IMG/VR virus record: IMGVR_UViG_3300048592_000962
Location: 1-64,000 of that record
DNA from: a virus
DNA length: 64,000 bases
Reading direction: 5' to 3' (one strand)
The notes beneath the pieces were generated by a model. The model had not been told where the DNA came from and did not search any database. It worked only from the letters and a program-made list of their open reading frames with translations. How positions within the stretch are numbered: the stretch's first letter is position 1; each line of letters starts with the position of its first letter. A program made the translations under genes and the position numbers. Positions 1 to 64,000 of the stretch are shown here, one piece after another.

Positions 1-971
1 ACATTGCGCGAGACCTCGATGGGGTTCGCGCTCTCCCCGGCAAACGTCACAACGAACTCCGCCATGTCTCCGAAGAGCACGCGGTTGTCGCAGAATCGAA
101 TCGCCCCCGAGTTCGTCAGCGACACGGCCGCCGCCGAGAGGCAGATGCCGATGCGATCGCCCACGCCGTTGATGATCCCGTTCAGCTCGAACTCGTTCTC
201 CTCGACGGTCAGGTCGAACACCGTGTTGGTGTCCGTGAAGATGGCCGCCAGCGTATTCACCGCGTTCGAGTTGTCGGAGAAGAATCGGCAGCGTCGAATC
301 TCGACCCCTGCGACCGAGCCCACCGGGCCGACGAAGAGAACTCCGCCTTCCGGCCCGTCGCCGGAATTCCCGAAACTGATGCCCTCGATCACGTTGTTGA
401 CGCCACCGATGAGTGACAGCACGCCGCCCGCGTTCACCGACAGGGTGCAATCGTCGCGGTCGGCGCCGATCAGCTTGATGTTCGAATCCATCGTCAGCGG
501 AGCCGCTGGCCCGATGCTGCACGGACGAAGGCGCACGTCCACGCCCGAGCGCGCCCCCACGATCAGCGCCGCCGCCGCCGTCAGCGCCGCCTGGAGCTGA
601 ATGCCGCTGCCGTCGTCCACGAAGTCGGCGTCGATCGCCACCACGTCCGAGTACGGCGCGAGCGTGTCCTGACCGACCACGATCTGATGCGCGTCTCGAA
701 TCGTCTGCACGACCGCGCCGCCCATCGCGAGCATCACCCACGTGGCTGCGGGCGTCGCTGCCGCGCCACCCGGATCCGTACAGACGTACAGACCCTCGTT
801 GCCGGTGTCGTTCGAGTAGGCGATATCACCTTCTTCGAGCTTATCGAACTCGCCGGGCGACGCGAGCGGGTTGGCTGATTGGTTCGGAAGCAACGTGCTC
901 CCGTTCGCGTAGATGCCCCAGTACGAATGATACTGAGAACGAGGTTGAAGTCCGGGTGTACGAGTCGACAT
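1..971 (-). CDS. Spike/receptor-binding-like protein with beta-helix; runs off the left end (not in ORF track)
   Basis: ATG at 971 after a GGAAAGG RBS. Reads MSTRTPGLQPRSQYHSYWG...DKLEEGDIAY...YVCTDP, then pectin-lyase-like sequence (VDVRLRPC..LTMDSNIKLIG). N-terminus is homologous to ORF 1397-2890. Confidence 0.7.
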   Translation of the reverse strand, partial: MSTRTPGLQPRSQYHSYWGIYANGSTLLPNQSANPLASPGEFDKLEEGDIAYSNDTGNEGLYVCTDPGGAAATPAATWVMLAMGGAVVQTIRDAHQIVVGQDTLAPYSDVVAIDADFVDDGSGIQLQAALTAAAALIVGARSGVDVRLRPCSIGPAAPLTMDSNIKLIGADRDDCTLSVNAGGVLSLIGGVNNVIEGISFGNSGDGPEGGVLFVGPVGSVAGVEIRRCRFFSDNSNAVNTLAAIFTDTNTVFDLTVEENEFELNGIINGVGDRIGICLSAAAVSLTNSGAIRFCDNRVLFGDMAEFVVTFAGESANPIEVSRN

Positions 972-989
972 CTTTCAAATCCTTTCCTA

Positions 990-1271
990 TCACAACGGAG
1001 GAGGCACCATAATCGCCGCCCCTGTGACAGAGACTCCATGTCCGCCCAGCAGCTCAGAGACAGCAACACTCACGGGAACATTTCGGTCGTCGGACGCAGC
1101 GTCAAAAAACACCACGCATCCATTCGGAAGCGGAAGCTCCCTGTAGACCAAAATCCACTCCCCAATGCGAGACCTCACGTCGTCCGCGCTGAGATACCCC
1201 AAATCCTGCGGTGGCTGATCCAAGCGAAACAACTTGGTCTGCACATCCTCGATTTTATTGAGCCTTCTCAC
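990..1271 (-). CDS. Hypothetical protein (93 aa)
   Basis: Co-oriented ORF filling the gap between two spike-like genes. Confidence 0.55.
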   Translation of the reverse strand: MRRLNKIEDVQTKLFRLDQPPQDLGYLSADDVRSRIGEWILVYRELPLPNGCVVFFDAASDDRNVPVSVAVSELLGGHGVSVTGAAIMVPPPL

Positions 1272-1292
1272 CAGCGCACTCCTGAGGAAAAA

Positions 1293-1385
1293 GAGCGGGA
1301 CTCACTTGGTACCGGAGTCCCTGGGAGCAGGACTCACTTGGTACTGGAGTCCCTGGGAGCAGGACTCACTTGGTACTGGAGTCCT
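1293..1385. repeat. About three tandem copies of a 32-bp unit GAGCAGGACTCACTTGGTACTGGAGTCCCTGG
   Basis: Copies start at 1293, 1325 and 1357. Each has an internal GGACTC/GAGTCC inverted repeat; there are no spacers. Confidence 0.9.
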
Positions 1386-1396
1386 TGCCGCCCATT

Positions 1397-2890
1397 CTAC
1401 GCTGCCTGGTCGTTGCGCACAAGAAGGGCCCACGGTCTGGCGCGCCGTCGCGAAATCGTTTCGATTCTCGCCTGTGTCAGACAGCTCACGCGATTGGTAA
1501 GTAGGTCTCGGTACTGAAATCGCACGCTTCCCGTGGTGTATCCATGTCGCCCCGGCTGGCCGCCAATCAGCGGGCGTGAAGGTGTGAGCCCAAACGAGTC
1601 CGAGAAATCAGGCACCAAAATGGGGCCTGCGAGCCTCTGGAGCGGATACTGCGCCGGGCTCGGTAGTACGCGTAGACGAGTTCGGTAATTCTCGCGCTGG
1701 ACTCCTACCGCTTCGATCCGGTACCGCGAGTCATCGAACACGTCTACGTAGAACGTGTCCACTCCGATTGGTTTCACGAGCACGGCAAGGTTTTGGCCGG
1801 TCACGCCGTTGTAGAGCGGATAACCCACGATCACAGACGCTCCGTTCGCAAGCTGCGGAGCGATTGTTCGGAAAGCATCGTAGCTGTCGAATGCGAACCC
1901 TCCGGTACCCGAAGCATCCAAAGATCCGTAGGCGACCTGATCGCCCGCGGTACCATTGAAGAAGTGCGTGACCGGAGGTCTTGGGATCGTCAAACCTCCG
2001 TTCCGGACGAAACGGTTGAGGCCTGCGCCGGGATCGATGCGCAAAGCCGACGAATTGAACGCCGGCATATCGTATCGACGAAGCCGATTCCGAGGCACCC
2101 AGAAGCAGCCGAACTCGTTCGGGCCCCAGGTAACGGGGGCAGGCATCGGAAACCCTGGGTAAAGGATCGACCACATCTGATTCAAGATCAGACTTCGCGC
2201 AGCGATGCTCGCCGTGGATGAAAGGTTCGCGTAGAACGCAGATCCTGTCCGATAGCCGTAGTACATACCTCCCTCGAACTGCTTCGACCTGGACACCAGG
2301 CCCGCGAAGAAGCGGTTCTTCCCGTAGATTTTGGGAGGCGGCACGATTGCCGCGTCTTCCACGTCGAAGACTTCGATCTCGACGTGTTGGTCTGCGAATC
2401 CTCCGATCGAAGCGATGTTCGCGTTGATGAATGCAGTGATCGCTGCGCGGTTCGCGAAAACCTGAGTCGTGTCGAGGACGAGAGACCCTCCGGTCGAGTA
2501 GAATCTGAGCCTCACGTAAGATCGGGAGTAGTTCGAATCGAACGTCTCCCAAAAGTCCATGTTGCCGCCTCTGCGAAGGATTGACTCCCTGATGTTGAAG
2601 TCGGTCGCTGGAACGGGAGTGAAGGCAATCAGAGCGGCGGTGCCCGAGCCGTAGCTTCGAATCGCTCCTGCTGCGCCGCCACCTTGAATCCAAACTGCCG
2701 ACCCCACGGTGGGATCGATGCACACGAACCGCGCGAGCGCGCGATCAACGTAAGCCGTGTCTCCCTCTTCCAGCTTGTCGCTCGTGAATGGAGAGCCTGC
2801 CACGTTGGGCAAGAACTCCGGAGAGAGGTAGTTGCCCCAGTCTCGATGGAAAAGGTTTCGGCCTTGGACTGTGGGAGTTCTCGTCGCCAT
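1397..2890 (-). CDS. Putative virion spike/fibre protein
   Basis: 497 aa; shares an N-terminal ~70-aa module (RTP..FH..WG..LPN..DKLEEGD.AY..VC.DP) with the gene at 1-971. Confidence 0.6.
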   Translation of the reverse strand: MATRTPTVQGRNLFHRDWGNYLSPEFLPNVAGSPFTSDKLEEGDTAYVDRALARFVCIDPTVGSAVWIQGGGAAGAIRSYGSGTAALIAFTPVPATDFNIRESILRRGGNMDFWETFDSNYSRSYVRLRFYSTGGSLVLDTTQVFANRAAITAFINANIASIGGFADQHVEIEVFDVEDAAIVPPPKIYGKNRFFAGLVSRSKQFEGGMYYGYRTGSAFYANLSSTASIAARSLILNQMWSILYPGFPMPAPVTWGPNEFGCFWVPRNRLRRYDMPAFNSSALRIDPGAGLNRFVRNGGLTIPRPPVTHFFNGTAGDQVAYGSLDASGTGGFAFDSYDAFRTIAPQLANGASVIVGYPLYNGVTGQNLAVLVKPIGVDTFYVDVFDDSRYRIEAVGVQRENYRTRLRVLPSPAQYPLQRLAGPILVPDFSDSFGLTPSRPLIGGQPGRHGYTTGSVRFQYRDLLTNRVSCLTQARIETISRRRARPWALLVRNDQAA

Positions 2891-2893
2891 TTG

Positions 2894-2977
2894 CTAGCCC
2901 ACCAGCGAGGAACAAAGCCTTGCTGCAACTCTGTGAAAACTAGATCGACTCTGTACTCGTGGCGTGCGACCAGCCAT
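2894..2977 (-). pseudogene. 27-aa remnant of a third spike paralog
   Basis: MAGRTPRVQSRSSFHRV resembles MATRTPTVQGRNLFHRD and MSTRTPGLQPRSQYHS, then stops. Confidence 0.55.
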
Positions 2978-2978
2978 A

Positions 2979-4304
2979 TCACACCTGATTATGCGCCACT
3001 TCGTTCGTAGCGGTCGATGTCAGGTGCGCAATCGTGTTGAACCTCATGTTGTTTGAAACAAGCGTTGCGTAATCGGACTGCAAGTCTGCGCCAACGTCCC
3101 AGTTTCTAATCCTAGATCCGGTGATCGTGGCGTTCTCGGAGCCAGGACGAACAAAAACGCCTCTGCTACCAGGAGACCCGAAACCGCCGATCACGCATCC
3201 AGCAAGCGTCACATCGGATGAGTTGTCCACGTCGACGCCGATATCGCTTGCGTCTACAGCAACGTTTGAGAGCTGACTTCCGGTTGCCTGAAGCAATCGG
3301 ACACCCGTTAGCCAGTTGCCTACTCGTGTGTTGCTGATGCTCAGAGGTCCAGAAGATGCCCCCTGATAGTCGATTCCTACCGCAACACCGCCTGAGCTTC
3401 CAAATACCTGGGCGTTGACAATCAGTGCCGGGCCGTTGAAGGGCGCGAGGAACGTGATGCCGCTTGTGTCGGCAGATACCAACAAGTCGGAAATGCGAAC
3501 AGGTCCAGATCCGCCACCCGAAAACACCATCCCTTGATCAAGATCGATGAGCGTGAGATTTTCGAAAGATCCTCCCTCGCTTCGAATCCCTGTATCCAGC
3601 CCTTGAATCTGAACCGCTCCGCACTGAGGGTTGATCGCATCGATCCCGATCAGCGACCCCGTGCGATAGGGTCCCTGTGCAACGATGATCACCTCACGAA
3701 AAGTGATGAAATCCCCGCGGAATATCGCTGTAAGCGACTCGTTGCTTGGATCGTCAGCGGTGACGAAGACGGGCACCTGGTCAATGAACGCAGGCGCTCC
3801 GCTGATCCCTGCGTTCACCATGAAGGACCCCGCTGCGCCGGGCGCTGCATTCGGGATCTCAATACCAAGTTGCCGGACTGCGGCTGTAGAACCGACGGCG
3901 AGCAGCTCTCGTTGGGCTGGACTCAGTCGAAGGAGTGCCCCTGCGCTTGGATTCCCTCCCAGGAGCGCCGGGACGCCTGGTCCGGGTCCACGTAGAGATG
4001 TTCCGATCGGAACAGCCAGGGGTAGAGCGGGGCTGCCAGGCAGTCCGAAATCGTAGATGCCGGGTCGCAGGTAGACGTCGCCCTGCTGACCCGGCGCACT
4101 TGCCTCAGCTAGGGCTTGGGCAACTCCGGCTCCGTTTCCCGTGTCGGGGATATATCGAAACGGGAAGGTCTGCGCGACTGCTGGATCTCCGTTGGGTACG
4201 TTGCCCACGATGATCTTCGGTGCGAAGTGATCCTGAATCTGCGGGGGCGGCCCCCCACCCGTACCAGACGGCCTGGTAACTCTTGGGTTCCAACGGCTTG
4301 CCAC
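2979..4304 (-). CDS. Right-handed beta-helix (pectin lyase-like) spike protein
   Basis: DVYLRPGIY and periodic G-I/V..S/N-x-x-I/V repeats typical of parallel beta-helix tailspikes. Confidence 0.7.
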   Translation of the reverse strand: MASRWNPRVTRPSGTGGGPPPQIQDHFAPKIIVGNVPNGDPAVAQTFPFRYIPDTGNGAGVAQALAEASAPGQQGDVYLRPGIYDFGLPGSPALPLAVPIGTSLRGPGPGVPALLGGNPSAGALLRLSPAQRELLAVGSTAAVRQLGIEIPNAAPGAAGSFMVNAGISGAPAFIDQVPVFVTADDPSNESLTAIFRGDFITFREVIIVAQGPYRTGSLIGIDAINPQCGAVQIQGLDTGIRSEGGSFENLTLIDLDQGMVFSGGGSGPVRISDLLVSADTSGITFLAPFNGPALIVNAQVFGSSGGVAVGIDYQGASSGPLSISNTRVGNWLTGVRLLQATGSQLSNVAVDASDIGVDVDNSSDVTLAGCVIGGFGSPGSRGVFVRPGSENATITGSRIRNWDVGADLQSDYATLVSNNMRFNTIAHLTSTATNEVAHNQV

Positions 4305-4307
4305 GGG

Positions 4308-5048
4308 TCACCCCACCGATTCCTGATAGTTGCTCCCGCCCAGCGTGCCCGACGCCCACGTGATGCTCACTCGCACAAAAGGCCGAGCCACAGTCGGTCC
4401 GGGAATCCTGTTGTAGACAGCCTCTGCCGTAAATCCGAGGGCATAGCCCATGGCAGGCTGAAAAAGCACGGACCATCGCGATGGCACAAATGGGGGCAAG
4501 AAAGCTCCCTGATACCCAGCCGATGTCGGACTGTCGAGATCCCACGTCCAGCACTCATCCAACATGAGCGAATCGCTGTTGCGAACCGGAGATGGAGGAG
4601 GCGTGGGGCCGGGGTCGAACTGCGTGATGTCGAATCTCTTGGGAGACGGAATCCACACGTAGCGGTTGTTTGTCAGGGTTGCGCCCGCAAAGTTTTGTCG
4701 GTCGATCGGAAACACGGCGTCGCTACCCGGACGACCGCTTCCACCATAAGCCTGTCTCTTCTCGAAGTTCGGTCGCGCCCACCATGGCTTGAGCCGAATC
4801 CGAGTAACCCAGTTCTCCGTCCCTGGGACCGGCTGCAAATTCAAGTCCTGGAGAAAGACTTGAGGATTCTCAAGCCCGATCCAGAACATGATCTGTTGAC
4901 CAAGGCGAAAGCTGTTGTTCGGTGTGACTTGTGTGATCGGATCGTAGTCGATCGATCCATCACCAGAGAACCCGAACGCGAACGCGTTGCGAAGAAGGCC
5001 TTCGGGGGTACGAGGCTGAATCTCGCTGAACTCTGCTCCTCGGGTCAT
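4308..5048 (-). CDS. Hypothetical protein, possibly structural
   Basis: 246 aa, Trp/Pro-rich, in operon with the spike genes. Confidence 0.6.
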   Translation of the reverse strand: MTRGAEFSEIQPRTPEGLLRNAFAFGFSGDGSIDYDPITQVTPNNSFRLGQQIMFWIGLENPQVFLQDLNLQPVPGTENWVTRIRLKPWWARPNFEKRQAYGGSGRPGSDAVFPIDRQNFAGATLTNNRYVWIPSPKRFDITQFDPGPTPPPSPVRNSDSLMLDECWTWDLDSPTSAGYQGAFLPPFVPSRWSVLFQPAMGYALGFTAEAVYNRIPGPTVARPFVRVSITWASGTLGGSNYQESVG

Positions 5049-5671
5049 CGCTTCCGCTCTCCCTTGCCGCTCTTTTCGACTTTCGGCGCACGGCGCAGCA
5101 TCCCCCGATAGCAGGGCAAGCAGTACCTCGATCCTGTCGACAGAGTGACCATCGCTACAACATCGGCATCACCGCAGCCTGCGCAGGCCTGCGAAATGCC
5201 TTCCGCCTCGATGATTGCACCAATCCGCGCGGCGGGGAAGACGTCGAGGACCAAGGCCTTGGCCTGCTGTGCCGCCGCCAAGGCCCGCTTTGGATCCGTC
5301 GACGCCAGAAGCACTCGCAGCTCTCGATACGTCCACTGCCCCGACCGGCCAAACTCCACCTCGCCCTTGTCGGTGGAAAATCGATAGCGAAGCCCGAGCA
5401 ACTCTGCGGACAGCAGGTCGAGCCCGCGAAGCAGATCCCCCCGCTGCGCTCGGATCGCTTCGGCACACAACGCCTCCAGCTTGGCGAACAGGGACTCCGT
5501 CTCGCGGGGTCGCAACGCCCGATCGCCCGCCCTACTGAGGATCGCCTCGATGTCGTGAGCCCACATCGAGCTGAAATGCACAGCGTTTTCGCTGAGTTTC
5601 CCCCATGCGAGAAGCTCGTCAGGAATCTGAAGCACGTGCTCCACCAGCGGCTCTGACTTCGACTGGCTCAA
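5045..5671 (-). CDS. Hypothetical protein with C-terminal CxxC..CxxC zinc ribbon (start uncertain)
   Basis: CAGC...CLPC; a TTG start overlaps the stop of the upstream gene. Confidence 0.55.
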   Translation of the reverse strand: MSQSKSEPLVEHVLQIPDELLAWGKLSENAVHFSSMWAHDIEAILSRAGDRALRPRETESLFAKLEALCAEAIRAQRGDLLRGLDLLSAELLGLRYRFSTDKGEVEFGRSGQWTYRELRVLLASTDPKRALAAAQQAKALVLDVFPAARIGAIIEAEGISQACAGCGDADVVAMVTLSTGSRYCLPCYRGMLRRAPKVEKSGKGERKR

Positions 5672-8600
5672 AACGGCACCCCCTTCAGCGGCTCCGGCCG
5701 CGTTGGCACAAAATTCGGTCGCTCCAGATGGCCGTCGCGATGCGGATAGCCGTACTGACTGTTCAAGATACGGAACAAAAGTCGATCGGCGACCGTGACG
5801 CTGCCGTTCGTCAGCGAGGGGTCGAACCACGCGGTCGGCTTCCGTCCGGGTCGACCAGCCATCCACGCCGGCTGCTGAGACGGCGTGAAGGGCTTGAGGC
5901 CAAGACCCTCCAAGTCAGCCGCCGAGAGGTCGCGAACAACGGTCGGCAGGTTCTCAGTTCGGCTCAGGGCCGCCCACCAGGTCGGCGGGTCCCAGACCCG
6001 ATCGACCAGCGAGCGACCGTCCGGAGCCACGCTCGGTGAGCCGTCGGGTCCAATGCGGACCCCCCACGACGGCGCGACGACCGTTGAGGCTCGGGTCTCC
6101 GTCTCCACATCAAAACAGGGCAACGTGCCGAGACCACTACAGAAAACCTGGTTTTGAGGACGACCCGTCGCGGTGCCCGATGGCTGTGCCATGTGTGCCA
6201 CCGACTGTTGGCACAGAAAAACCGAAGGATTTCGTGACATCAGGCTAGACGACCAAAAATCTGTGCCAAAGTGTTCTGATTGCTCCGGTGGTCTATAAGA
6301 GATCCAATTAGACCACCGGAGCAATTCACGACACTGGAATCCGTCCGCCACCACTGAAACACCAGGGGTCTCCTGCGACTTGCTGTCACACACGTGTGCC
6401 ACCGATTCGTCGGGCGAGCAGAGCCGCGGGGCAAGCCCTCGAATCCGCGCCTCCGCGTTCGCGGCGGTCACCAGGGCATGCGCAAAATGGGGGTGCCAGA
6501 CCCCGAACCAGTCCACGACGGACCGGATGGCCATCAGCACCTCGTGCCGCGTCGTGAATGCCGACAACGCGCCCTCGATCGCGATCGTCTTGCTCCCCGC
6601 ACGGGGCTTCTTGCCCTTCCTCCGTGCAGCTGAGACAGCCTCGAATCGTTCGTCCTCTGGAACAAACGTGGTCGTTTGCGCGAGCAGGTCGGGCGATCTT
6701 TCCATCTGGCCGATCGTGTAAATCCGTGCCGGATTGTGCACGGGGCGCACGCGATGGATGGCTTGGGTCAGCTCGGCCACATTCGATCGCTCGTGTTCTT
6801 GGACGAGGCGTGGATGGCTCGATCGCAGCGCTTGGATGAGCCCGTGTTTGGCGCTGGCGAGTCCGATGCGATTGGCATGAGCGAGCTTCTCGTCGTCGTC
6901 TCGGGCGCGTTCGGAGTCGCGGAAAGCGCGGGCGTTGACGACGTGCTTGAGGCCTCCGATCGAGAGAACGGGATCCGAGATGGTGACGACGTGCTCCCAG
7001 CCGCCGTAGATGTCTTTGCCTCGGCCGCCCCACCAGTGCTCGTAGGCCCAAGCCGCGAGCCCGTAGCGCTCGGCCAGAGCCGCGAGGAACTTCTCGACGC
7101 GTGGCCGTAGCTCGTTGTGCCCGTAGACCAGCACGCGATCCCCCGGCTTCACGCTGTCGCGGAGGAAGGCTTCGGTTGCTGCGAGGACGTCCCCGAGGTA
7201 CCCGCGGGTCAGCTGGGAGATGCTCGCATCGTGCAGAACGCGAATCTGCACTGCGTCCGGATGCAAGTACGACACCGCTTCGATGACGTCTGGTTTCCGA
7301 TTGAACAGATACCCGTAGTGCTCACGCTGGGCGTAAGCATCGCCCACCACGAGCGTCGACATGCTGTTGGCGAAGGTGCGCGCTTCACGGAAGACGAAGC
7401 GCCATTCATCTCGGTAGCGCTTTTTGTCGATGGATGCTGGAAGGCATTCAAGTCGGACCTGGTAGGCAAGGTCTCTGACGTCTGCGAGCTGTTCGATCTT
7501 CGACCTGGAAGCCACCTCTCCGGTCATCTTCTTCAAGATGAGGCGTCCAACATCCTCCCTGTGCCGATGCTCTCTCAGAAGCGCGGTGGCGATGGTGAGA
7601 AGGGTGCGCGGAGGAATGTCACGCGCATGGATCTCGCTGACATCGGCCACGCCAGACAGGTCACCAGCGGCCACGTGAAAGCTTCCAGACTCGATCACGT
7701 TGCGAAGAAGAGCGCTGAGCGAAAGCTTCGATCCGCCCGACCTGTGCACGAACTCCAGTAGATCCCACAGGTCACCACTTGCGTACACGGAGTCGTAATG
7801 CGAGTGGATCGGATGAGACCCGCGCTCTTTGCTCCCAGCAGCGCAGAAGCCGGTGGACATCGACTGCGATCTCTGCGTCGACGCCAGCTTCACTGCTTCT
7901 CGGAGAACAGACGCGAACTCGGTGGTGTCGACGTGGTCTCTGCGTGCGCTCTGGAACTGCATCTGCGGTTCAGCGAGCACAGTGTCACTTTCTAGTGCGT
8001 CGGTAGGGTCTTCGTCGAAGAAGATGACGTCACTACCCCAGCACTCGCCGTACATGCCTCCGTCCGAAGCGGTTGCGGACACAAGCGCGGCGTGTGTTGT
8101 GAGAATCAGCGGGTAGTGCTGCATTCGCCCGGCACGCACGCCTTTGCTCATGTTGGCGGCGCGTATTCTTACCTGGTAGTAGCCGCACACTGGAAGTCCA
8201 ACGTGATGCGCATTGCGTGGGTGGTGTTCGCAGTTGACGCACACGCTCTGTCCGGGAAAATACCCGTGCTCCTGAGCGATCTTCACCGTGTCGGCTTGGT
8301 AGCAGTTGGATTCGTCGCGGCCGTAGATGGGGAGCGTATAGTTGCGGGCGACGGGACTCGTGGCGAGGGCGCGCTTCATCAGCTCGGCCTCGGGGCTGTC
8401 GATCATCGCCTTGGTGCGGGCTGCGAAGATCACGCGTCGCTTCTCGCGGAGCTGTAGCTCGGACGCGAGTCGGAGCATCTGGTGGGTCTTCCCGACGCCG
8501 GGAGTCGTGTGGAGGATCACCATCGCGCCGTTGCGCTGAGGGACGTGCTCGTCGAGCCATGTGCGCAGGTCGTGCTGGATGCGGGAGCTGGCGGAGCGAG

Positions 8601-9033
8601 GGTCTTCGAGCTTCGCGATCACCTGAGGGCTGATTGACGGCAGCTGCGGATCCAGCGCCCCGAGATGAGCAGCTATCCGCAAAGCCTCGTCATGAACGGG
8701 GATGGCTTCGTGGAGGAGTCGGATGGCCTCGTGAACCGCTCGATCGTGCTCGCGGGAGGCGGGGTCGGTCGATGCAACCAGGTCGACGCAGCGCCGTGCA
8801 TCTTCCCAGAGCTGAAGCAGCTGCGATTCGTAAACGCCGGTGGCCTTCTCGGCGGAGCGTGCGATCAGCCCTGTCGCGTCGGAGGACGACGCCTGCTTTC
8901 GTGCGCGCAGCGAGCGTAGCTCATCGAGCTTTTCGCGAATCTGCGAGCGAGCCTGAAAGGCGAACGCGGCAGTCGGATCGTAGTCCTCCGCGAAGGGGTC
9001 GTCGTACGGATCCCTGTCGGTCGGATCCGTCAT
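5668..9033 (-). CDS. Large SF2 helicase-like / origin-binding replication protein
   Basis: Walker A HTTPGVGKT, Walker B-like IFFDED, Cys cluster after motif Ia (C..CVNC..C, DinG/XPD-like Fe-S position), motif VI-like QAIHRVR. Confidence 0.65.
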   Translation of the reverse strand: MTDPTDRDPYDDPFAEDYDPTAAFAFQARSQIREKLDELRSLRARKQASSSDATGLIARSAEKATGVYESQLLQLWEDARRCVDLVASTDPASREHDRAVHEAIRLLHEAIPVHDEALRIAAHLGALDPQLPSISPQVIAKLEDPRSASSRIQHDLRTWLDEHVPQRNGAMVILHTTPGVGKTHQMLRLASELQLREKRRVIFAARTKAMIDSPEAELMKRALATSPVARNYTLPIYGRDESNCYQADTVKIAQEHGYFPGQSVCVNCEHHPRNAHHVGLPVCGYYQVRIRAANMSKGVRAGRMQHYPLILTTHAALVSATASDGGMYGECWGSDVIFFDEDPTDALESDTVLAEPQMQFQSARRDHVDTTEFASVLREAVKLASTQRSQSMSTGFCAAGSKERGSHPIHSHYDSVYASGDLWDLLEFVHRSGGSKLSLSALLRNVIESGSFHVAAGDLSGVADVSEIHARDIPPRTLLTIATALLREHRHREDVGRLILKKMTGEVASRSKIEQLADVRDLAYQVRLECLPASIDKKRYRDEWRFVFREARTFANSMSTLVVGDAYAQREHYGYLFNRKPDVIEAVSYLHPDAVQIRVLHDASISQLTRGYLGDVLAATEAFLRDSVKPGDRVLVYGHNELRPRVEKFLAALAERYGLAAWAYEHWWGGRGKDIYGGWEHVVTISDPVLSIGGLKHVVNARAFRDSERARDDDEKLAHANRIGLASAKHGLIQALRSSHPRLVQEHERSNVAELTQAIHRVRPVHNPARIYTIGQMERSPDLLAQTTTFVPEDERFEAVSAARRKGKKPRAGSKTIAIEGALSAFTTRHEVLMAIRSVVDWFGVWHPHFAHALVTAANAEARIRGLAPRLCSPDESVAHVCDSKSQETPGVSVVADGFQCRELLRWSNWISYRPPEQSEHFGTDFWSSSLMSRNPSVFLCQQSVAHMAQPSGTATGRPQNQVFCSGLGTLPCFDVETETRASTVVAPSWGVRIGPDGSPSVAPDGRSLVDRVWDPPTWWAALSRTENLPTVVRDLSAADLEGLGLKPFTPSQQPAWMAGRPGRKPTAWFDPSLTNGSVTVADRLLFRILNSQYGYPHRDGHLERPNFVPTRPEPLKGVPF

Positions 9034-9292
9034 GCAATGACCTCACAAAAGCGCACTCGCGTGTCGCTTTTGTTGTTGCATTCGGGATCTGTGACTCGTA
9101 CAGTTCTGTCCGACACGGAGGGCCAACTCCTTGTCCCCGGAGCCCATGCAGGTGGTGCTGCAAGTCTCCAACGCCCTTTGGGAAGCCTCGCCCAAAGGGC
9201 GTTTCATTTCGCCACTTTAGCGTCCGATGCAAGCGTCGTAGGGGGAGTCCTACTCGACCACGGGCGCCGGCTCTCGTCAAGCCCTTCCTGGG

Positions 9293-10444
9293 CTACAGCG
9301 GCTCGTATCCGAGGTAGTCAGCGAAGAAGCTCGGACACTTGGCTCCGTTGCACCGAGGCCCCCCCAGATGGGGGCAGACGAACCCCTGGGTGGCGATGGT
9401 GTCGCAGCGAATGGGCGTCATGCCGGAGGTCTGCGACCACTTCCGTTCGGTTTCGTCCGATCGGTAGCGGTGGTCGAAGGAGCTGATCTCGTGGAAGGCT
9501 CGTCGGCCGGCCTCGCCGTACCGCTGGAGCTGCGTCGCGGCGGCGATCCACATGGCGTACGACTGCTCGCCTGGCTGTCGCATGAACCGGAAGAACTCGC
9601 AGTGCGACAGCACGAAGTCCAGCTTCGCGTCGTCGCCCGCAAGCACGGGGAGGGTGTGCCCCCCGAACTGTCTTGGGCCTGCGGCCAGCTCGGCGGGGCG
9701 TTTGTCCCCCACGAGCGCGACCATCGATGCGACGGTGGGCTTGTCGTCGTGGTCGAGCGCCGTCACCACGTGTTCCCAGTGCTTGCCGTCGGGCTCGAAG
9801 TCTCCGGAGGCCACCTCGTACGGATCTAACGGCAGCGACCCACCCCGCCGCTTCGCGTGCCCCTTGTGCAGGGGAGCACCAATCAGGTTTCCGAGTGCGC
9901 GAGGCCCTCGCTTCGGAGCCCGGCTGTCCAAGGTGTCCTGCGGAGGGATCAAACGGTCGAAGCTACTCGCCGTCCCCACGTCCGCCTCGTCAATCCACCA
10001 CGTCATCCAACGCCGTGCAATCCACGCCGGCACCGGCTCATCAAAAAGCACCCGAACATGCGCTCCATCAGCGCTTCTCGATAGGTTCACGAACGGAACG
10101 ACGCCCGAGTCGATCATCCAGGTCACGAGCCGCTGCACGTCGGCTTTCCAGTTGGTGCCTGGGCGCTTGCCATCGAAGTCTGCCGCGATCCATCGAACGA
10201 GAGGAGCATCGCTCGCCGGAATCAATGCGTAGGTACCAACTTCGGTCAATCCAAGCAAATGCCGTCTCGCCGCAGACTCATCGAGCGGCACCCAGACCGG
10301 TCGCCATCGCTCTTGACGATCGCGAGAACCATCGTCGCGAATCTCCACGTCTGCCGAACGCGTAGCAAAAACATCATCCGCACCACGGACAAGCCGAAGG
10401 AACAGAGATGTTTTGTCGCTAGCATTCATGCGCTCGGATTCCAC
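9293..10444 (-). CDS. Archaeo-eukaryotic primase (AEP) with Cys-rich PriL/PriCT-like C-terminal domain
   Basis: WIAADFD (DxD), SRSADGAHV, GNLIGAPL; C-terminal YAMW...PIRC..C..C..C. Confidence 0.8.
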   Translation of the reverse strand: MESERMNASDKTSLFLRLVRGADDVFATRSADVEIRDDGSRDRQERWRPVWVPLDESAARRHLLGLTEVGTYALIPASDAPLVRWIAADFDGKRPGTNWKADVQRLVTWMIDSGVVPFVNLSRSADGAHVRVLFDEPVPAWIARRWMTWWIDEADVGTASSFDRLIPPQDTLDSRAPKRGPRALGNLIGAPLHKGHAKRRGGSLPLDPYEVASGDFEPDGKHWEHVVTALDHDDKPTVASMVALVGDKRPAELAAGPRQFGGHTLPVLAGDDAKLDFVLSHCEFFRFMRQPGEQSYAMWIAAATQLQRYGEAGRRAFHEISSFDHRYRSDETERKWSQTSGMTPIRCDTIATQGFVCPHLGGPRCNGAKCPSFFADYLGYEPL

Positions 10445-10761
10445 TTGCCGTCCACCACTGTGTGCTCACAAAAGAAGTCGATCACTGGCATCATGCGGCT
10501 TTGCGGCCATCCCTGTATGTTAGCTGACTCAACATACGACATGTCGCATTCGCCGACAGCGACGATCTCTCTTCCCTTCTTTCGCGCACACGCTTCGCTA
10601 CAGAAGTCTCCGTATGCGAAGAATCCATCGTTCTCGTGGTTGTTGACCAGGTACAGCTGCCACAAGTTGTCGTTCCAGTCGAAGAACTTGCCGCAGTCAG
10701 CGCAAGGCGCAATCTTCGCTCCCAACGCGATCGCGGCATCTATTTTTTCGTCGGCAGACAT
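10426..10761 (-). CDS. Hypothetical Cys-rich protein
   Basis: CADC...FCSEAC. Confidence 0.55.
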   Translation of the reverse strand: MSADEKIDAAIALGAKIAPCADCGKFFDWNDNLWQLYLVNNHENDGFFAYGDFCSEACARKKGREIVAVGECDMSYVESANIQGWPQSRMMPVIDFFCEHTVVDGKWNPSA

Positions 10762-11189
10762 CTTCCGTTCCTTCTTCGAGGAGACATCTGAGACACCCTG
10801 CGCTCGTGGTACTCGCGAATCATGTCCTCGATTCGTTTTACCTGAAGCAGCGCAGCTCCAGCCTGGACCCGATCTGGGAGCAACCGAAGAGTCTGAAGAG
10901 AAGACCAGCTATACCCAAAGCTTCGCGCAATCTCATGCGCACTCAACGAGTCGACGAACTTCTTGCGTACTTCAAAGCACTCATCACCGCACAGGACGGC
11001 GATAATTCTCGACCTTGCCGACTGGTTGTTCGTCCTGTACTCGAATCGTGCCCGAAGCACTGAGTAGTATAGCGGAAATCGAATCACAATCTTGCGTTGG
11101 CACTGGTGACACTCTGTGATTCCATCTCCCGCGCCAAGTTTCACCATGATCTCTTGAAGCTCTTCGACCTCACTCGTATCGTCGCTCAT
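10740..11189 (-). CDS. Hypothetical zinc-finger protein
   Basis: CHQC...LCGDEC; in operon. Confidence 0.55.
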   Translation of the reverse strand: MSDDTSEVEELQEIMVKLGAGDGITECHQCQRKIVIRFPLYYSVLRARFEYRTNNQSARSRIIAVLCGDECFEVRKKFVDSLSAHEIARSFGYSWSSLQTLRLLPDRVQAGAALLQVKRIEDMIREYHERRVSQMSPRRRNGRCLPTKK

Positions 11190-11871
11190 AGGGGTAGCCC
11201 TTCTTGGCGAACCACTCTGCGCGCTCGTTGTCGTGCACTCGGTCGAGCGCCTCTTGCCTTCGGATCAGCTCGAACATGGTGTACGGAGGGATCTCGTTGT
11301 CCTGAGCCATCGCAAACAACAGCTTCCCCGTCGCCTCCGCGTCGTCGGTGGCTCGGTGGGCCGATTCGATACTGATGTCTTTGCGTTTGCAGGCTTCGAC
11401 GAGTTTGTTGCCGGCCCAGATCCCATGCTTGTGGCGAACCCACACCACAGGGTCGATCCAGCGAAACGCCGAGTTGAACATCGGTACCGTGACGGTCGAT
11501 AGATCGAGCCCAGTCAGCCGACCAAGCTCAGACGTCCAGAATCGTTCGTCGAAGAGCCCGTTGTACGCGCAAGGCCACGCATCCCGAGTCATCCAGAGAA
11601 GCCGCGGCAGAGAGGCTTGAAATCGTGGGGCGGATGCGACATCGGCAGTCGTGATCCCATGGATCTTCGACGCCTCCTCGGGGACGTCTCGCCCTGGGTG
11701 CAGGAGCGTCCCCCACTTCGCAACGAGTCGTCGGTTCTCGAACCGAGCCACGCCCAGCTCGATGATGCGGTCGTTTTCGGGCGATAGCCCGGTGGTCTCG
11801 ACGTCGAATACGACGATCGCGTGTTCGTACCAAGGTCGAAACCAGTTTCCCGTGTTCGCTCCGGGGATCAT
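11170..11871 (-). CDS. DEDDh 3'-5' exonuclease (DnaQ/epsilon family)
   Basis: VFDVETTG, AYNGLFD, HRATDDA; ATGA overlap with the helicase stop. Confidence 0.9.
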   Translation of the reverse strand: MIPGANTGNWFRPWYEHAIVVFDVETTGLSPENDRIIELGVARFENRRLVAKWGTLLHPGRDVPEEASKIHGITTADVASAPRFQASLPRLLWMTRDAWPCAYNGLFDERFWTSELGRLTGLDLSTVTVPMFNSAFRWIDPVVWVRHKHGIWAGNKLVEACKRKDISIESAHRATDDAEATGKLLFAMAQDNEIPPYTMFELIRRQEALDRVHDNERAEWFAKKGYPYERRYE

Positions 11872-14800
11872 CCATTCCTCCGGCGAAAGTCTACGATCAG
11901 TCGAGCGGCCTCGCCCTTCGTCAGCGGATGCTGCGACTCTTTGACTGCGATCCTGTTCACCCTCAGGAAAGCAAGCTGCTTTTCGGTTGCGGGCACGCGC
12001 ATCTTTCTGTCGCGCTCGACCTGAAGAATCAGGATCATGTCCGAAGCTTCGCCCATCGTTTCTGGGAGCGTGGCTTCTTTTGCCCCGAGGTTCAGCAGGT
12101 ATGTCCGCTGTTTCTTCGACATCGGAAGCTTTCGCCATGACGCACTTTCGAGTAGAGCTGCCTCCTCGATTTCCAGGTCGTCTTCTACGCCGTCCGTCAC
12201 GTCGATGAAGCTGAGCGACTCCAGGTGTGCGCCGTCGTCGTCGTCTGCAAACTCGGCGTGGTCTCCGCGCCAGGAATAGAGGTCGCGCTGCCGACGCGCG
12301 TTGAAGAAGCGGTCCATCTCGCCTTCAACCATGCCGTAGGCCAGCTCGAAGTCGATGGGGTCTCGAACCACCTCACGGGCGGGGAGGTGTCGACGCTTGG
12401 GGCGCTGGTCGAAGAACGAGATCACGCACTTGTGGCGAGCGCGGTCGGACCATGAGCACAGGTAGTATCCGATCCGTGGGATCTGAAGCACCCACCCAAT
12501 ATCAGTCTCTCGCCATTGGTAGCGAGTCTTCGAGGGGCGCCGAGAAATCTCGAACGCCTCACCGCGAATCCGTGCCTCCCGGACCTCCGGAAGCTCCTCC
12601 TCGTCTTCCTCGGGCTGTTCACCGTTCGCGCGTCGCTCTGCGCCGTCGGATACCGCGAGGTTCGGATCGAACCCGGCGAGGGACGCAAGCTGCACCGGCT
12701 GGTGCTTCTCCGAGTTGCCGACACAATCGATGACGAGGCATTCTGTTTTGCCAGGCCAAGGACGCAGACCGCGACCCATGCAGTTGCCGACAATTGAGAC
12801 TTTTCCGTTTCTCCGAACGAAGATGGCGCCAGTTTCAGACTCTACACACCACACGCGCTCACTAGCAATAGAATCGACCACGCTCCACGTTGGACGACCA
12901 TCTGATGAGCGCGTAACCATCGACCATTCACGGTCCGGACTCCCGTGCAGCATGCAGATGGTTGAGTCAAACCTTGCATTACACCTGTATCCAGACCTGA
13001 CTAGCAGCGATTGCAGCTGACTCCCGAGGCGGTGGTTAGCGGTAGACACCGAAAAAGAGTGCCTCTCGTAATCTTCCGGCTGAAACTTGGCTCCGTTGCC
13101 ATCGAGTACCGCGGACATGAGAACTCCGACCTGCCTCGAAGAAAGCAGGTCAAACCGCTCCGTCAGCGACTTACCATCGTGCCCGATCCAATCTGACAGC
13201 CTGTCCCAGCCCGTGAGATGTTTGTCTCGTCCACGAGGTTTACCCTTCGAAATCCACCACTTGTTCATTTGGTAGTTTCGCTTGAAGTTCGACGCGCCGC
13301 TCTTCCTGCTGTAGCCAAACTTGAATCCACAGTCGCGGATGCACGACTCTATTCGCCGAACAACTTCTGGGTACTTGTCGGACTGCGATATGGTGATCTG
13401 GTTGTTCTTCCTGTTCAGGTTTCCGTCGGTTAGAAGATACCCAATGAACATGAGTTCACAATCAGCGATAAGAGCGCAGTCAGTGTCATCACGTTTTACG
13501 CACGACACTGGTACCTTTGATTCAGAAGGAATAGAGTCTGCTGAGCGAAACGAGAACGAAGAGCCTTTCCTGGGCTTGACGACCATTTGATGGCCCGCGG
13601 TCACCCTTAGAGACATGTGCGGAGATTCGATTCCGAACATGGGTTCGTCGCCAAGCTCTCTTTCTGTTCGAGAAAGCACCGGAGACCATCGCCAGTCCTC
13701 GTTCTCCACGTCAAAGGCTGCCAGCTGAACGTTTTCTAGGCTATCGCCGATTCCTTTCCACCCGGCACTGGTCAGCACTTCCGTTTTTTCGTCTAGACAC
13801 TGAATGTAAAGACCCTGGCTTTGCGTTGGTCGAGCAAACAGAACGCACTCAATCGAAGGCTCGTCGAATCCTTCGGTGAGGACCTCGCAACTAACAAGTA
13901 GTTTCGTGGCGCCCTCGGAAAATCGAGAATAGATTGCGGTCCGATCCTTGGCCTTCGTCTTCCCATGAACGACTTCGGCCGCGTAGCCTGCATCGTTGAA
14001 GAAGCTAGCGAGCGCGACGGCGTGCTCGACGTCGACAGCAAACACGATGGTCTTTCGGTTGTGGCCGAATTGCATCCAGGAGTGGACGATGGCTTCGTGT
14101 ACCCGAGGCTGGTTCAGTAGCTTGGACAGCTGGCTGGACGAGTAGTCGCCGCCTTCGGTACGAACGCGATCGAGGTCGAGGTCGATGTTGACGCGAAATC
14201 CTTTGGGGGGGACGAGGTATCCGTCGCGGATCAGATCGAACGAGTTTCGTTCGTAGCAGACCGTGTCGAAGACGAGGTCGAGCGCGACGCCGTCGCTCCG
14301 TCCTGGGGTGGCGGTCATCCCCATGACGCGTACGTCAGGGTTGGTGGCGCGAACGGATTGGATGACGCGAAGCCACTGGGGGCTCACGGCGTGGTGAGCT
14401 TCGTCGAGGATGAGGAGGTCGAACCGGCCAGCGTTGAGCACCTGGTCGAGCCGCCGCCCGTCTTTGCCTCCGAGGGTCTGTACGGAGGCGATGGTCACGT
14501 CGATGTGCGGACCGACCTCGTTGCGGGAGGCCTGGACGAGGCCGGTGGTGAGGTCGCCTCCGGCCATGCGGATCTTCTCCTGCGTCTGGACCAGCAGTTC
14601 CTTCCGGTGTGCGAGGAAAAGCGTTCGTGCGCCCCGAGCCTCCTTGAAGGCTCGTGCGAGCGCCGAAGCGATGACCGTTTTTCCGCCGCCTGTCGCGATC
14701 ACGACCAGCGGAGCCCTGTGTCCCGAGTGCCACGAGCGCTGCACCGATTCCACGGCGTCGCGCTGGTAGGGTCGGAGAGGGAGGAGGCTGCTGTCTCGGA

Positions 14801-14993
14801 TCGGAAGAAGGTCGGCCTGCGCCGCTTGCTCGGCGCGCTGTGCCTGTTCGTCGAGAATCCCAGGTCCAAGTGCTCGCACGTGAAGCTGGCCGGGCTCGCC
14901 TGGTTGTCCAGTCCAGTCGAGCCACCACCTTTCGTCCACGTCCGTCACCATCGGCGGCGTGTAGACGCCGAGAGGCATGCGCACGAAGGGCAT
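11868..14993 (-). CDS. SF2 DEAH helicase (ResIII/RadD-like) containing an intein
   Basis: LRPYQ, ATGGGKT, DEAHH, TATP, TEGFD, Q-[intein]-CMGRGLR. Confidence 0.9.
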   Translation of the reverse strand: MPFVRMPLGVYTPPMVTDVDERWWLDWTGQPGEPGQLHVRALGPGILDEQAQRAEQAAQADLLPIRDSSLLPLRPYQRDAVESVQRSWHSGHRAPLVVIATGGGKTVIASALARAFKEARGARTLFLAHRKELLVQTQEKIRMAGGDLTTGLVQASRNEVGPHIDVTIASVQTLGGKDGRRLDQVLNAGRFDLLILDEAHHAVSPQWLRVIQSVRATNPDVRVMGMTATPGRSDGVALDLVFDTVCYERNSFDLIRDGYLVPPKGFRVNIDLDLDRVRTEGGDYSSSQLSKLLNQPRVHEAIVHSWMQFGHNRKTIVFAVDVEHAVALASFFNDAGYAAEVVHGKTKAKDRTAIYSRFSEGATKLLVSCEVLTEGFDEPSIECVLFARPTQSQGLYIQCLDEKTEVLTSAGWKGIGDSLENVQLAAFDVENEDWRWSPVLSRTERELGDEPMFGIESPHMSLRVTAGHQMVVKPRKGSSFSFRSADSIPSESKVPVSCVKRDDTDCALIADCELMFIGYLLTDGNLNRKNNQITISQSDKYPEVVRRIESCIRDCGFKFGYSRKSGASNFKRNYQMNKWWISKGKPRGRDKHLTGWDRLSDWIGHDGKSLTERFDLLSSRQVGVLMSAVLDGNGAKFQPEDYERHSFSVSTANHRLGSQLQSLLVRSGYRCNARFDSTICMLHGSPDREWSMVTRSSDGRPTWSVVDSIASERVWCVESETGAIFVRRNGKVSIVGNCMGRGLRPWPGKTECLVIDCVGNSEKHQPVQLASLAGFDPNLAVSDGAERRANGEQPEEDEEELPEVREARIRGEAFEISRRPSKTRYQWRETDIGWVLQIPRIGYYLCSWSDRARHKCVISFFDQRPKRRHLPAREVVRDPIDFELAYGMVEGEMDRFFNARRQRDLYSWRGDHAEFADDDDGAHLESLSFIDVTDGVEDDLEIEEAALLESASWRKLPMSKKQRTYLLNLGAKEATLPETMGEASDMILILQVERDRKMRVPATEKQLAFLRVNRIAVKESQHPLTKGEAARLIVDFRRRNG
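12783..13799 (-). mobile_element. Intein (339 aa) with LAGLIDADG homing endonuclease
   Basis: Starts CLDEKTEVLT, block B VTAGH, LAGLIDADG-like GYLLTDG and SAVLDGNG, ends VSIVGN followed by C; locally lower GC. Confidence 0.9.
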
Positions 14994-15538
14994 CAGCCGC
15001 CCTTGGATGAGACGGAGTTGATCAGCGACTCGATCTCGTTGTCCAAGTACCATCGCGCCTTGCGCAGGTCATCGATCGCGGATTCGCCGGACTTCTTTCC
15101 AGCTCGCGCGATGTACTTGATCGCATTCCCGAGAGCGAACCCGAGCTTCCAGGCTCGGATGACCTTGATGGCTTCGTACGGGTTGTCCTTCCCGCCGTAG
15201 TGCGCCGGGTGGTCAACCTTGGGGGACGAGGCGATGTCAGCCGGCCGGTTGGCGAGAAGGCTGAGCAGATTCTCGCGAAACGCCTGGACGTTTGCGATTC
15301 GATACACGGTGCCGTTCGATTCAAAACCATCGGGGCCGTGAAACGAGATATAGCTGTATCGCTTGGTTGATGGCTCCTGCGCCTGGAAAAGCGCGTGCAC
15401 TGAGCGCAGCTCTCCCCAGGGTAGACAGGCAAAGACCACCTTCGTCAGCCCCTGCCCTGGCGAGTAGACTTGAACGGATCTACCACCATCCGTGGTCTCA
15501 ACGAACAGATCGATATCTGAGCGAACGTCAAGTTTCAT
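14993..15538 (-). CDS. DUF3310 (SaV-like) domain protein
   Basis: VDHPAHY..EAIKVI..LGNAIKY..RAGKK..DLRKARWYL. Confidence 0.8.
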   Translation of the reverse strand: MKLDVRSDIDLFVETTDGGRSVQVYSPGQGLTKVVFACLPWGELRSVHALFQAQEPSTKRYSYISFHGPDGFESNGTVYRIANVQAFRENLLSLLANRPADIASSPKVDHPAHYGGKDNPYEAIKVIRAWKLGFALGNAIKYIARAGKKSGESAIDDLRKARWYLDNEIESLINSVSSKGG

Positions 15539-15731
15539 TGTTTACCACCTGAAGAGCTTTGCGAAAGCGACGCGGAAAGAATCCGCAGTGGTCTTGCTCG
15601 TCTGTTGAACCAAACATCGCGACGCAGCGATTGCGGTGCACGCAGGTGCCACACGACTCGCCTTGCGGTAGCTCCATGCACGTATCTTTCGTGCACGCCT
15701 CGTCAACGCAGCAGCCTGGTTTGTGGGTCAT
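15528..15731 (-). CDS. Small Cys-rich protein
   Basis: 9 Cys in 67 aa; in operon. Confidence 0.5.
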   Translation of the reverse strand: MTHKPGCCVDEACTKDTCMELPQGESCGTCVHRNRCVAMFGSTDEQDHCGFFPRRFRKALQVVNNET

Positions 15732-15913
15732 CAGGCTCCTCCAAGCTTCACAATTTCTCTCGCCACCCGCTGAGAAAGCCCTGCCTGAATCGTACGTTTC
15801 AACGCACTAGAAGACCACTCTGCGCCAAAGTGTTTCTTCCCCGCCGCTCGCAGCTCTCGTACGGTCATCGTTGGTATTTGTCGATACAGCTCACGCGCTT
15901 CTTCGAGTGTCAT
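15731..15913 (-). CDS. Small hypothetical protein
   Basis: MTLEEARELYRQ...; GGAGG RBS. Confidence 0.45.
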   Translation of the reverse strand: MTLEEARELYRQIPTMTVRELRAAGKKHFGAEWSSSALKRTIQAGLSQRVAREIVKLGGA

Positions 15914-16127
15914 GGTCCGCCTCTCCTTCTTCGCGTTGGCGCCGTCTCCAGTCTCGTGCGCGTTCGATGGACGACCATACAGCTCCGTGTTCGTCGACGT
16001 GGAGCCAGTGGAGTCTTCCGCAGGAAGCGCAGCGCACAACGGTCCCGTCGGAGAACTCGCCGAAGTCGGCTCCGGTGAGCGAGCCGCCGCATCCTCTGGC
16101 GAGGCATCTGTCGATACGTTTCGTCAT
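15891..16127 (-). CDS. Small zinc-finger protein
   Basis: C..GC...CASC..H. Confidence 0.45.
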   Translation of the reverse strand: MTKRIDRCLARGCGGSLTGADFGEFSDGTVVRCASCGRLHWLHVDEHGAVWSSIERARDWRRRQREEGEADHDTRRSA

Positions 16128-16175
16128 GATTACCTCGAACCGAAATCAGAACGCGCGTTCTGTGTTCGGTTCGAG

Positions 16176-16276
16176 GCTCGACTTCGAGCGCTGAGCGGAT
16201 TGCAGAATCGGGTTGCAGTAGCCCCGTGTTCTGACACCGCACGACGCTGCAATCCGCTCAGGACTCGAAGTCGAGC
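16176..16276. repeat. Long intergenic inverted repeat (hairpin)
   Basis: GCTCGACTTCGAG-cg-CTGAGCGGATTGCAG pairs with CTGCAATCCGCTCAG-ga-CTCGAAGTCGAGC. Confidence 0.85.
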
Positions 16277-16282
16277 GACGGG

Positions 16283-16771
16283 TCAGATGAGGTCTTCTGC
16301 GTCGGGCTCTTCGGCGCTGTCCACCTTGGTGACGTTGGCGAAAATCGGCGTCGGCTCTTCGGGGCTGCGTGGTTGGCCGCGACGATGGCGCACCATGATC
16401 TTCACGGGTTTGTTCACCAAGTGGTCCGTGTTGAATCCGGCGTCCGTGAAGGGAATCGCGGCGGCGTCGAGGAGCATGCGGAGGTCGTGTCGGCGAAGCG
16501 CCGAGATCTCCAGGTTCGACGGGTCGTGCTCCAGGACGTAATCCTGGAACACGCGTCGACCGCGCAGCGTCTCGTCTTCGGGCGTCTTGACGCCGAACAA
16601 GATCTGGAACTCCACCGAGATCTTCTGCTTCGGCGGGTCCGCCTTGGTCATCCCCACTGCGACCTGCATGATGATGGCTTGGTACTCGCCTTCGGGAATC
16701 AGCTCGCGCTTCGGCGGCACCTTCGCGTCGTCGCTCTTCAGATCTGGATGCGTCACCTTGACTTCAGCCAC
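16283..16771 (-). CDS. DUF669-like putative ssDNA-binding protein
   Basis: LIPEGEYQAII...GRRVFQDY...LVNKPVKIMV and an acidic C-terminal tail. Confidence 0.65.
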   Translation of the reverse strand: MAEVKVTHPDLKSDDAKVPPKRELIPEGEYQAIIMQVAVGMTKADPPKQKISVEFQILFGVKTPEDETLRGRRVFQDYVLEHDPSNLEISALRRHDLRMLLDAAAIPFTDAGFNTDHLVNKPVKIMVRHRRGQPRSPEEPTPIFANVTKVDSAEEPDAEDLI

Positions 16772-18095
16772 CCTGCGCCTCCTTCTTCTCCAGCAGCTTC
16801 ATGATCACCTCGTACTGGTTGCCCTTCACGTCCGTGCTCTTCTCGCACCCCGTGTGGTCCCTCAACCACTGACGAGCCTTGTCCCGGTCTCCGGAGGTGT
16901 GCTCCATCAGAGCCGCGGACAGCTTCTTCGCCTGGGTCGTCGTGATGGTCTCCGCCTTCGGGTCGGCCAGCACCATGGTCGGCTTGGCCTCCCACGGAGG
17001 GTCGACGTCGTTGAACTCGGGCCCGTTGCCGGTCAGGTCCAGACCAGGCTTCGCCGTGGAGGCCGCAGGAGCCGAGGCAGGAGCCGGAGAAGTCTTCTTC
17101 GCCTCTTCGCGAAGACCCTCTTCGAGCGCCTTCGTCGTCTCCGCTGCGGCAGCGGCGACCGACTCCGGCGTGATGATCGGCGACTCGACCTCGAACGCAT
17201 CGGTGTTCGCGCTGTCCTGCGCTCGACCCTGCCAGAGAAGGCCGGAAGACCCGAGGGCCTGCGCAGCCTTCACGTCTCCACGACGCGCCCGAGCCCGCTG
17301 CATTCGTGCGTCCAGCGTCGATTGCCGAGGAGCGGGAGCGGCGCCCTTGCCCTGCTCCGAGAATGCACGAGCCCACGTGCTCTGCGCGGCAGTCACCTCA
17401 ACGGAGCCGATTGCGGGAAGCGGGTCGGCCCGACGCTGAGGCGGGTCGGCGACGATGACTCCCTTGGCGTCGTCGACGGGACCAGCGATCACCTCGTCGG
17501 CAGAGACGTCGCCGAAGCCGCTGAGGCGAAGGATCGCACGGTTGTAAGCGCGAGTGTCGGCGGTGGCGATGATGTCGTGGCGAGAAATCTTTCCACCACG
17601 CTCCGTCGTGTCGCACCAACCAATCCCCTGCTCAGTCGTGCCCGACGATCCATGCGTTGCCTCATAGACCACGTACGAGTACGTTGCACCAGCATCCTCG
17701 GGCAACCCACGAGTAAGCGTGCGCTTCGCAGTGATCCCTAGCGCTCTCGCGAGCTTCACGATGCCGCTCTTCTTTGGGGTCGCGATGACTTGCGTACTGT
17801 ACTGCTGAGCGTACTTCTCTGCCGAAGACTTGTTTGGCGACACGTACTGCCTCGTCTGACTTCCCTCTCGGTACGCCACCGTGTAGAGGTAGTCGTTCTC
17901 GTCGAGAATCGCGGCGTACAACCGCTGCTTCTCGGCGAAGGCGGCACGAAGCTCAGCGGGGTCGACCACCGGCAACATGACGCCCAGCTCGGCCAGCCGC
18001 TCCTTCGACAGCGTGACGGGAGCCGCGCGTTCGATCGCGCCCGAATGCGACGCAACCTCCGTGAACTCCGCGTCGATGACTTCGTTGTCCTTCAC
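16764..18095 (-). CDS. Putative recombination / ssDNA-annealing protein
   Basis: KKSGIVKLARALGI...ATADTRAYNRAI; adjacent to DUF669 gene (contextual inference). Confidence 0.4.
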   Translation of the reverse strand: MKDNEVIDAEFTEVASHSGAIERAAPVTLSKERLAELGVMLPVVDPAELRAAFAEKQRLYAAILDENDYLYTVAYREGSQTRQYVSPNKSSAEKYAQQYSTQVIATPKKSGIVKLARALGITAKRTLTRGLPEDAGATYSYVVYEATHGSSGTTEQGIGWCDTTERGGKISRHDIIATADTRAYNRAILRLSGFGDVSADEVIAGPVDDAKGVIVADPPQRRADPLPAIGSVEVTAAQSTWARAFSEQGKGAAPAPRQSTLDARMQRARARRGDVKAAQALGSSGLLWQGRAQDSANTDAFEVESPIITPESVAAAAAETTKALEEGLREEAKKTSPAPASAPAASTAKPGLDLTGNGPEFNDVDPPWEAKPTMVLADPKAETITTTQAKKLSAALMEHTSGDRDKARQWLRDHTGCEKSTDVKGNQYEVIMKLLEKKEAQGG

Positions 18096-18391
18096 TTCGA
18101 CTTCTCCTTCCTCTTTCGAGGCTTACCAGGCGCCTGTGACTCATCGCGAGTCGCACGCGCGAGCTTCGCCGTCAACGTGGCGTTCACAACGTGGACCGGA
18201 TACTTGGAGACGAAGGCGTCGAGCTGTTTTCGCGACACCCCGATCCAGTTTGCGGACGGCCCCAGGCGCTCGTGTTGCAAGAGCCCGGACTTGATCCAGA
18301 CCCAAACGGTCGATCGATGGACGTTCAGATGCGCCGCCACCTGTGTGGTGGACAGCAGCCCTGCCTCGGACAGGGCTTTGGGTACGGTCAT
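18092..18391 (-). CDS. Excisionase-like HTH DNA-binding protein
   Basis: LLSTTQVAAHLNVHRSTVWVWIKSGLL. Confidence 0.8.
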   Translation of the reverse strand: MTVPKALSEAGLLSTTQVAAHLNVHRSTVWVWIKSGLLQHERLGPSANWIGVSRKQLDAFVSKYPVHVVNATLTAKLARATRDESQAPGKPRKRKEKSK

Positions 18392-18434
18392 GGGCTCCTC
18401 GCGTTGTCGCGGATGTCAGACAAGGGGAGCCACG

Positions 18435-18463
18435 AGCCTAGTTGGTCGATCGTTGTGGGTCAA
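18435..18463 (-). promoter_or_regulatory. sigma70-type promoter for the replication operon
   Basis: TTGACC-N17-TAGGCT upstream of 18391. Confidence 0.6.
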
Positions 18464-18479
18464 CAACAATCGACGGACA

Positions 18480-19349
18480 TCACCGGGGGCTGAGCTGGGC
18501 GTACAGCTCCTTGCGCTCGGCGGGCGGGAGGAGGTGTCCGAACGCCTGAAGGAACGCCAGCGGCGGAATGTTGCGTTCCATGGCTCGGGTGAAGCCGGTG
18601 CGGAAGCTGACGTTGCTCTGCTTGCCGGCGAACGATATCGCAATCGGGGCTCGCACGGCTTCGCCTCCCGACACGTCGTACGCGCTCCACACGGGTGTCC
18701 CGGAGGCGGCGTGCTGAAGGATCAGCGATCCCTTCCGAACGCCAGGCCGGACTGCTTTCCCGTCGTCATGCGCGAGGCGGAGGGAACGGGCTCCGTAGGT
18801 GTCGGGGTACTTACCCTGCGACAGGCCGGGCGCGAGCGAGCCTCCGAGCAGGTCTCCGAACGCCTGCTTGAACTGGCTCGCCTTGAACCAGGGGGCGACA
18901 CGGCGCATGGCGTCGGCGGGTCGGTAGAGCGGCTGGCTCTCCCCGTCGATCTCGATCCAAATCGCTCTCTCGATCCCCCACGACCCCGGAGCCTCGACCG
19001 TCTGCGCCTGGAGCTGCTTGGGCGTACCCTTGAGCGTCTCGGAGGCGAACAGGTATCCGTGGCGAATTTCTCTCTTCTTGCGGGCGTTTCGTGTCAGCCG
19101 GCCGAGATGACCGAAGGCGATGTCGACGTCTTCGCGGGGGATGCCCTCTTCGCGAGCGATCTTGTCGAACTGCTTTCGGTTGGGGAACTCGACGACGCCA
19201 GATCCGCGGTCGACGGCGATGCGTCCTCGAAGGCGCGGATCTGAGTCCTTGTGCTCACGTGCGCTGAAGCCAGGCCCGGTGATCGAGCCTCGGCGAGAGG
19301 TGTATCGCTTGCCCCTGCGACTGGTACGACGGTCCATGAGACCGAGCAT
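18480..19349 (-). CDS. Basic hypothetical protein downstream of TIGR array 2
   Basis: 289 aa; Arg-rich N-terminus (RRTSRR) and RLTRNARKK motif like those of the plus-arm proteins. Confidence 0.6.
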   Translation of the reverse strand: MLGLMDRRTSRRGKRYTSRRGSITGPGFSAREHKDSDPRLRGRIAVDRGSGVVEFPNRKQFDKIAREEGIPREDVDIAFGHLGRLTRNARKKREIRHGYLFASETLKGTPKQLQAQTVEAPGSWGIERAIWIEIDGESQPLYRPADAMRRVAPWFKASQFKQAFGDLLGGSLAPGLSQGKYPDTYGARSLRLAHDDGKAVRPGVRKGSLILQHAASGTPVWSAYDVSGGEAVRAPIAISFAGKQSNVSFRTGFTRAMERNIPPLAFLQAFGHLLPPAERKELYAQLSPR

Positions 19350-19377
19350 ACCAGCCGCAGGGATGCACGCGAATCAT

Positions 19378-27279: not shown

Positions 27280-28631
27280 TGCTCTGACTCCTTGCTGATC
27301 TTCACACCGATGTACTCTGCCCAATCCGGCACGAGGTTGGAGCGCTCGCCGGATACATCGCACACGATCAGAGGCACGGGCGTCGGCACCTCCGGCCACG
27401 GCGTGAGGCAATCGGTGATCACTACGATTCCGTCCGGCCTGTGTTCGAGAGCCTCTTCGATTCCAACGCACATGTCCGTGCCGCCGCCTCCGCCGAACTC
27501 GATCTCGGCCCCTCCGGACACCACTTGCTTTCCGTGTACTTGTTCGTCGACAGAGATGAACGTCGGTGTCACGCCGAGTCCTTCGCAGAGGCTTTCGACG
27601 GTCCCGCGCACGACGCCGAGTTCTCGATTGCCCATCGAGCCGCTCGTGTCGCCGACGATAACGATCTCCGGCTTCGGCCTCCGCATGTGCGGGAGCATCA
27701 CGTTGCCCAAGGCAGTCGCACGCCGGGACGGGCGTTGCCACGTGTGGAGCACCATGCCGGACGCCATCGAGATGGTGTTGCGAAGCTTCCCGTCGAGCAG
27801 CTGATCCCAAGGGATCGGCTCCACGACCAGCATCTTCTGAGCCCAGCGCAGCCAGCCTCCGGGTACCCCTTTCCCCTGTGCATTGGCTGACAGAATGGCC
27901 TCCGCGACCTGGCGCTCCACGTCGAGCCAGTCTGCGTCCGACACGCCATCCGCATCCGTGTCGACGCCGGGCTCACCGTGCTCCCACGCGCGCTTCACTC
28001 CATGTGACCCGCTACCACAGTCGTGCGACGAAGAGGCGACGCTGTCACTGTCTCCGTGATCGTCTCCCTTTTCGGAGAGAATCGGAAGCGGAATGCCCTT
28101 CGTATCATTCTTCGAGCGAGGGGAGTCGACGATGTCGAAGTAGTATTGTTCCCACGTCTTGCCCGGCTCCAAGCCGAGCATGTACGGCTGCCAGTACGTG
28201 CCGACTTTGCCGGCGTGCTTGCCTTGCAGGATTGTCCACGATGGGATCTGCGTCAGCCTCCTCATCGGGATCTCTTGCTGCGAGGTAATGATTGCCTCAG
28301 CAATGTCGTCGTTGATCTCCATGTCCTGGCAGACGTTCACCAGAGCCGCGTTGAAGTAGCTCACGCCCAGCTGGGTTGCGCGATCGCAGTGATGCCGCGT
28401 GACGTGGCACAGCTCATGGTAGATGCAGAGCACGAGCTGATCGATGCTCAGTTGAGCAACGAACTTCGGATTGAAGTAGACGCGTCTCCAGCGGTCGACG
28501 GACATCGTTGGCGTTCCGTCGGTTTCGTAGAACACCAGTGCGTAGATGGCGCGCTGCAAGTATGGCATAAGCCAAACAAGTTTTGCCCGCGCATCGCGCA
28601 TGGCGCCTAACTCTTTGCTTTGGCTCTTCAT
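27276..28631 (-). CDS. DUF2201-type metallopeptidase plus VWA domain protein
   Basis: HELCH (HExxH), DMEIND, MIDAS DTSGSM, GGGGTD, VITD. Confidence 0.85.
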   Translation of the reverse strand: MKSQSKELGAMRDARAKLVWLMPYLQRAIYALVFYETDGTPTMSVDRWRRVYFNPKFVAQLSIDQLVLCIYHELCHVTRHHCDRATQLGVSYFNAALVNVCQDMEINDDIAEAIITSQQEIPMRRLTQIPSWTILQGKHAGKVGTYWQPYMLGLEPGKTWEQYYFDIVDSPRSKNDTKGIPLPILSEKGDDHGDSDSVASSSHDCGSGSHGVKRAWEHGEPGVDTDADGVSDADWLDVERQVAEAILSANAQGKGVPGGWLRWAQKMLVVEPIPWDQLLDGKLRNTISMASGMVLHTWQRPSRRATALGNVMLPHMRRPKPEIVIVGDTSGSMGNRELGVVRGTVESLCEGLGVTPTFISVDEQVHGKQVVSGGAEIEFGGGGGTDMCVGIEEALEHRPDGIVVITDCLTPWPEVPTPVPLIVCDVSGERSNLVPDWAEYIGVKISKESEQ

Positions 28632-29749
28632 TGCGCCTTGTAGTCGAAGTTCGCGCGCTTGAGCGCCGCGCCGATTACCTTCAGCTCGTCCGGAGGACGA
28701 TTCCAGAGGTCGTTGGGCGCGTTTGTGACGAGCGCCCGCGCAGCGGGGACGGTCAGATCGATGGGTACGCGCACGAGCACCTTGAACGCGGCGTACACGC
28801 GCTTGAGGCGCTCTTCCTCATCGAATCGAGGAGAGCGGTCGCTTGCGGCGCTGGCGATGCCATCGAGCGTCGCCATGATCTGGTCCTGCCGGTCTGGAAG
28901 CGGCGTGTTGATCGGATCGGCGAGGTACTCTTCCGGATCGCGCAGGTCGAGGTTGACGACCCACTGAGAGAACTCGCTCTCCGCGCTTCCTCCCACGCAT
29001 CCCGCGAGCATCAGCTTGCCGACGAGGCTGCGTTCGTTGTGCCCGACCGCCGCCGCAGCCGCGAGCATGCGTGCGGCGACGTCCCAGGTGCGCTTCGAGG
29101 GCCACGCTCGGCCCTGTGCGCTGCGCTCTTGGGGCTCGGCGTCGATCAGATCTGGCCGACGCCGCAGAAACGACACGATGAGCGCTCGTTTCGTCTGCAC
29201 GAGGTCGCGCCAGTTCGCAGGCAGCTTCGCGACTTCGGGCTCGGGCCAGCCGCCGAGCATGCCGTCGAAATACTCCTCGGGGTCGCTTCTCCAGTCGAGG
29301 TGCACCCAGCGATTCGCGGTGGCGGCGGTCAGCTGGTAGACACCCGTGGACGTGGACGCCGGATTGCCGGCGGCGATGAAGCTCGTCTCGGCCGGCAGCT
29401 TCACGTCGCCCACGTAGCCGTCTTGGACGACACGTAGCGCGGACGCTTGGACGGTGGCCGGAGCGGTGTTCAGCTCGTCGAAGAACACAGCGCCTCCGCC
29501 CTGTTCGATGCACTCCGCTGCCCAGAGCGGCGGGTGCATGCGAACACCCTTCTCGGTGACGACGGGAAGGCCGGCCTGGTCGGTCGGTTCGCGTGTCGAG
29601 AGCGCGATTGTCCAGATGGGGAGCTTGAGGGCTCGGGCGATGGCTTCGACGCTCCGCGTCTTGCCGGTGCCCGGCGCGCCCCAGAGGAAGATCGGCTGGT
29701 GAGCTTGCATAGCAAGCTGCAATACGAGCAGGTGACTACTGACCTTCAT
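28628..29749 (-). CDS. MoxR-like AAA+ ATPase
   Basis: GAPGTGKT, FFDELN, AAGNP, ANRW, PSKRTW; paired with the VWA gene. Confidence 0.88.
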   Translation of the reverse strand: MKVSSHLLVLQLAMQAHQPIFLWGAPGTGKTRSVEAIARALKLPIWTIALSTREPTDQAGLPVVTEKGVRMHPPLWAAECIEQGGGAVFFDELNTAPATVQASALRVVQDGYVGDVKLPAETSFIAAGNPASTSTGVYQLTAATANRWVHLDWRSDPEEYFDGMLGGWPEPEVAKLPANWRDLVQTKRALIVSFLRRRPDLIDAEPQERSAQGRAWPSKRTWDVAARMLAAAAAVGHNERSLVGKLMLAGCVGGSAESEFSQWVVNLDLRDPEEYLADPINTPLPDRQDQIMATLDGIASAASDRSPRFDEEERLKRVYAAFKVLVRVPIDLTVPAARALVTNAPNDLWNRPPDELKVIGAALKRANFDYKAQ

Positions 29750-29812
29750 GTGTCTCCGTGCGCCGCGGTTGTTCGGCGTCTTCGTGAGGTTTGCGCGGTC
29801 TGTCGACCGTTG

Positions 29813-30418
29813 TCAACTATCTTCGGAGCAATCGTCGCAGATGCGTTCTCCATCGTCTCGTTCTTGGGAGCAGGAGCCGCACACGGGTTGGCCGCACTCG
29901 AAACACGAGTAGTCGGCGGCGTCGGTACCTTCGATCACCCGGCCGTTCGAGATCCAGCCTGCGGGAGCTTCGCACCCTCGGTTCGACACGGCGCACGGGT
30001 CTCCGATCGGTTCGGTTTCGCGCGTCTTTCGTTCCTTGCTGGCAATCGGGTCTGCGTCGATCCAAGCGTCGAGCGAATCGTGCACCTTCGACCCGTGCTT
30101 CATCAGCTTGTCCGGGTCGAACGAGCCGAGCCGAAGCGCGATCCTCGTCATCTGGTTCGGACTTTCGAGTTTGAGCGAGTAGATGATCGCTCCGGCGCAG
30201 TAGGAAGCTTTGGGGTCGTGTAGCGGCTCGAAGCTGGCGTCCTCGTCATCTTCGTGTTCTCGCGTCACGGTCTTGTGGCAGGGGAACACTCCCTCGCCGA
30301 GTGGGCTGGTGCCTGTGACGAGACGGTGGATCTCTCGAATGCGTTCGAGCCGCAGCGGCACGCCGCCCTTCTTGAGGAACGGGCAATTCGAGCACGGCTT
30401 GGTCAGGTTGAAGCGCAT
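29813..30418 (-). CDS. Cys-rich hypothetical protein
   Basis: PCSNCPF..FPCHKT..CAGA and C-terminal CxxC pairs. Confidence 0.6.
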   Translation of the reverse strand: MRFNLTKPCSNCPFLKKGGVPLRLERIREIHRLVTGTSPLGEGVFPCHKTVTREHEDDEDASFEPLHDPKASYCAGAIIYSLKLESPNQMTRIALRLGSFDPDKLMKHGSKVHDSLDAWIDADPIASKERKTRETEPIGDPCAVSNRGCEAPAGWISNGRVIEGTDAADYSCFECGQPVCGSCSQERDDGERICDDCSEDS

Positions 30419-30446
30419 GTTTGCGTCTTTCGTCTATTCGGTGCGG

Positions 30447-30520
30447 CGGAAAAGGTTGGACTCGAACCAACGACAGCCGACTTAGAAGGTCGGTGCTCTA
30501 TCCAGCTGAGCTACTCTTCC
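30447..30520 (-). tRNA. tRNA-Arg(UCU)
   Basis: GGAAGAG/CTTTTCC acceptor stem, D-arm GCTC..GAGC, anticodon stem CCGAC-CTTCTAA-GTCGG, T-loop TTCGAGT; CCA not encoded. Confidence 0.93.
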
Positions 30521-30771
30521 GAATGGCCCGTGCTCTCACCACGGGCAGATTCACACAGCGTCATCACGGGTCGGGACCGTCTCCGTCATCCAGTTATCCA
30601 ACCAAGCGACCCGGTTCGCGCATGACGCACGCGCGCTGCTGCTGTTCTGGGCGCGCCAGCAGCCTCTGCGCAGACGCGTATACAGAGCGGCGCCACGGCG
30701 CGTGTACCACGCTCCGTTCACCTCGGTCTGTGGCCCGAGGTCGGTGAGGCTGTGGAAGAAGTGATTGGGCT

Positions 30772-31575
30772 TCACAGGCTCACCGTGATGATGACGGTGG
30801 AAACCATGGTCCCCGAGGCCGCAAACGAGCCTTCGGGGAGCGATTCGATGGTTCCGTCGAGGTTGTTGAGCCAGTAGCGGAACTGCTCATGACGCAGGTC
30901 GCGACGCCAGACGATGCTGGCGGGGAGGATGGCGCGAAGGACGGCTCGACCTCCGTGTGGAGGACACGTGAGCATCGTGGCCGCGCGGCGCACGTGGTCG
31001 AGATGATCGCCGAGGCCCACGCGTTTGAATGGTGGGTTCATGATCACCGCGTCGTACGCGCCGTCGAAGCACTCCATGAAGTCGCGAATCGTGCTGCCAT
31101 CGGCGGCGCGACGCTCGCCGAACGTCCCCGGCGCTCCTGCTGCCAGAGCCAGCTTCGCGGCGTCGTTCAAAGCTGCGCGCCGACGGTCGTCGCGCTCGAA
31201 CGCGGTCACGTGTGCGCCGCGGTGGAGCAGGGGGACCACCAGCGCCCCGTCTCCCGCGCTCGGCTCCAAGACGTGGTCTCCGGCGTTGACGAACTTGCCG
31301 ATCAGCTTCTCCGCCACCAACGGAGGCGTTGCGAACCACCCGACGTCGCGCTTCGATTCGACCTCACCAGTCGCGAGAACGTCATCGAGAGCAGCCTGCG
31401 CATCCCCGTCGAAGAGGTGCGCCTGGGCCTTGCGGTTCCACTTGCCGCCGACGGACTCCAGAATCTTGTTGACCGCCATGTACGTCTTGCGGTCCAACTG
31501 TTCGACGATGCGCGCATGGGTGCCGGAGCACTCCACTGCACTGAGAATTTCGAGGGTCTCTTGAGCGATTTTCAC
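30772..31575 (-). CDS. Amino-(N6A/N4C) DNA methyltransferase
   Basis: FATP, VLEPSAGDG, IMNPPF, F..SGT. Confidence 0.85.
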   Translation of the reverse strand: MKIAQETLEILSAVECSGTHARIVEQLDRKTYMAVNKILESVGGKWNRKAQAHLFDGDAQAALDDVLATGEVESKRDVGWFATPPLVAEKLIGKFVNAGDHVLEPSAGDGALVVPLLHRGAHVTAFERDDRRRAALNDAAKLALAAGAPGTFGERRAADGSTIRDFMECFDGAYDAVIMNPPFKRVGLGDHLDHVRRAATMLTCPPHGGRAVLRAILPASIVWRRDLRHEQFRYWLNNLDGTIESLPEGSFAASGTMVSTVIITVSL

Positions 31576-31877
31576 GTGTTCTCCGTCTTCTTCGCCTGAG
31601 CATCGAGCTTCACGGGCTTGCCCTCGATGTCAGCGTTTCGCGTCCAGCCGATGTGACCACAGTCGAGGCATTGGTACTCGACTCGATGTAGAAGAGCACG
31701 GCTGTGACACCTGCCTTTCTGGGACGACAGCAGTGGCTTGGTGCGCCCGGTACGGACGACGTTGGTTCCGTCGCCCTCGGCACGCCTGTGGCGCATTCGA
31801 GACCGAAACATCACCTTGCAGTGGGTGCAACGAAACACATTCGGGTATCCGGTCCCGAATCCGCCCATGGTCGCCAT
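31572..31877 (-). CDS. Zinc-ribbon protein
   Basis: CTHC...CLDCGH. Confidence 0.5.
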   Translation of the reverse strand: MATMGGFGTGYPNVFRCTHCKVMFRSRMRHRRAEGDGTNVVRTGRTKPLLSSQKGRCHSRALLHRVEYQCLDCGHIGWTRNADIEGKPVKLDAQAKKTENT

Positions 31878-32612
31878 GATCGATTCTCCTCAGTCGCTGA
31901 CTTCCAGCGCGAGCCCGAGCTGCTCATGGAGCCAACGGGCGGTTTCGAGATCCATCCACTCCCACGAAAATGCGGTCCATTCTTTGGACCCGAGGTCGAC
32001 GCGGATTGCCTTCTGCACCCTCTGCACCTGGAGATTGCCACCCTCGTGCGTCGTCGCGACCTTGAAGTGGGCCCGCGGCAACAAGGCACGAAGGCGCTCG
32101 ACCTCTCGCTCAGCCTCTTCGAGTGCGAGTACCGCATCGTTCAGGTGAGTGCCGTTGATTGCGTCCAAGTCGTCGGGATTGATGGTTTTCGCGGCCGACA
32201 CGACCGCATCGCGTGCCACAAGGGCGGCTCGCATGGCGAGCTGAAACGGCGTGGTCGGCCGCTCACGCGGCTCGATCAGCTCGTCGTCGTCATCGACTAC
32301 TTCGGACGCCGGCCGGATCGTCCAATCTGCGACGGGCTCGCGCATCGGCGCCGACGGAACCAGAGGGCGGGTTCCTGCCGACCTGCCGACCGGCTTCTTC
32401 CGCTTCTTCTGCTGTCGCTTCACCACCCAAGCCTTGCCTTTCTCGCGGCCCACTTCGCTTCAATGTACGCCGCACCCGCGAGGCTCGCCGTGAAGTAGTA
32501 CCACGAATCGTCTCCGCCCCATTTGCGCGATGCAAAGTACAGAACGCTGACGAACACCACATCGTAGATTGTCAGCAGAATGATTGCCCATGCCCTGTCT
32601 GACTTGCGCATT

Positions 32613-33074
32613 TTACTCCAGCAGAGGTTCGAGCCGGTTCATGGTCGCAGCGGCAAGCGCCGTCGCGGCCCATCGCCAGCGCCGCATGTCCGCGCAGTCG
32701 AGACAGTTCGACCGGTATTCGATCCAGTGTTCCCAGCTCGAAAACGGGACACCGCCGAAGGTCACGTCTTCGATGCGAAGGCGCTTGCCAAGGATGGCAG
32801 ACACGAGTCCGGCGGCGTGTTCCTGAATCCACGCTTCGTCGAAGTCGACGACACGCGGCACGTCGTCGTCGCAGAAGGAGCCGAGGCCGAACTCTGGCAG
32901 ATCGAGCTGCTCAGGCCTGGCGACGAGAGCATGAGAGATCTCGTGCAGCACGTCATGGTCGCTCATGCCGCCACAGTAGACGGTATGACCGTCGTAGTAC
33001 GACGTCGTGCGCCATTCTTTTGATAGCTTGACGCCAGCGATTGACGCGAGAGGACGGAACTGCCGGATATTCAT
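32613..33074 (-). CDS. HExxH-containing hypothetical protein
   Basis: LHEISH..PEFGLG..E. Confidence 0.45.
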   Translation of the reverse strand: MNIRQFRPLASIAGVKLSKEWRTTSYYDGHTVYCGGMSDHDVLHEISHALVARPEQLDLPEFGLGSFCDDDVPRVVDFDEAWIQEHAAGLVSAILGKRLRIEDVTFGGVPFSSWEHWIEYRSNCLDCADMRRWRWAATALAAATMNRLEPLLE

Positions 33075-33966
33075 CGTCGGTTTTCGCCAAGACACAAGCC
33101 GCGAGCCACGCTCCGCCTGGCGCCGCCGAGCAACATCGCTTCGGGAAGCATGGCGCGTCTTTCCGCCAGGACCTTTGTTCGCGTTTGCGAGTGGCACGCG
33201 ACGAGAGTTCGATCGTGCAGAATCTCTGCGAATCGAAACATGTACCCAGCCAGGCGACCGACACGATAGGCTTTCAGGCACTCGCGCCAGAAGTCGCGCT
33301 CTCGCATACGATGGCGCTCACCCCCGATGGACACGAAGAAGGCATCGTACCTGTGCTTGCCAAGGAACATGATGCCGCGGGTGTCCTCATCGAGAAACTC
33401 GTCGACGGTCATCATGGTGTCCATCCGTTCTCGCGCAGCACGTGCGCGGCGCGGTAGAGTTCGAGGGCGTACTCGGCGATACGCGCCTTCGACGCGTCGG
33501 TGGCGTTGGCGTCGTCGAGCGGCGCCTGGATGGCGATCACTCCGAGGATATTGGCGCACAGCAGGCCCCAGCGCAGGTCATCTGAAACGTGGCTCCAGCC
33601 CGGACCGAGCATGCTCTTCGCGCGAGCCAGCTCGCGCTCGACGATGATCTGAGCGTGCGGCTTGTCGCGGGTCTTCTTGGGCATCGGCATGTGACACACG
33701 TCGCAGTGAGCGGTGTTGGAGCGACTCATTGCGCGGCCTGTTCGTCGACGAGCAATTCGAGTTCCGCGTATTCTTCCGAGGTGAGCGACTCGCCGTGTGC
33801 GCGGCGGACGCCACGGTCTGAGTACGAACCGCCACCAAGCCGTCGACAAGCGTCGTGGTCCTTGTCCGCGCACGCGAGGGCGGTGCTGATCGAGCGATGC
33901 CGGTGGCCGCAGCCTCGGCGCACGTCTCCGAAGGCTTCGTAGGTTGGTTTTCCCATGGTCTTCGTC

Positions 33967-34311
33967 CTATCGGGCTGCTGCGTCTTCGTTGGGGTGCGTC
34001 ACGTGACGCACAAAGCCGACCATGCACTCCAAGTCGATGGCTTTCGGGCTCCACTCTCCCGGTGCGTAGGCGATCACTTCGACTTCTTGCCGTCCGAGAC
34101 GTTGCAGTGCTTGGATCCGCAGGTATCCGCCGAGCAGATACGGAACGTACTGACCTTCGGTGTTTCGTTCGAGACGAACCATCAGCGGCGACATGAGCCC
34201 GTGCTGCTCGATGGACTGCGCGAGGGCGGTCACCTCTTCGTTGGGGTGCGTCCGAAGAACGTGCTCCGGGTCGATGACGATCGAGTTGATCTTGAGGACG
34301 ACGCGGGTCAC
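33967..34311 (-). CDS. Stand-alone ParB N-terminal-like domain protein
   Basis: LAQSIEQHGLMSPLMV...LLGGYLRIQALQRLG. Confidence 0.65.
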   Translation of the reverse strand: MTRVVLKINSIVIDPEHVLRTHPNEEVTALAQSIEQHGLMSPLMVRLERNTEGQYVPYLLGGYLRIQALQRLGRQEVEVIAYAPGEWSPKAIDLECMVGFVRHVTHPNEDAAAR

Positions 34312-34922
34312 AGGTCCGCTCCCTCACACAGCGTCCAGCGCCGGTCTTCGTGGTAGGGCACCAGGCCGTCCGGCGTCAGGTAGGCGCGCGTGAGGCTGGA
34401 GTGCCCGGTGGAGGCCCACACGAGCCCGCTGGGGGCCGGCGTGTTGTCGTCCCAGACCCAGGGAGCGCCAGCTACGTACCCACGGCGGCGAAGCGACGTG
34501 GTGGGGCTTTGGCTTTCGAGGGAGCCGAGGAAGGATTGAACGAGCCTCTGATCGGTCGAGTCGGACCAGCGAGCCCGCCGTGAGCCCTCGGGACACGGAT
34601 TGCTGCCGTCGCCTCGCGACGGGACCAGAAAGAAACACCGATTCGTGGGCTCGTGGTAGACGCCGGACGGGCAGACTTCCATCGTGCCGGTGTCGGCCAT
34701 CACGTCGGGTCCCGAGTCCTCGGGAGTGAAGGCGTCGGTGCCACCGTCTTCGATTCCGGCGTCGTCGAGCACGGTCGCATCGTCCATCACGAAGGCGTCG
34801 AGGTCGATGGCGGCATCCCCCTCGGGCGCGCCGGCATCGTGATCGACCATCGGGTCGGAGCCGGAACAAGCGACGAGTAGCAGAAGCGAAAGCATGCGGG
34901 TCATGACGGTTCTCCAGTTCAC
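34308..34922 (-). CDS. Lipoprotein with DAG/DGG repeats and a lectin-like C-terminal domain
   Basis: Lipobox LLLVAC; DAG, DAA, DGG, DSG, DTG repeats; CP...CFF...WVWDD..W..CE. Confidence 0.6.
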   Translation of the reverse strand: MNWRTVMTRMLSLLLLVACSGSDPMVDHDAGAPEGDAAIDLDAFVMDDATVLDDAGIEDGGTDAFTPEDSGPDVMADTGTMEVCPSGVYHEPTNRCFFLVPSRGDGSNPCPEGSRRARWSDSTDQRLVQSFLGSLESQSPTTSLRRRGYVAGAPWVWDDNTPAPSGLVWASTGHSSLTRAYLTPDGLVPYHEDRRWTLCEGADL

Positions 34923-35100
34923 GGTTTCTTGCTCACGAAAACCATTCGATTGATCCTACGCTTCGCCATCGCGATCAGCCGACGCGGCTTTCGCTTCGAC
35001 CATTTCGTTTTGGGCTTCGCGGGCAGAATGTCGTAATAATGTTCATGTTCGACGGTGATGACCGCGACTATCTTAGGTCTCGACGGCGGAGCGGCGTCGT

Positions 35101-35655
35101 TCATCGGAAAGCCCTTTCGATCGTGTCGAGCACATCGTAGTGAAGGTCGCCGACCGTGGCACCAGTCGCCTCGAACAGAAGGTTCGACGCACACCTCTCA
35201 CGCACGACATCGAGCATCCGAGCCGCGACATCGTCCATACTGTCGGGGGTGGGCGTTTCCACGATCGCTTCCCACGACTCTCGAATGTCTTTCGTCATCG
35301 CGGGCTCGACGCCGCCGCGCCTTCGGTATTCGAGATAGCCCGCGAGACGATCCACGCCGTCGGTGAAGCGGCCGGTGAAGTGCCGGTCGAAGATGCTGTA
35401 GATCGCGGACGACAGTGCCGCCTCGGGGTCCATCTCGTGCGCTCGACGCCAGGGCGCGGGAAGGTGCCGGAGAGCCTCGGCGGCACTCTTGCACCAGGGG
35501 CCCCGCAGCGTGTCGTTCCGGCCGGTGGCCCACTGCTCGGCGCTGTAGAGAAAGGGGGCTTCCGCTCCCGTTCGGACCAGCCGCACGTGCGGGGCCACGT
35601 TCGCGAAGACCTCCCCCGTCCAAGGGTTGCGCTCCCACTTGTAGCTGGCCATCAC
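35101..35655 (-). CDS. Hypothetical protein
   Basis: Tightly packed minus-strand ORF. Confidence 0.45.
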   Translation of the reverse strand: MMASYKWERNPWTGEVFANVAPHVRLVRTGAEAPFLYSAEQWATGRNDTLRGPWCKSAAEALRHLPAPWRRAHEMDPEAALSSAIYSIFDRHFTGRFTDGVDRLAGYLEYRRRGGVEPAMTKDIRESWEAIVETPTPDSMDDVAARMLDVVRERCASNLLFEATGATVGDLHYDVLDTIERAFR

Positions 35656-36116
35656 GAGTCCTCATCGGGAACGAAGAAACCTCGGTCGAAGATCTCTCCG
35701 ATTTGATACGGGTCGCTCACCACCTTCCGGACCTTGACCTTGGGCCGCTTCGCCGCCGTGTGACCGCTGACCACGACGGCAGACGGTGCCCACCCGACGC
35801 GCACGAACGACTCCGCCTCCTGGCGGGACGGGAGGCTACGCTGCCACCCTCGTGCGAGCCTGTACTGGTCCGCCGTCGTGCCCTTGGTGCACAGGTGCTC
35901 GATGAGCGCTTCGGCCGTCGGGAACACCGGCGTGATCGGACTCCCGTCCGTAACCGTTTCCCAGACCTGCCAACCCTCGCCAGCGGGCGGCTCGATGCGC
36001 TCGCACTGAGGGCAGTTGCAGCAGTAGTTCGCGCATGCGCGCAAGTAGCCTTCCCAGGTCTTTTCGAGCGGCCAATCGAAATCGAGAGCCACCCGCTTGA
36101 TCTGGCTGCCCATCAC
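35652..36116 (-). CDS. Hypothetical phage protein
   Basis: RVALDFDWPL...EPPAGEGWQVWETVTDGSPITPVF. Confidence 0.6.
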   Translation of the reverse strand: MMGSQIKRVALDFDWPLEKTWEGYLRACANYCCNCPQCERIEPPAGEGWQVWETVTDGSPITPVFPTAEALIEHLCTKGTTADQYRLARGWQRSLPSRQEAESFVRVGWAPSAVVVSGHTAAKRPKVKVRKVVSDPYQIGEIFDRGFFVPDEDS

Positions 36117-36306
36117 TCCACCTCGCTTCGGTCGGTCGCGGAAACGATGACCGTGGTCAACTCATCGTCGCTCAGCTCGCCGTCGTTCGCGAAGGCCTGC
36201 TCGGTCTCCCAGCCGAACGCGGTCTGATTCATTCGTTCCCGAAGCTGCGCGTACGCCTCCACGGCGGTCGGCGCCTCGACGTCGATGCTTACGATGAATC
36301 GGAACG

Positions 36307-36888
36307 TCACGATGCGCCTCCCTCTTCTTCCGCTTCGTCGTCCGCGCCGAGCATGACGTGTACGTCTCGCACATCCTCACGGGTCACGAGGCCCCGGTCG
36401 AGCAGCGCCGCGAGGAGCTTGCTACAGCTGTAGTCGAGCGACTGGACGAACGCGAGGTTGCTTTCGTCGAGGACCAAGGCCTCGAACAGCGGCCGCCACG
36501 CCATGAAGTTGTCCTCGCCCTTGCCCTGCGGGAAGGTACGTTGAATGACGCCGTGTTCGTCCACGAACACCGTCACGGACTCGTAAGACGGCGAACAGTA
36601 GATCTTCACCTCCCAGCACGTGGCCGCGACGGTCCCGTCGAACGCGGGCGCCTTCGTGGGCGGCGAGATGCGCAACTGGAACCGTGCGGGTTCGATGATT
36701 TGCGCGTGCGTCCACTGGCGCGATCGCCGGTCGGGGGCGGGGCCGTGCAGCGGAACGGGGAGATGCGCGTACAGCAGCGAAAACTCTTCGCAGGCGAGGA
36801 TGGCTTTGACCAAGGGGTTCATGTCGTCTCCGGTGGGTGTGTGTGCCCGCTCTTCGGGTTGCGTGACGTGCGTCGAACGTTCTGTCAA
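36307..36888 (-). CDS. Hypothetical protein
   Basis: In operon; start may be MNPLVK. Confidence 0.45.
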   Translation of the reverse strand: MTERSTHVTQPEERAHTPTGDDMNPLVKAILACEEFSLLYAHLPVPLHGPAPDRRSRQWTHAQIIEPARFQLRISPPTKAPAFDGTVAATCWEVKIYCSPSYESVTVFVDEHGVIQRTFPQGKGEDNFMAWRPLFEALVLDESNLAFVQSLDYSCSKLLAALLDRGLVTREDVRDVHVMLGADDEAEEEGGAS

Positions 36889-37550
36889 GTAGAAAGCTTG
36901 CGGCGACAGGCGCCGAGGCTGGTCGCGAGGGACTCGTCGTGTCCGGCTCGGATCGCACCGTTGACGAAACGAGTCATCATCTCGACCGAGCTTCGGACCG
37001 TCTCGCCCGAGACGTAGTGCAGCGTGAGGCGAGCCGACTGCGTCTCCCTGAGCCAGTCTCCGACGGGCAGGAATCGCCGGTCGTCGTCGACGGGCACCTG
37101 CTGCCCCACGAAGAGCGCACAGGTGCGCTCGATGACGTGCGAGCGCCAGTGCGTGGAGGTCATGGTGTCGCGCGTGGCGGTGTCACTGTGATGGGGCGGG
37201 ATGTTCACGATACCCCCCAGAGGGCGAGCATTTCGCGCGCGTCTCGCTTGGCCTCGCGAACAGCTTCGAGTGCGTCTCGCAGCCGTTGAGCTACGCGGGT
37301 CGATCGGTAGTCGTTCACGGTCGCTCGCGGGCTGCCGGCGCGGCCGTAGCGGTGTTCACGCTGGGCTCGCGCCAGGTCTTTGGCGTCGTCCGCCCGCGCC
37401 CGAGCGAGCGCCTGTTCGCACGCCATGATTCGGCACCGGGCGTCCGTGCAGAGGCGCCGGAGGTTGGAGGGTCGCTCTGCATCCGTCTCGACGGAGAGCA
37501 GGTTGTCAATGGTGCTTGCCATGATCAACTCCTGCGCGGACAGTCCGCGC

Positions 37551-37612
37551 TCGCGAGGCTCGACGTCGAGGTCGAGCGCCGCGAGCGAGGGGCGGGCCCC
37601 GGAGAGCCCGCC
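37551..37612 (-). repeat. Structured intergenic repeat, copy 1
   Basis: 44 bp identical to 39779-39822, plus an adjacent GC hairpin. Confidence 0.8.
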
Positions 37613-37618
37613 AGTCGC

Positions 37619-38791
37619 TCAGGCCGCGCGGCGGACGGTGCGATCGAGGTAGCGGCCGGCGGCCTCTTCCATCTCGACGCGGCGGTCCGTCCCGCGCGTC
37701 TGGGCCACGTGCGTGATCGCGTTGGCCACGTCGTAGGCCGTCAGGTCCCGGACCTCGGCGAAGGCGTCGCCCCAGTCCTTCGTGGAGGCCGGGAGCGCCA
37801 TCGAGCGCTCGGCCATCGCGTCGCGTGCGACGTCCTGCGACTCCGTCGGGGTGAAGCCGAAGGCGCTGAGGTCGAACTCGGCGAGCGCGTCGTCGATCAG
37901 AACCTCCGTCGCCTTCTGCATGAGGTCGCGGAGCCGCTGGCCGCCCGCGATCGCCACAGGCAGAGCGTCGGCGAACGCCTGGTGCAGCCGCTCGGGGTCG
38001 CCGACGTGGTAGAAGCGCGAAACGTCTTGCGTCGACGCGGAGCGCATGCCGTTGAGGCACACGAGACGCCAGGTCAGTGGGTTGACCGAGAGCGAGCGAT
38101 TGCCCACCTCTCCGTTGAGGATGTCGAGCCCGACCTCGACGACGTCTCCGACCTTGCGCGAGTGCTGGATCACCGCGTCGTGCTCGGGGAACGTGAGGCG
38201 AAGGCTCGCCGTGCTGCCCACCGCGAGCGAGCGCACGCGCACCGATCCGAGCTGTCCCGACTCGCGCAGCACGTGACGCACGGTGTCGAGCACGCGTTCG
38301 CCGTCGAGCGGCGCGTAGCGATCGGAGAGGAGCGCACGGGCCTCGCCGCCGACTCCACGCAAGAGCGCGCTCCGATCTTTCCCCTGGAGCTTCCTGAGGT
38401 GGCGATTCACGAGCGAGAGCTGGTACCGAGCCTCCAAGCCCATCAAGTAACTCGGCGGCGCTCCGATCAGTCCGCAGAGTTGCGCGAATGCGCGGCGCCG
38501 AAGCGGCACGATGTATTGCGGTCGACCAGGCGCGGGGATCGGCGCGAGCGCCGCTGCCTGGCCCACCGGGCCGAGCGACCACGAGCTGAGGTCTCCGACC
38601 TGGAGATCCTCAACCTGGCCGTCCTTCGCCCGCTCCGCGTGCCAATCCTCGCACGCGTGGTCGAAGGGAACCCCCGCGTTCCCGTAGTTGATCCAGCGCT
38701 CGGGCTGGTCGGACGCGAGCGTCAGCGGCAGGTCGAGATCCGTCTTGGGGGCGGACGGGGCATCGATCACGGACATGGCGGCGGTGGTCAT
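37619..38791 (-). CDS. DUF932-like protein
   Basis: AFAQLC, RALLSDRY..LD, ILNGEVG, RLVCLNGM, YDVANAIT..AQ. Confidence 0.75.
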   Translation of the reverse strand: MTTAAMSVIDAPSAPKTDLDLPLTLASDQPERWINYGNAGVPFDHACEDWHAERAKDGQVEDLQVGDLSSWSLGPVGQAAALAPIPAPGRPQYIVPLRRRAFAQLCGLIGAPPSYLMGLEARYQLSLVNRHLRKLQGKDRSALLRGVGGEARALLSDRYAPLDGERVLDTVRHVLRESGQLGSVRVRSLAVGSTASLRLTFPEHDAVIQHSRKVGDVVEVGLDILNGEVGNRSLSVNPLTWRLVCLNGMRSASTQDVSRFYHVGDPERLHQAFADALPVAIAGGQRLRDLMQKATEVLIDDALAEFDLSAFGFTPTESQDVARDAMAERSMALPASTKDWGDAFAEVRDLTAYDVANAITHVAQTRGTDRRVEMEEAAGRYLDRTVRRAA

Positions 38792-38844
38792 GGGCTACTG
38801 TCTCCGATGGATGTGACGGGTTGTGTTCCCGCTCAGGTGTTTAG

Positions 38845-38873
38845 ACGTTAGTACGTTCGACGGACCCCGTCAA
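38845..38873 (-). promoter_or_regulatory. sigma70-type early promoter
   Basis: TTGACG-N17-TAACGT with an upstream T-tract. Confidence 0.65.
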
Positions 38874-39505
38874 GCGACGGTGATCAAAAAAATCAGTGAG
38901 AGCGACGCAGGGGCATCGCCGAGCAGATCGAGACGATGGCACCGGAGCGCGTGTCGGCGCCCGTCCAGAGCACGACGTCGACGGTGGCGCGCTGCTCTTC
39001 GCCGTTCGCCTTGACGACGATCACCTCGTCGCCGCTCATCGCGCGCCCGTGGACGTGGAGGCCCCACGCTCCGCTCCGAAGCTTCTTCCAGCGGGCGCGC
39101 AGCTCGGGGGCCGCGGGCGCCTCGGGCGCCATCGTGAGGGCGGGCACGTCGGCCAGCACGTCGTCGGGGAGGGTGTCGAAGGTTCCGGTCCGGAAGGTCA
39201 TGGGGCTGTCCTTTCTAGGCTGTCCACCGGTCAACGACCGGGTACTCACTGAGATTGATTGCGGGTTGTTCCCGCGCGAGGTAGCCGAGGGCAGCACAGG
39301 CGGTGTCGTGACTGATATCGCGGTCGAGAAGTCGTTCGGTGATTGAACCGTCGACTTCCACCGTGAAAGCCACGAGCACCCCCTGACAGCCGCACGCGCA
39401 CAGGGGGAGAGCGACTAGGTGTGTGATGGGGTGTTCCACGCGAAGGGATCTCCACCGGAGCGAAGAGCCCTTCGCGAAGGGCGAGCCGCGAGGGCTCGCC
39501 TCCGC

Positions 39506-39766
39506 TCACTGCACGCGAATCAGTGTGTAGTCGCCGCATTCGCCGCTGAGCCGGAACCGGACGGGGCAGCGCTCGTGAACGTCGAGGTCTTCCGCGCGGC
39601 GGTCTCCGGTGTAGTCCGCATAGGCGGACAGGTACGCGTTCCCCAGAGTGAGCCGTCCGAGCGTGCCCGAGGTCAGATAACCGCCGTCCGCACTACGCGG
39701 CACGTCGCCGTCCTTGGGGTCCCACAGAATGAACAGGGGTTCGGTGCTTTTCGTGGTGTCCGTCAT
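39506..39766 (-). CDS. Hypothetical protein
   Basis: GGAGG RBS; flanked by structured repeats. Confidence 0.55.
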   Translation of the reverse strand: MTDTTKSTEPLFILWDPKDGDVPRSADGGYLTSGTLGRLTLGNAYLSAYADYTGDRRAEDLDVHERCPVRFRLSGECGDYTLIRVQ

Positions 39767-39778
39767 GTCATGCCTCCG

Positions 39779-39845
39779 TCGCGAGGCTCGACGTCGAGGT
39801 CGAGCGCCGCGAGCGAGGGGCGAGCCCCGCAGGGCTCGCCTTCGC
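39779..39845 (-). repeat. Structured intergenic repeat, copy 2
   Basis: Matches 37551-37594; hairpin GGCGAGCCC-cgca-GGGCTCGCC. Confidence 0.8.
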
Positions 39846-39846
39846 T

Positions 39847-40698
39847 TCAGCCTTCGCCGATGAACTCGGCGCAGCCGATCACGCGACCCGCCTCGTCGCG
39901 CAGTAGGGCGCCGGGCGAGACGACGTCAGGGCGGCCGGTGAGGGCGGCGCGCACGAGCCCCGAGACTACGAAGGTCACGCCCTCCTGCGCGTCGGGGAGG
40001 CCTTCGACCGCCCCGTGCGTGGTCGTCTTCACGGGCGCCCCGAGTACGGTCCTCTGGAGGTCGCGATGCGTGGTGGAGACCCGCGCGACGTGACCCGATG
40101 CGGGGAGCGTCCGCGTCACGCCATCGCGCGCCACGGTGATCTCGTGCGGGGTCAGGTTGATCACCGTCTGCTCGCCGGGCTCGGGAACGAGCGCGTGTTT
40201 GCACCAGAACTCCACCGACTCGGCGAAGCTCGCGGCGTCGTGCGACGGGTCTCCCGGCTCGCGCGGAGCCGCGTCGCCCCAGTATGCGGTAAACACCGTG
40301 GGGTGTCCCTCGTGAGGGCCGCACACGAGCGTGACGCGCCGCGTGAGCGCAGCCTCGCGACCGAGCACGAGGCGCGAGGCGACCGTGCGCGTGCCGCGTA
40401 CGCCGAGGTAGACCGGAGCCCCTTCGTGCTTGACGAGGTTGGTGCGTCCCATGGCGATGCGCCCCATGCTGGACCGGGCGCCGAACTGCACGACGTGAAC
40501 CCGAGAGGGATCGGCGTCCGGCGGAAGGGCCGAAAGGGCGAGCCGAACAAGCTCCGCGTCCTCGAAGAGCAGGCGGAGGCTGGGGTGGACGTGAGACTCC
40601 GGAGTGACCCGGAGCGCGAAGGGTGCGGTTGCAGCCATGTCCGTGAGACGCTTGCTGTTGTCGGCTTCTGACGGCGGGTCGTTGTTTTTCTGATTCAT
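39847..40698 (-). CDS. Two-domain hypothetical protein with a C-terminal NLTPH-family domain
   Basis: INLTPHEI...VEGLP...VVS...RPDVVSPG..RDEAGRVIGC. Confidence 0.6.
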   Translation of the reverse strand: MNQKNNDPPSEADNSKRLTDMAATAPFALRVTPESHVHPSLRLLFEDAELVRLALSALPPDADPSRVHVVQFGARSSMGRIAMGRTNLVKHEGAPVYLGVRGTRTVASRLVLGREAALTRRVTLVCGPHEGHPTVFTAYWGDAAPREPGDPSHDAASFAESVEFWCKHALVPEPGEQTVINLTPHEITVARDGVTRTLPASGHVARVSTTHRDLQRTVLGAPVKTTTHGAVEGLPDAQEGVTFVVSGLVRAALTGRPDVVSPGALLRDEAGRVIGCAEFIGEG

Positions 40699-41414
40699 CG
40701 GTACACCGCAAGCAGCAGATACACGTATCCGCCGGCCTTGCGCGCGACGAGGTGCGCGCGATCGAGCGGGTACTGATAAACGACCTTCGCCTCGCCCTCG
40801 GGGAGGTCGTAGTACGCGGCCTCGACCCTACGCACCTGGTCGCGTACCTGGAACTCGCGCAGTAGCGCGAGGTCACCCGTCGCATGCATGCGGTCGTGCG
40901 GCAGGTCGAGCGATCCGTCTCGGTCGATGGCGCGGCCTCCCCACAGGGCTACGGCCCCCGCTTCGATGGCGGCGTCGGCGGCACCTTGCGGCGCGTACAT
41001 GGGGCGCGAGATCACCAGAACCCCCGATCGCAGTCGCGGGACACTTCCGCTCGTTCGGTGTCGGTGAGCCGACGAATGCACGTCAGGGGAAGCTGTACCT
41101 TCGCGCGGTAGGAGCCTGCTCGCTGGACGATGACGAACTCTCCGGACGAATCGCTGCCGTAGCCGACGACCTTCGCGGGCGCGTTGATCGTCAAGTCGAA
41201 AGTGAACTTTCCCGGAATCGGGCGGTACAACGGTTCGGTCATTGCTCGGGGCCTTTCCGTGCCTTTAGGCACTGGCGTCCGTCGGGGCGGTCGTGGTCTG
41301 TGCGTGGATCGCCGAGGTGGAGACTGAGCGGATTGAACCACCCTTCCGAGCCGCAGTGTGAACAGCGCCACCGCAGTTGACGCTGTTGGTGCGGTTCCAG
41401 TCGCTTCGTTTTGG

Positions 41415-42011
41415 TCATGAATCACCTCTTAGTGCGTTGATTTCGGTCAGGTGCGCGATCGCGTCGCGTAACGTTCGGAAGGTGAACCCGGTTGGTTCAT
41501 AGGTCGAATCTGACAGGACGCCGGTGCCCGGAAGCCGGACGGGTTTCATGCGTCGCATGAGGTCGTATCGGCCTCGTTCGTGCCAGATCGCGAGGTCTGG
41601 CCAGCCGAGTCGCGGCAGCACCCAGAATCGACACGTCGGGCGCCCGTCGCGGTCCGTGTGAAGCACGTGCCACGTGGGGCGGAGAGACGGCTTCGCCAGG
41701 TGTGCGAGGCGCGCACGCACGGTGCCGGGGAGCCCATCGCGTTCTGCGGCCCATCGACACGCCGAATAGAGGGCTCCAAGCTCGCCGTCTTCAACGAGGC
41801 AGACTTCGCCGAGGAAGAGCCATCCGGCGCGCAGGTCGCGCCTCGCGGCGGCGGCCGACTTGGGGCGCGATATCGGAACACCGCGCAGGCCGGTCCCGAG
41901 CGCTCCCGTGATGGGTCCGTCGCTCCACAGCTCCACGATCGTCCCGCTCGCGGAGCGACGCGACGCGACGCGGTGCGGGTGGGGCTCGCCGCACGTGCAC
42001 GAGTCAATCAT
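41415..42011 (-). CDS. Hypothetical protein
   Basis: 198 aa, ATGA overlaps. Confidence 0.45.
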   Translation of the reverse strand: MIDSCTCGEPHPHRVASRRSASGTIVELWSDGPITGALGTGLRGVPISRPKSAAAARRDLRAGWLFLGEVCLVEDGELGALYSACRWAAERDGLPGTVRARLAHLAKPSLRPTWHVLHTDRDGRPTCRFWVLPRLGWPDLAIWHERGRYDLMRRMKPVRLPGTGVLSDSTYEPTGFTFRTLRDAIAHLTEINALRGDS

Positions 42012-42193
42012 TGGATCGGCTCGCGGACCTTGACGATCTTGAACTCGATGCCCGGCTCGTTCTCGCGGTACTCGCGCAGCCGAGCCCGCGCCTCCGCGCG
42101 CTCGGTTTCGGCCGTGACCGTCTCGAAGCCGTGCCCGTGCCCGTAGTCTCCGCGAACTTCGTAGACGTCGCGGGTCTTTCGCTGATACGCCAT
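42008..42193 (-). CDS. Small phage protein
   Basis: AGGAGG RBS; KTRDVYEVRGDYG..G.E....EARARLREYRENE. Confidence 0.65.
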   Translation of the reverse strand: MAYQRKTRDVYEVRGDYGHGHGFETVTAETERAEARARLREYRENEPGIEFKIVKVREPIQ

Positions 42194-42420
42194 GGTGAAC
42201 CTCCTACAATCAAGAGCGCGATTGTTTTTTGCTCGGGTCGATGGTGAGCGACGACTTGCGTACGAAAAACGTCTCGACGGTCGCGCGATCCGGGTACCAT
42301 TGCGAATAGACGATCACGCGGCACATACAGCCCTGCACACGGATCACTTGCACAGACATGGATCCACCGCGGCCGTGACGGGCTGTGCGGTAGAGACAGC
42401 GTACACCGGGCTTGATTTCG

Positions 42421-43615
42421 CTAGTCATTCGACTCTCCCCGGCCCTCGCGGGCCTCGCCAAGCTCCGACTCTCGTCGGGGACTCGCGAGGAGCGCGAGAG
42501 GGCTCGTAAGGGCGACAGGTCGTTACACGACCCTACCGCGAAAGCGGAATCGGACGCCCTCGTGAGCTAGACACTGCGGGTGACGCGCGTCGCACACCGG
42601 AGGGATCGATCAGAATCCGGATCGCGCCTAGCCGCTGGTCTAGCTGTCCCGGCTCCCGTACCTCCGAAGAGGCAGGCTCGCGCGTGCGAGGTGGCCACAA
42701 GCCGGGTGGAGCGCCGAAACGCCCCTCTAGACTGCTCGGCCGAGGCCCCGAAGGGCTCGGCTATCGTCCGGGGACCGGTCCGGTGCCCCTATGATGCCCG
42801 GTTGCCGCCGTGTGAGGCGAAACAACCGGTCACCCCCCTTACGTAACGGGTCCGCGCGCGGGCGTCAAGTACATTCGACGCACCCTGTCACTTTTCTGTT
42901 TTCGGCACGCGCCCGACTAGACCTGTTCGGCGCCTTCCTACTGCGCGCACGTGCACGCGTAGCACCTAACGTGCCGGGCTACAGCCCGCTAGATCGCGCC
43001 ATGGTGGCACACGGGCCTAGAACGCAGCACGCGGCCCGCTGAGGCGAGCCCGGCAGAACCCTAGGCGCGGCACCCCCAAGAACTCCCGGCCGCTGTAGCG
43101 GCTTCTGGCGCGCAGAAAGTCGCATTATGTGACCATACAATAGCACAAAAACGCCTATGCAAACCCTAATGTTTTCAGCACGCGTTTTCGTGTCGCCTAG
43201 TGTGTGTTCGTGTGCGTATTCCGGCGACCTTGCGCGCGGTCGGCGTGTCGAGCGGCGGTCACGTGAGCCGATGCGAGCGCGCCTGCGCGCCTGTGCGCGT
43301 GTTGAAGCGGAGCGCCAGAGCGGCGCGAGGCCTTGTGAGGGTCTCGCTCGGCGTTCGGGCGCGTCCGTGCGCCTTCCGCGCCCGCTCGCGCGTGCTCCCT
43401 GCGCTGTCTGCTGCGTCGAGACAGGCATGGGAGGCTCGAAAGCGTCGCCGTCGAGCCTTCAGCGGGGGCATGCGCGCCGCTCGCCACAGGGTGGGGTCCC
43501 ATGATGCAGGCTCCACCACCGGGGGACGGGGCTCAAAAACACCGAAGCCGAACCACTGGCGTTCGTCTGGCGTGCCTCACAAAAAATGGTCGCCGACCTA
43601 GCTCCATAATAACAA
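42421..43615. other. Non-coding strand-switch region (candidate origin, divergent promoters or terminus)
   Basis: Gene orientation flips; 11 CTAG sites; AT-richer patch at 43125-43205. Confidence 0.5.
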
Positions 43616-43657
43616 GCCGCTTGCTGGCAGGGGGCGCGGCCGCCTACGGTCCATGCG

Positions 43658-44146
43658 ATGGGCGACGAAACGGAACTCCCGCTTGGCGGGGAGGAAGAGG
43701 TTTCGGTGCGCGAACCGGGCCAGCAGGTGCCCGTGGCCACCGATCGGTCCGACTACTACGAGCCCGGCCGCCTCGCGGTTGCGGTTGGCGCCGACGGGCT
43801 TCCCGTCGTGGCAGGCGAGCCACCCTCGGGCCCAGAGCCAGGTCTCACGGACGACAACCTCGTGTGTTTGGAAGCTCCGGGGCGCCCTGCCTGCGAGCAT
43901 CTCGTGTCGCTACTCCGCCCAGCAGATGGCGTTTCGAGAGGGCACGGGCAGCTCCGGCAGATGCGGCGCTTCTGCACTCGCCTCGCGACGGCCTCGGAGC
44001 TTTTCGAGGTGGACGGCGACATCTTCGCGTGCAGCGCCCGAACTCCGGTCGATGTTCAGTCGAACAAGCTGATTCGCGAGTTCGAGAAGCGCCAAAAAGA
44101 GGTGGCCGCAGAGGCTGCACAAGAACAGGGCGAAGTGGACTTCTGA
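43658..44146 (+). CDS. Hypothetical protein
   Basis: First plus-arm ORF; scattered Cys residues. Confidence 0.55.
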   Translation: MGDETELPLGGEEEVSVREPGQQVPVATDRSDYYEPGRLAVAVGADGLPVVAGEPPSGPEPGLTDDNLVCLEAPGRPACEHLVSLLRPADGVSRGHGQLRQMRRFCTRLATASELFEVDGDIFACSARTPVDVQSNKLIREFEKRQKEVAAEAAQEQGEVDF

Positions 44147-44160
44147 TGGGAGACGAACGA

Positions 44161-44754
44161 ATGTCGAAGAAGCAGGAACAGCAGGACGTGCCGCAGCTTC
44201 CGCCGCAGTTGCGAGGCAAGCTCGACGAGATGGAGAAGTCTCGCAAGAAGGTCCTCAAGGACCCGAACTTCGCTCGCGCAGATCAGCTGAAGGTGTTCGT
44301 GGGCACCGTGCTCATGCCGCAGGTCTCCGACTTCCTGGAGACGCTGAGCCTGGCGTTCATGGACGCCTACGGCCTCTCGGTCTCGAACGCGAATCAGATG
44401 CGTCGTCTCCACGGCTGGGTGGTCGAGGAAATGAATCGCCTCGGGGCCGATGTCGGAGATCCGGAGCTTCCCGGCGTCAGCAGCGAGGTGATCGACGAGC
44501 TTCAGCAGGCGTTCTTCGCGTTGGGGCAGCTTCTGGAGAAGAAGCTTCCGAACGACGAGGAGACGGAGACCGCGTACAACCGTTGCGCGAAGATGATGAG
44601 CGAACTCGTCGCCGAGCTGATGGGCGACGACTACGGAGACGAGGAAGACGACGAGGATGAGGGCGATGACGAGCCGGATGATGACGGCGAGTCGGGCGAG
44701 GCGACCGAGGGCGAAGCCGGCGACGAAGAGTCCGAGCCGACGGAGAGTGAGTGA
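44161..44754 (+). CDS. Helical protein with acidic tail
   Basis: MSKKQEQ...; D/E-rich C-terminus. Confidence 0.65.
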   Translation: MSKKQEQQDVPQLPPQLRGKLDEMEKSRKKVLKDPNFARADQLKVFVGTVLMPQVSDFLETLSLAFMDAYGLSVSNANQMRRLHGWVVEEMNRLGADVGDPELPGVSSEVIDELQQAFFALGQLLEKKLPNDEETETAYNRCAKMMSELVAELMGDDYGDEEDDEDEGDDEPDDDGESGEATEGEAGDEESEPTESE

Positions 44755-47078
44755 TGGACGACGCGCTCAACGAGGTGGAGCGCCTTGTAAGCGAGAGCGC
44801 GGAGCGACAGCGACCCTCCAAGAACCGGCGGACCGTGAAACCGAAGGAAGAGGCACCGGTGGAAGACGACATCGATCTCGACGAAGAAACCGAAGACGCC
44901 GCTCCGCCCAAGCCTCGCGTGCGCCGTGTTTCTCGAAAGGCTGAAACCGTGAACCTCGACGAGGTGACCCAGGAACAGGTGGACAACCTGTTGCCTCCCG
45001 AAGCGCCGGAGCCGGAAGAGAAGAGCCGCTCCCTCGACGACATGTACGCGAAGTTCGGCATCGGTTCCAGGCCGGAGTTCAAGATCCAGGTGCACCGCAC
45101 GTGGCCCAAGATGGCGCCCGGCGGGGACAAGTTCGACGGGTACTACGACACCTGGGACATGCCGCTCTCGATGGATGAGATCCAGCGGGAGTACGGTGGC
45201 GGCCACTATCTGATCGTGGTCGTGGGTCCGAATCCCAAGTCTCCGAATTTGTCGAGGCGGTACGCCTCGTTCAATTTGGATTTGCCGGGTCGACCGAAGT
45301 ACGAGCGCAGACCCAACGCGGCGAAGCCGAATCCTGCGGAGGTCGAAGCGTCTACGTCCCCGGTGGCGATCCCACCGCCAGTGCATGTCCAAGAGAACGC
45401 GAAGCTGTCGGAGCAAGCGATGAAGCTCGCGTTCGACGTGTCGGAGCGCGAGCGTGACGAGCGCAGGCGAGCCGAGGAGAAGGCAGAGGCCCGTGCGGCT
45501 CAGGCGGAGGGTGCGATGCGACCGTTGCTGGAGGCAGAGCGCCGCGCGGCGAAGGTCGAGGTCGATGCTGTGCGAGAGCGAGCAGAGCTGGAGCGTCGAC
45601 TGATGCAGCAGCAGCTTGATGAGCAACGCCAAAAGCAGGAAGAGTTGAGGCGAGAGATGGAGGAACGAATGCGTAGTCAACCATCGGTCGCCTCTGAGTT
45701 GAAGGCCCTTGCTGAAACGGGTCTGTTCGGCTCGAAAGACGAGGGCGCCACTCAGAAGATGGTCGAGCAGATTCTCGAACGTCACCAGCGCGAGTTGGCG
45801 ATGATTCACGAGACTCACTCCAAGTTCATCGAGGCGTTGCGTTCGGCGCATCAGACCGAGTTGCAGGCCATTCGCGATTCGCAGCGGCGTGAGTTGGAAG
45901 CTGAGCGCGAAGCGGGTAGGAGCCGTGAGCAGCGTATCGAAGACAGGCTTGCGTCGGAGCGTGAGGAGCGTCGTCGGGACCAGGAGCACGAGAAGAAGCG
46001 CCTCGAAGAGCGCGATCTCATGTGGAAGGACCGGATGGAGCAGGCCATTCAGATGAAGGAGCAGAGCTGGGAGTCTCGTCACTCTTCGATGCTGTCCGCG
46101 CACGAGATGCGGATGATGTCGTTGCAGTCGGAGATCGACCGGCTCAAGGCCGAACTCGATGCGACCAAGCACAAGGTGACCGACAGCTCCGATCCCGTCG
46201 CTCAGATGATGAAGTGGCGCGAGATGCAGACCGTCATGAAGGACGTTCTGGACATCAAGGAGTCGGCCCCTGCGACCTCCGGCGGCATCGGCATCGGCGG
46301 TGGCGGAGAGGATTGGAAGCAAGCGCTCGCCGAGGGCGTCATGGAGCGCTTGCCCAGCATCCTCCAATTCCTGGGTGGGCAGGGTGGCCAGGCCCCGGCT
46401 CAGCCGGTGCCGCAGCAGCAGCCACAGGAAGGCGACCTGATCAACACGCCGCAGGGTCCGATGGTCGTGGTTCGAGACCCCGCCACGGGCCAACTCGCGC
46501 TCGCTCCGCAGGCGGCCGTCGAAGCGCATCGCCGTGCTCAGGCGCAGCAACAGCAGCGTGGGATCTTGCCGTCGGGCGGCGGTGGCGCGAATGCGTCCCG
46601 CAAGCGGCGTCCAGCATCTCGCGTCGCTCGGCCGGCCGAGAAGAAGCGGTCGGTGTCGGTCGTGCCGAATCTGGCCGAGGGCTTGCCGAGGCGAGCGGCG
46701 CCGTGGGAGGGCGGCGGGGAGATCGACGCTCCGCCTCCGGCACCGCCGCCCGAGCCGAGGATGCGGAGTCGGCCCGCGATCGAGCCGAGTGGCGAGCCGA
46801 TGGAGCTGTCGGCGGGCGAGCGTCAGGTCCTTCGCATGTTGGCAAAGGAAGTGAACGATCACGTGCTGGGCGGAGACGATCCGGAGGACATGATTCAGAA
46901 GCTGACGGCGAACTACCCGGTGGCGGTGTTGAAGCAGGCGGTGGGGCAGTACACGGTGAGTCAGATCGCACGGGGCATCGTGCAGGTGGAACCGAACGGT
47001 GCCGGCGCGACGCCGGCCGGACAGAAGTTCGTGTTCCAAGCCTTCACCGAATTGCAGAGGCTGCTCGCGGAAGAGTAG
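44751..47078 (+). CDS. Large coiled-coil protein (possible assembly factor)
   Basis: 775 aa, long E/R/Q heptads, Pro-rich linkers. Confidence 0.7.
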   Translation: MMDDALNEVERLVSESAERQRPSKNRRTVKPKEEAPVEDDIDLDEETEDAAPPKPRVRRVSRKAETVNLDEVTQEQVDNLLPPEAPEPEEKSRSLDDMYAKFGIGSRPEFKIQVHRTWPKMAPGGDKFDGYYDTWDMPLSMDEIQREYGGGHYLIVVVGPNPKSPNLSRRYASFNLDLPGRPKYERRPNAAKPNPAEVEASTSPVAIPPPVHVQENAKLSEQAMKLAFDVSERERDERRRAEEKAEARAAQAEGAMRPLLEAERRAAKVEVDAVRERAELERRLMQQQLDEQRQKQEELRREMEERMRSQPSVASELKALAETGLFGSKDEGATQKMVEQILERHQRELAMIHETHSKFIEALRSAHQTELQAIRDSQRRELEAEREAGRSREQRIEDRLASEREERRRDQEHEKKRLEERDLMWKDRMEQAIQMKEQSWESRHSSMLSAHEMRMMSLQSEIDRLKAELDATKHKVTDSSDPVAQMMKWREMQTVMKDVLDIKESAPATSGGIGIGGGGEDWKQALAEGVMERLPSILQFLGGQGGQAPAQPVPQQQPQEGDLINTPQGPMVVVRDPATGQLALAPQAAVEAHRRAQAQQQQRGILPSGGGGANASRKRRPASRVARPAEKKRSVSVVPNLAEGLPRRAAPWEGGGEIDAPPPAPPPEPRMRSRPAIEPSGEPMELSAGERQVLRMLAKEVNDHVLGGDDPEDMIQKLTANYPVAVLKQAVGQYTVSQIARGIVQVEPNGAGATPAGQKFVFQAFTELQRLLAEE

Positions 47079-47082
47079 GCTC

Positions 47083-47394
47083 ATGTCCGTGAAGGGCCTG
47101 GGCAACTATTCGTTTCAGCAGACAGAGCGGCGGCCGGGCACCGTGGTTTCGTACCGCGGTGACCGAGCCGTCGTGCGCTTTCGTGACGGGTCGACCTTCG
47201 GGATGCCCGCACAGGACTTGAAGGCAGCAGAGATAGCCGAGGGCGGCCACTTCGTGATGGTGGTTGTCCGTTCGGGCGCGTCAATCGTCGAGGTCAAGGT
47301 GGAGCCGCCGCCGCCGTCGAGAGAGACGTCGCCGACGTCTGCGCCGGGGAAGGTCTACATGCGCGCAGGCCGTCGCATTCACACCCGAAAGTAG
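47083..47394 (+). CDS. Hypothetical protein
   Basis: MSVKGLG... Confidence 0.5.
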   Translation: MSVKGLGNYSFQQTERRPGTVVSYRGDRAVVRFRDGSTFGMPAQDLKAAEIAEGGHFVMVVVRSGASIVEVKVEPPPPSRETSPTSAPGKVYMRAGRRIHTRK

Positions 47395-47466
47395 CTCCTG
47401 GAGCGGCTTGCGGCGCTCCGGCAAGACGTGCGAGACTCGACGGGCTGATGGTGCTGGGGCCTCGGT

Positions 47467-48066
47467 ATGCCGATGCTCCGTCGATCTCACTACCAACGTC
47501 GCTACAACGCTGCGGTCGGAACGGTCGAGCCCTACCGAGGGACAGACCAGACGGTCGCGGTGATGTCGAGGCTCGTCCGCGACATACGTCCGCGTCAGAT
47601 GATTTCGACGGCGTTGGAGAGCGAACGCAGTCTGAAGGTGAGACGTCACACGGAGCAGATCGTCGGCAACATCCGGCCGAAGGACTACAGCTCCGAGATC
47701 ATCGCCATCTGCAAGTGGTGGGGCAACGCCGGCAGGTACACGAGAGATCCGCTTCACGTCGAGATGCTCCGAACACCAGAGCGTTTGATCGATGATGCGA
47801 TGGCCGGGAAGCTCGCGGCGGATTGCGATGAGTTCGCGACGGCAATCGCGGCCTGTTGCCTCGCGGTTGGGTCCAGGGCTCAGTTCGTCACCGTCGGATT
47901 TCAGCCGAGGCTTCCGGGTCAACCGAAGATTCACACGCACGTGTTCTGCCGGGCTCAGGACCCTCGAACCAAGGTTTGGTGGGTGCTGGATCCTGTCGCA
48001 GGACGCCGGACCGCTCAGATGCTGAAGCGGGTCAAGCAGTACACGATCTTCGAGGTGGATTCATGA
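47467..48066 (+). CDS. Transglutaminase-like cysteine protease (candidate maturation protease)
   Basis: Y.RDP..VE, ADCDE (Cys), HTHVF (His), WWVLDP (Asp). Confidence 0.8.
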   Translation: MPMLRRSHYQRRYNAAVGTVEPYRGTDQTVAVMSRLVRDIRPRQMISTALESERSLKVRRHTEQIVGNIRPKDYSSEIIAICKWWGNAGRYTRDPLHVEMLRTPERLIDDAMAGKLAADCDEFATAIAACCLAVGSRAQFVTVGFQPRLPGQPKIHTHVFCRAQDPRTKVWWVLDPVAGRRTAQMLKRVKQYTIFEVDS

Positions 48067-48353
48067 GTTACTACCTCCGCAAGGGACCGATAGGGTCTAC
48101 CGAGCCGATGGAGCTGTCGCCTGCGGCAAGGACCGTCTCGGTGGGGTATCGCGTGGGTGCCGCGGTGGCGACGCCCCTGCTCGTGTATCACGGCTACCGA
48201 CGCAACGAGTCGATCGGCTGGGCTGTGGTCTGGGGGCTCATCGGTGGCGGATTCTGGGTGTTCGGGGTGCCACTGGCGCTCGCTCAGGGGTTCGCGAAGC
48301 GAAAGGTGCGATCGAACGCGAGGCGTCGTCGCACGAGCAGGAGAACGCGATGA
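48063..48353 (+). CDS. Small membrane protein with SN-poly-Arg tail
   Basis: YHGYRRNESIGWA..; ends KVRSNARRRRTSRRTR. Confidence 0.7.
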   Translation: MSYYLRKGPIGSTEPMELSPAARTVSVGYRVGAAVATPLLVYHGYRRNESIGWAVVWGLIGGGFWVFGVPLALAQGFAKRKVRSNARRRRTSRRTR

Positions 48354-49198
48354 CGTACGGCGTGATGGGTTTGGGTTTGGACGCGGCGTCGATTGGCCGA
48401 GCGGTGGCCAGCGCCTACGGGACGCAGCGGCCCCCGCCGTCCGCGTCTTCGGGTTCTGCGCCACAGCAGTCGAGTTCGATGGCTTCTCAGATCGGCCGAG
48501 CGGTGGCCAGCGCCTACGGGACGCAGAAGGCGCCTCCGACAGCCACGCCCGGCACCTTGTTCACGAGATCACAGCCTGCGCGAGTCGGTCATGCGGCTGC
48601 GCAGGATCCGATTCTGGGGTCCGCGTCCCTGATGGCCGCGTCTCTTCTTCGACAGGTGTCCGGGCTCCCGGAGTCGAAGAGAATCGACGCGGCACGCAGG
48701 AAGCTCAACGAGATCCACCCTGGTCTCGGGAACACAGCCGTGTCTAAGGCGAAGGAGCTTCGCCGCAAAGGGCGTCCGTTCAACCAGGCGTTGTTCGATG
48801 GGATGCGGCTGGCGATCGCCAATCGCGTGGCCGAGTACACCGCGTCTCGCATGGGTGTCTCGGGACTCGGCGCGGTGAAGACCGAGAACTTGCAGGCGGG
48901 GTTCTGCGCGATGATCGGCGCGGGGACGGCGGGCGCGGGCATGGCGGCAGCTTTCAAGAACCCGACGGCCACCGAGGGGATTCTGTCGTCGGGGCAGGCG
49001 GGGGGTCAGATCGCAGGTTGTGGGGCTGGGACGCTGTCTCAGCAGGCAGCGGCGACGCAGGCTCAGCTGGATGCAGCAGCAGCGGCAGCGGCGGCGAGTT
49101 CGAGTTCGGGCGGGGGCACCTCGCCGTGGCTTTGGGCGGGGCTCGGGCTCGTCGCGATTGCGGGCATCGGCCTGGTGGTGGTCAAGGCGAAGTCATGA
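48350..49198 (+). CDS. Tail-anchored membrane protein (paralog group A)
   Basis: VMGLG, VSGLG; IGRAVASAYGTQ twice; C-terminal TM. Confidence 0.7.
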   Translation: MTYGVMGLGLDAASIGRAVASAYGTQRPPPSASSGSAPQQSSSMASQIGRAVASAYGTQKAPPTATPGTLFTRSQPARVGHAAAQDPILGSASLMAASLLRQVSGLPESKRIDAARRKLNEIHPGLGNTAVSKAKELRRKGRPFNQALFDGMRLAIANRVAEYTASRMGVSGLGAVKTENLQAGFCAMIGAGTAGAGMAAAFKNPTATEGILSSGQAGGQIAGCGAGTLSQQAAATQAQLDAAAAAAAASSSSGGGTSPWLWAGLGLVAIAGIGLVVVKAKS

Positions 49199-49902
49199 GC
49201 TACGCGCGTCGACAGAACCCGTCGGTGATCAGCGTGGGCCGTGCCGCCCACCGCGATCCCATCCTCGCGCAGGCATCTCTCGCCGCCGCGAAGATTCTTC
49301 GACAGGCCGTCTCCAAGCCTCGGTCGGTCCGGGAAGATTTCGTCCGAAACTCGTTGACGAGCAAGTACGGAACAGAGGCTGCTCGGTCCTACGAACGAGC
49401 GATGCGACGACTGAAGTCGAAGGGGTGGGCGAGGAATCAGTCCATCTACGATGCGATTCGACTCTCGATCGCCGATGCTCTGACACGAGAAGGACTTCTC
49501 GCAATCGACACAGCGATCAAACAGGAGATGGGCGTAGATCACGGTCTCGGGATCTCCGAGAAAGGTCGGCAGGTGGGCTGCGGCATCACGGGCGGAGTCA
49601 CGCTCGTAGGTGGGATCGTCGCGTCGATCTACGGCGGGCAGGCGGGCGGCACGGGGGCGAATGTTGGTGGTCAGCTGATCGGAACAGCGCTCGATTGCAG
49701 CAAGGCCGAGCGTGAGGCGGCTCAACGTCTCGCCGAGCAGCAAGCAGCGGCGGCTCAGGCTGAGCTGGCGCGGACGCAAGCGCTGGCCGAGCAAGAGGCC
49801 GCCCGAGGCAAGGAGACCACGAAGCGAGTTCTCGTGGTTGCGGGCATCGGCGGAGCTGTCGCGTTGGTGGGGCTCATCGGATATGCGATCGTGAAGGTCT
49901 GA
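49195..49902 (+). CDS. Tail-anchored membrane protein (paralog group A)
   Basis: VGRAAHRDPILAQAS matches VGHAAAQDPILGSAS; DHGLG; C-terminal TM. Confidence 0.7.
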   Translation: MSYARRQNPSVISVGRAAHRDPILAQASLAAAKILRQAVSKPRSVREDFVRNSLTSKYGTEAARSYERAMRRLKSKGWARNQSIYDAIRLSIADALTREGLLAIDTAIKQEMGVDHGLGISEKGRQVGCGITGGVTLVGGIVASIYGGQAGGTGANVGGQLIGTALDCSKAEREAAQRLAEQQAAAAQAELARTQALAEQEAARGKETTKRVLVVAGIGGAVALVGLIGYAIVKV

Positions 49903-49916
49903 GGCTGGAGACGACC

Positions 49917-51326
49917 ATGAAGGATTACGGCGACCTCTTCGACGACGATTACGGCGTGATGCCCCGCCCCACGATGCGCGGGTCTGCGAATCTCGACGTT
50001 CAGGACTACCAGGGGTACGACGGAGATTCGTCGATCCTCGACGACGATCTGCAAGAGGACACGCCCTCGCGCCCTGGCTCGGGCGCCGCGCCGGCACCGG
50101 ACATCGACGGTACCGACGACTACGACTTCCTCGAAGGCGACATGGACGATCCGGGCATGAAGCAGACGACCTACGGCGCGTCGCCGTGGGGCCCCGGTTC
50201 TTCCTCGGGCTACCGCCCGTACAGCCAGCAGCGAACGGACATGGCGCTCCGCGCTCTCGGCGATAGCCACACTCCGGAGACCAAGCCGATGCACGACGAC
50301 GAGATGATGCTGGAACCCGAGGTCATCGACGCGGTGGGCGCGAAGCCGATCGAGCCGTGGTCCAAGGAGTGGCACGGCAACCAGAACCAGATGCCGTCCA
50401 ATGCGGACATCGACCCGCTCACTCTCTACGATCGCTCGTCGTACGAGTACGACGACGACTCGTCTCAGTCGACGATCGGAAGCGGCATCTTCGACGTTGA
50501 AGAGGGCGTCACCTTCCGTCCTCGCGATGGCATCTTCGCCAACCAGTATGCGGTACCCGCGTACCTGGCAGAAGAGGATGAGCTGGGCGTGCAGCAGTCG
50601 GAGATGTGGGATTCGACGGCCGGCGAGTGGCGAGTCACTCAGCCTTCGGCGTCGGGTGTTCCTCTCTCGCGGAAGGTGCGGAAGCTGAAGCCTCCGCCGG
50701 CCGGTCTTCGTCCGGAAAAGACCGGGCCGAGGTCGCACGTCGAGGCCTTCGGTCGAAAGGCGGCGCGTACGCTTCTTCAGGAAGCTCAGGCGCATCAGGG
50801 CGCGAATCGTGAGCGCTTCATGGCGAATGCGATCTCCGCTCTCGGCCCGAACATGACGGTCACGGCGCGAAAGATCGCAGACGAGCTGATTCGTCTGGGG
50901 TATCCGGCCAACGTGGCGTTCGAGGATGCGCTCGCGCACTGCGTGATGCACGCGGCCGTTCGCGATCTGTTCGAGCGCGCCACCGGCAAGACGCGGAGCA
51001 TGCTCCCTCGCCTGGACCGAATGGCGAACACCGTGCAGCGGCGCAGCTCCGAGATGCGTGAGCACGCGAGCAAGCACCTGCTGCCTCTCACGCGCAACAC
51101 CGAGGACCTTCGGCGCGATCTCGGCGCGCTGTACGCGAGCCCGTGCGCCCGTGGTCTTGGGCAGGCGGCGGAAGGCGAAGCGCCGGTTGCGACGGCGCCC
51201 ACTCCGGCGGCGTCGATGATGACGACGCGGAATGTTCTGATCGCAGGCGGCCTCGGTCTCGGCGCGTTCCTGGTCTACAAGAACCGCAAGAAGATCGTCG
51301 CGAACGTCAAGAAGATGGTGAGGTGA
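49917..51326 (+). CDS. Membrane protein with long acidic N-terminus
   Basis: D/Y-rich N-terminus, ARGLG, TM, KKIVANVKK. Confidence 0.7.
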   Translation: MKDYGDLFDDDYGVMPRPTMRGSANLDVQDYQGYDGDSSILDDDLQEDTPSRPGSGAAPAPDIDGTDDYDFLEGDMDDPGMKQTTYGASPWGPGSSSGYRPYSQQRTDMALRALGDSHTPETKPMHDDEMMLEPEVIDAVGAKPIEPWSKEWHGNQNQMPSNADIDPLTLYDRSSYEYDDDSSQSTIGSGIFDVEEGVTFRPRDGIFANQYAVPAYLAEEDELGVQQSEMWDSTAGEWRVTQPSASGVPLSRKVRKLKPPPAGLRPEKTGPRSHVEAFGRKAARTLLQEAQAHQGANRERFMANAISALGPNMTVTARKIADELIRLGYPANVAFEDALAHCVMHAAVRDLFERATGKTRSMLPRLDRMANTVQRRSSEMREHASKHLLPLTRNTEDLRRDLGALYASPCARGLGQAAEGEAPVATAPTPAASMMTTRNVLIAGGLGLGAFLVYKNRKKIVANVKKMVR

Positions 51327-51330
51327 AGCC

Positions 51331-51624
51331 GTGCGAGCAGACGATTACGTGAGCGACGACGCGAAGTACGCGCAGCAGGTCGAAGACATGAGCGGCGTGC
51401 ACCATCACCAGGCGGGCATGGCGCCCTATCCGCTGTACGGTGTGCCTCCGCTCGGGCAGGAGATGGAGGTCGCGATTCCGTTCTATCGCCGGCCGATCTT
51501 CTGCTACCCGGTCGGCATCGCGATCGGATTCGGCATCGGCTACGCGTTCTTCGAGTGGTTCAAGCCGAAGTACATGAAGTCCAACGGCAAGAAGAAGAAG
51601 TCGAAGGACGAATCGGAGGAGTGA
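51331..51624 (+). CDS. Small tail-anchored membrane protein
   Basis: PPLGQ, TM, MKSNGKKKK. Confidence 0.65.
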   Translation: MRADDYVSDDAKYAQQVEDMSGVHHHQAGMAPYPLYGVPPLGQEMEVAIPFYRRPIFCYPVGIAIGFGIGYAFFEWFKPKYMKSNGKKKKSKDESEE

Positions 51625-51625
51625 C

Positions 51626-51949
51626 GTGAGCTACAAGGTCAACAGGGCGCTCGGGTTTCAGCGCTGGGGCGTGACGAATCCGTTCGTTTTCGCTGACCTC
51701 AGCCAGCCGCAACGGCTCCGTGGCGGTGTCTCTCCAGTGGTGTTTCAGACGCAGCCTCCATCGCTTCGATCGGTTCATCTCGGTCAGCTTTCGCCGGCCG
51801 AAGAGCTGAAGAGAGCGGAGCGCATGGAGACGATTGCGATTGCGGGATTCGCGGTGAGCTTGGCCTCGCTGTATCTCGGCTGGCAGCAGTTCAGCAACAA
51901 GAAGAAGATGGCCTCCAATCGGAGGAAGCGAAGGAAGGCAGCGCGATGA
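51626..51949 (+). CDS. Small tail-anchored membrane protein
   Basis: HLGQ, TM, MASNRRKRRK. Confidence 0.65.
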   Translation: MSYKVNRALGFQRWGVTNPFVFADLSQPQRLRGGVSPVVFQTQPPSLRSVHLGQLSPAEELKRAERMETIAIAGFAVSLASLYLGWQQFSNKKKMASNRRKRRKAAR

Positions 51950-52836
51950 CGTACTACGCAACCGCCGGTCTCGGGTACGGCGTGGACATCTCTCACTACG
52001 GTGCCCCCTACCAGGGCATGCTCGGCCTTGGGCAGGCGACGTGGTCGCCGGGTCCGGGGCAGACACCGGCCGATGATCCGCGCATGGTGAAGAAGTTCGC
52101 CGTGGTGCGGTCGGTCTATCGCGTGCGGAACGTTCCGAGCGACAAGGCGGGACGCCTCGCAGATCTTCTTCTGTCCCGCGCGAGAACCCTGTTTCAGGGG
52201 AGCACGGTCCGGAAGATCGGGACGACCGGTTGGATGAACGACGGTCGTGTCGGATTCGAGGTGATTCTCGCCGCCGCGACGCGCGCCGGAGAGATCAAGC
52301 TCCGAAACGCAACGGCGCGTGACGTGGCCGGTCAGCTCGGTGGCGGAGCCGAGTTGTACGATGCGCAGACGATCATCTCGCCAACGGACTACATGCCGCT
52401 CGAAGACACTATGCTCCCGCCCGGCGAGCAGCCGGTGGCGACGATGGACTCGACTGGGACGCGCACGATCGGCGGCCTTCCGATCTGGGCCGCAGCAGGC
52501 ATCGGCGTCGCCGCGCTCGGAGCGCTCGCGTTCGTTATGACGCGGAAGAAGCCAGTAACCTCGAACCGACGTCAGCGAGCGCGACGTCGGATGAGGCCCA
52601 ATGGCCGTCCGGAGTTCGCGACCAAGGCCGAAGCCGAGTCGATGATTCGCGATCTGAACGCCACCTACAAGCGCATGGGATACCCGCCTCCGTCGCCTCC
52701 GATGCGTGCGGTACCAGATGGCAACGGCTGGAAGATCACCAGCGACCTTCTTGACTCGATCTACGGCGATAAACCGAAGAGTCGCAAGCGCAAGGTGTCG
52801 AAGAACATCTTGAGGCGACGCTCTGCCAGGAGGTGA
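51946..52836 (+). CDS. Membrane protein with a post-TM domain
   Basis: AGLGYG, MLGLG, TM, VTSNRRQR..MRPNG, extra domain, VSKNILRRR. Confidence 0.7.
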   Translation: MTYYATAGLGYGVDISHYGAPYQGMLGLGQATWSPGPGQTPADDPRMVKKFAVVRSVYRVRNVPSDKAGRLADLLLSRARTLFQGSTVRKIGTTGWMNDGRVGFEVILAAATRAGEIKLRNATARDVAGQLGGGAELYDAQTIISPTDYMPLEDTMLPPGEQPVATMDSTGTRTIGGLPIWAAAGIGVAALGALAFVMTRKKPVTSNRRQRARRRMRPNGRPEFATKAEAESMIRDLNATYKRMGYPPPSPPMRAVPDGNGWKITSDLLDSIYGDKPKSRKRKVSKNILRRRSARR

Positions 52837-52839
52837 GTC

Positions 52840-53382
52840 GTGAGCTACTCGCACCTTGGGTCTGCGCTGATCGGCCCGCAGAGAGCCACGAGCAGCGCGA
52901 AGAAGCCGGTTCTTCGCGTGAACCCGAAGCTCAAGCTTTCGCTGTCGCCATCCGCGATCAAGCCGAAGTCGGTGCTCGTGGTCGGCCCGAGCATTTCGTC
53001 TGCGCCGAAAGCTCCGGTGGTCACAGCCAAGCCCCCGCCTCCGGTCTTGTTCTTGCCGGCTCCGAAGCCGCCGGTGATGTCGACTCCTCCGCCCGCCGCG
53101 CCCCCGCCTGCGGATTCGACTCCGAAGCCGCCGGCAGATGTGTGGTCGGATTGGGAGACGGGGTCGCCGGAGATGCCGGCGGCAGCTGAGCAATCTGTCT
53201 ACGAGCCTCCTCCGCCAGAGGTTCAGGAGCCATCGCAGGCCGAACCGCTTGTGCCTGCAAAGTCGCTGCCGTGGGCGTGGATCGCTCTCGGGCTGACGGC
53301 CACTGCGCTCCTCGGGTACGCGGTGTTCAAGCGCAAGCCCGTGTCGCCGAACCGTCGGCGTCGTCGGAGGTCTCGTCGATGA
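52840..53382 (+). CDS. Pro-rich tail-anchored membrane protein
   Basis: MSYSHLG, TM, VSPNRRRRRRSRR. Confidence 0.7.
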   Translation: MSYSHLGSALIGPQRATSSAKKPVLRVNPKLKLSLSPSAIKPKSVLVVGPSISSAPKAPVVTAKPPPPVLFLPAPKPPVMSTPPPAAPPPADSTPKPPADVWSDWETGSPEMPAAAEQSVYEPPPPEVQEPSQAEPLVPAKSLPWAWIALGLTATALLGYAVFKRKPVSPNRRRRRRSRR

Positions 53383-54095
53383 GTTATGCGCTTGGACAGG
53401 CGGCCGATTCCGCTTTGAAGGAGCAGACGGCCTTTGCGGAACAGACGTCGCTGACGGAGTTCTCCGACGGCTCGATCGAGGTGAGCAGTCCGAAGGTTGT
53501 GGTCTCTGCGCAGTACCGCGGTCAGTTCAGCGTGTACACGCAGCAGGGAACGAACCCGCCGTACATCGTCGTGTCTCGCGCGGATGCGCAGGCGAGAGGA
53601 GTGCCGATTCTGGCCGATCCGTGGGCCGCTTATCAGGCGGGTCAGAAGTTGCCCGCGCCGATGGCGGCTCAGGTGAAGGCGAGCGGCGTGCCGATTCCTC
53701 AGGCGGGCAAGCGGTGGATCCCGTGGGCGCTCGTGGGCGGCGGCTTGGCTGTCGCGCTCGGCCTTGTGCTCATGGTGTCGTTCAAGAGCATGAAGCCGAA
53801 TCGTCGTCGACGTCGTCGGCTAAGAGAGAACATGAGTCGTCGCGTTCCCTACGACAGCAAGCCGGTCACCAAGCATGGCAAACACGGGACCATGTATTTG
53901 TACGAGATCGAGTTCGAGGAGGATGAACGCGACGACGGGAGGCCGGAGTGGATGAGACGCTGGCAGACGTATGCTTACGATCAAGAGCATGCGATCGAAA
54001 GCTTTTACGAGTCATACGACCGCTCAAATCCGGGTGCGTCGTTGGATCTTCCGGTGAAAGTCGTTTCCGCGAAGCGGGTGATGAGGCGTCAATGA
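53379..54095 (+). CDS. Membrane protein with a post-TM domain
   Basis: MSYALGQ, TM, MKPNRRRRRRLREN, then an acidic/aromatic domain. Confidence 0.7.
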   Translation: MSYALGQAADSALKEQTAFAEQTSLTEFSDGSIEVSSPKVVVSAQYRGQFSVYTQQGTNPPYIVVSRADAQARGVPILADPWAAYQAGQKLPAPMAAQVKASGVPIPQAGKRWIPWALVGGGLAVALGLVLMVSFKSMKPNRRRRRRLRENMSRRVPYDSKPVTKHGKHGTMYLYEIEFEEDERDDGRPEWMRRWQTYAYDQEHAIESFYESYDRSNPGASLDLPVKVVSAKRVMRRQ

Positions 54096-54652
54096 GCTAC
54101 CTGAGCGGTTACGGCGGAAGGCGCGCGTTCGGTGGGTTTGGGTACGGCTCGCTGGGCTCCGCCTTTCAGATCGGACCTACCAGCGACTCCCTGCGCTCCC
54201 TCCAAAGAGAGCTGGCGCGACTCGGCTACCTTCAGGGCGACAACGGTCCGTTCGGCGCCGATGGGTACTGGGGCCCTCGAACGGCTCTGGCTCTTCGGCA
54301 GGCGGCGACGTACTTGCGCTGGACGGATGCCCCCTACACGCCGACGAATGCGGACTCGTTGCGGTCCGGGTCGGTTGAGGTTCCGGACGATCTGATCGCT
54401 CGAATCCGAGCGGCGTCTCCTGACCCGAACGCAAGCCGCGCCGGGTCCGACCAGCCCGCGTCGATCGTCGACCCTGTCGACCCGGCGCCGTCTACCTCAC
54501 CGGTTCCTTCGACGCGTCTCGCGCGAGCCCCGTGGGTTGTTCCGGTGGCGGTGGGAGGGGTCACGCTGCTGGCGGTGGGTGCGCTCCTGCTGACGCGTGG
54601 GAAGAAGCCGGTGACATCGAACCGACGTCGGCGAGCGCGACGGCGCCGCTGA
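54092..54652 (+). CDS. Peptidoglycan-binding (PGBD) tail-anchored protein
   Basis: LQRELARLGY...ADGYWGPRT..AL; LSGYG; TM; VTSNRRRR. Confidence 0.75.
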   Translation: MSYLSGYGGRRAFGGFGYGSLGSAFQIGPTSDSLRSLQRELARLGYLQGDNGPFGADGYWGPRTALALRQAATYLRWTDAPYTPTNADSLRSGSVEVPDDLIARIRAASPDPNASRAGSDQPASIVDPVDPAPSTSPVPSTRLARAPWVVPVAVGGVTLLAVGALLLTRGKKPVTSNRRRRARRRR

Positions 54653-54685
54653 TTTCGGGTACCGTAGGGCCAAGGCTGGGCTGGT

Positions 54686-55381
54686 ATGATCTACACCGAC
54701 GAAGAACTGAGCGAGATCGAGGGCTACGACGAGGACGACGAGGAGTCCGCCGCTCCGATGGTGGCGGCTCACGGGTCCTCGGGCGCATCCATGCAGGCAC
54801 CCGGAGCGATCCCGCTCTACCCACTTTCCCTGGCTCACCTTGGGCAGCAGCCGTCACCAGCGGCGGGAATGCTGGGCTTCGTGAAGAAGAAGGTCGGTCC
54901 GCTGCCTGTGTGGGCGTGGGCCGCGCTGGGCGTGGGTGTTGCGGGCGGCGGATGGTACTTCCTCAGTCGTCGCAAGAAGTCGGAAGGATCTGGCGAGGAA
55001 GATGCTGGGGGTCTCGCACAGAACGACGGCGGAGGAGATTCCGCACCGGCCGGCTGGTCGCCGAGTCGGTCGAGCTTCGCGGCTCAGTTGCAGCGTTTCT
55101 TCGACAAGAAGGGTCTCACGCAAGCGGTCGTTGTCTGGCATGACGCCGAGGACGCGCAGCGCAAGGGGAAGCTGAAGTTCGTTTCCCCGTTGATCAACGT
55201 GCAGGTCAAGGACAAGTCGGTGAAGGTCGACGCAGCGCTTCAGAAGTTCTGTCGTCGCGAAGGCCTGAACCCGACGCAGCACGACGATGGTTCAATCGGC
55301 CTCTACCCGCACACGGGCAAGAGGGGCAAGGCATGGGAAGACTACGTCGACGCACTGCGTGACGATGGTCAGCAAGTGTGA
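54686..55381 (+). CDS. Membrane protein
   Basis: HLGQ; KKVGPLPVWAW TM. Confidence 0.65.
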   Translation: MIYTDEELSEIEGYDEDDEESAAPMVAAHGSSGASMQAPGAIPLYPLSLAHLGQQPSPAAGMLGFVKKKVGPLPVWAWAALGVGVAGGGWYFLSRRKKSEGSGEEDAGGLAQNDGGGDSAPAGWSPSRSSFAAQLQRFFDKKGLTQAVVVWHDAEDAQRKGKLKFVSPLINVQVKDKSVKVDAALQKFCRREGLNPTQHDDGSIGLYPHTGKRGKAWEDYVDALRDDGQQV

Positions 55382-55388
55382 GGAAACC

Positions 55389-55835
55389 ATGAGCTACCAC
55401 GGACTCGGACAGGCATCGACGACGCTCACCAACACGACCACTGCGACCGTTGCGTCGATTCAGTGTGCCCTCCGTGCTCGTGGGGCGTCTATCTCAGTTG
55501 ATGGGCGGTTCGGTCCGAACACGCGCGCAGCGCTCGTGAGTCAGCAGACAGCGTATCTGCCGTCGGTGATTGGTCTACTCTTCCAGGATGCGTCGACTGG
55601 TGCGTCCTCGATTCAGATCAACAAGACGTTCTACGAGTGGCTCATGGGCAGTAGCTCATGTCGCGGGGCGACGCCGAGCGCGCCGAGCGCGCCGACAGAG
55701 ACGACTGTGCCGGAGTCACCGATCGAGATGCCTGTCGAGAGCGAGGGCACATCGTGGAAGATGTGGGCTCCGATCGGCGGCGCGGTCGCCCTTGTCGGGC
55801 TCGGCGTATACTTCCTGAAGCGCCGGAGGGGATGA
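55389..55835 (+). CDS. PGBD-like tail-anchored protein
   Basis: MSYHGLGQ; IQCAL...VDGRFGPNTRAAL; TM plus KRRR. Confidence 0.7.
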   Translation: MSYHGLGQASTTLTNTTTATVASIQCALRARGASISVDGRFGPNTRAALVSQQTAYLPSVIGLLFQDASTGASSIQINKTFYEWLMGSSSCRGATPSAPSAPTETTVPESPIEMPVESEGTSWKMWAPIGGAVALVGLGVYFLKRRRG

Positions 55836-56671
55836 TGCGATCTCTTGGACAGGTGCCGGCGCCGACTCTTCTCACGGGTTACTCGGCGCTCCAGACAGCG
55901 ATTATCGCCTTCGAGTCGAACGCTCTCACGCGCGCGGTGGTCCGCGCCTCGTCGGGCATTCCGGCGAACGTGATCGTGAAGGCCTTTGAGACGGCGCGGA
56001 CGAAGGCGTCATCGGCTCAGCCGCGAGAGATGTCGGAGACGGACGTCTTCGCGATGCTGCTGGGAACGCTCACCCAGGCTCGCACAGATCTCGTCCGCGC
56101 CAAGCTGTTCATGTACTCGACCGCGTCGGGGAACACAGCGGCGAGAGGAAAGTTCGAGCAGATACTCGCGGCAGATTTGCAGATGCTCCAGCAGGTCAGC
56201 AACATCTTGTCGCGAATGGTCGCCGAGGGCGCGATGCCGACTCTTACGAGACTCGTCGGAGGCACATCGGGGCTCGGGTTCATCACGATCGCGATCTCAG
56301 CCCTGCGGCTGGTGTGGTCGGCGATTCAGGCGTGGCAGGTGATTCAGGTTCGTCGTGAGAGGTATCTGCGTGAGCAGATTGCTCTGTGCGAGGAGCTGAC
56401 GCGTCGCGGGACGCCGTGTACACCGCAGCGGGTGGCGGAACTTCAGGCGGAGCTTCAGCAGCTCACCGATACGCCTGCGGCGAGGTTCTTGGACAGCGTC
56501 GGCGAGGGCATTCGCAACGTGACGAGCCCGTTCGACAACGTGGGCCAGGGGATCGGCAAGGGGCTGAAGATCGGCATTACCACGCTCTCGGTGGGCGTCG
56601 GACTCGTCGCGCTCTGGTGGGCGTGGCCTCTGATCAGCTCGACCAGGCGCAAGCGACGCGAGGCCGAGTGA
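55832..56671 (+). CDS. Helical membrane protein
   Basis: SLGQ, TSGLG, two hydrophobic segments. Confidence 0.65.
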   Translation: MMRSLGQVPAPTLLTGYSALQTAIIAFESNALTRAVVRASSGIPANVIVKAFETARTKASSAQPREMSETDVFAMLLGTLTQARTDLVRAKLFMYSTASGNTAARGKFEQILAADLQMLQQVSNILSRMVAEGAMPTLTRLVGGTSGLGFITIAISALRLVWSAIQAWQVIQVRRERYLREQIALCEELTRRGTPCTPQRVAELQAELQQLTDTPAARFLDSVGEGIRNVTSPFDNVGQGIGKGLKIGITTLSVGVGLVALWWAWPLISSTRRKRREAE

Positions 56672-57183
56672 TGCTTGCTCAGGTGCAGTTCAGCCCGCAC
56701 CCGCCTCCTCCCAAGGCGCCGAACGTGGGCCTCATGGTCGGCTGGGCAGCCGTGGTCGCCATGGCGGGAGGCATCTTCTACTACACGCTTCGAGGTCCGG
56801 TTCGAGCAAACCGGCCGCGAAGAAATCCGAAGCTCGTCGGCAATCCCGACGTACGTGACGCAGTCAGCGATGCCGTTCGTTTTCGAGGCGTGACACTGCG
56901 GTCGGCGGGAGCGCCATCTGGCGTTGTGAAGGCGTCCAAGGCTCTCCCAGAAGGCGTGTATCGCATCGCGAGCAGCGGCGACGTTACGGTGTATCGTAGC
57001 CAGGATGTTCCCTCTTCGTTGATCACGTCCGTTCGTATCGCGGCTACCAAGTCGAGCGAGTCTCAGGTGTGGCTCGTGAAGGTGGCTCGTTCGCCTGCTG
57101 GTCGACTGAAGCGCGTTCCGATTCGTGGATACAGGAAGCGTCGAGGCCGCGTGGAGACAGTGTTTCGCATCGAGGAAGCATGA
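56671..57183 (+). CDS. Membrane protein with a basic post-TM domain
   Basis: TM, then VRANRPRRNPKLVGNP. Confidence 0.6.
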   Translation: MLAQVQFSPHPPPPKAPNVGLMVGWAAVVAMAGGIFYYTLRGPVRANRPRRNPKLVGNPDVRDAVSDAVRFRGVTLRSAGAPSGVVKASKALPEGVYRIASSGDVTVYRSQDVPSSLITSVRIAATKSSESQVWLVKVARSPAGRLKRVPIRGYRKRRGRVETVFRIEEA

Positions 57184-57767
57184 CCTCCAAGCGGACATCC
57201 CGTCGCTTCGTGAAGAGACGAACCTCGCGACTTGCGAGAAACGGCAAATCATCTCGTCGATCTACTCAGAACAAAGACGTTCGTCGACTCATTGATCTTG
57301 CGGAGTCGCAGGGTTGGGCCATCGAGACGACGGGTGGAAATCACTTACGGTTCATTCCTCCGGATCCCACCAAGCCGATGGTGCATACGTCGAGCACGCC
57401 CTCCGACCGCCGGGCGGTGCAAAATCTTGAGGCGCAGCTGAGGAAGTCGGGCTTGATCGTCGCCAAGCAGGACGACAAGAAGTCGCCGAAGAAGAATCCG
57501 TCGAGCGAGCCGTGGCTCATGCGGGATTACCGTGCGGGGATGATGTTGGAGTTCATCCTCGGTGATCGAAACGCGGGGGTGCCTCCCGGCACTGTCGCGG
57601 TTGTCGATGCGGTTCGAGGCGGCGGTCTGGACGTCACCATCATGGACTCGTACGACCCGTCGTTGGTCGGCGAGCGTGTGGCGGTGGAGCTGGTCTACGA
57701 GCGGGATGGGCGGCTGCATCGAACGACGCCAGATCAGCTGGCGCTCTACTGGCGCACGGTGGAGTGA
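57180..57767 (+). CDS. HicA-like domain protein with an Arg-rich leader
   Basis: LIDLAESQGW...GGNHLRF..P...SSTPSDRRA..N...LRKSG. Confidence 0.65.
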   Translation: MTSKRTSRRFVKRRTSRLARNGKSSRRSTQNKDVRRLIDLAESQGWAIETTGGNHLRFIPPDPTKPMVHTSSTPSDRRAVQNLEAQLRKSGLIVAKQDDKKSPKKNPSSEPWLMRDYRAGMMLEFILGDRNAGVPPGTVAVVDAVRGGGLDVTIMDSYDPSLVGERVAVELVYERDGRLHRTTPDQLALYWRTVE

Positions 57768-58138
57768 TGCGGAGCCGAGGTGCAGGTTGTACGATCCGAG
57801 CGGCCAGCACGGGTCGAGTTCTTCTATTGAGGAGAAGCCCCACGTGCCCGCCGGGCGGAGTTTGGTCGATTCCAGCGGGCGGTGTAGATCGCGGCGAAAC
57901 GGCCATCTTTGCGGCCCTTCGTGAGTTGGAGGAGGAGACCGGTTTCTGCGGCGACGTGTCAATACTGTTTCATTCGCAGGACAGTCAGTTTCTCAATCTT
58001 GCTTGCGAGGTGAAGTCTGAATTCCGCGTAAGGCTGAACTGGGAGAACGACGCAGCGGGGTGGTTCGACATCGATGACTTGCCAGATCCGTTGTACCGGG
58101 GACTTCGTCCGTTCCTGAGGCGAGTCGTCTCGTGGTAG
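57764..58138 (+). CDS. Nudix hydrolase
   Basis: GGVDRGETAIFAALRELEEETG (Nudix box); LNWE. Confidence 0.85.
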   Translation: MMRSRGAGCTIRAASTGRVLLLRRSPTCPPGGVWSIPAGGVDRGETAIFAALRELEEETGFCGDVSILFHSQDSQFLNLACEVKSEFRVRLNWENDAAGWFDIDDLPDPLYRGLRPFLRRVVSW

Positions 58139-58157
58139 AGTCGGTGAGGAGGCTTTC

Positions 58158-58508
58158 GTGGCGCTGTACTCCGTGTGGAACTGGGACCGAAACGCCTGGG
58201 CGATCTATCGCACCAGCGCTCCCGTGAGCGTCGGCGACGATGCCTTGCCGCCGAGACCTCGTGGAGTCGGGCCGATAGGCGCTGACCCGGACACGCAGGT
58301 GAAGCCGTTGCCTCTCGGCGCTCGCTTCGTCGAGTTCAGCCACGTCGCCCGAGGAGAGATTCGGCGCAAGCCGGGGCACATCGCTGACCTCGGTGACGAC
58401 GCTGGTCGTTCGACGGCGACAGGTACGCGCTGGGGAGCCCTCGCGCTCGGTGCCGCTCTGGCATCGGGCGTCTGGTACCTCGCGACGAGGAAGAGGAGGC
58501 AGTCGTGA
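58158..58508 (+). CDS. Small tail-anchored membrane protein
   Basis: YSVWNW..., ADLG, TM, RKRR. Confidence 0.65.
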   Translation: MALYSVWNWDRNAWAIYRTSAPVSVGDDALPPRPRGVGPIGADPDTQVKPLPLGARFVEFSHVARGEIRRKPGHIADLGDDAGRSTATGTRWGALALGAALASGVWYLATRKRRQS

Positions 58509-59290
58509 TTCGTCGTCGTATCGCTCGACCGGGCCAAGAGCTTCAGGCGAACGGAGCGTCCCCCTTGCGAGGCCGGGCGGCCATGGACACGCGCTTCGGC
58601 ACTGAGGTCGACCCGGACGAGGTCTCGGGTCGCGCCGGCAAGAGTGTCGAGGGCGCGATGGGCCGGTACGAAGTGTTCCACGCGAAATCGCCGCTTCGCG
58701 TGGTCGACCTCGAACACGATCTTCCGCGCGACTGGGTGTGCGTCGGCGAGTGCCTTGCGGTCATGTACCGCACCGACAAGTGGCACGAGGATGGCGACGA
58801 CGAGGACTACAAGCATCTGCACGATGAGGGGGACGATCGTCCGTACCGAGTCGGACGAGGCGTGAAGTTCTACGAACCGAAGACCGAGTGGGCGCGGTCT
58901 ACGATCGACGGGAAGCCTCGTCCCCGCAAGAACCCGCCCAAGAGTCAGCGCCTGCCCGTGGGCCTTCCCGAGGCGGTGACGCTGCTGGGGTATTGCCTTG
59001 GCTTCTTCGTTCGACTGCATCCCGAACACGCACCTCTTTCGGAGGCGGACTACAACGCCGCGATGGACTTGATGTCCGCTGCGAGCGCTGGAGACGAAGA
59101 CGCTCGGCAGATGCTCGACGAGATGGCTATCTACGAGGTGAACCCGCGTGGCTGCTGGCTGTTCTGTTCGCCCAAGGGAGACATGCTGACGGTCTACTCG
59201 CCGGACGAACAGCCGGACGGGTCGTCCGGGTTCCTCTGCGCGATGGCCGGTGGCAAGTTGCGAGTGCTGAAGGACGGGATCGACGGTTGA
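58505..59290 (+). CDS. Hypothetical protein
   Basis: YRTDKW..YKH.H; RKNP; ends GIDG. Confidence 0.6.
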   Translation: MIRRRIARPGQELQANGASPLRGRAAMDTRFGTEVDPDEVSGRAGKSVEGAMGRYEVFHAKSPLRVVDLEHDLPRDWVCVGECLAVMYRTDKWHEDGDDEDYKHLHDEGDDRPYRVGRGVKFYEPKTEWARSTIDGKPRPRKNPPKSQRLPVGLPEAVTLLGYCLGFFVRLHPEHAPLSEADYNAAMDLMSAASAGDEDARQMLDEMAIYEVNPRGCWLFCSPKGDMLTVYSPDEQPDGSSGFLCAMAGGKLRVLKDGIDG

Positions 59291-59293
59291 GTC

Positions 59294-59722
59294 ATGTGGC
59301 AGGCGTTCAACAACGTTCTTGAGAAGGGCGGCATCGTCGCCGCTCTTTTCTTTGTTGTGATCGCAGCCAGTGGCTTTGCGATCTGGTCCCTCTGGAAAAG
59401 CAGCAGAGAGCAGCAGAAAGAGTTTCTCGATAAAATCGAGAAGCTTACCGCGTCACATGACAAGGCCATCGCCGAACTCACGAAGGCGCATGCCGAGGCG
59501 GTTGAAGCGTTTTCACAAGAGGTTGGCGCTCAGATCGAGGCTGTCGTACTCAAGAACGACGAGCTTCAGAAGAGACTAGACGCCATTCAAGAGCGCCGCG
59601 TGGTGGACACGAAGGACAACGCGGAAAGGCTGATGTCGTACATCAAGCATTTTGACGCGTTCGTGCTGAAACTGGAGAGCGCGATCGACGTGCTTCTTCG
59701 CGCCGGTCGATCAGGAAGGTGA
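59294..59722 (+). CDS. TM plus coiled-coil protein (holin-like)
   Basis: N-terminal TM followed by a coiled coil. Confidence 0.45.
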   Translation: MWQAFNNVLEKGGIVAALFFVVIAASGFAIWSLWKSSREQQKEFLDKIEKLTASHDKAIAELTKAHAEAVEAFSQEVGAQIEAVVLKNDELQKRLDAIQERRVVDTKDNAERLMSYIKHFDAFVLKLESAIDVLLRAGRSGR

Positions 59723-59725
59723 GCC

Positions 59726-59965
59726 ATGTCCAGCGGATATCGTTTGGGGCGTGACGCGGCGGTAGAGGATCGAGTTGATCTTCGCGCGTCGGAGGGCGAC
59801 GAGACATCGGCGCTGGATGTCGAGCTGGAGCGAGCGCTGAGGCGGTCCAAGGAGAACATGGACCGGGTGGTCGCCAAGGCCGATCGTCTGCGACGCGAGC
59901 TACGAAGGCCGGACAGCTACCCGCAAATTCGCGCCGCTCTCACAAAAGAGAAACTTGGCGCTTGA
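59726..59965 (+). CDS. Small hypothetical protein
   Basis: 79 aa. Confidence 0.45.
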   Translation: MSSGYRLGRDAAVEDRVDLRASEGDETSALDVELERALRRSKENMDRVVAKADRLRRELRRPDSYPQIRAALTKEKLGA

Positions 59966-59991
59966 CTCCCTGGCGCGGGTCGTTCTAGGCT
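59962..59991 (+). promoter_or_regulatory. sigma70-type promoter of the core/capsid operon
   Basis: TTGACT-N18-TAGGCT. Confidence 0.5.
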
Positions 59992-60056
59992 CTTCCTCGA
60001 AGACCTGGGGCGCTCCTCCCCGCTGCTGATGCAGGTCGATAGGGAGCAGTGCGTCC

Positions 60057-62771
60057 GTGGGTCTGGCTTACAAGCGGAGTACGACCAAAACGGCCCGTGC
60101 CTACGAGCGATCGAGGGGCATGGAACCGAATGGTGGTCTTCGGCCGAATCCCGGCGTGACTGCGCTCATGACAGTCAATCCGCGACGTGGTCGTGGTCGC
60201 GTGCGTGAGAACCCGTTCCAGTGGATCGAGGGTCGAGGGCAGCGACATCGGCACGTTTCGAAGCCCTATGCGTCGCTGGATGCGGCTCGTGGGTGGAAGA
60301 AGCGGAGTCCGGCTACCAAGGCACGTCTTTACCCCGTCGATGAACGTGGGACGATCGTCTCGCGTCCCCTCAGCTCGAAACTCACAGGAAACAGAGGGAG
60401 TAGCAGCATGGCGTACAACATCGGTGCACTCCGAAGGGCGATGCGATCGAACCCCAGGGGTACGGGCTCGTCCATGTCCGAGCACGCCTCGACGGGCGGA
60501 GTGTCGGTGCGCTCGAACGGCCGCAAGCGTCGGAAGGCGTCGCGCAAGGCGAGCCGTCGTCGCGTCAGTCGCAACCCGAAGTACGTGGTGGTGAACCGCA
60601 AGCGACGCTCGCGCAAGGCGAGTCGTCGTCGGGTGACGCGCAACAGCCGTCGTCGCCGCAGCCGCCGGACTTCGGTGCGTCGGAACAGTCGTCGTCGTCG
60701 GAGTCGTCGCACGTCGATGCGTCGCAACAGCCGTCGTCGCCGCAGCCGCCGGACTTCGGTGCGTCGGAACAGCCGTCGTCGTCGGAGTCGTCGTCGGATC
60801 TCGCGCAACCGGTCGAGCCGGTCGAGCGCGTCGACGGCGGCGTACCGCAGCGGCTACGATCGGATCTTCGGCAAGAAGAAGAGGTCGTCCAAGCCCGCGT
60901 CGGCTCGCAAGACGTCGAAGAAGAGCGGACGGAAGTCGTCGCGCCCGATTCGCACGATCGAGATCGAGGAGACGGTCACCGAGATCAAGCCGCGTCGTCG
61001 CAAGTCTTCGCGGAAGTCCTCGCGGAAGTCGTCCGCTCGCAAGTCGAGCCGTCGGTCGTCCGCCAGGGGTCGTCGTTCGTCGAGGAAGAGCGGCCGTCGG
61101 TCGCGTCGTTCCTCGAAGAAGGGCGGCTACTACTTCGGTCGTCGTCGGGTCAGCAAGCGCGGGAAGGAGTACCTCGACAAGTACATCACCCGCGGCTACA
61201 TGCCCTCGGTCGCGCCGGTGTACCGCACGGGCAAGTCTCGTTCGGGTCGCCCCGCCGTCCTCGTGTACCCGCCGGGTACGGGTCACGGTCGTCTCTCCTC
61301 GCGGAAGGGTCGTGGTCACACGTCCAAGGGTCGCGGCAAGCGTCGCGTGAGCGCTCGGGCGTACGGCGCGAGCTTCTTCGGGGCGAGGAAGCGCCGCGTG
61401 ACGGCGAACCGCCGTCGGAGCCGTCGTCGCAGGAGCCGTCCGGGTCTCTACGCGAATCGTCGGCGGAGCCGTCGTCGCCGGAGCCGTCGGTCGAGTCTGC
61501 GTCCCAACCGTCGCAGGAGCCGTCGGAGCCGTCGTCGCCTGACCCGCAACCTGCTCACGACGAGCAAGGCGCGGTTCTCGGGTTCGGGCAAGAGCCGCAA
61601 GGGTCGCCCGACGGGCAAGACGTTCCAGGTGCTGATGTACGGTCCGAAGTCCAAGACCAAGAGCGGTCGGCGGATGTCGGGCTACCCGGTCTACGTTCCG
61701 GGTCACGTCGTGGAGCGTGGTGCGGTGCGTCGCTACCGGAAGCTCGGTGGTGCGGCTCTGGACGCACATCGTCGTGCGACCAGCGCGGGATACCGCGAGA
61801 GGAAGAAGTACCCGAAGCGTCGCGGCGTGACGCGGAACAGCCGCAGGAGCAGGAGGACCAGCATGCGTCGGAACCCCAGGTACGTGGTGGTCAATCGCCG
61901 CCGTCGCAGTCGTCGAAGCAGCCGCAAGGCACGGCTTCGCAGGAACCAGACGGTGTTCGGTGCCGACCTCACGCGCGACGTGCTCAAGCCGGTCGCCGGT
62001 GGCACGGCGGGCTTCGTGGCGGCTCGTCTGCTCTCCAACGGTCTCGCCAACGTCGAGATGCTTCGCGGCATCCTCGACAAGGACAAGAGCGCGGCGGAGG
62101 CGGGCAACACGAAGATCGCGGCGAACCTGCTCGGGATCGTGGCGACGCTCGGCCTGGCCCGGAAGGTCAAGGTCATCGGCGACAACCGCGGTGCCCTCGT
62201 CACGGGCATGGGTCTCGCGCTCGCCGATCGTCTGCTCGCGAAGTTCGCGGGTGACTCGGGCTACCTCTCGGGCTTCGGCGAGTACGTCTCGCAGCCGCTC
62301 GGGGAGTACGTCTCGCAGCCGCTCGGCGCCTACGTCTCGGACCCGTCGATGGGCGAGTACGTCGACCAGCCGCTCGGCGCCTTCGAGGCGGCGGCCGGCA
62401 TGGGCACGCTGTACGCGGCGGCCGGCTACCACGAGGGCATCGATCCCGCCGATCAGGGCTCGGTCGACGGTCTCATGGACGTCATGGAAGCGGCGGCCGG
62501 CATGGGCAGCCCGATGATGTACGCGACCGCGGGCATGGGCACGCTGTACGCAGCGGCCGGCATGGGCGCCGAGGCGGATGCGGAGCTTCAGGCGTACTAC
62601 GCCAGCCAGCAGCCGCCCTTCGTCTCGACGCAGACGCCCACCGATCTCGCGCGTCCCGTCACGCACGTGATGCCCCACGACAAGCGCGTTCCGACGTCGC
62701 TCGTCACGCCCGAGGGCAAGGGCTACGCGGGTGGTCTCTTCGCGCGCAACCTCTTCGCGGGGATGTTCTGA
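60057..62771 (+). CDS. Protamine-like Arg/Ser-rich protein with membrane domain (candidate core protein); alternative start at 60408
   Basis: About 600 aa of R/S/K-rich sequence with RRNSRRRRSRRTS repeats, then a hydrophobic domain, LSGFG, GEYVSQPL and AAAGMG repeats. Confidence 0.75.
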   Translation: MGLAYKRSTTKTARAYERSRGMEPNGGLRPNPGVTALMTVNPRRGRGRVRENPFQWIEGRGQRHRHVSKPYASLDAARGWKKRSPATKARLYPVDERGTIVSRPLSSKLTGNRGSSSMAYNIGALRRAMRSNPRGTGSSMSEHASTGGVSVRSNGRKRRKASRKASRRRVSRNPKYVVVNRKRRSRKASRRRVTRNSRRRRSRRTSVRRNSRRRRSRRTSMRRNSRRRRSRRTSVRRNSRRRRSRRRISRNRSSRSSASTAAYRSGYDRIFGKKKRSSKPASARKTSKKSGRKSSRPIRTIEIEETVTEIKPRRRKSSRKSSRKSSARKSSRRSSARGRRSSRKSGRRSRRSSKKGGYYFGRRRVSKRGKEYLDKYITRGYMPSVAPVYRTGKSRSGRPAVLVYPPGTGHGRLSSRKGRGHTSKGRGKRRVSARAYGASFFGARKRRVTANRRRSRRRRSRPGLYANRRRSRRRRSRRSSLRPNRRRSRRSRRRLTRNLLTTSKARFSGSGKSRKGRPTGKTFQVLMYGPKSKTKSGRRMSGYPVYVPGHVVERGAVRRYRKLGGAALDAHRRATSAGYRERKKYPKRRGVTRNSRRSRRTSMRRNPRYVVVNRRRRSRRSSRKARLRRNQTVFGADLTRDVLKPVAGGTAGFVAARLLSNGLANVEMLRGILDKDKSAAEAGNTKIAANLLGIVATLGLARKVKVIGDNRGALVTGMGLALADRLLAKFAGDSGYLSGFGEYVSQPLGEYVSQPLGAYVSDPSMGEYVDQPLGAFEAAAGMGTLYAAAGYHEGIDPADQGSVDGLMDVMEAAAGMGSPMMYATAGMGTLYAAAGMGAEADAELQAYYASQQPPFVSTQTPTDLARPVTHVMPHDKRVPTSLVTPEGKGYAGGLFARNLFAGMF

Positions 62772-62821
62772 GTCGAGGTCTCTGACCTCTCTCTGAGCAA
62801 ACCAGATTTCGGAGCAAGCAC

Positions 62822-63565
62822 ATGGCACGTCGTCGCAGGACTCGCCGAAGCTCGCGTCACATCCGCATGAACAGCCGTCGTCGGCGTCGTCGGAGCAGCC
62901 GCCTCTCGCTGAAGATGAACCGACTCGTTCGGAACATGTTCGGGGCGGACATCGCCAAGGACGTCGTGATCCCGGTTGCGGGCGGCGTCGTGGGCTTCGT
63001 CGCCGCTCGCTACCTCGGCAACATGCTGGCGGAGAAGGGGCTGATCAGCTCCGACCCTCGTGTCGGCAAGTCGCTCGCGGCGGCGGCAGGCATCCCGGCC
63101 ACCTTCTTCCTCGCGAAGAAGAGCCCGGTGGTGTCGCGCAACAGCAACATGATCGCGCTCGGCATGGGCCTGGCGGCGGCGGAGGGGTGGCTGCGAGACA
63201 TGCCTCTGCTCGGCGGCAGCCCGGCGGCGGCGGCGTTGACCACGCCGGCTCCGGCTCCGGCTCCGACGGGTGATGGCACGTCCGGCATCGGTGCCTACTA
63301 CAGCGCGCCGATGGCTGGTCTCGCCGACTACTACTCGGAGGGGATGCTCGGCGGTCTCGGGGCCGATCCGGGCAACCAGGGCGCGGTCGAGGACGTGATG
63401 GACGCGATGGAGTCCGTTTCGACGGTGACTCCGACGGACCTGGCGATGCCGGCTCCGAATCGTCCGGAGGTGGCTCCGATCGCCGAGCCGTTCGCGGCTG
63501 GCGACAAGGGGTACGCGGGCGGCTTGTTCGCGCGCAACCTCTTCTCGGGGATGTACGGATCCTGA
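62822..63565 (+). CDS. Shorter paralog of the core/membrane protein
   Basis: FGAD..DV..PVAGG..GFVAAR and C-terminal KGYAGGLFARNLF.GM are shared with 60057-62771. Confidence 0.75.
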   Translation: MARRRRTRRSSRHIRMNSRRRRRRSSRLSLKMNRLVRNMFGADIAKDVVIPVAGGVVGFVAARYLGNMLAEKGLISSDPRVGKSLAAAAGIPATFFLAKKSPVVSRNSNMIALGMGLAAAEGWLRDMPLLGGSPAAAALTTPAPAPAPTGDGTSGIGAYYSAPMAGLADYYSEGMLGGLGADPGNQGAVEDVMDAMESVSTVTPTDLAMPAPNRPEVAPIAEPFAAGDKGYAGGLFARNLFSGMYGS

Positions 63566-63571
63566 ACTTCT

Positions 63572-63735
63572 CGTACCCCGATAGCCGACGGGTGAAAGCC
63601 TCCTACCGCTGGGAGGTTTCGGGGTGCGGGACGGCCACTCAAGGTGAGTGGATCGTCTAAATCAGCGGGAAAGTCGCAGCGAGCGGATTGCGGCGAGAAC
63701 CCAGGGGAAGAAACCCAAAGGGAGCCCTGGGGGAA
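63572..63735 (+). promoter_or_regulatory. Multi-hairpin structured leader
   Basis: CGTACCCCGA/TCGGGGTGCG, CCACTCA/TGAGTGG, GTCGCAG/TTGCGGC, CCCAGGG/CCCTGGG. Confidence 0.55.
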
Positions 63736-63746
63736 GAAGGAAAGCA

Positions 63747-64000
63747 ATGCCGAAGATCGTGGGTACCAGGGAGCGCGTTCATCAGCCGTTCTACGATTCG
63801 CTCATCCGAGTCGATGGGTCGGGTGACCTTCGCCAGGGCAACGTCGGCGTGTTCGGCGCCGTTCAGAGCCGCAGCCAGCTCTTCGTTCGTCAGGGTGCCG
63901 ACGTCGCCGTCAGCAACCTCACGACCGGTGGCTTCTTCCCGTCGGATCAGACGTTCGTCACGCTCGCGGTTCGCGTGTGGACGTACTTCCGGTTCAACGT
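63747..64000 (+). CDS. Candidate major capsid protein (jelly-roll type), truncated by the window end
   Basis: AAGGA RBS; MPKIVGTRERVHQPFYDSL...SNLTTGGFFPSDQTFVTLAVRV is beta-rich and strongly codon-biased; follows the core genes and a structured leader. Confidence 0.5.
   Translation, partial: MPKIVGTRERVHQPFYDSLIRVDGSGDLRQGNVGVFGAVQSRSQLFVRQGADVAVSNLTTGGFFPSDQTFVTLAVRVWTYFRFN

Follow-up and report, generated by a model that had tools for sequence, protein, structure and literature searches.

The window, the whole stretch of 64,000 nucleotides analysed here, covers positions 1 to 64,000 of the complete 160-kb virus record IMGVR_UViG_3300048592_000962. Gene calling gave 23 co-directional plus-strand genes (here g1 to g23) between 47467 and 63565, most of which overlap as ATGA. 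Nine of them start M(S/T)Y (at 48063, 48350, 49195, 51626, 51946, 52840, 53379, 54092 and 55389), and one further gene, at 55832, starts with the variant MMRSLGQ. The genes and their features are as follows.

47467..48066 (+), g1, 199 aa: predicted transglutaminase-fold protein with a Cys-His-Asp triad, first gene of the run
48063..48353 (+), g2, 96 aa: MSYY.. tag, helix, KRKVRSNARRRR tail
48350..49198 (+), g3, 282 aa: MTYGVMGLG tag, internal VSGLG, C-terminal helix; paralogue of g4
49195..49902 (+), g4, 235 aa: MSY tag, internal DHGLG, C-terminal helix
49917..51326 (+), g5, 469 aa: no N-terminal tag; internal Y-x7-GLGQ about 30 residues before the C-terminal hydrophobic segment (conserved as GMGQ in the homologue), VYKNRKK after it
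51331..51624 (+), g6, 97 aa: helix plus YMKSNGKKKK, a Lys version of the tail
51626..51949 (+), g7, 107 aa: MSYKVNRALGF tag (GTG start), helix, KKKMASNRRKRR tail; conserved in relatives
51946..52836 (+), g8, 296 aa: MTYYATAGLGYG tag, second site YQGMLGLGQ, helix, KKPVTSNRRQR, then about 90 more residues
52840..53382 (+), g9, 180 aa: MSYSHLGS tag (GTG start), Pro/Lys-rich linker, helix, RKPVSPNRRRRRR tail
53379..54095 (+), g10, 238 aa: MSYALGQ tag, helix, KSMKPNRRRRRR, then a 100-aa domain on the Arg side
54092..54652 (+), g11, 186 aa: MSYLSGYG tag, PG_binding_1 domain, helix, KKPVTSNRRRRARRRR tail
54686..55381 (+), g12, 231 aa: internal YPLSLAHLGQ before a hydrophobic segment, SRRKK after it, conserved C-terminal domain
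55389..55835 (+), g13, 148 aa: MSYHGLGQ tag, PG-binding-like domain, helix, KRRRG
55832..56671 (+), g14, 279 aa: variant tag MMRSLGQ, internal TSGLG, two helices, STRRKRR tail
56671..57183 (+), g15, 170 aa: N-terminal helix, then PVRANRPRRNP and a C-terminal domain
57180..59965 (+), g16 to g21, untagged members of the same gene run: g17 is a NUDIX hydrolase (57767-58138), g18 (58158-58508) has a C-terminal hydrophobic end and RKRRQS, g19 (58505-59290) is conserved in all relatives, g20 has an N-terminal helix, and g21 starts MSSGYRLG
60057..62771 (+), g22, 904 aa: about 600 residues of polycationic sequence built from x-x-N-R-run units, including four tandem SRRRRSRR(T/R)(S/I)xRRN units of 13-14 aa, then hydrophobic helices, then a domain with repeated Y-x(4-6)-[LM]G that ends GYAGGLFARNLFAGMF; homologues in all relatives
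62822..63565 (+), g23, 247 aa: N-terminal Arg runs with IRMNSRRRRRR, a hydrophobic domain, Y..G repeats, C-terminal domain paralogous to g22
63747..64000 (+), start of the most conserved gene of the clade (260 aa, running to 64529 of the genome), a candidate major structural protein

In Pfam searches, g11 matched PG_binding_1 with an E-value of 4.1e-5 and 24.1 bits, above the 23-bit cut-off, whereas g13 scored 22.6 bits for PG_binding_3 and 20.6 bits for PG_binding_1, both just below the cut-offs. The NUDIX match of g17 had an E-value of 6.6e-20. The 260-aa protein encoded from 63747 was found at 59-77% identity by tblastn (62-81% by blastp) in 12 IMG/VR loci. A wider search gave 252 homologues, none of which is named, and these fall into 96 clusters at 50% identity. 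No Pfam, PHROG or PDB match was found for this protein.

The first-pass annotation had described more than a dozen consecutive genes sharing one architecture, with a Gly motif before a membrane helix and an Asn plus basic run after it. This observation held up: every Gly motif that it listed is present, and so are its eight Asn-basic runs, although two of these (VTSNRRQR and VRANRPRRNP) are looser than it had written. However, not every gene in the stretch has the architecture, since g1, g16, g17, g19 and g21 have no predicted helix or tag. In addition, its designation of the products as virion proteins was an assumption, not an observation.

Next we asked whether the motifs exceed chance, as enrichment over composition-matched controls had been named beforehand as a test. 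In the whole genome, 15 genes (9 in the cluster, plus one variant) start M-(S/T)-Y followed by a hydrophobic-Gly within about 12 residues, where about 0.09 are expected. The N-terminal pattern [ST]Y-x(0-8)-[LMIF]G occurs at 13 gene starts against 0.09 expected from its internal frequency (Poisson P about 4e-24, and still 3e-15 if five alternative starts per gene are allowed), and no true gene start in the minus arm has it. In within-protein shuffles of the cluster, G[LM]G was observed 20 times against 4.8+-2.1 (maximum 12 of 300), [VMLI]xxN[RK]3 10 times against 0.2 (maximum 2) and Y-x(0-8)-[LM]G 27 times against 11.5+-3.2. The rest of the proteome showed no excess of G[LM]G (33 against 27.9). 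The tag goes with membrane helices, which are found in 12 of 15 tagged genes against 32 of 207 other genes (Fisher P 2.8e-7). After the helix, many proteins carry basic-basic-x-V/M-x-x-Asn-Arg(4-6), mostly at the C-terminus. Among 33 cases of a membrane helix followed by a basic run, in this genome and six relatives, Asn sits directly before the run in 15, while Asn makes up 2.3% of residues.

Codons differ between instances of both motifs, so selection acts on the protein. The motifs recur in every related viral contig examined, although the protein bodies have diverged beyond BLAST recognition; the exception is a distant relative that keeps the N-terminal tag but lacks the Asn-Arg tails. The two motifs are therefore separable and do not form one obligatory two-part code. 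Internal sites are also conserved at 35-50% identity, namely GLGQ/GMGQ in g5 and xGLG in g3 and g4. We also considered that there is no code at all, and that the motifs are leftovers of common descent from one expanded gene family or compositional chance in a GC-rich, Arg-rich genome. The genome is indeed 10% Arg, and the helices look alike (P-x-W, Gly-rich, aromatic end), so that the C-terminal module could be one inherited cassette. However, chance is rejected by the shuffles and background frequencies, only g3/g4 and g22/g23 are detectable as paralogous pairs, and the motifs are held in relatives while the rest of each protein diverges. This explanation is very unlikely.

To examine the first gene of the run, we combined profile searches, an alignment of homologues and structure prediction. 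The protein g1 scored 18.1 bits (E-value 3.4e-3) against Pfam Transglut_core (PF01841), below the 23-bit cut-off, while 5 of 25 homologues matched at E<=0.01 (best 1.9e-5) and one database homologue carries PF01841. C120, H158 and D175 are invariant in 25 sequences at 61-75% identity. The AF2 model had a pLDDT of 79, and its top Foldseek hits in the PDB were the putative Cys proteases 3isr and 3kd4, LapG, PNGase/Rad4 and TGases, with a probability of 1.0 to 3isr, 3kd4, LapG and TglA. Viral Transglut_core clusters in the ESM Atlas matched with TM-scores of 0.65-0.71. These results indicate a transglutaminase/papain-like core fold for g1. Its disordered N-terminus carries a conserved Y..YN.AVG. 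The gene is single-copy in the six genomes searched whole (this one and five further genomes). Where the DNA between it and the conserved 260-aa gene was read (three of the five, plus this genome), it lies upstream of 8-12 tagged genes.

The first-pass annotation had likened the Gly motifs to adenovirus protease sites, (M/L/I)xGx-G, and an adenovirus-type maturation of core and membrane precursors in a PRD1-adenovirus-lineage virus with an internal membrane would be the corresponding explanation. LSGFG, LSGYG, MLGLG and LGGLG fit the adenain consensus, there is an Arg-rich core-like protein, and many small membrane proteins lie in one late-looking operon, as in PRD1 and PM2. However, only these 4 of more than 20 sites fit. 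No Peptidase_C5 (PF00770) match was found in six frames, no adenain was among the fold hits of g1, and its triad has the order Cys-His-Asp, whereas adenain has His-Asp/Glu-Cys. Profile searches for other protease families (S77, PF03420; S78, PF04586; ClpP, PF00574) gave no match either. The link to adenovirus protease is not supported and, for the protease, this explanation is already largely refuted; as a whole it is very unlikely.

We also searched for hallmark genes of known virus lineages. No match was found to terminase, portal or HK97-type capsid families (PF03237, PF17289, PF04860 and PF05065), and no structural PHROG was found in 30 large proteins, although divergent versions cannot be excluded. 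No FtsK-type packaging ATPase (PF01580) was found, and the only canonical Walker A motifs in long (100 aa or more) reading frames that belong to recognised enzymes are those of the UvrD helicase and a MoxR-like AAA protein. For the 260-aa protein, the AF2 model reached a pLDDT of only 30, no P2_N match was found, hhalign of the family against PM2 P2 gave 3% probability, and the Atlas feature lead was only 0.76. The reading of the stretch as a virion operon therefore rests on synteny with this one very conserved protein.

Taken together, the interpretation of the first-pass annotation, an undescribed sorting or maturation system in which Arg tails tie an internal membrane to the DNA and the Gly and Asn motifs are cleavage or targeting sites, is partly supported. 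The two motifs are real, conserved and protein-level, they sit on opposite sides of the hydrophobic segment, and the first gene co-occurs with the tagged genes in every relative searched. The proposed role of the Arg tails, on the other hand, runs into a topology problem. By the positive-inside rule the tails are cytoplasmic, and in a PRD1-type assembly the cytoplasmic face becomes the capsid-facing side, not the DNA-facing side.

In our preferred but tentative reading, the stretch is a long, translationally coupled operon of an uncultured clade of large viruses (140-300 kb), contigs of which are often binned with Planctomycetota or Lentisphaerae. What the analysis itself establishes is that about 15 proteins per genome, unrelated in their bodies, carry the same N-terminal tag M-(S/T)-Y-x(0-10)-hydrophobic-Gly, often followed by Gln, that the Tyr...hydrophobic-Gly element recurs at conserved internal linker positions and in tandem in g22 and g23, and that the tag goes with single-pass membrane helices, many of which are followed by the Asn-Arg unit that, in series, also builds the 600-residue polycationic part of g22; the position of the single-copy core gene g1, with its predicted fold and triad, at the head of the tagged genes belongs here as well. 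The functions are our inference. The tag would be a leader that sorts these proteins into one assembly, working like the 10-residue capsid-targeting sequence of T4 internal proteins, and g1, acting as a papain-like peptidase, would recognise it and probably cut after the hydrophobic-Gly pair (hydrophobic P2, Gly P1), as a hydrophobic residue followed by Gly suits the S2/S1 specificity of clan CA peptidases. The helix would anchor the protein in a lipid bilayer, either of the particle or of the cell being entered, and the Asn-capped Arg tail would bind the polyanionic genome. The set may thus link DNA, membrane and, through the PG-binding domains in g11 and g13, the cell wall. Peptide cleavage, nucleic-acid binding, presence in virions and an internal membrane are all inferred from sequence and predicted structure alone.

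Some observations speak against this reading, among them the lack of any recognisable capsid, portal, terminase or FtsK-type ATPase family and the distant relative that has tags but no Asn-Arg tails. The spacing between Tyr and the Gly pair varies from 0 to 26 residues, which is unusual for a protease site, and about half of the tags have Gln after the Gly, which would also suit a transglutaminase acyl donor. Transglutaminase-fold enzymes can also be cross-linkers, deamidases, acyltransferases or cell-wall endoisopeptidases, and the pseudomurein endoisopeptidase PeiP of phage psiM2 appears among the fold hits, although weakly (E 0.057, TM 0.37). It is possible, though we consider it unlikely, that the Tyr...hydrophobic-Gly element is a short linear motif for docking without cleavage, which binds one common partner (the 260-aa protein, a scaffold or a chaperone) and recruits many membrane proteins to the same assembly. 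In that case g1 would do something else, such as cell-wall endopeptidase activity during entry or exit, or cross-linking of the Gln that often follows the Gly. The tandem repeats in g22 and g23 suit multivalent binding better than processing, PG-binding domains are in the same operon, true transglutaminases are among the fold hits, and in T4 targeting works without processing when residue 10 of the tag is Asp (PMC9026906). On the other hand, hydrophobic-Gly is a typical P2-P1 pair for papain-like enzymes, g1 has no signal peptide or helix and is not obviously periplasmic, g1 is as conserved and as syntenic as the tagged set, and Gln is absent from half of the tags.

Another unlikely possibility is that these are infected-cell membrane proteins and not particle components. 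They would insert into the host inner membrane with the Arg tail acting only as a strong positive-inside topology and stop-transfer signal, and their N-terminal domains would work in the periplasm (wall binding, lysis timing, exclusion of other phages). The N-terminal tag would then be an export or insertion signal, or partly a translation-initiation context. The PG-binding domains of g11 and g13 lie N-terminal to the helix, which fits an N-out, C-in orientation, basic residues always lie on the C-terminal side of the helix, and no virion hallmark gene was recognised nearby. Most tags are encoded by RTG-AGC-TAC, and five of the nine tagged starts in the cluster overlap the upstream stop as ATGA, which forces an A-starting second codon. 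However, Ser is also encoded by TCG or AGT, Thr replaces Ser, and the downstream hydrophobic-Gly is conserved, so the tag is a peptide feature. A topology signal does not need a fixed Asn, nor V/M at position -3, and the same unit builds a 600-residue polycation that cannot be a topology signal. Moreover, insertion in this orientation would place the tag and N-terminal domains of 100-550 residues, some of them Lys-rich, outside without a signal peptide, which also counts against our preferred reading if the proteins insert into the host inner membrane. The operon also runs straight into the most conserved gene of the clade.

A more far-reaching reading, which we consider unlikely but not excluded, is that these are particle proteins of a deep, undescribed virus lineage of PVC-type bacteria that has none of the known capsid or packaging genes. 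Its particle would be built around a lipid-protein-DNA core, in which a protamine-like polycation (g22) and a dozen membrane proteins are held on the genome by Asn-capped Arg tails, and are sorted and then trimmed by a transglutaminase-fold protease through a universal N-terminal Ser-Tyr...Leu-Gly leader. That would be a new virion architecture with its own two-signal sorting code. If the membrane and DNA-binding readings hold, the clade, which is widespread, wholly uncharacterised and without a cultured relative, would be a new way of organising a large bacterial virus particle. The tag gives a simple sequence rule for listing the probable assembly or particle proteome of these genomes, in which ordinary annotation finds no structural gene, and it offers a compact candidate targeting tag and a candidate site-specific protease.

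Comparison with known systems showed partial similarities in each case. Adenovirus core maturation (adenain with pVII and pX/mu) resembles the proposed system in its Arg-rich DNA-condensing proteins and Gly-containing cleavage motifs, but differs in the fold and triad order of the enzyme and in most sites. In the internal-membrane phages PRD1 and PM2, a tight late operon, seen in the PM2 gene map, encodes many small single-pass membrane proteins next to the main structural gene, and wall-active functions are anchored by a helix. However, the genome studied here is 10-15 times larger, no double jelly-roll capsid or FtsK-type ATPase was detectable, and no shared N-terminal tag or Asn-Arg tail is known to have been described for PRD1 or PM2. 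C-terminal tripartite sorting signals (LPXTG/sortase, PEP-CTERM/exosortase, GlyGly-CTERM/rhombosortase) also place a conserved module of motif, helix and basic cluster on many unrelated proteins, but here V/M-x-x-Asn lies 8-10 residues after the helix, at the start of the basic run, and not before it; no sortase-type enzyme was identified and the substrates lack signal peptides. LapG and other bacterial transglutaminase-like cysteine proteinases (BTLCP) have a Cys-His-Asp triad on a transglutaminase fold, and LapG cuts between small residues (Ala108/Ala109) near the N-terminus of its substrate, at a site conserved across substrates encoded next to the enzyme (PMC3032545). LapG is periplasmic and calcium-dependent, acts on one giant adhesin and is regulated by LapD/c-di-GMP, whereas g1 has no export signal, would have about 15 candidate substrates and shares only modest TM-scores with LapG (0.42-0.48).

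Shared leader peptides that sort many unrelated proteins into one viral assembly are known in detail only for T4-like phages. The capsid-targeting sequence (CTS) of T4, on basic internal proteins, has 10 residues with separate targeting and processing positions, and the prohead protease gp21 has a site matching its own cleavage logo near its N-terminus (PMC9026906), as the conserved Y..YN.AVG in the disordered N-terminus of g1 would be in our reading. As in T4, a short tag of roughly this length at the extreme N-terminus is shared by proteins that are otherwise dissimilar and fast-evolving. In our reading the tag is also bipartite, with early residues including a Tyr followed by a processing site, and the basic cargo would travel with DNA. 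In contrast to T4, no T4-like capsid, portal or terminase was recognised, the enzyme has a predicted transglutaminase/papain-like Cys-His-Asp fold instead of that of serine protease family S77, the inferred cleavage site is hydrophobic-Gly and not L/I-x-Glu, and the cargo proteins have membrane helices.

The virus record is a single 159,872-bp contig with overlapping ends, of which the window is the first 64 kb, and it is listed in IMG/VR with direct terminal repeats and a CheckV completeness of 100%. The GC content is about 63%. The strand of the genes switches near 44 kb, and from 44.1 kb onward a long plus-strand run of tightly packed genes begins, many of which overlap by ATGA. Between 47467 and 63565 we called 23 plus-strand genes (g1 to g23). 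Nine of these start M(S/T)Y and have a hydrophobic-Gly pair within about 12 residues, and one more has the variant MMRSLGQ. A NUDIX hydrolase gene (57767-58138, plus strand; Pfam E 6.6e-20) is embedded in this run of tagged membrane-protein genes and is conserved there in relatives. When the whole genome was searched, the tag was found on 15 genes, the others being at 71077, 85437(-), 86848(-), 95097, 96859 and 145375(-). None is a true start in the minus arm.

To test whether this could be expected by chance, the pattern [ST]Y-x(0-8)-[LMIF]G was counted at internal positions, where it occurs at 18 of 46,038. Therefore 0.09 gene starts are expected to carry it, whereas 13 were seen (P about 4e-24). 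In within-protein shuffles of the cluster, G[LM]G was observed 20 times against 4.8+-2.1, Y-x(0-8)-[LM]G 27 times against 11.5+-3.2 and [VMLI]xxN[RK]3 10 times against 0.2, while the rest of the proteome showed no G[LM]G excess. The possibility that there is no code at all is thus considered very unlikely. The tag goes with predicted membrane helices, which are present in 12 of 15 tagged genes against 32 of 207 others (Fisher P 2.8e-7). Two of the three exceptions (96859 and 145375) have hydrophobic ends just under the threshold. The observation made in the first-pass annotation, a Gly motif before the membrane anchor and an Asn plus Arg-run after it in a series of genes next to a putative Cys protease, is confirmed by these data.

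Next we studied the C-terminal module. A total of 36 instances from this genome and six relatives were aligned on the Asn. The consensus is a Gly/Ala/Val/Leu-rich helix, followed by two basic residues at -6/-5, V/M/L at -3, Asn and then four to six Arg, as in the tail KKPVTSNRRRRARRRR. Most instances end within 15 residues of the stop codon. Among 33 cases of a helix plus a basic run, Asn directly precedes the run in 15, although Asn makes up only 2.3% of residues. The same unit in series builds g22, of which the first 600 residues include NP(K/R)YVVVN-RRRR elements and the following repeat:

60630-60810 (+), inside g22: four tandem units of 13-14 aa (39-42 nt) reading SRRRRSRR(T/R)(S/I)xRRN, of which the three full 14-aa units read SRRRRSRRTS(V/M)RRN.

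The units have alternating codon versions, suggesting recent unit duplication inside the polycationic domain. In g22 and g23 the order is reversed, with Arg runs first, then hydrophobic helices and then Tyr...Gly repeats. So in every protein the two motifs lie on opposite sides of the hydrophobic segment.

Several lines of evidence indicate that selection acts on the peptide. Codons for Arg, Asn, Ser and Val differ between instances, and an explanation by a nucleotide-level repeat or cassette was rejected for this reason. Recent paralogy was also rejected except for g3/g4 and g22/g23, which are the only detectable paralogues. In related IMG/VR contigs of 139-297 kb the tagged small proteins mostly give no BLAST hit, yet the tags and tails are there, for instance MSYAGLGQ, MSYRGLGQ, MSYAQAMAGLGQ, VAKNRRRVRRN and VAANRRRRARR. 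Internal sites are kept in homologues at 35-50% identity, namely GLGQ/GMGQ in g5, xGLG in g3/g4 and YPLSLA(HLG)Q in g12, where Ala can replace Gly.

The first gene of the run, g1, encodes a protein with a predicted transglutaminase fold. It matches Transglut_core only weakly (18.1 bits against a 23-bit cut-off), but 5 of 25 homologues match, the best at 1.9e-5. C120, H158 and D175 are invariant and the AF2 model is confident (pLDDT 79). A Foldseek search with this model found putative cysteine proteases (3isr, 3kd4), LapG, PNGase/Rad4, TglA and transglutaminases, and the ESM Atlas gave viral Transglut_core clusters at TM 0.65-0.71. BFVD added unnamed viral proteins and, weakly (E 0.057, TM 0.37), the pseudomurein endoisopeptidase of phage psiM2. 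A role of g1 as wall hydrolase or cross-linker, with the tag serving for docking without cleavage, is a possible but less likely alternative to processing. In sequence searches of g1 against PDB, hits to designed Kelch-repeat proteins (SAKe) came from summing six weak repeat matches and were rejected as artefacts. A complex prediction of g1 with the alignment of N-terminal tags scored 0.00, which counts neither for nor against binding. The disordered first 23 residues of g1 (47467-47540, plus strand) carry a conserved Y..YN.AVG, which resembles the Tyr...hydrophobic-Gly element of its putative substrates. Profile searches for Peptidase S78, S77, C5 and ClpP gave no hit, and no other protease family was found. 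The link to adenovirus protease, which had been proposed in the first-pass annotation, is rejected, and adenovirus-type maturation is considered very unlikely.

g1 is highly conserved, at 58-100% identity over 120 database clusters, and it is single-copy in all five further genomes searched (E 1e-83 to 1e-107). In the three records where the DNA between g1 and the conserved 260-aa gene (the gene after g23) was retrieved, 8-12 tagged genes lie there. The two motifs are separable. The distant relative G003, in which the 260-aa protein is 62% identical, has eight consecutive MSY...Gly genes with C-terminal helices (L040, positions 4000-21000 of G003 contig C1), but these have ordinary short basic ends instead of Asn-Arg tails. 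The N-terminal tag plus g1 is therefore the core of the system, whereas the Asn-Arg tail is a feature of the subclade studied here.

We also searched for genes that could identify a particle. In the text below, L001 to L006 are the stretches that together with the window make up the whole genome. The following features were noted:

63747-64000 (+), continuing to 64529 (L001:747-1526): the 260-aa protein, the most conserved of the clade, with 252 homologues and 96 clusters at 50% identity, none annotated.
65853-67690 (+) (L001:2853-4690): a PAPS-reductase-like gene (phrog_2302, 8.8e-85) overlapping a ParB-like nuclease gene (phrog_2159, 4e-68), about 1.3 kb downstream of the 260-aa gene, which may be a DNA-modification pair.
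127265-130486 (-) (L004:7265-10486): a SNF2-family helicase interrupted by an intein with a LAGLIDADG homing-endonuclease domain (Hint_2, LAGLIDADG_3 and Intein_splicing matches).
L005:4189-5226 (+) and L004:2764-3792 (+): a tyrosine integrase (phrog_1, 5e-31) and a Mu Gam-like end-protection protein (1.2e-30); the element may be temperate.

The 260-aa protein matched nothing in Pfam, PHROGs or PDB sequences. An AF2 model from a 9-sequence alignment had a pLDDT of 30 and was unusable; a deeper alignment holds 38 diverse sequences. A weak lead to PM2 P2 from an Atlas feature search (0.76) was not supported by the P2_N profile or by hhalign, which gave 3%. In this DTR-complete record, profile searches for Terminase_6N/6C, Phage_portal, Phage_capsid and FtsK_SpoIIIE gave no hit, and no terminase, portal, HK97-type capsid, FtsK-type ATPase or known prohead protease family was detected. 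PHROGs found only non-structural functions in 30 large proteins. The only canonical Walker A motifs that fall in recognised enzymes belong to a UvrD helicase and a MoxR-like AAA protein. An Atlas search with the 774-aa upstream protein (44754-47078) returned no usable hit. When g1, g19 and the N-terminal 117 residues of the ORF at 63648 (the start of the 260-aa gene) were searched by tblastn against 50,697 GenBank phages, nothing meaningful was found, and literature searches for membrane-containing or Arg-tailed large phages gave nothing relevant. Homologues of the 260-aa gene lie in MAG bins of Planctomycetota (two), Lentisphaeraceae, Deltaproteobacteria and Acidobacteriota, and Phycisphaeraceae and Bifidobacteriaceae are also among the bins of contigs carrying this gene (L028-L033). 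Host assignment is uncertain, but this is a weak hint at PVC hosts. PG_binding_1 in g11 and a near-threshold PG-binding domain in g13 indicate a host with a peptidoglycan wall.

All the data show a real, conserved and unusual motif system in an uncharacterised virus clade. The interpretation in the first-pass annotation, however, is only partly supported, and its 'virion proteins' and 'internal membrane' remain assumptions. Cleavage of the tag, peptidase activity of g1, membrane insertion, binding of the tails to nucleic acid and a location in particles are inferred from sequence and predicted structure. We tentatively favour a leader-and-anchor model, in which the N-terminal tag would sort these proteins into one assembly, g1 would trim it after the hydrophobic-Gly pair, and the helix plus Asn-capped Arg tail would anchor the protein in a bilayer and hold it on nucleic acid. 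The topology deserves attention. Arg tails cannot cross an energised inner membrane outward, so three pictures remain possible on sequence data alone. The membrane may form around Arg-tail-bound DNA. Alternatively, the proteins may travel inside the particle and insert into the next cell's membrane from the periplasmic side, where the membrane potential favours inward movement of the tails and the PG-binding domains would stay at the wall. In the third picture they are infected-cell membrane proteins, a rival explanation that we regard as unlikely.

In this view the tag would work like the capsid-targeting sequence of phage T4, which is 10 residues long with separate targeting and processing positions, sits on basic DNA-associated proteins and is removed by the head protease (PMC9026906). 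A hydrophobic P2 with a small P1 is the usual preference of papain-like enzymes, and the transglutaminase-like protease LapG cuts between two small residues near the N-terminus of its substrate (PMC3032545).

Follow-up and report, generated by a model that had tools for sequence, protein, structure and literature searches.

A highly basic 904-residue protein of a 160-kb bacterial virus, most likely a DNA-condensing core protein of the adenovirus and insect-virus type

The usual picture of a bacterial virus is one of naked DNA packed by a motor. Cores condensed by protein are a textbook trait of the eukaryotic viruses adenovirus, baculovirus and ascovirus, and of a few viruses of archaea. The membrane-containing phages PRD1 and PM2 have genomes of roughly 10-15 kb. 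In phage T4 the internal proteins IPI-III are cut by gp21, and in phiKZ the inner-body proteins are cut by gp175, both enzymes being prohead proteases. The adenovirus proteins pVII and pre-Mu (pX) are highly basic and histone-like and fill the capsid together with the genome; these core precursors are trimmed by the virus cysteine protease, AVP, at (M/I/L)XGX-G or (M/I/L)XGG-X (PMC4246237). Ascovirus P64, a virion protein of 64 kDa and pI 12.2 from a dsDNA virus of 100-200 kb, combines a structured N-terminal part with 14 tandem Arg/Ser units of 13 residues, and condenses DNA experimentally (PMC6163548). In the case of baculovirus P6.9, phosphorylation of Ser switches DNA binding (PMC6163548; PMC12159748). 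The particles of a tailless Methylomirabilis phage measure ~55 nm (PMC5099504).

The window analysed here is a whole stretch of 64,000 nucleotides (positions 1 to 64,000 of the IMG/VR record IMGVR_UViG_3300048592_000962) of a viral genome of 160 kb, which is complete, with direct terminal repeats and a CheckV value of 100%. At E<=1, none of the profiles Terminase_6N, TerL_ATPase, Phage_portal and HK97 Phage_capsid (PF03237, PF03354, PF04860, PF05065) was matched in any of the six frames, nor, over the complete genome, were the packaging ATPases Pox_A32 and FtsK_SpoIIIE, and no tailed-phage hallmark was found among ~38 ORFs (Pfam) or among the 10 largest unannotated ORFs (PHROGs). Judged by its gene content, this appears to be a large bacterial virus without a tail and without a packaging motor, a picture drawn from profile searches of a very divergent genome, in which very divergent versions of the packaging genes are possible.

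The gene considered here (60057-62771, +, stop included) encodes 904 aa and starts with GTG, 10 nt downstream of the Shine-Dalgarno sequence AGGGAG. The GC content at the three codon positions is 0.61/0.62/0.81 in this frame, and an overlapping antisense ORF of 947 aa shows the mirror image (0.80/0.62/0.60). As GC3 reaches 0.81 in the former versus 0.60 in the latter, the 904-aa frame was accepted as coding and the antisense ORF was dropped as a shadow frame. A MALVYKRS-type N-terminus is common to the protein and its homologues. The 904 residues include 184 R, 108 S and 58 K; R+K make up 36% and S 15% of residues 1-630, whose net charge is +206 (+197 for the whole protein), and 601 residues have a pLDDT <50 in the AF2 model. 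The initial annotation had described an R/S/K-rich ORF of this length with tandem 14-aa units, which the ORF list, the composition and the TRF analysis confirmed: a 42-nt period is repeated 3.3 times at 60642-60781, with an alternative 84-nt period (98% matches) at 60639-60793. A second repeat, of 24 nt (8 aa) and 4.2 copies, is located towards the C-terminus (62275-62379). This is a genuine and conserved protein of extreme basicity, disordered over most of its length, with the following layout:

60057-60452 (+): conserved N-terminal head, residues 1-132 (homologue alignment, AF2)
60213-60392 (+): small alpha/beta fold, residues 53-112 (pLDDT 85-93 over residues 50-110)
60453-61118 (+): basic tract I, residues 133-354, net charge +90, disordered (charge, pLDDT <50)
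61119-61286 (+): conserved middle element, residues 355-410 (homologues; AF2 pLDDT ~47-56)
61287-61550 (+): basic tract II, residues 411-498, net charge +41 (sites N451, N467, N484, N498)
61551-61838 (+): conserved beta-rich domain, residues 499-594, between N498 and N594 (AF2, near-invariant columns)
61839-61946 (+): basic tract III, residues 595-630 (sites N606, N613, N630)
61947-62261 (+): Gly/Ala-rich three-helix module, residues 631-735 (AF2, hydropathy)
62262-62771 (+): mildly acidic C-terminal tail, residues 736-904 (net charge -13, TRF, family conservation)

In the head, which contains the conserved blocks NPFQWI...RLYxVDExGT and MAYNxxxLRRAMRxN, the alpha/beta domain and a helix (residues 122-130) are each bracketed by hydrophobic-x-x-Asn (h-x-x-N) sites, i.e. 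N52, N112, N121 and N132. Basic tract I has eight such sites and holds the 14-aa tandem units (nt 60639-60793). The middle element (GKEYLDKY...GYMPSVAPVY...PAVLVYP) forms short strands and is devoid of Asn, while the beta-rich domain (QVxxYGPKSK...GYPVYVPGHV...VRRF..GGAA.DAH) is modelled with strands at 500-559 and a helix at 566-577 (pLDDT 51-67, AF2). Basic tract III comprises the conserved element RRNPRYVVxN-RRRR-...-RRN.

The subsequent module (FGADL...PVAGGTAGFVAA...) was proposed in the initial annotation to be a membrane domain. Three helices were indeed predicted between residues 638 and 730 (638-664, 683-701 and 711-730; pLDDT 70-82, AF2), but their Kyte-Doolittle maxima of 1.1-1.3 (19-residue window) lie under the usual transmembrane threshold. 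The module (residues 631-735) is probably membrane-associated, and a membrane anchoring of the entire protein is plausible, yet marginal by hydropathy. The tail bears the expected GEYVSQPL/AAAGMG repeats, seen as GEYVSQPLG (nt 62275-62379) and AAAGMG/TLYAAAG, although it is only mildly acidic (net -13), and terminates in a conserved end, TPEGKGYAGGLFARNLFAGMF; its Y-x(n)-[LM]-G repeats are also present in other predicted virion proteins. The idea that this tail acts as an intramolecular chaperone has to be rejected, since -13 cannot offset +206, and the position of the tail beyond the hydrophobic helices was likewise counted against it.

We found 46 homologues of 500-950 aa, on contigs of up to 220 kb, as well as a shorter paralog immediately downstream:

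62822-63565 (+): gene of the 247-aa paralog, next gene after the 904-aa gene

The paralog has only a short head, rich in Arg and with three h-x-x-N sites, after which it repeats the helical module of the long protein, with a hydropathy of 1.79 for its first helix, and the Tyr/Gly tail, and it closes with GYAGGLFARNLF. It follows the long gene in 4/4 relatives examined and has only 45 cluster representatives among 1.84 billion proteins. In the relative with the 220-kb contig (L008) the long gene is split, the head and basic tract constituting one 337-aa gene and the remainder another. As far as gene structure tells, the modules are separable in nature, since a two-gene form occurs in this relative and the membrane module stands alone as the paralog.

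No Pfam-A family was assigned to the 904-aa protein (hmmscan, E<=0.1), PHROG and Pfam scans gave no family for it or its paralog, and tblastn found nothing similar to the paralog in 50,697 phage records. A profile of 47 homologues found no relative among PDB sequences, the matches being low-complexity, engineered poly-KR peptides and eL24 with E>=0.01. When the full-length model was used for fold searches (VIA-align wide, Foldseek PDB), generic helical-bundle or weak PsaL-like matches were returned only, all to residues 631-737 (Z<=7.3, E>=0.18), and literature searches yielded no description of the lineage or the protein. One homologue, P0043, carries the JGI name linker histone H1/H5; Pfam detected no Linker_histone winged-helix domain in the 904-aa protein, and the name is explained by the Ala/Lys-rich low-complexity tract of some homologues.

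The most distinctive trait of the protein is the environment of its Asn residues. About 20 h-x-x-N sites had been noticed before; in residues 1-640 we counted 23, as every one of the 23 Asn carries a hydrophobic residue at -3 (V 10, M 6, L 6, I 1), far above the chance level for V/M/L/I at this position (mean 3.9, sd 1.8, maximum 11 in 5000 shuffles). Across 47 family members, 523/748 Asn (70%) fit the motif versus ~13% after shuffling, with Met as the commonest P4 residue, and 27% of the Asn in the rest of the genome have V/L/I/M at -3. N630 is invariant (47/47 homologues, with V/L/M at -3 in 47/47), and N498, N594 and N613 are each found in 45/47 homologues, where the residue at -3 is M/L, M/V/I/L and V/I/L, respectively, in 45/45. 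At these four sites P4 and P1 are co-conserved and P3/P2 are variable. We ruled out the tandem repeat as the source of the motif, given that ~18 of the 23 sites lie outside the repeat and that the sites are kept across homologues. Motif sites border every folded block of the protein, and, by this distribution, [VLIM]-x-x-N looks like a short linear recognition site.

Most likely, the 904-aa protein is a membrane-linked core protein that condenses DNA, a type described for adenoviruses and insect viruses and not for phages. More specifically, we tentatively favour, with a confidence that stops a little short of even, that it is the main charge-neutralising core protein of the virion and is processed at the Asn sites. 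It is also conceivable, though rather unlikely, that a condensing core protein stays uncut, like ascovirus P64, and that the motif is a multivalent binding signal and not a protease site; it could then dock an assembly factor, the membrane or the inner face of the capsid, or contact bases or backbone within the Arg runs. There is a precedent in P64, a large uncleaved cationic DNA condenser with tandem R/S units (PMC6163548). Moreover, many short paralogs start with M-x-x-N (13/39 representatives), where cleavage would release nothing useful: with just four residues freed by such a cut, the motif may act in binding, instead or additionally. Pro is also frequent at P1' (110/748), where many endopeptidases disfavour it, which speaks for an uncut protein and against cleavage. 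However, a mere binding signal does not account well for motifs placed exactly where folded blocks begin and end, and also between a membrane helix and a poly-Arg tail, nor for the absence of non-motif Asn from 630 residues, as if unwanted sites were being avoided. The natural two-gene form is a further argument against it.

The motif is not confined to the 904-aa protein. Together with a poly-Arg tail, it occurs right after a hydrophobic helix in ~10 further proteins of the genome, and the same layout of helix, motif and poly-Arg was seen in four related loci, in 1-7 proteins per locus. Five such genes stand side by side:

49917-54095 (+): run of five consecutive membrane-protein genes, each encoding a helix, then h-x-x-N, then poly-Arg/Lys
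49917-51326 (+): first membrane-protein gene of the run
51331-51624 (+): second membrane-protein gene of the run
51626-51949 (+): third membrane-protein gene of the run
51946-52836 (+): fourth membrane-protein gene of the run
53271-54095 (+): fifth membrane-protein gene of the run

Neither legumain (Peptidase_C13) nor caspase (Peptidase_C14) gave a six-frame match at E<=1 in the genome, and the same holds for adenain (Peptidase_C5, PF00770) over the complete genome; the failure to detect such families, among them the Asn-specific ones, counts against cleavage and in favour of an uncut protein. Metallophos likewise had no match in the genome, and SprT-like had a sub-threshold match only, on a DUF2201 metallopeptidase. 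On the other hand, the structural block is headed by a conserved Cys-His-Asp enzyme with a protease fold, which argues against a protein that remains uncut:

47467-48066 (+): 199-aa transglutaminase-like Cys-His-Asp protein, candidate processing enzyme, at the head of the structural block

This protein matches Pfam PF01841 with E 0.0034 and 18.1 bits, below the cut-off of 23, and one of its homologues has a precomputed PF01841 match. It has 158 homologues (identity 58-90%), and C120, H158 and D175 are invariant in the 36 aligned homologues. For its AF2 model (pLDDT 79.5), Foldseek ranked 3kd4 and 3isr, two putative Cys proteases, first and then LapG, PNGase and TgpA; the probability was 1.00 and E ranged from 2.5e-4 to 4e-3 for 3kd4, 3isr, LapG (4u65), PNGase (2f4o) and TglA, which indicates a transglutaminase core fold. 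We consider it the best candidate for motif processing, its specificity being putative.

Members of the transglutaminase-like fold also deamidate or cross-link, and Asn residues can cleave their own chain by cyclisation, as in the nodavirus coat protein, reovirus mu1 (Asn-Pro) and FlhB/YscU; several viral proteins that cleave themselves do so between Asn and Pro (MEROPS asparagine peptide lyases). The motif Asn might consequently serve one of these other chemistries, either self-cleavage by Asn cyclisation, or deamidation or isopeptide cross-linking by the transglutaminase-like candidate, with the effect of locking or unlocking the nucleoprotein. We regard this as improbable. The enrichment of Pro (110/748) and Gly (50/748) at P1' would suit it, but R, S and K are equally common there. 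The sole enzyme candidate does have a transglutaminase/PNGase fold, which acts on side-chain amides; transglutaminases, however, act on Gln and not on Asn. Finally, the self-cleaving Asn that are known depend on a catalytic environment that is folded; most of the sites here have a pLDDT <50, a value that refers to the predicted monomer and says little of the assembled state.

Nothing in the family is better conserved than the C-terminal module, and in its separate paralog form this module is always preceded by an h-x-x-N site. Both features would also be expected of an inner-membrane entry or genome-delivery device, in which processing at N630 exposes a Gly/Ala-rich, fusion-peptide-like N-terminus and the basic region mainly escorts the ejected DNA. 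Asn cleavage commonly frees membrane-active peptides in non-enveloped viruses, such as the nodavirus gamma peptide and reovirus mu1N. Nevertheless, this function would leave 500-650 protamine-like residues and the poly-Arg tails of other membrane proteins unexplained, and the fold searches gave generic helical matches only, so we see little chance that it is the main role of the protein.

The 904-aa gene belongs to a same-strand late/structural block and lies just before the capsid-like genes, in a synteny that is conserved; in the relatives its position is fixed between membrane-protein genes and capsid-like genes. No convincing terminator was found between the genes of the block, the few + strand terminator matches near 59000-59350 being within the shuffle expectation, and the ESM Atlas contained no usable match for the neighbouring 261-aa gene. 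As disordered Arg-rich proteins bind any nucleic acid, one may think of a non-virion intracellular factor, e.g. a compactor of the host nucleoid or an RNA-binding protein, which is merely located in the late region. This seems very improbable in view of the fixed gene position in all relatives, the C-terminal motifs held in common with the paralog and the motif-plus-poly-Arg code held in common with the membrane proteins of the block.

Returning to the preferred reading, a virion core protein processed at Asn, the following mechanism may be envisaged. Binding and compaction of the 160-kb genome would be the task of the ~630 disordered protamine-like residues (net +206). Through the three-helix Gly/Ala-rich module the nucleoprotein would be attached to the lipid layer of the virus, with the Tyr/Gly-repeat tail lying on the opposite side of this layer. 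[V/M/L/I]-x-x-N would be the recognition site of a virus-encoded processing enzyme, best represented by the 47467-48066 candidate. Cutting at the motif would (i) separate the folded blocks, (ii) free peptides of 12-19 residues with a charge of +6 to +11, resembling the trimmed adenovirus pre-Mu and pVII, (iii) detach the poly-Arg tails from ~10 membrane proteins and (iv) give the membrane module a new N-terminus, immediately ahead of the conserved FGxD(L/I/V) with which it starts. Presence in virions, DNA binding and membrane insertion are features that we infer, and this applies above all to the cleavage and the identity of the enzyme.

In a broader and more doubtful proposal, a lineage of bacterial viruses of 150-220 kb that lack a motor may co-condense their genome with a membrane-tethered, protamine-like polyprotein and with the poly-Arg tails of their membrane proteins, a viral enzyme of a hitherto unknown [V/M/L/I]-x-x-Asn specificity then maturing the core. 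If true, the adenovirus/ascovirus core would have its equivalent among bacterial viruses, the Asn code would be the first of its kind in viral maturation, and nucleoprotein-core assembly would reach bacteria, at ~10x the genome size of PRD1 and PM2. The h-x-x-Asn code, carried by the core protein and ~10 membrane proteins, is testable with the candidate enzyme and defined peptide substrates.

Among the known systems, the adenovirus core resembles the one presented here in its short sites with a hydrophobic P4 and in its small, very basic peptides, which are the predicted products in our case. However, P1 is Gly in adenovirus and Asn here, where P2/P1' are mostly R, A, P and S rather than Gly. 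No sequence relationship was detected by Pfam, and the place of adenain, not matched here, would be taken by a transglutaminase-like candidate. Furthermore, a single 904-residue protein with ~23 sites and a membrane-type module is involved, and the host is a bacterium.

Ascovirus P64 is paralleled by the tandem 14-residue Arg/Ser units within a cationic protein of 101 kDa. In contrast, the vs2C-ad motifs (pfam08793) of P64 were not matched here; neither cleavage nor a membrane link is reported for P64, which is also without an h-x-x-N code. P6.9 and the sperm protamines are similarly Arg/Ser-rich, and a kinase-like ORF with a weak Pfam match (87768-88649; 13.9 bits) is present in our genome, but they are single-domain proteins of 5-15 kDa with no homology by Pfam. 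SPV1 of the Portogloboviridae has a nucleoprotein core with VP1 (PMC8459092), but is a 20-kb archaeal virus as opposed to a bacterial virus of 160 kb. The internal proteins of T4 and phiKZ are comparable as basic or internal proteins with repeated short protease sites that are cut during maturation; these phages, however, are tailed, package their DNA by a terminase and cut after Glu with serine proteases of the herpesvirus-assemblin type, none of which was found here, where the conserved site ends in Asn.

The 904-codon ORF at 60057-62771 (+) was found as the initial annotation had described it. An overlapping antisense ORF of 947 codons mirrors its GC content by codon position (0.80/0.62/0.60 versus 0.61/0.62/0.81 for positions 1/2/3), therefore 60057-62771 was taken as the coding frame and the antisense ORF was rejected as its shadow. 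The gene has a GTG start with AGGGAG 10 nt upstream, and its homologues share the MALVYKRS-type N-terminus. The encoded long protein is, as anticipated, rich in R/S/K (184 Arg, 108 Ser and 58 Lys among 904 residues), and Tandem Repeats Finder recovered both expected arrays: 42-nt (14-aa) units at 60642-60781, alternatively read as an 84-nt unit (98% matches, 60639-60793), and a 24-nt (8-aa) GEYVSQPL-type repeat at 62275-62379.

An AlphaFold2 model based on a 47-sequence alignment predicted 601 of the 904 residues to be disordered, along with the following blocks:

Residues 50-110: small alpha/beta domain, pLDDT 85-93
Residues 122-130: helix
Residues 355-410: short strands
Residues 500-580: beta-rich block, pLDDT 51-67
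Residues 638-730: three helices, pLDDT 70-82

The block borders coincide with sites N52, N112, N121, N132, N498, N594 and N630 of a motif h-x-x-N (V/M/L/I at P4, Asn at P1), and the folded blocks contain no Asn besides these border sites. By calculation, cutting at all sites would yield the folded blocks, one K/S/R-rich piece of 200 residues and a dozen small peptides of 12-19 residues with charges of +6 to +11.

The proposed punctuation by Asn motifs was borne out, as V/M/L/I occupies position -3 of 23/23 Asn in the first 640 residues, against 3.9 +/- 1.8 (maximum 11) in 5000 shuffles of this region; about 18 of the 23 sites lie outside the tandem array. The 46 homologues of the long protein (500-950 aa, on contigs of up to 220 kb, all unannotated) share 36-81% identity with it over the C-terminal 280 residues. 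In the 47-sequence alignment, 523 of the 748 Asn (70%) upstream of the invariant N630 match the motif, compared with ~13% in per-sequence shuffles, and the commonest -3 residue is Met (232 cases), although Met is otherwise rare. Site by site, conservation is as follows:

N121: Asn in 31 sequences, V/L/I/M at -3 in 30/31
N132: Asn in 35 sequences, V/L/I/M at -3 in 35/35
N498, N594 and N613: each Asn in 45/47, V/L/I/M at -3 in 45/45
N630: Asn in 47/47, V/L/I/M at -3 in 47/47

Among the homologues, positions -2 and -1 vary freely, and most have H or S instead of the Asn in the C-terminal FARNLF, a conserved stretch; what is kept is thus a short linear motif with P4 and P1 as its defining positions, and not Asn in general.

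At least 10 other proteins of the source genome carry a hydrophobic helix followed, within a few residues, by the motif and an Arg/Lys run (e.g. VTSN-RRQRARRR, MKPN-RRRRRR, MASN-RRKRRKAAR and, at 138695-139642, VTSN-RRRRRR); the share of Asn with V/L/I/M at -3 in the rest of the genome is only 27%. The same layout occurs in one to seven proteins at each of four related loci. Signal peptides are lacking both from the long basic regions and from the large N-terminal domains that the single-helix proteins carry; both are expected to stay cytoplasmic, although the proposed arrangement places a lipid layer between them.

Of the membrane domain claimed for the long protein, the three predicted helices were retained. 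These are rich in Gly and Ala, and their hydropathy maxima over 19 residues reach just 1.1-1.3 (1.79 for the equivalent first helix of the short paralog described below), and fold searches returned generic helical matches and a weak likeness to PsaL, a three-helix membrane subunit. The module is therefore described as probably membrane-associated, not as established transmembrane helices. The suggestion that the acidic tail acts as an intramolecular chaperone was rejected because its charge (-13 over the last 169 residues) faces +206 in residues 1-630, with +4 in the 105 residues between, and because it lies beyond the hydrophobic helices. The tail repeats are units of the same kind as the Y-x(n)-[LM]-G or LGQ motifs found, along with M-(S/T)-Y starts, in many virion-block proteins (window 48350-56671, genome 71077-71346); this looks like a second shared motif, with the hydrophobic helix lying between it and the Asn motif.

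The next gene encodes a shorter protein of the same family:

62822-63565 (+): short paralog, 247 aa

Its 38-residue Arg-rich head with three motif sites is followed, as in the long protein, by the FGADI...helical module, a Tyr/Gly-rich tail and the GYAGGLFARNLF end. Used as the query of an exhaustive HMMER search against 1.84 billion cluster representatives, the paralog brought up only 45 proteins, each of them a short or a long family member; the family is restricted to a rare lineage. In 4/4 related contigs examined (171, 220, 166 and 106 kb), the long gene is followed by the short paralog and then by a capsid-like gene of ~270 aa. In the 220-kb JGI contig L008 the long protein is divided between two genes, 8875-9888 (337 aa, conserved head and basic tract) and 10001-11767 (588 aa, the remainder), and the same short form occurs on a second contig (P0020), so the modules are workable as separate chains. 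The NUDIX hydrolase gene found upstream of the core gene (window 57764-58138 (+)) is conserved in the same position in relatives L003 and L008. Among the capsid-like genes, a PAPS-reductase/DUF3440 gene and a ParB_N gene (genome 65853-67070 and 66974-67690) form an IbrA/IbrB-like pair, which looks like a mobile insertion, since it is present in L009, beside a LAGLIDADG-like ORF, and absent from L003, L008 and L010.

Thirteen of 39 short-paralog representatives (P0169-P0207) begin with M-x-x-N (MRRN, MRSN, MKSN, MKKN, MTRN), one such start being confirmed within a long contig. In these the initiator Met itself supplies the hydrophobic residue of the motif, a layout that release of a peptide would not readily explain on its own. 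Such starts, the common occurrence of Pro at P1' and the failure to find any known Asn-specific protease keep non-proteolytic readings alive, in which the motif could serve in docking, self-cleavage or amide chemistry. Genome searches detected no caspase, legumain or adenain family. Nevertheless, processing is the best single explanation, because a P4-P1 motif lies at domain borders around Asn-free folded blocks, a natural two-gene form exists, and a conserved Cys-His-Asp enzyme is encoded:

47467-48066: candidate processing enzyme, 199 aa, first gene of the structural block

Its match to the transglutaminase core in Pfam is below threshold. Its model is confident (pLDDT 79.5), with 3kd4 and 3isr (transglutaminase-like putative cysteine proteases), the protease LapG, PNGase and TgpA as the best PDB matches. 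It has 158 homologues (58-100% identity among the 120 matches listed), some on contigs with core-protein homologues (e.g. 152,857, 165,978 and 60,194 bp), and C120, H158 and D175 are invariant among those aligned. This is the only protease-type fold placed within the structural block; the fold also suits deamidases and cross-linking enzymes, and the protease role is putative. The enzyme also has an I-V-G-N site of its own (residues 65-68), right behind an N-terminal stretch of low model quality, at which it could process itself. Outside the structural genes, a DUF2201_N putative metallopeptidase with a VWA-like domain, adjoining a MoxR-type AAA ATPase (window 27276-29749 (-)), is a second protease candidate. 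A 293-aa ORF (genome 87768-88649 (+)) shows motifs resembling those of protein kinases (GKGTFGHAF, HSDNMLRN, IGDIG) and matches Pkinase below threshold (13.9 bits); by analogy with baculovirus P6.9 control, this putative kinase could relate to the Ser-rich core protein.

The source record, a virus genome of 159,872 bp from IMG/VR, has direct terminal repeats and a CheckV completeness of 100%. A tmRNA (window 20334-20684 (-), tag ANDNAISHAAKAA), a tRNA-Arg(TCT) (window 30445-30520 (-)) and a downstream PG-binding amidase gene point to a bacterial host. Searched over its full length in six frames (E<=1), the genome gave no match to Terminase_6N, TerL_ATPase, Phage_portal or HK97 Phage_capsid, nor to the packaging ATPases Pox_A32 and FtsK_SpoIIIE. 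Scans of ~38 ORFs (Pfam) and of the ten largest unannotated ORFs (PHROG) recognised replication and helicase genes and no tailed-phage hallmark. A tailless and motor-less virus is thus likely, though not established, as these negative results come from a very divergent genome. A SNF2-family helicase (genome 127265-130486 (-)) is split by an intein (Hint and LAGLIDADG homing endonuclease), and two of three PcfJ-like proteins (genome 74414-75772, 124256-125818, 133107-135515) are fused to pentapeptide repeats.

The long protein has the composition, disorder, size, position and conservation expected of a core protein that neutralises the genome. We consider it fairly probable that the long protein condenses DNA in the virion, with or without cleavage; the full reading, a core protein processed at the motif sites, is held tentatively, at slightly less than an even chance. 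By arithmetic, a net charge of +197 per chain means that ~800 copies would neutralise half of the ~320,000 phosphates, i.e. ~80 MDa of protein per ~104 MDa of DNA, a lower ratio than that reported for adenovirus, with 25-30 MDa of core protein and a 36-kb genome (PMC4246237). A parallel to the tandem Arg/Ser units exists in ascovirus P64, in which 14 copies of a 13-residue R/S motif condense DNA in vitro (PMC6163548). No relative was found in Pfam, PHROG or PDB, no match in 50,697 phage records, and no publication on this protein or lineage in literature searches. Virus-encoded protamine-like core proteins, possibly processed at short sites, are already known in eukaryotic and archaeal viruses; new here are the occurrence in a bacterial virus, the link to a membrane and the h-x-x-Asn code.
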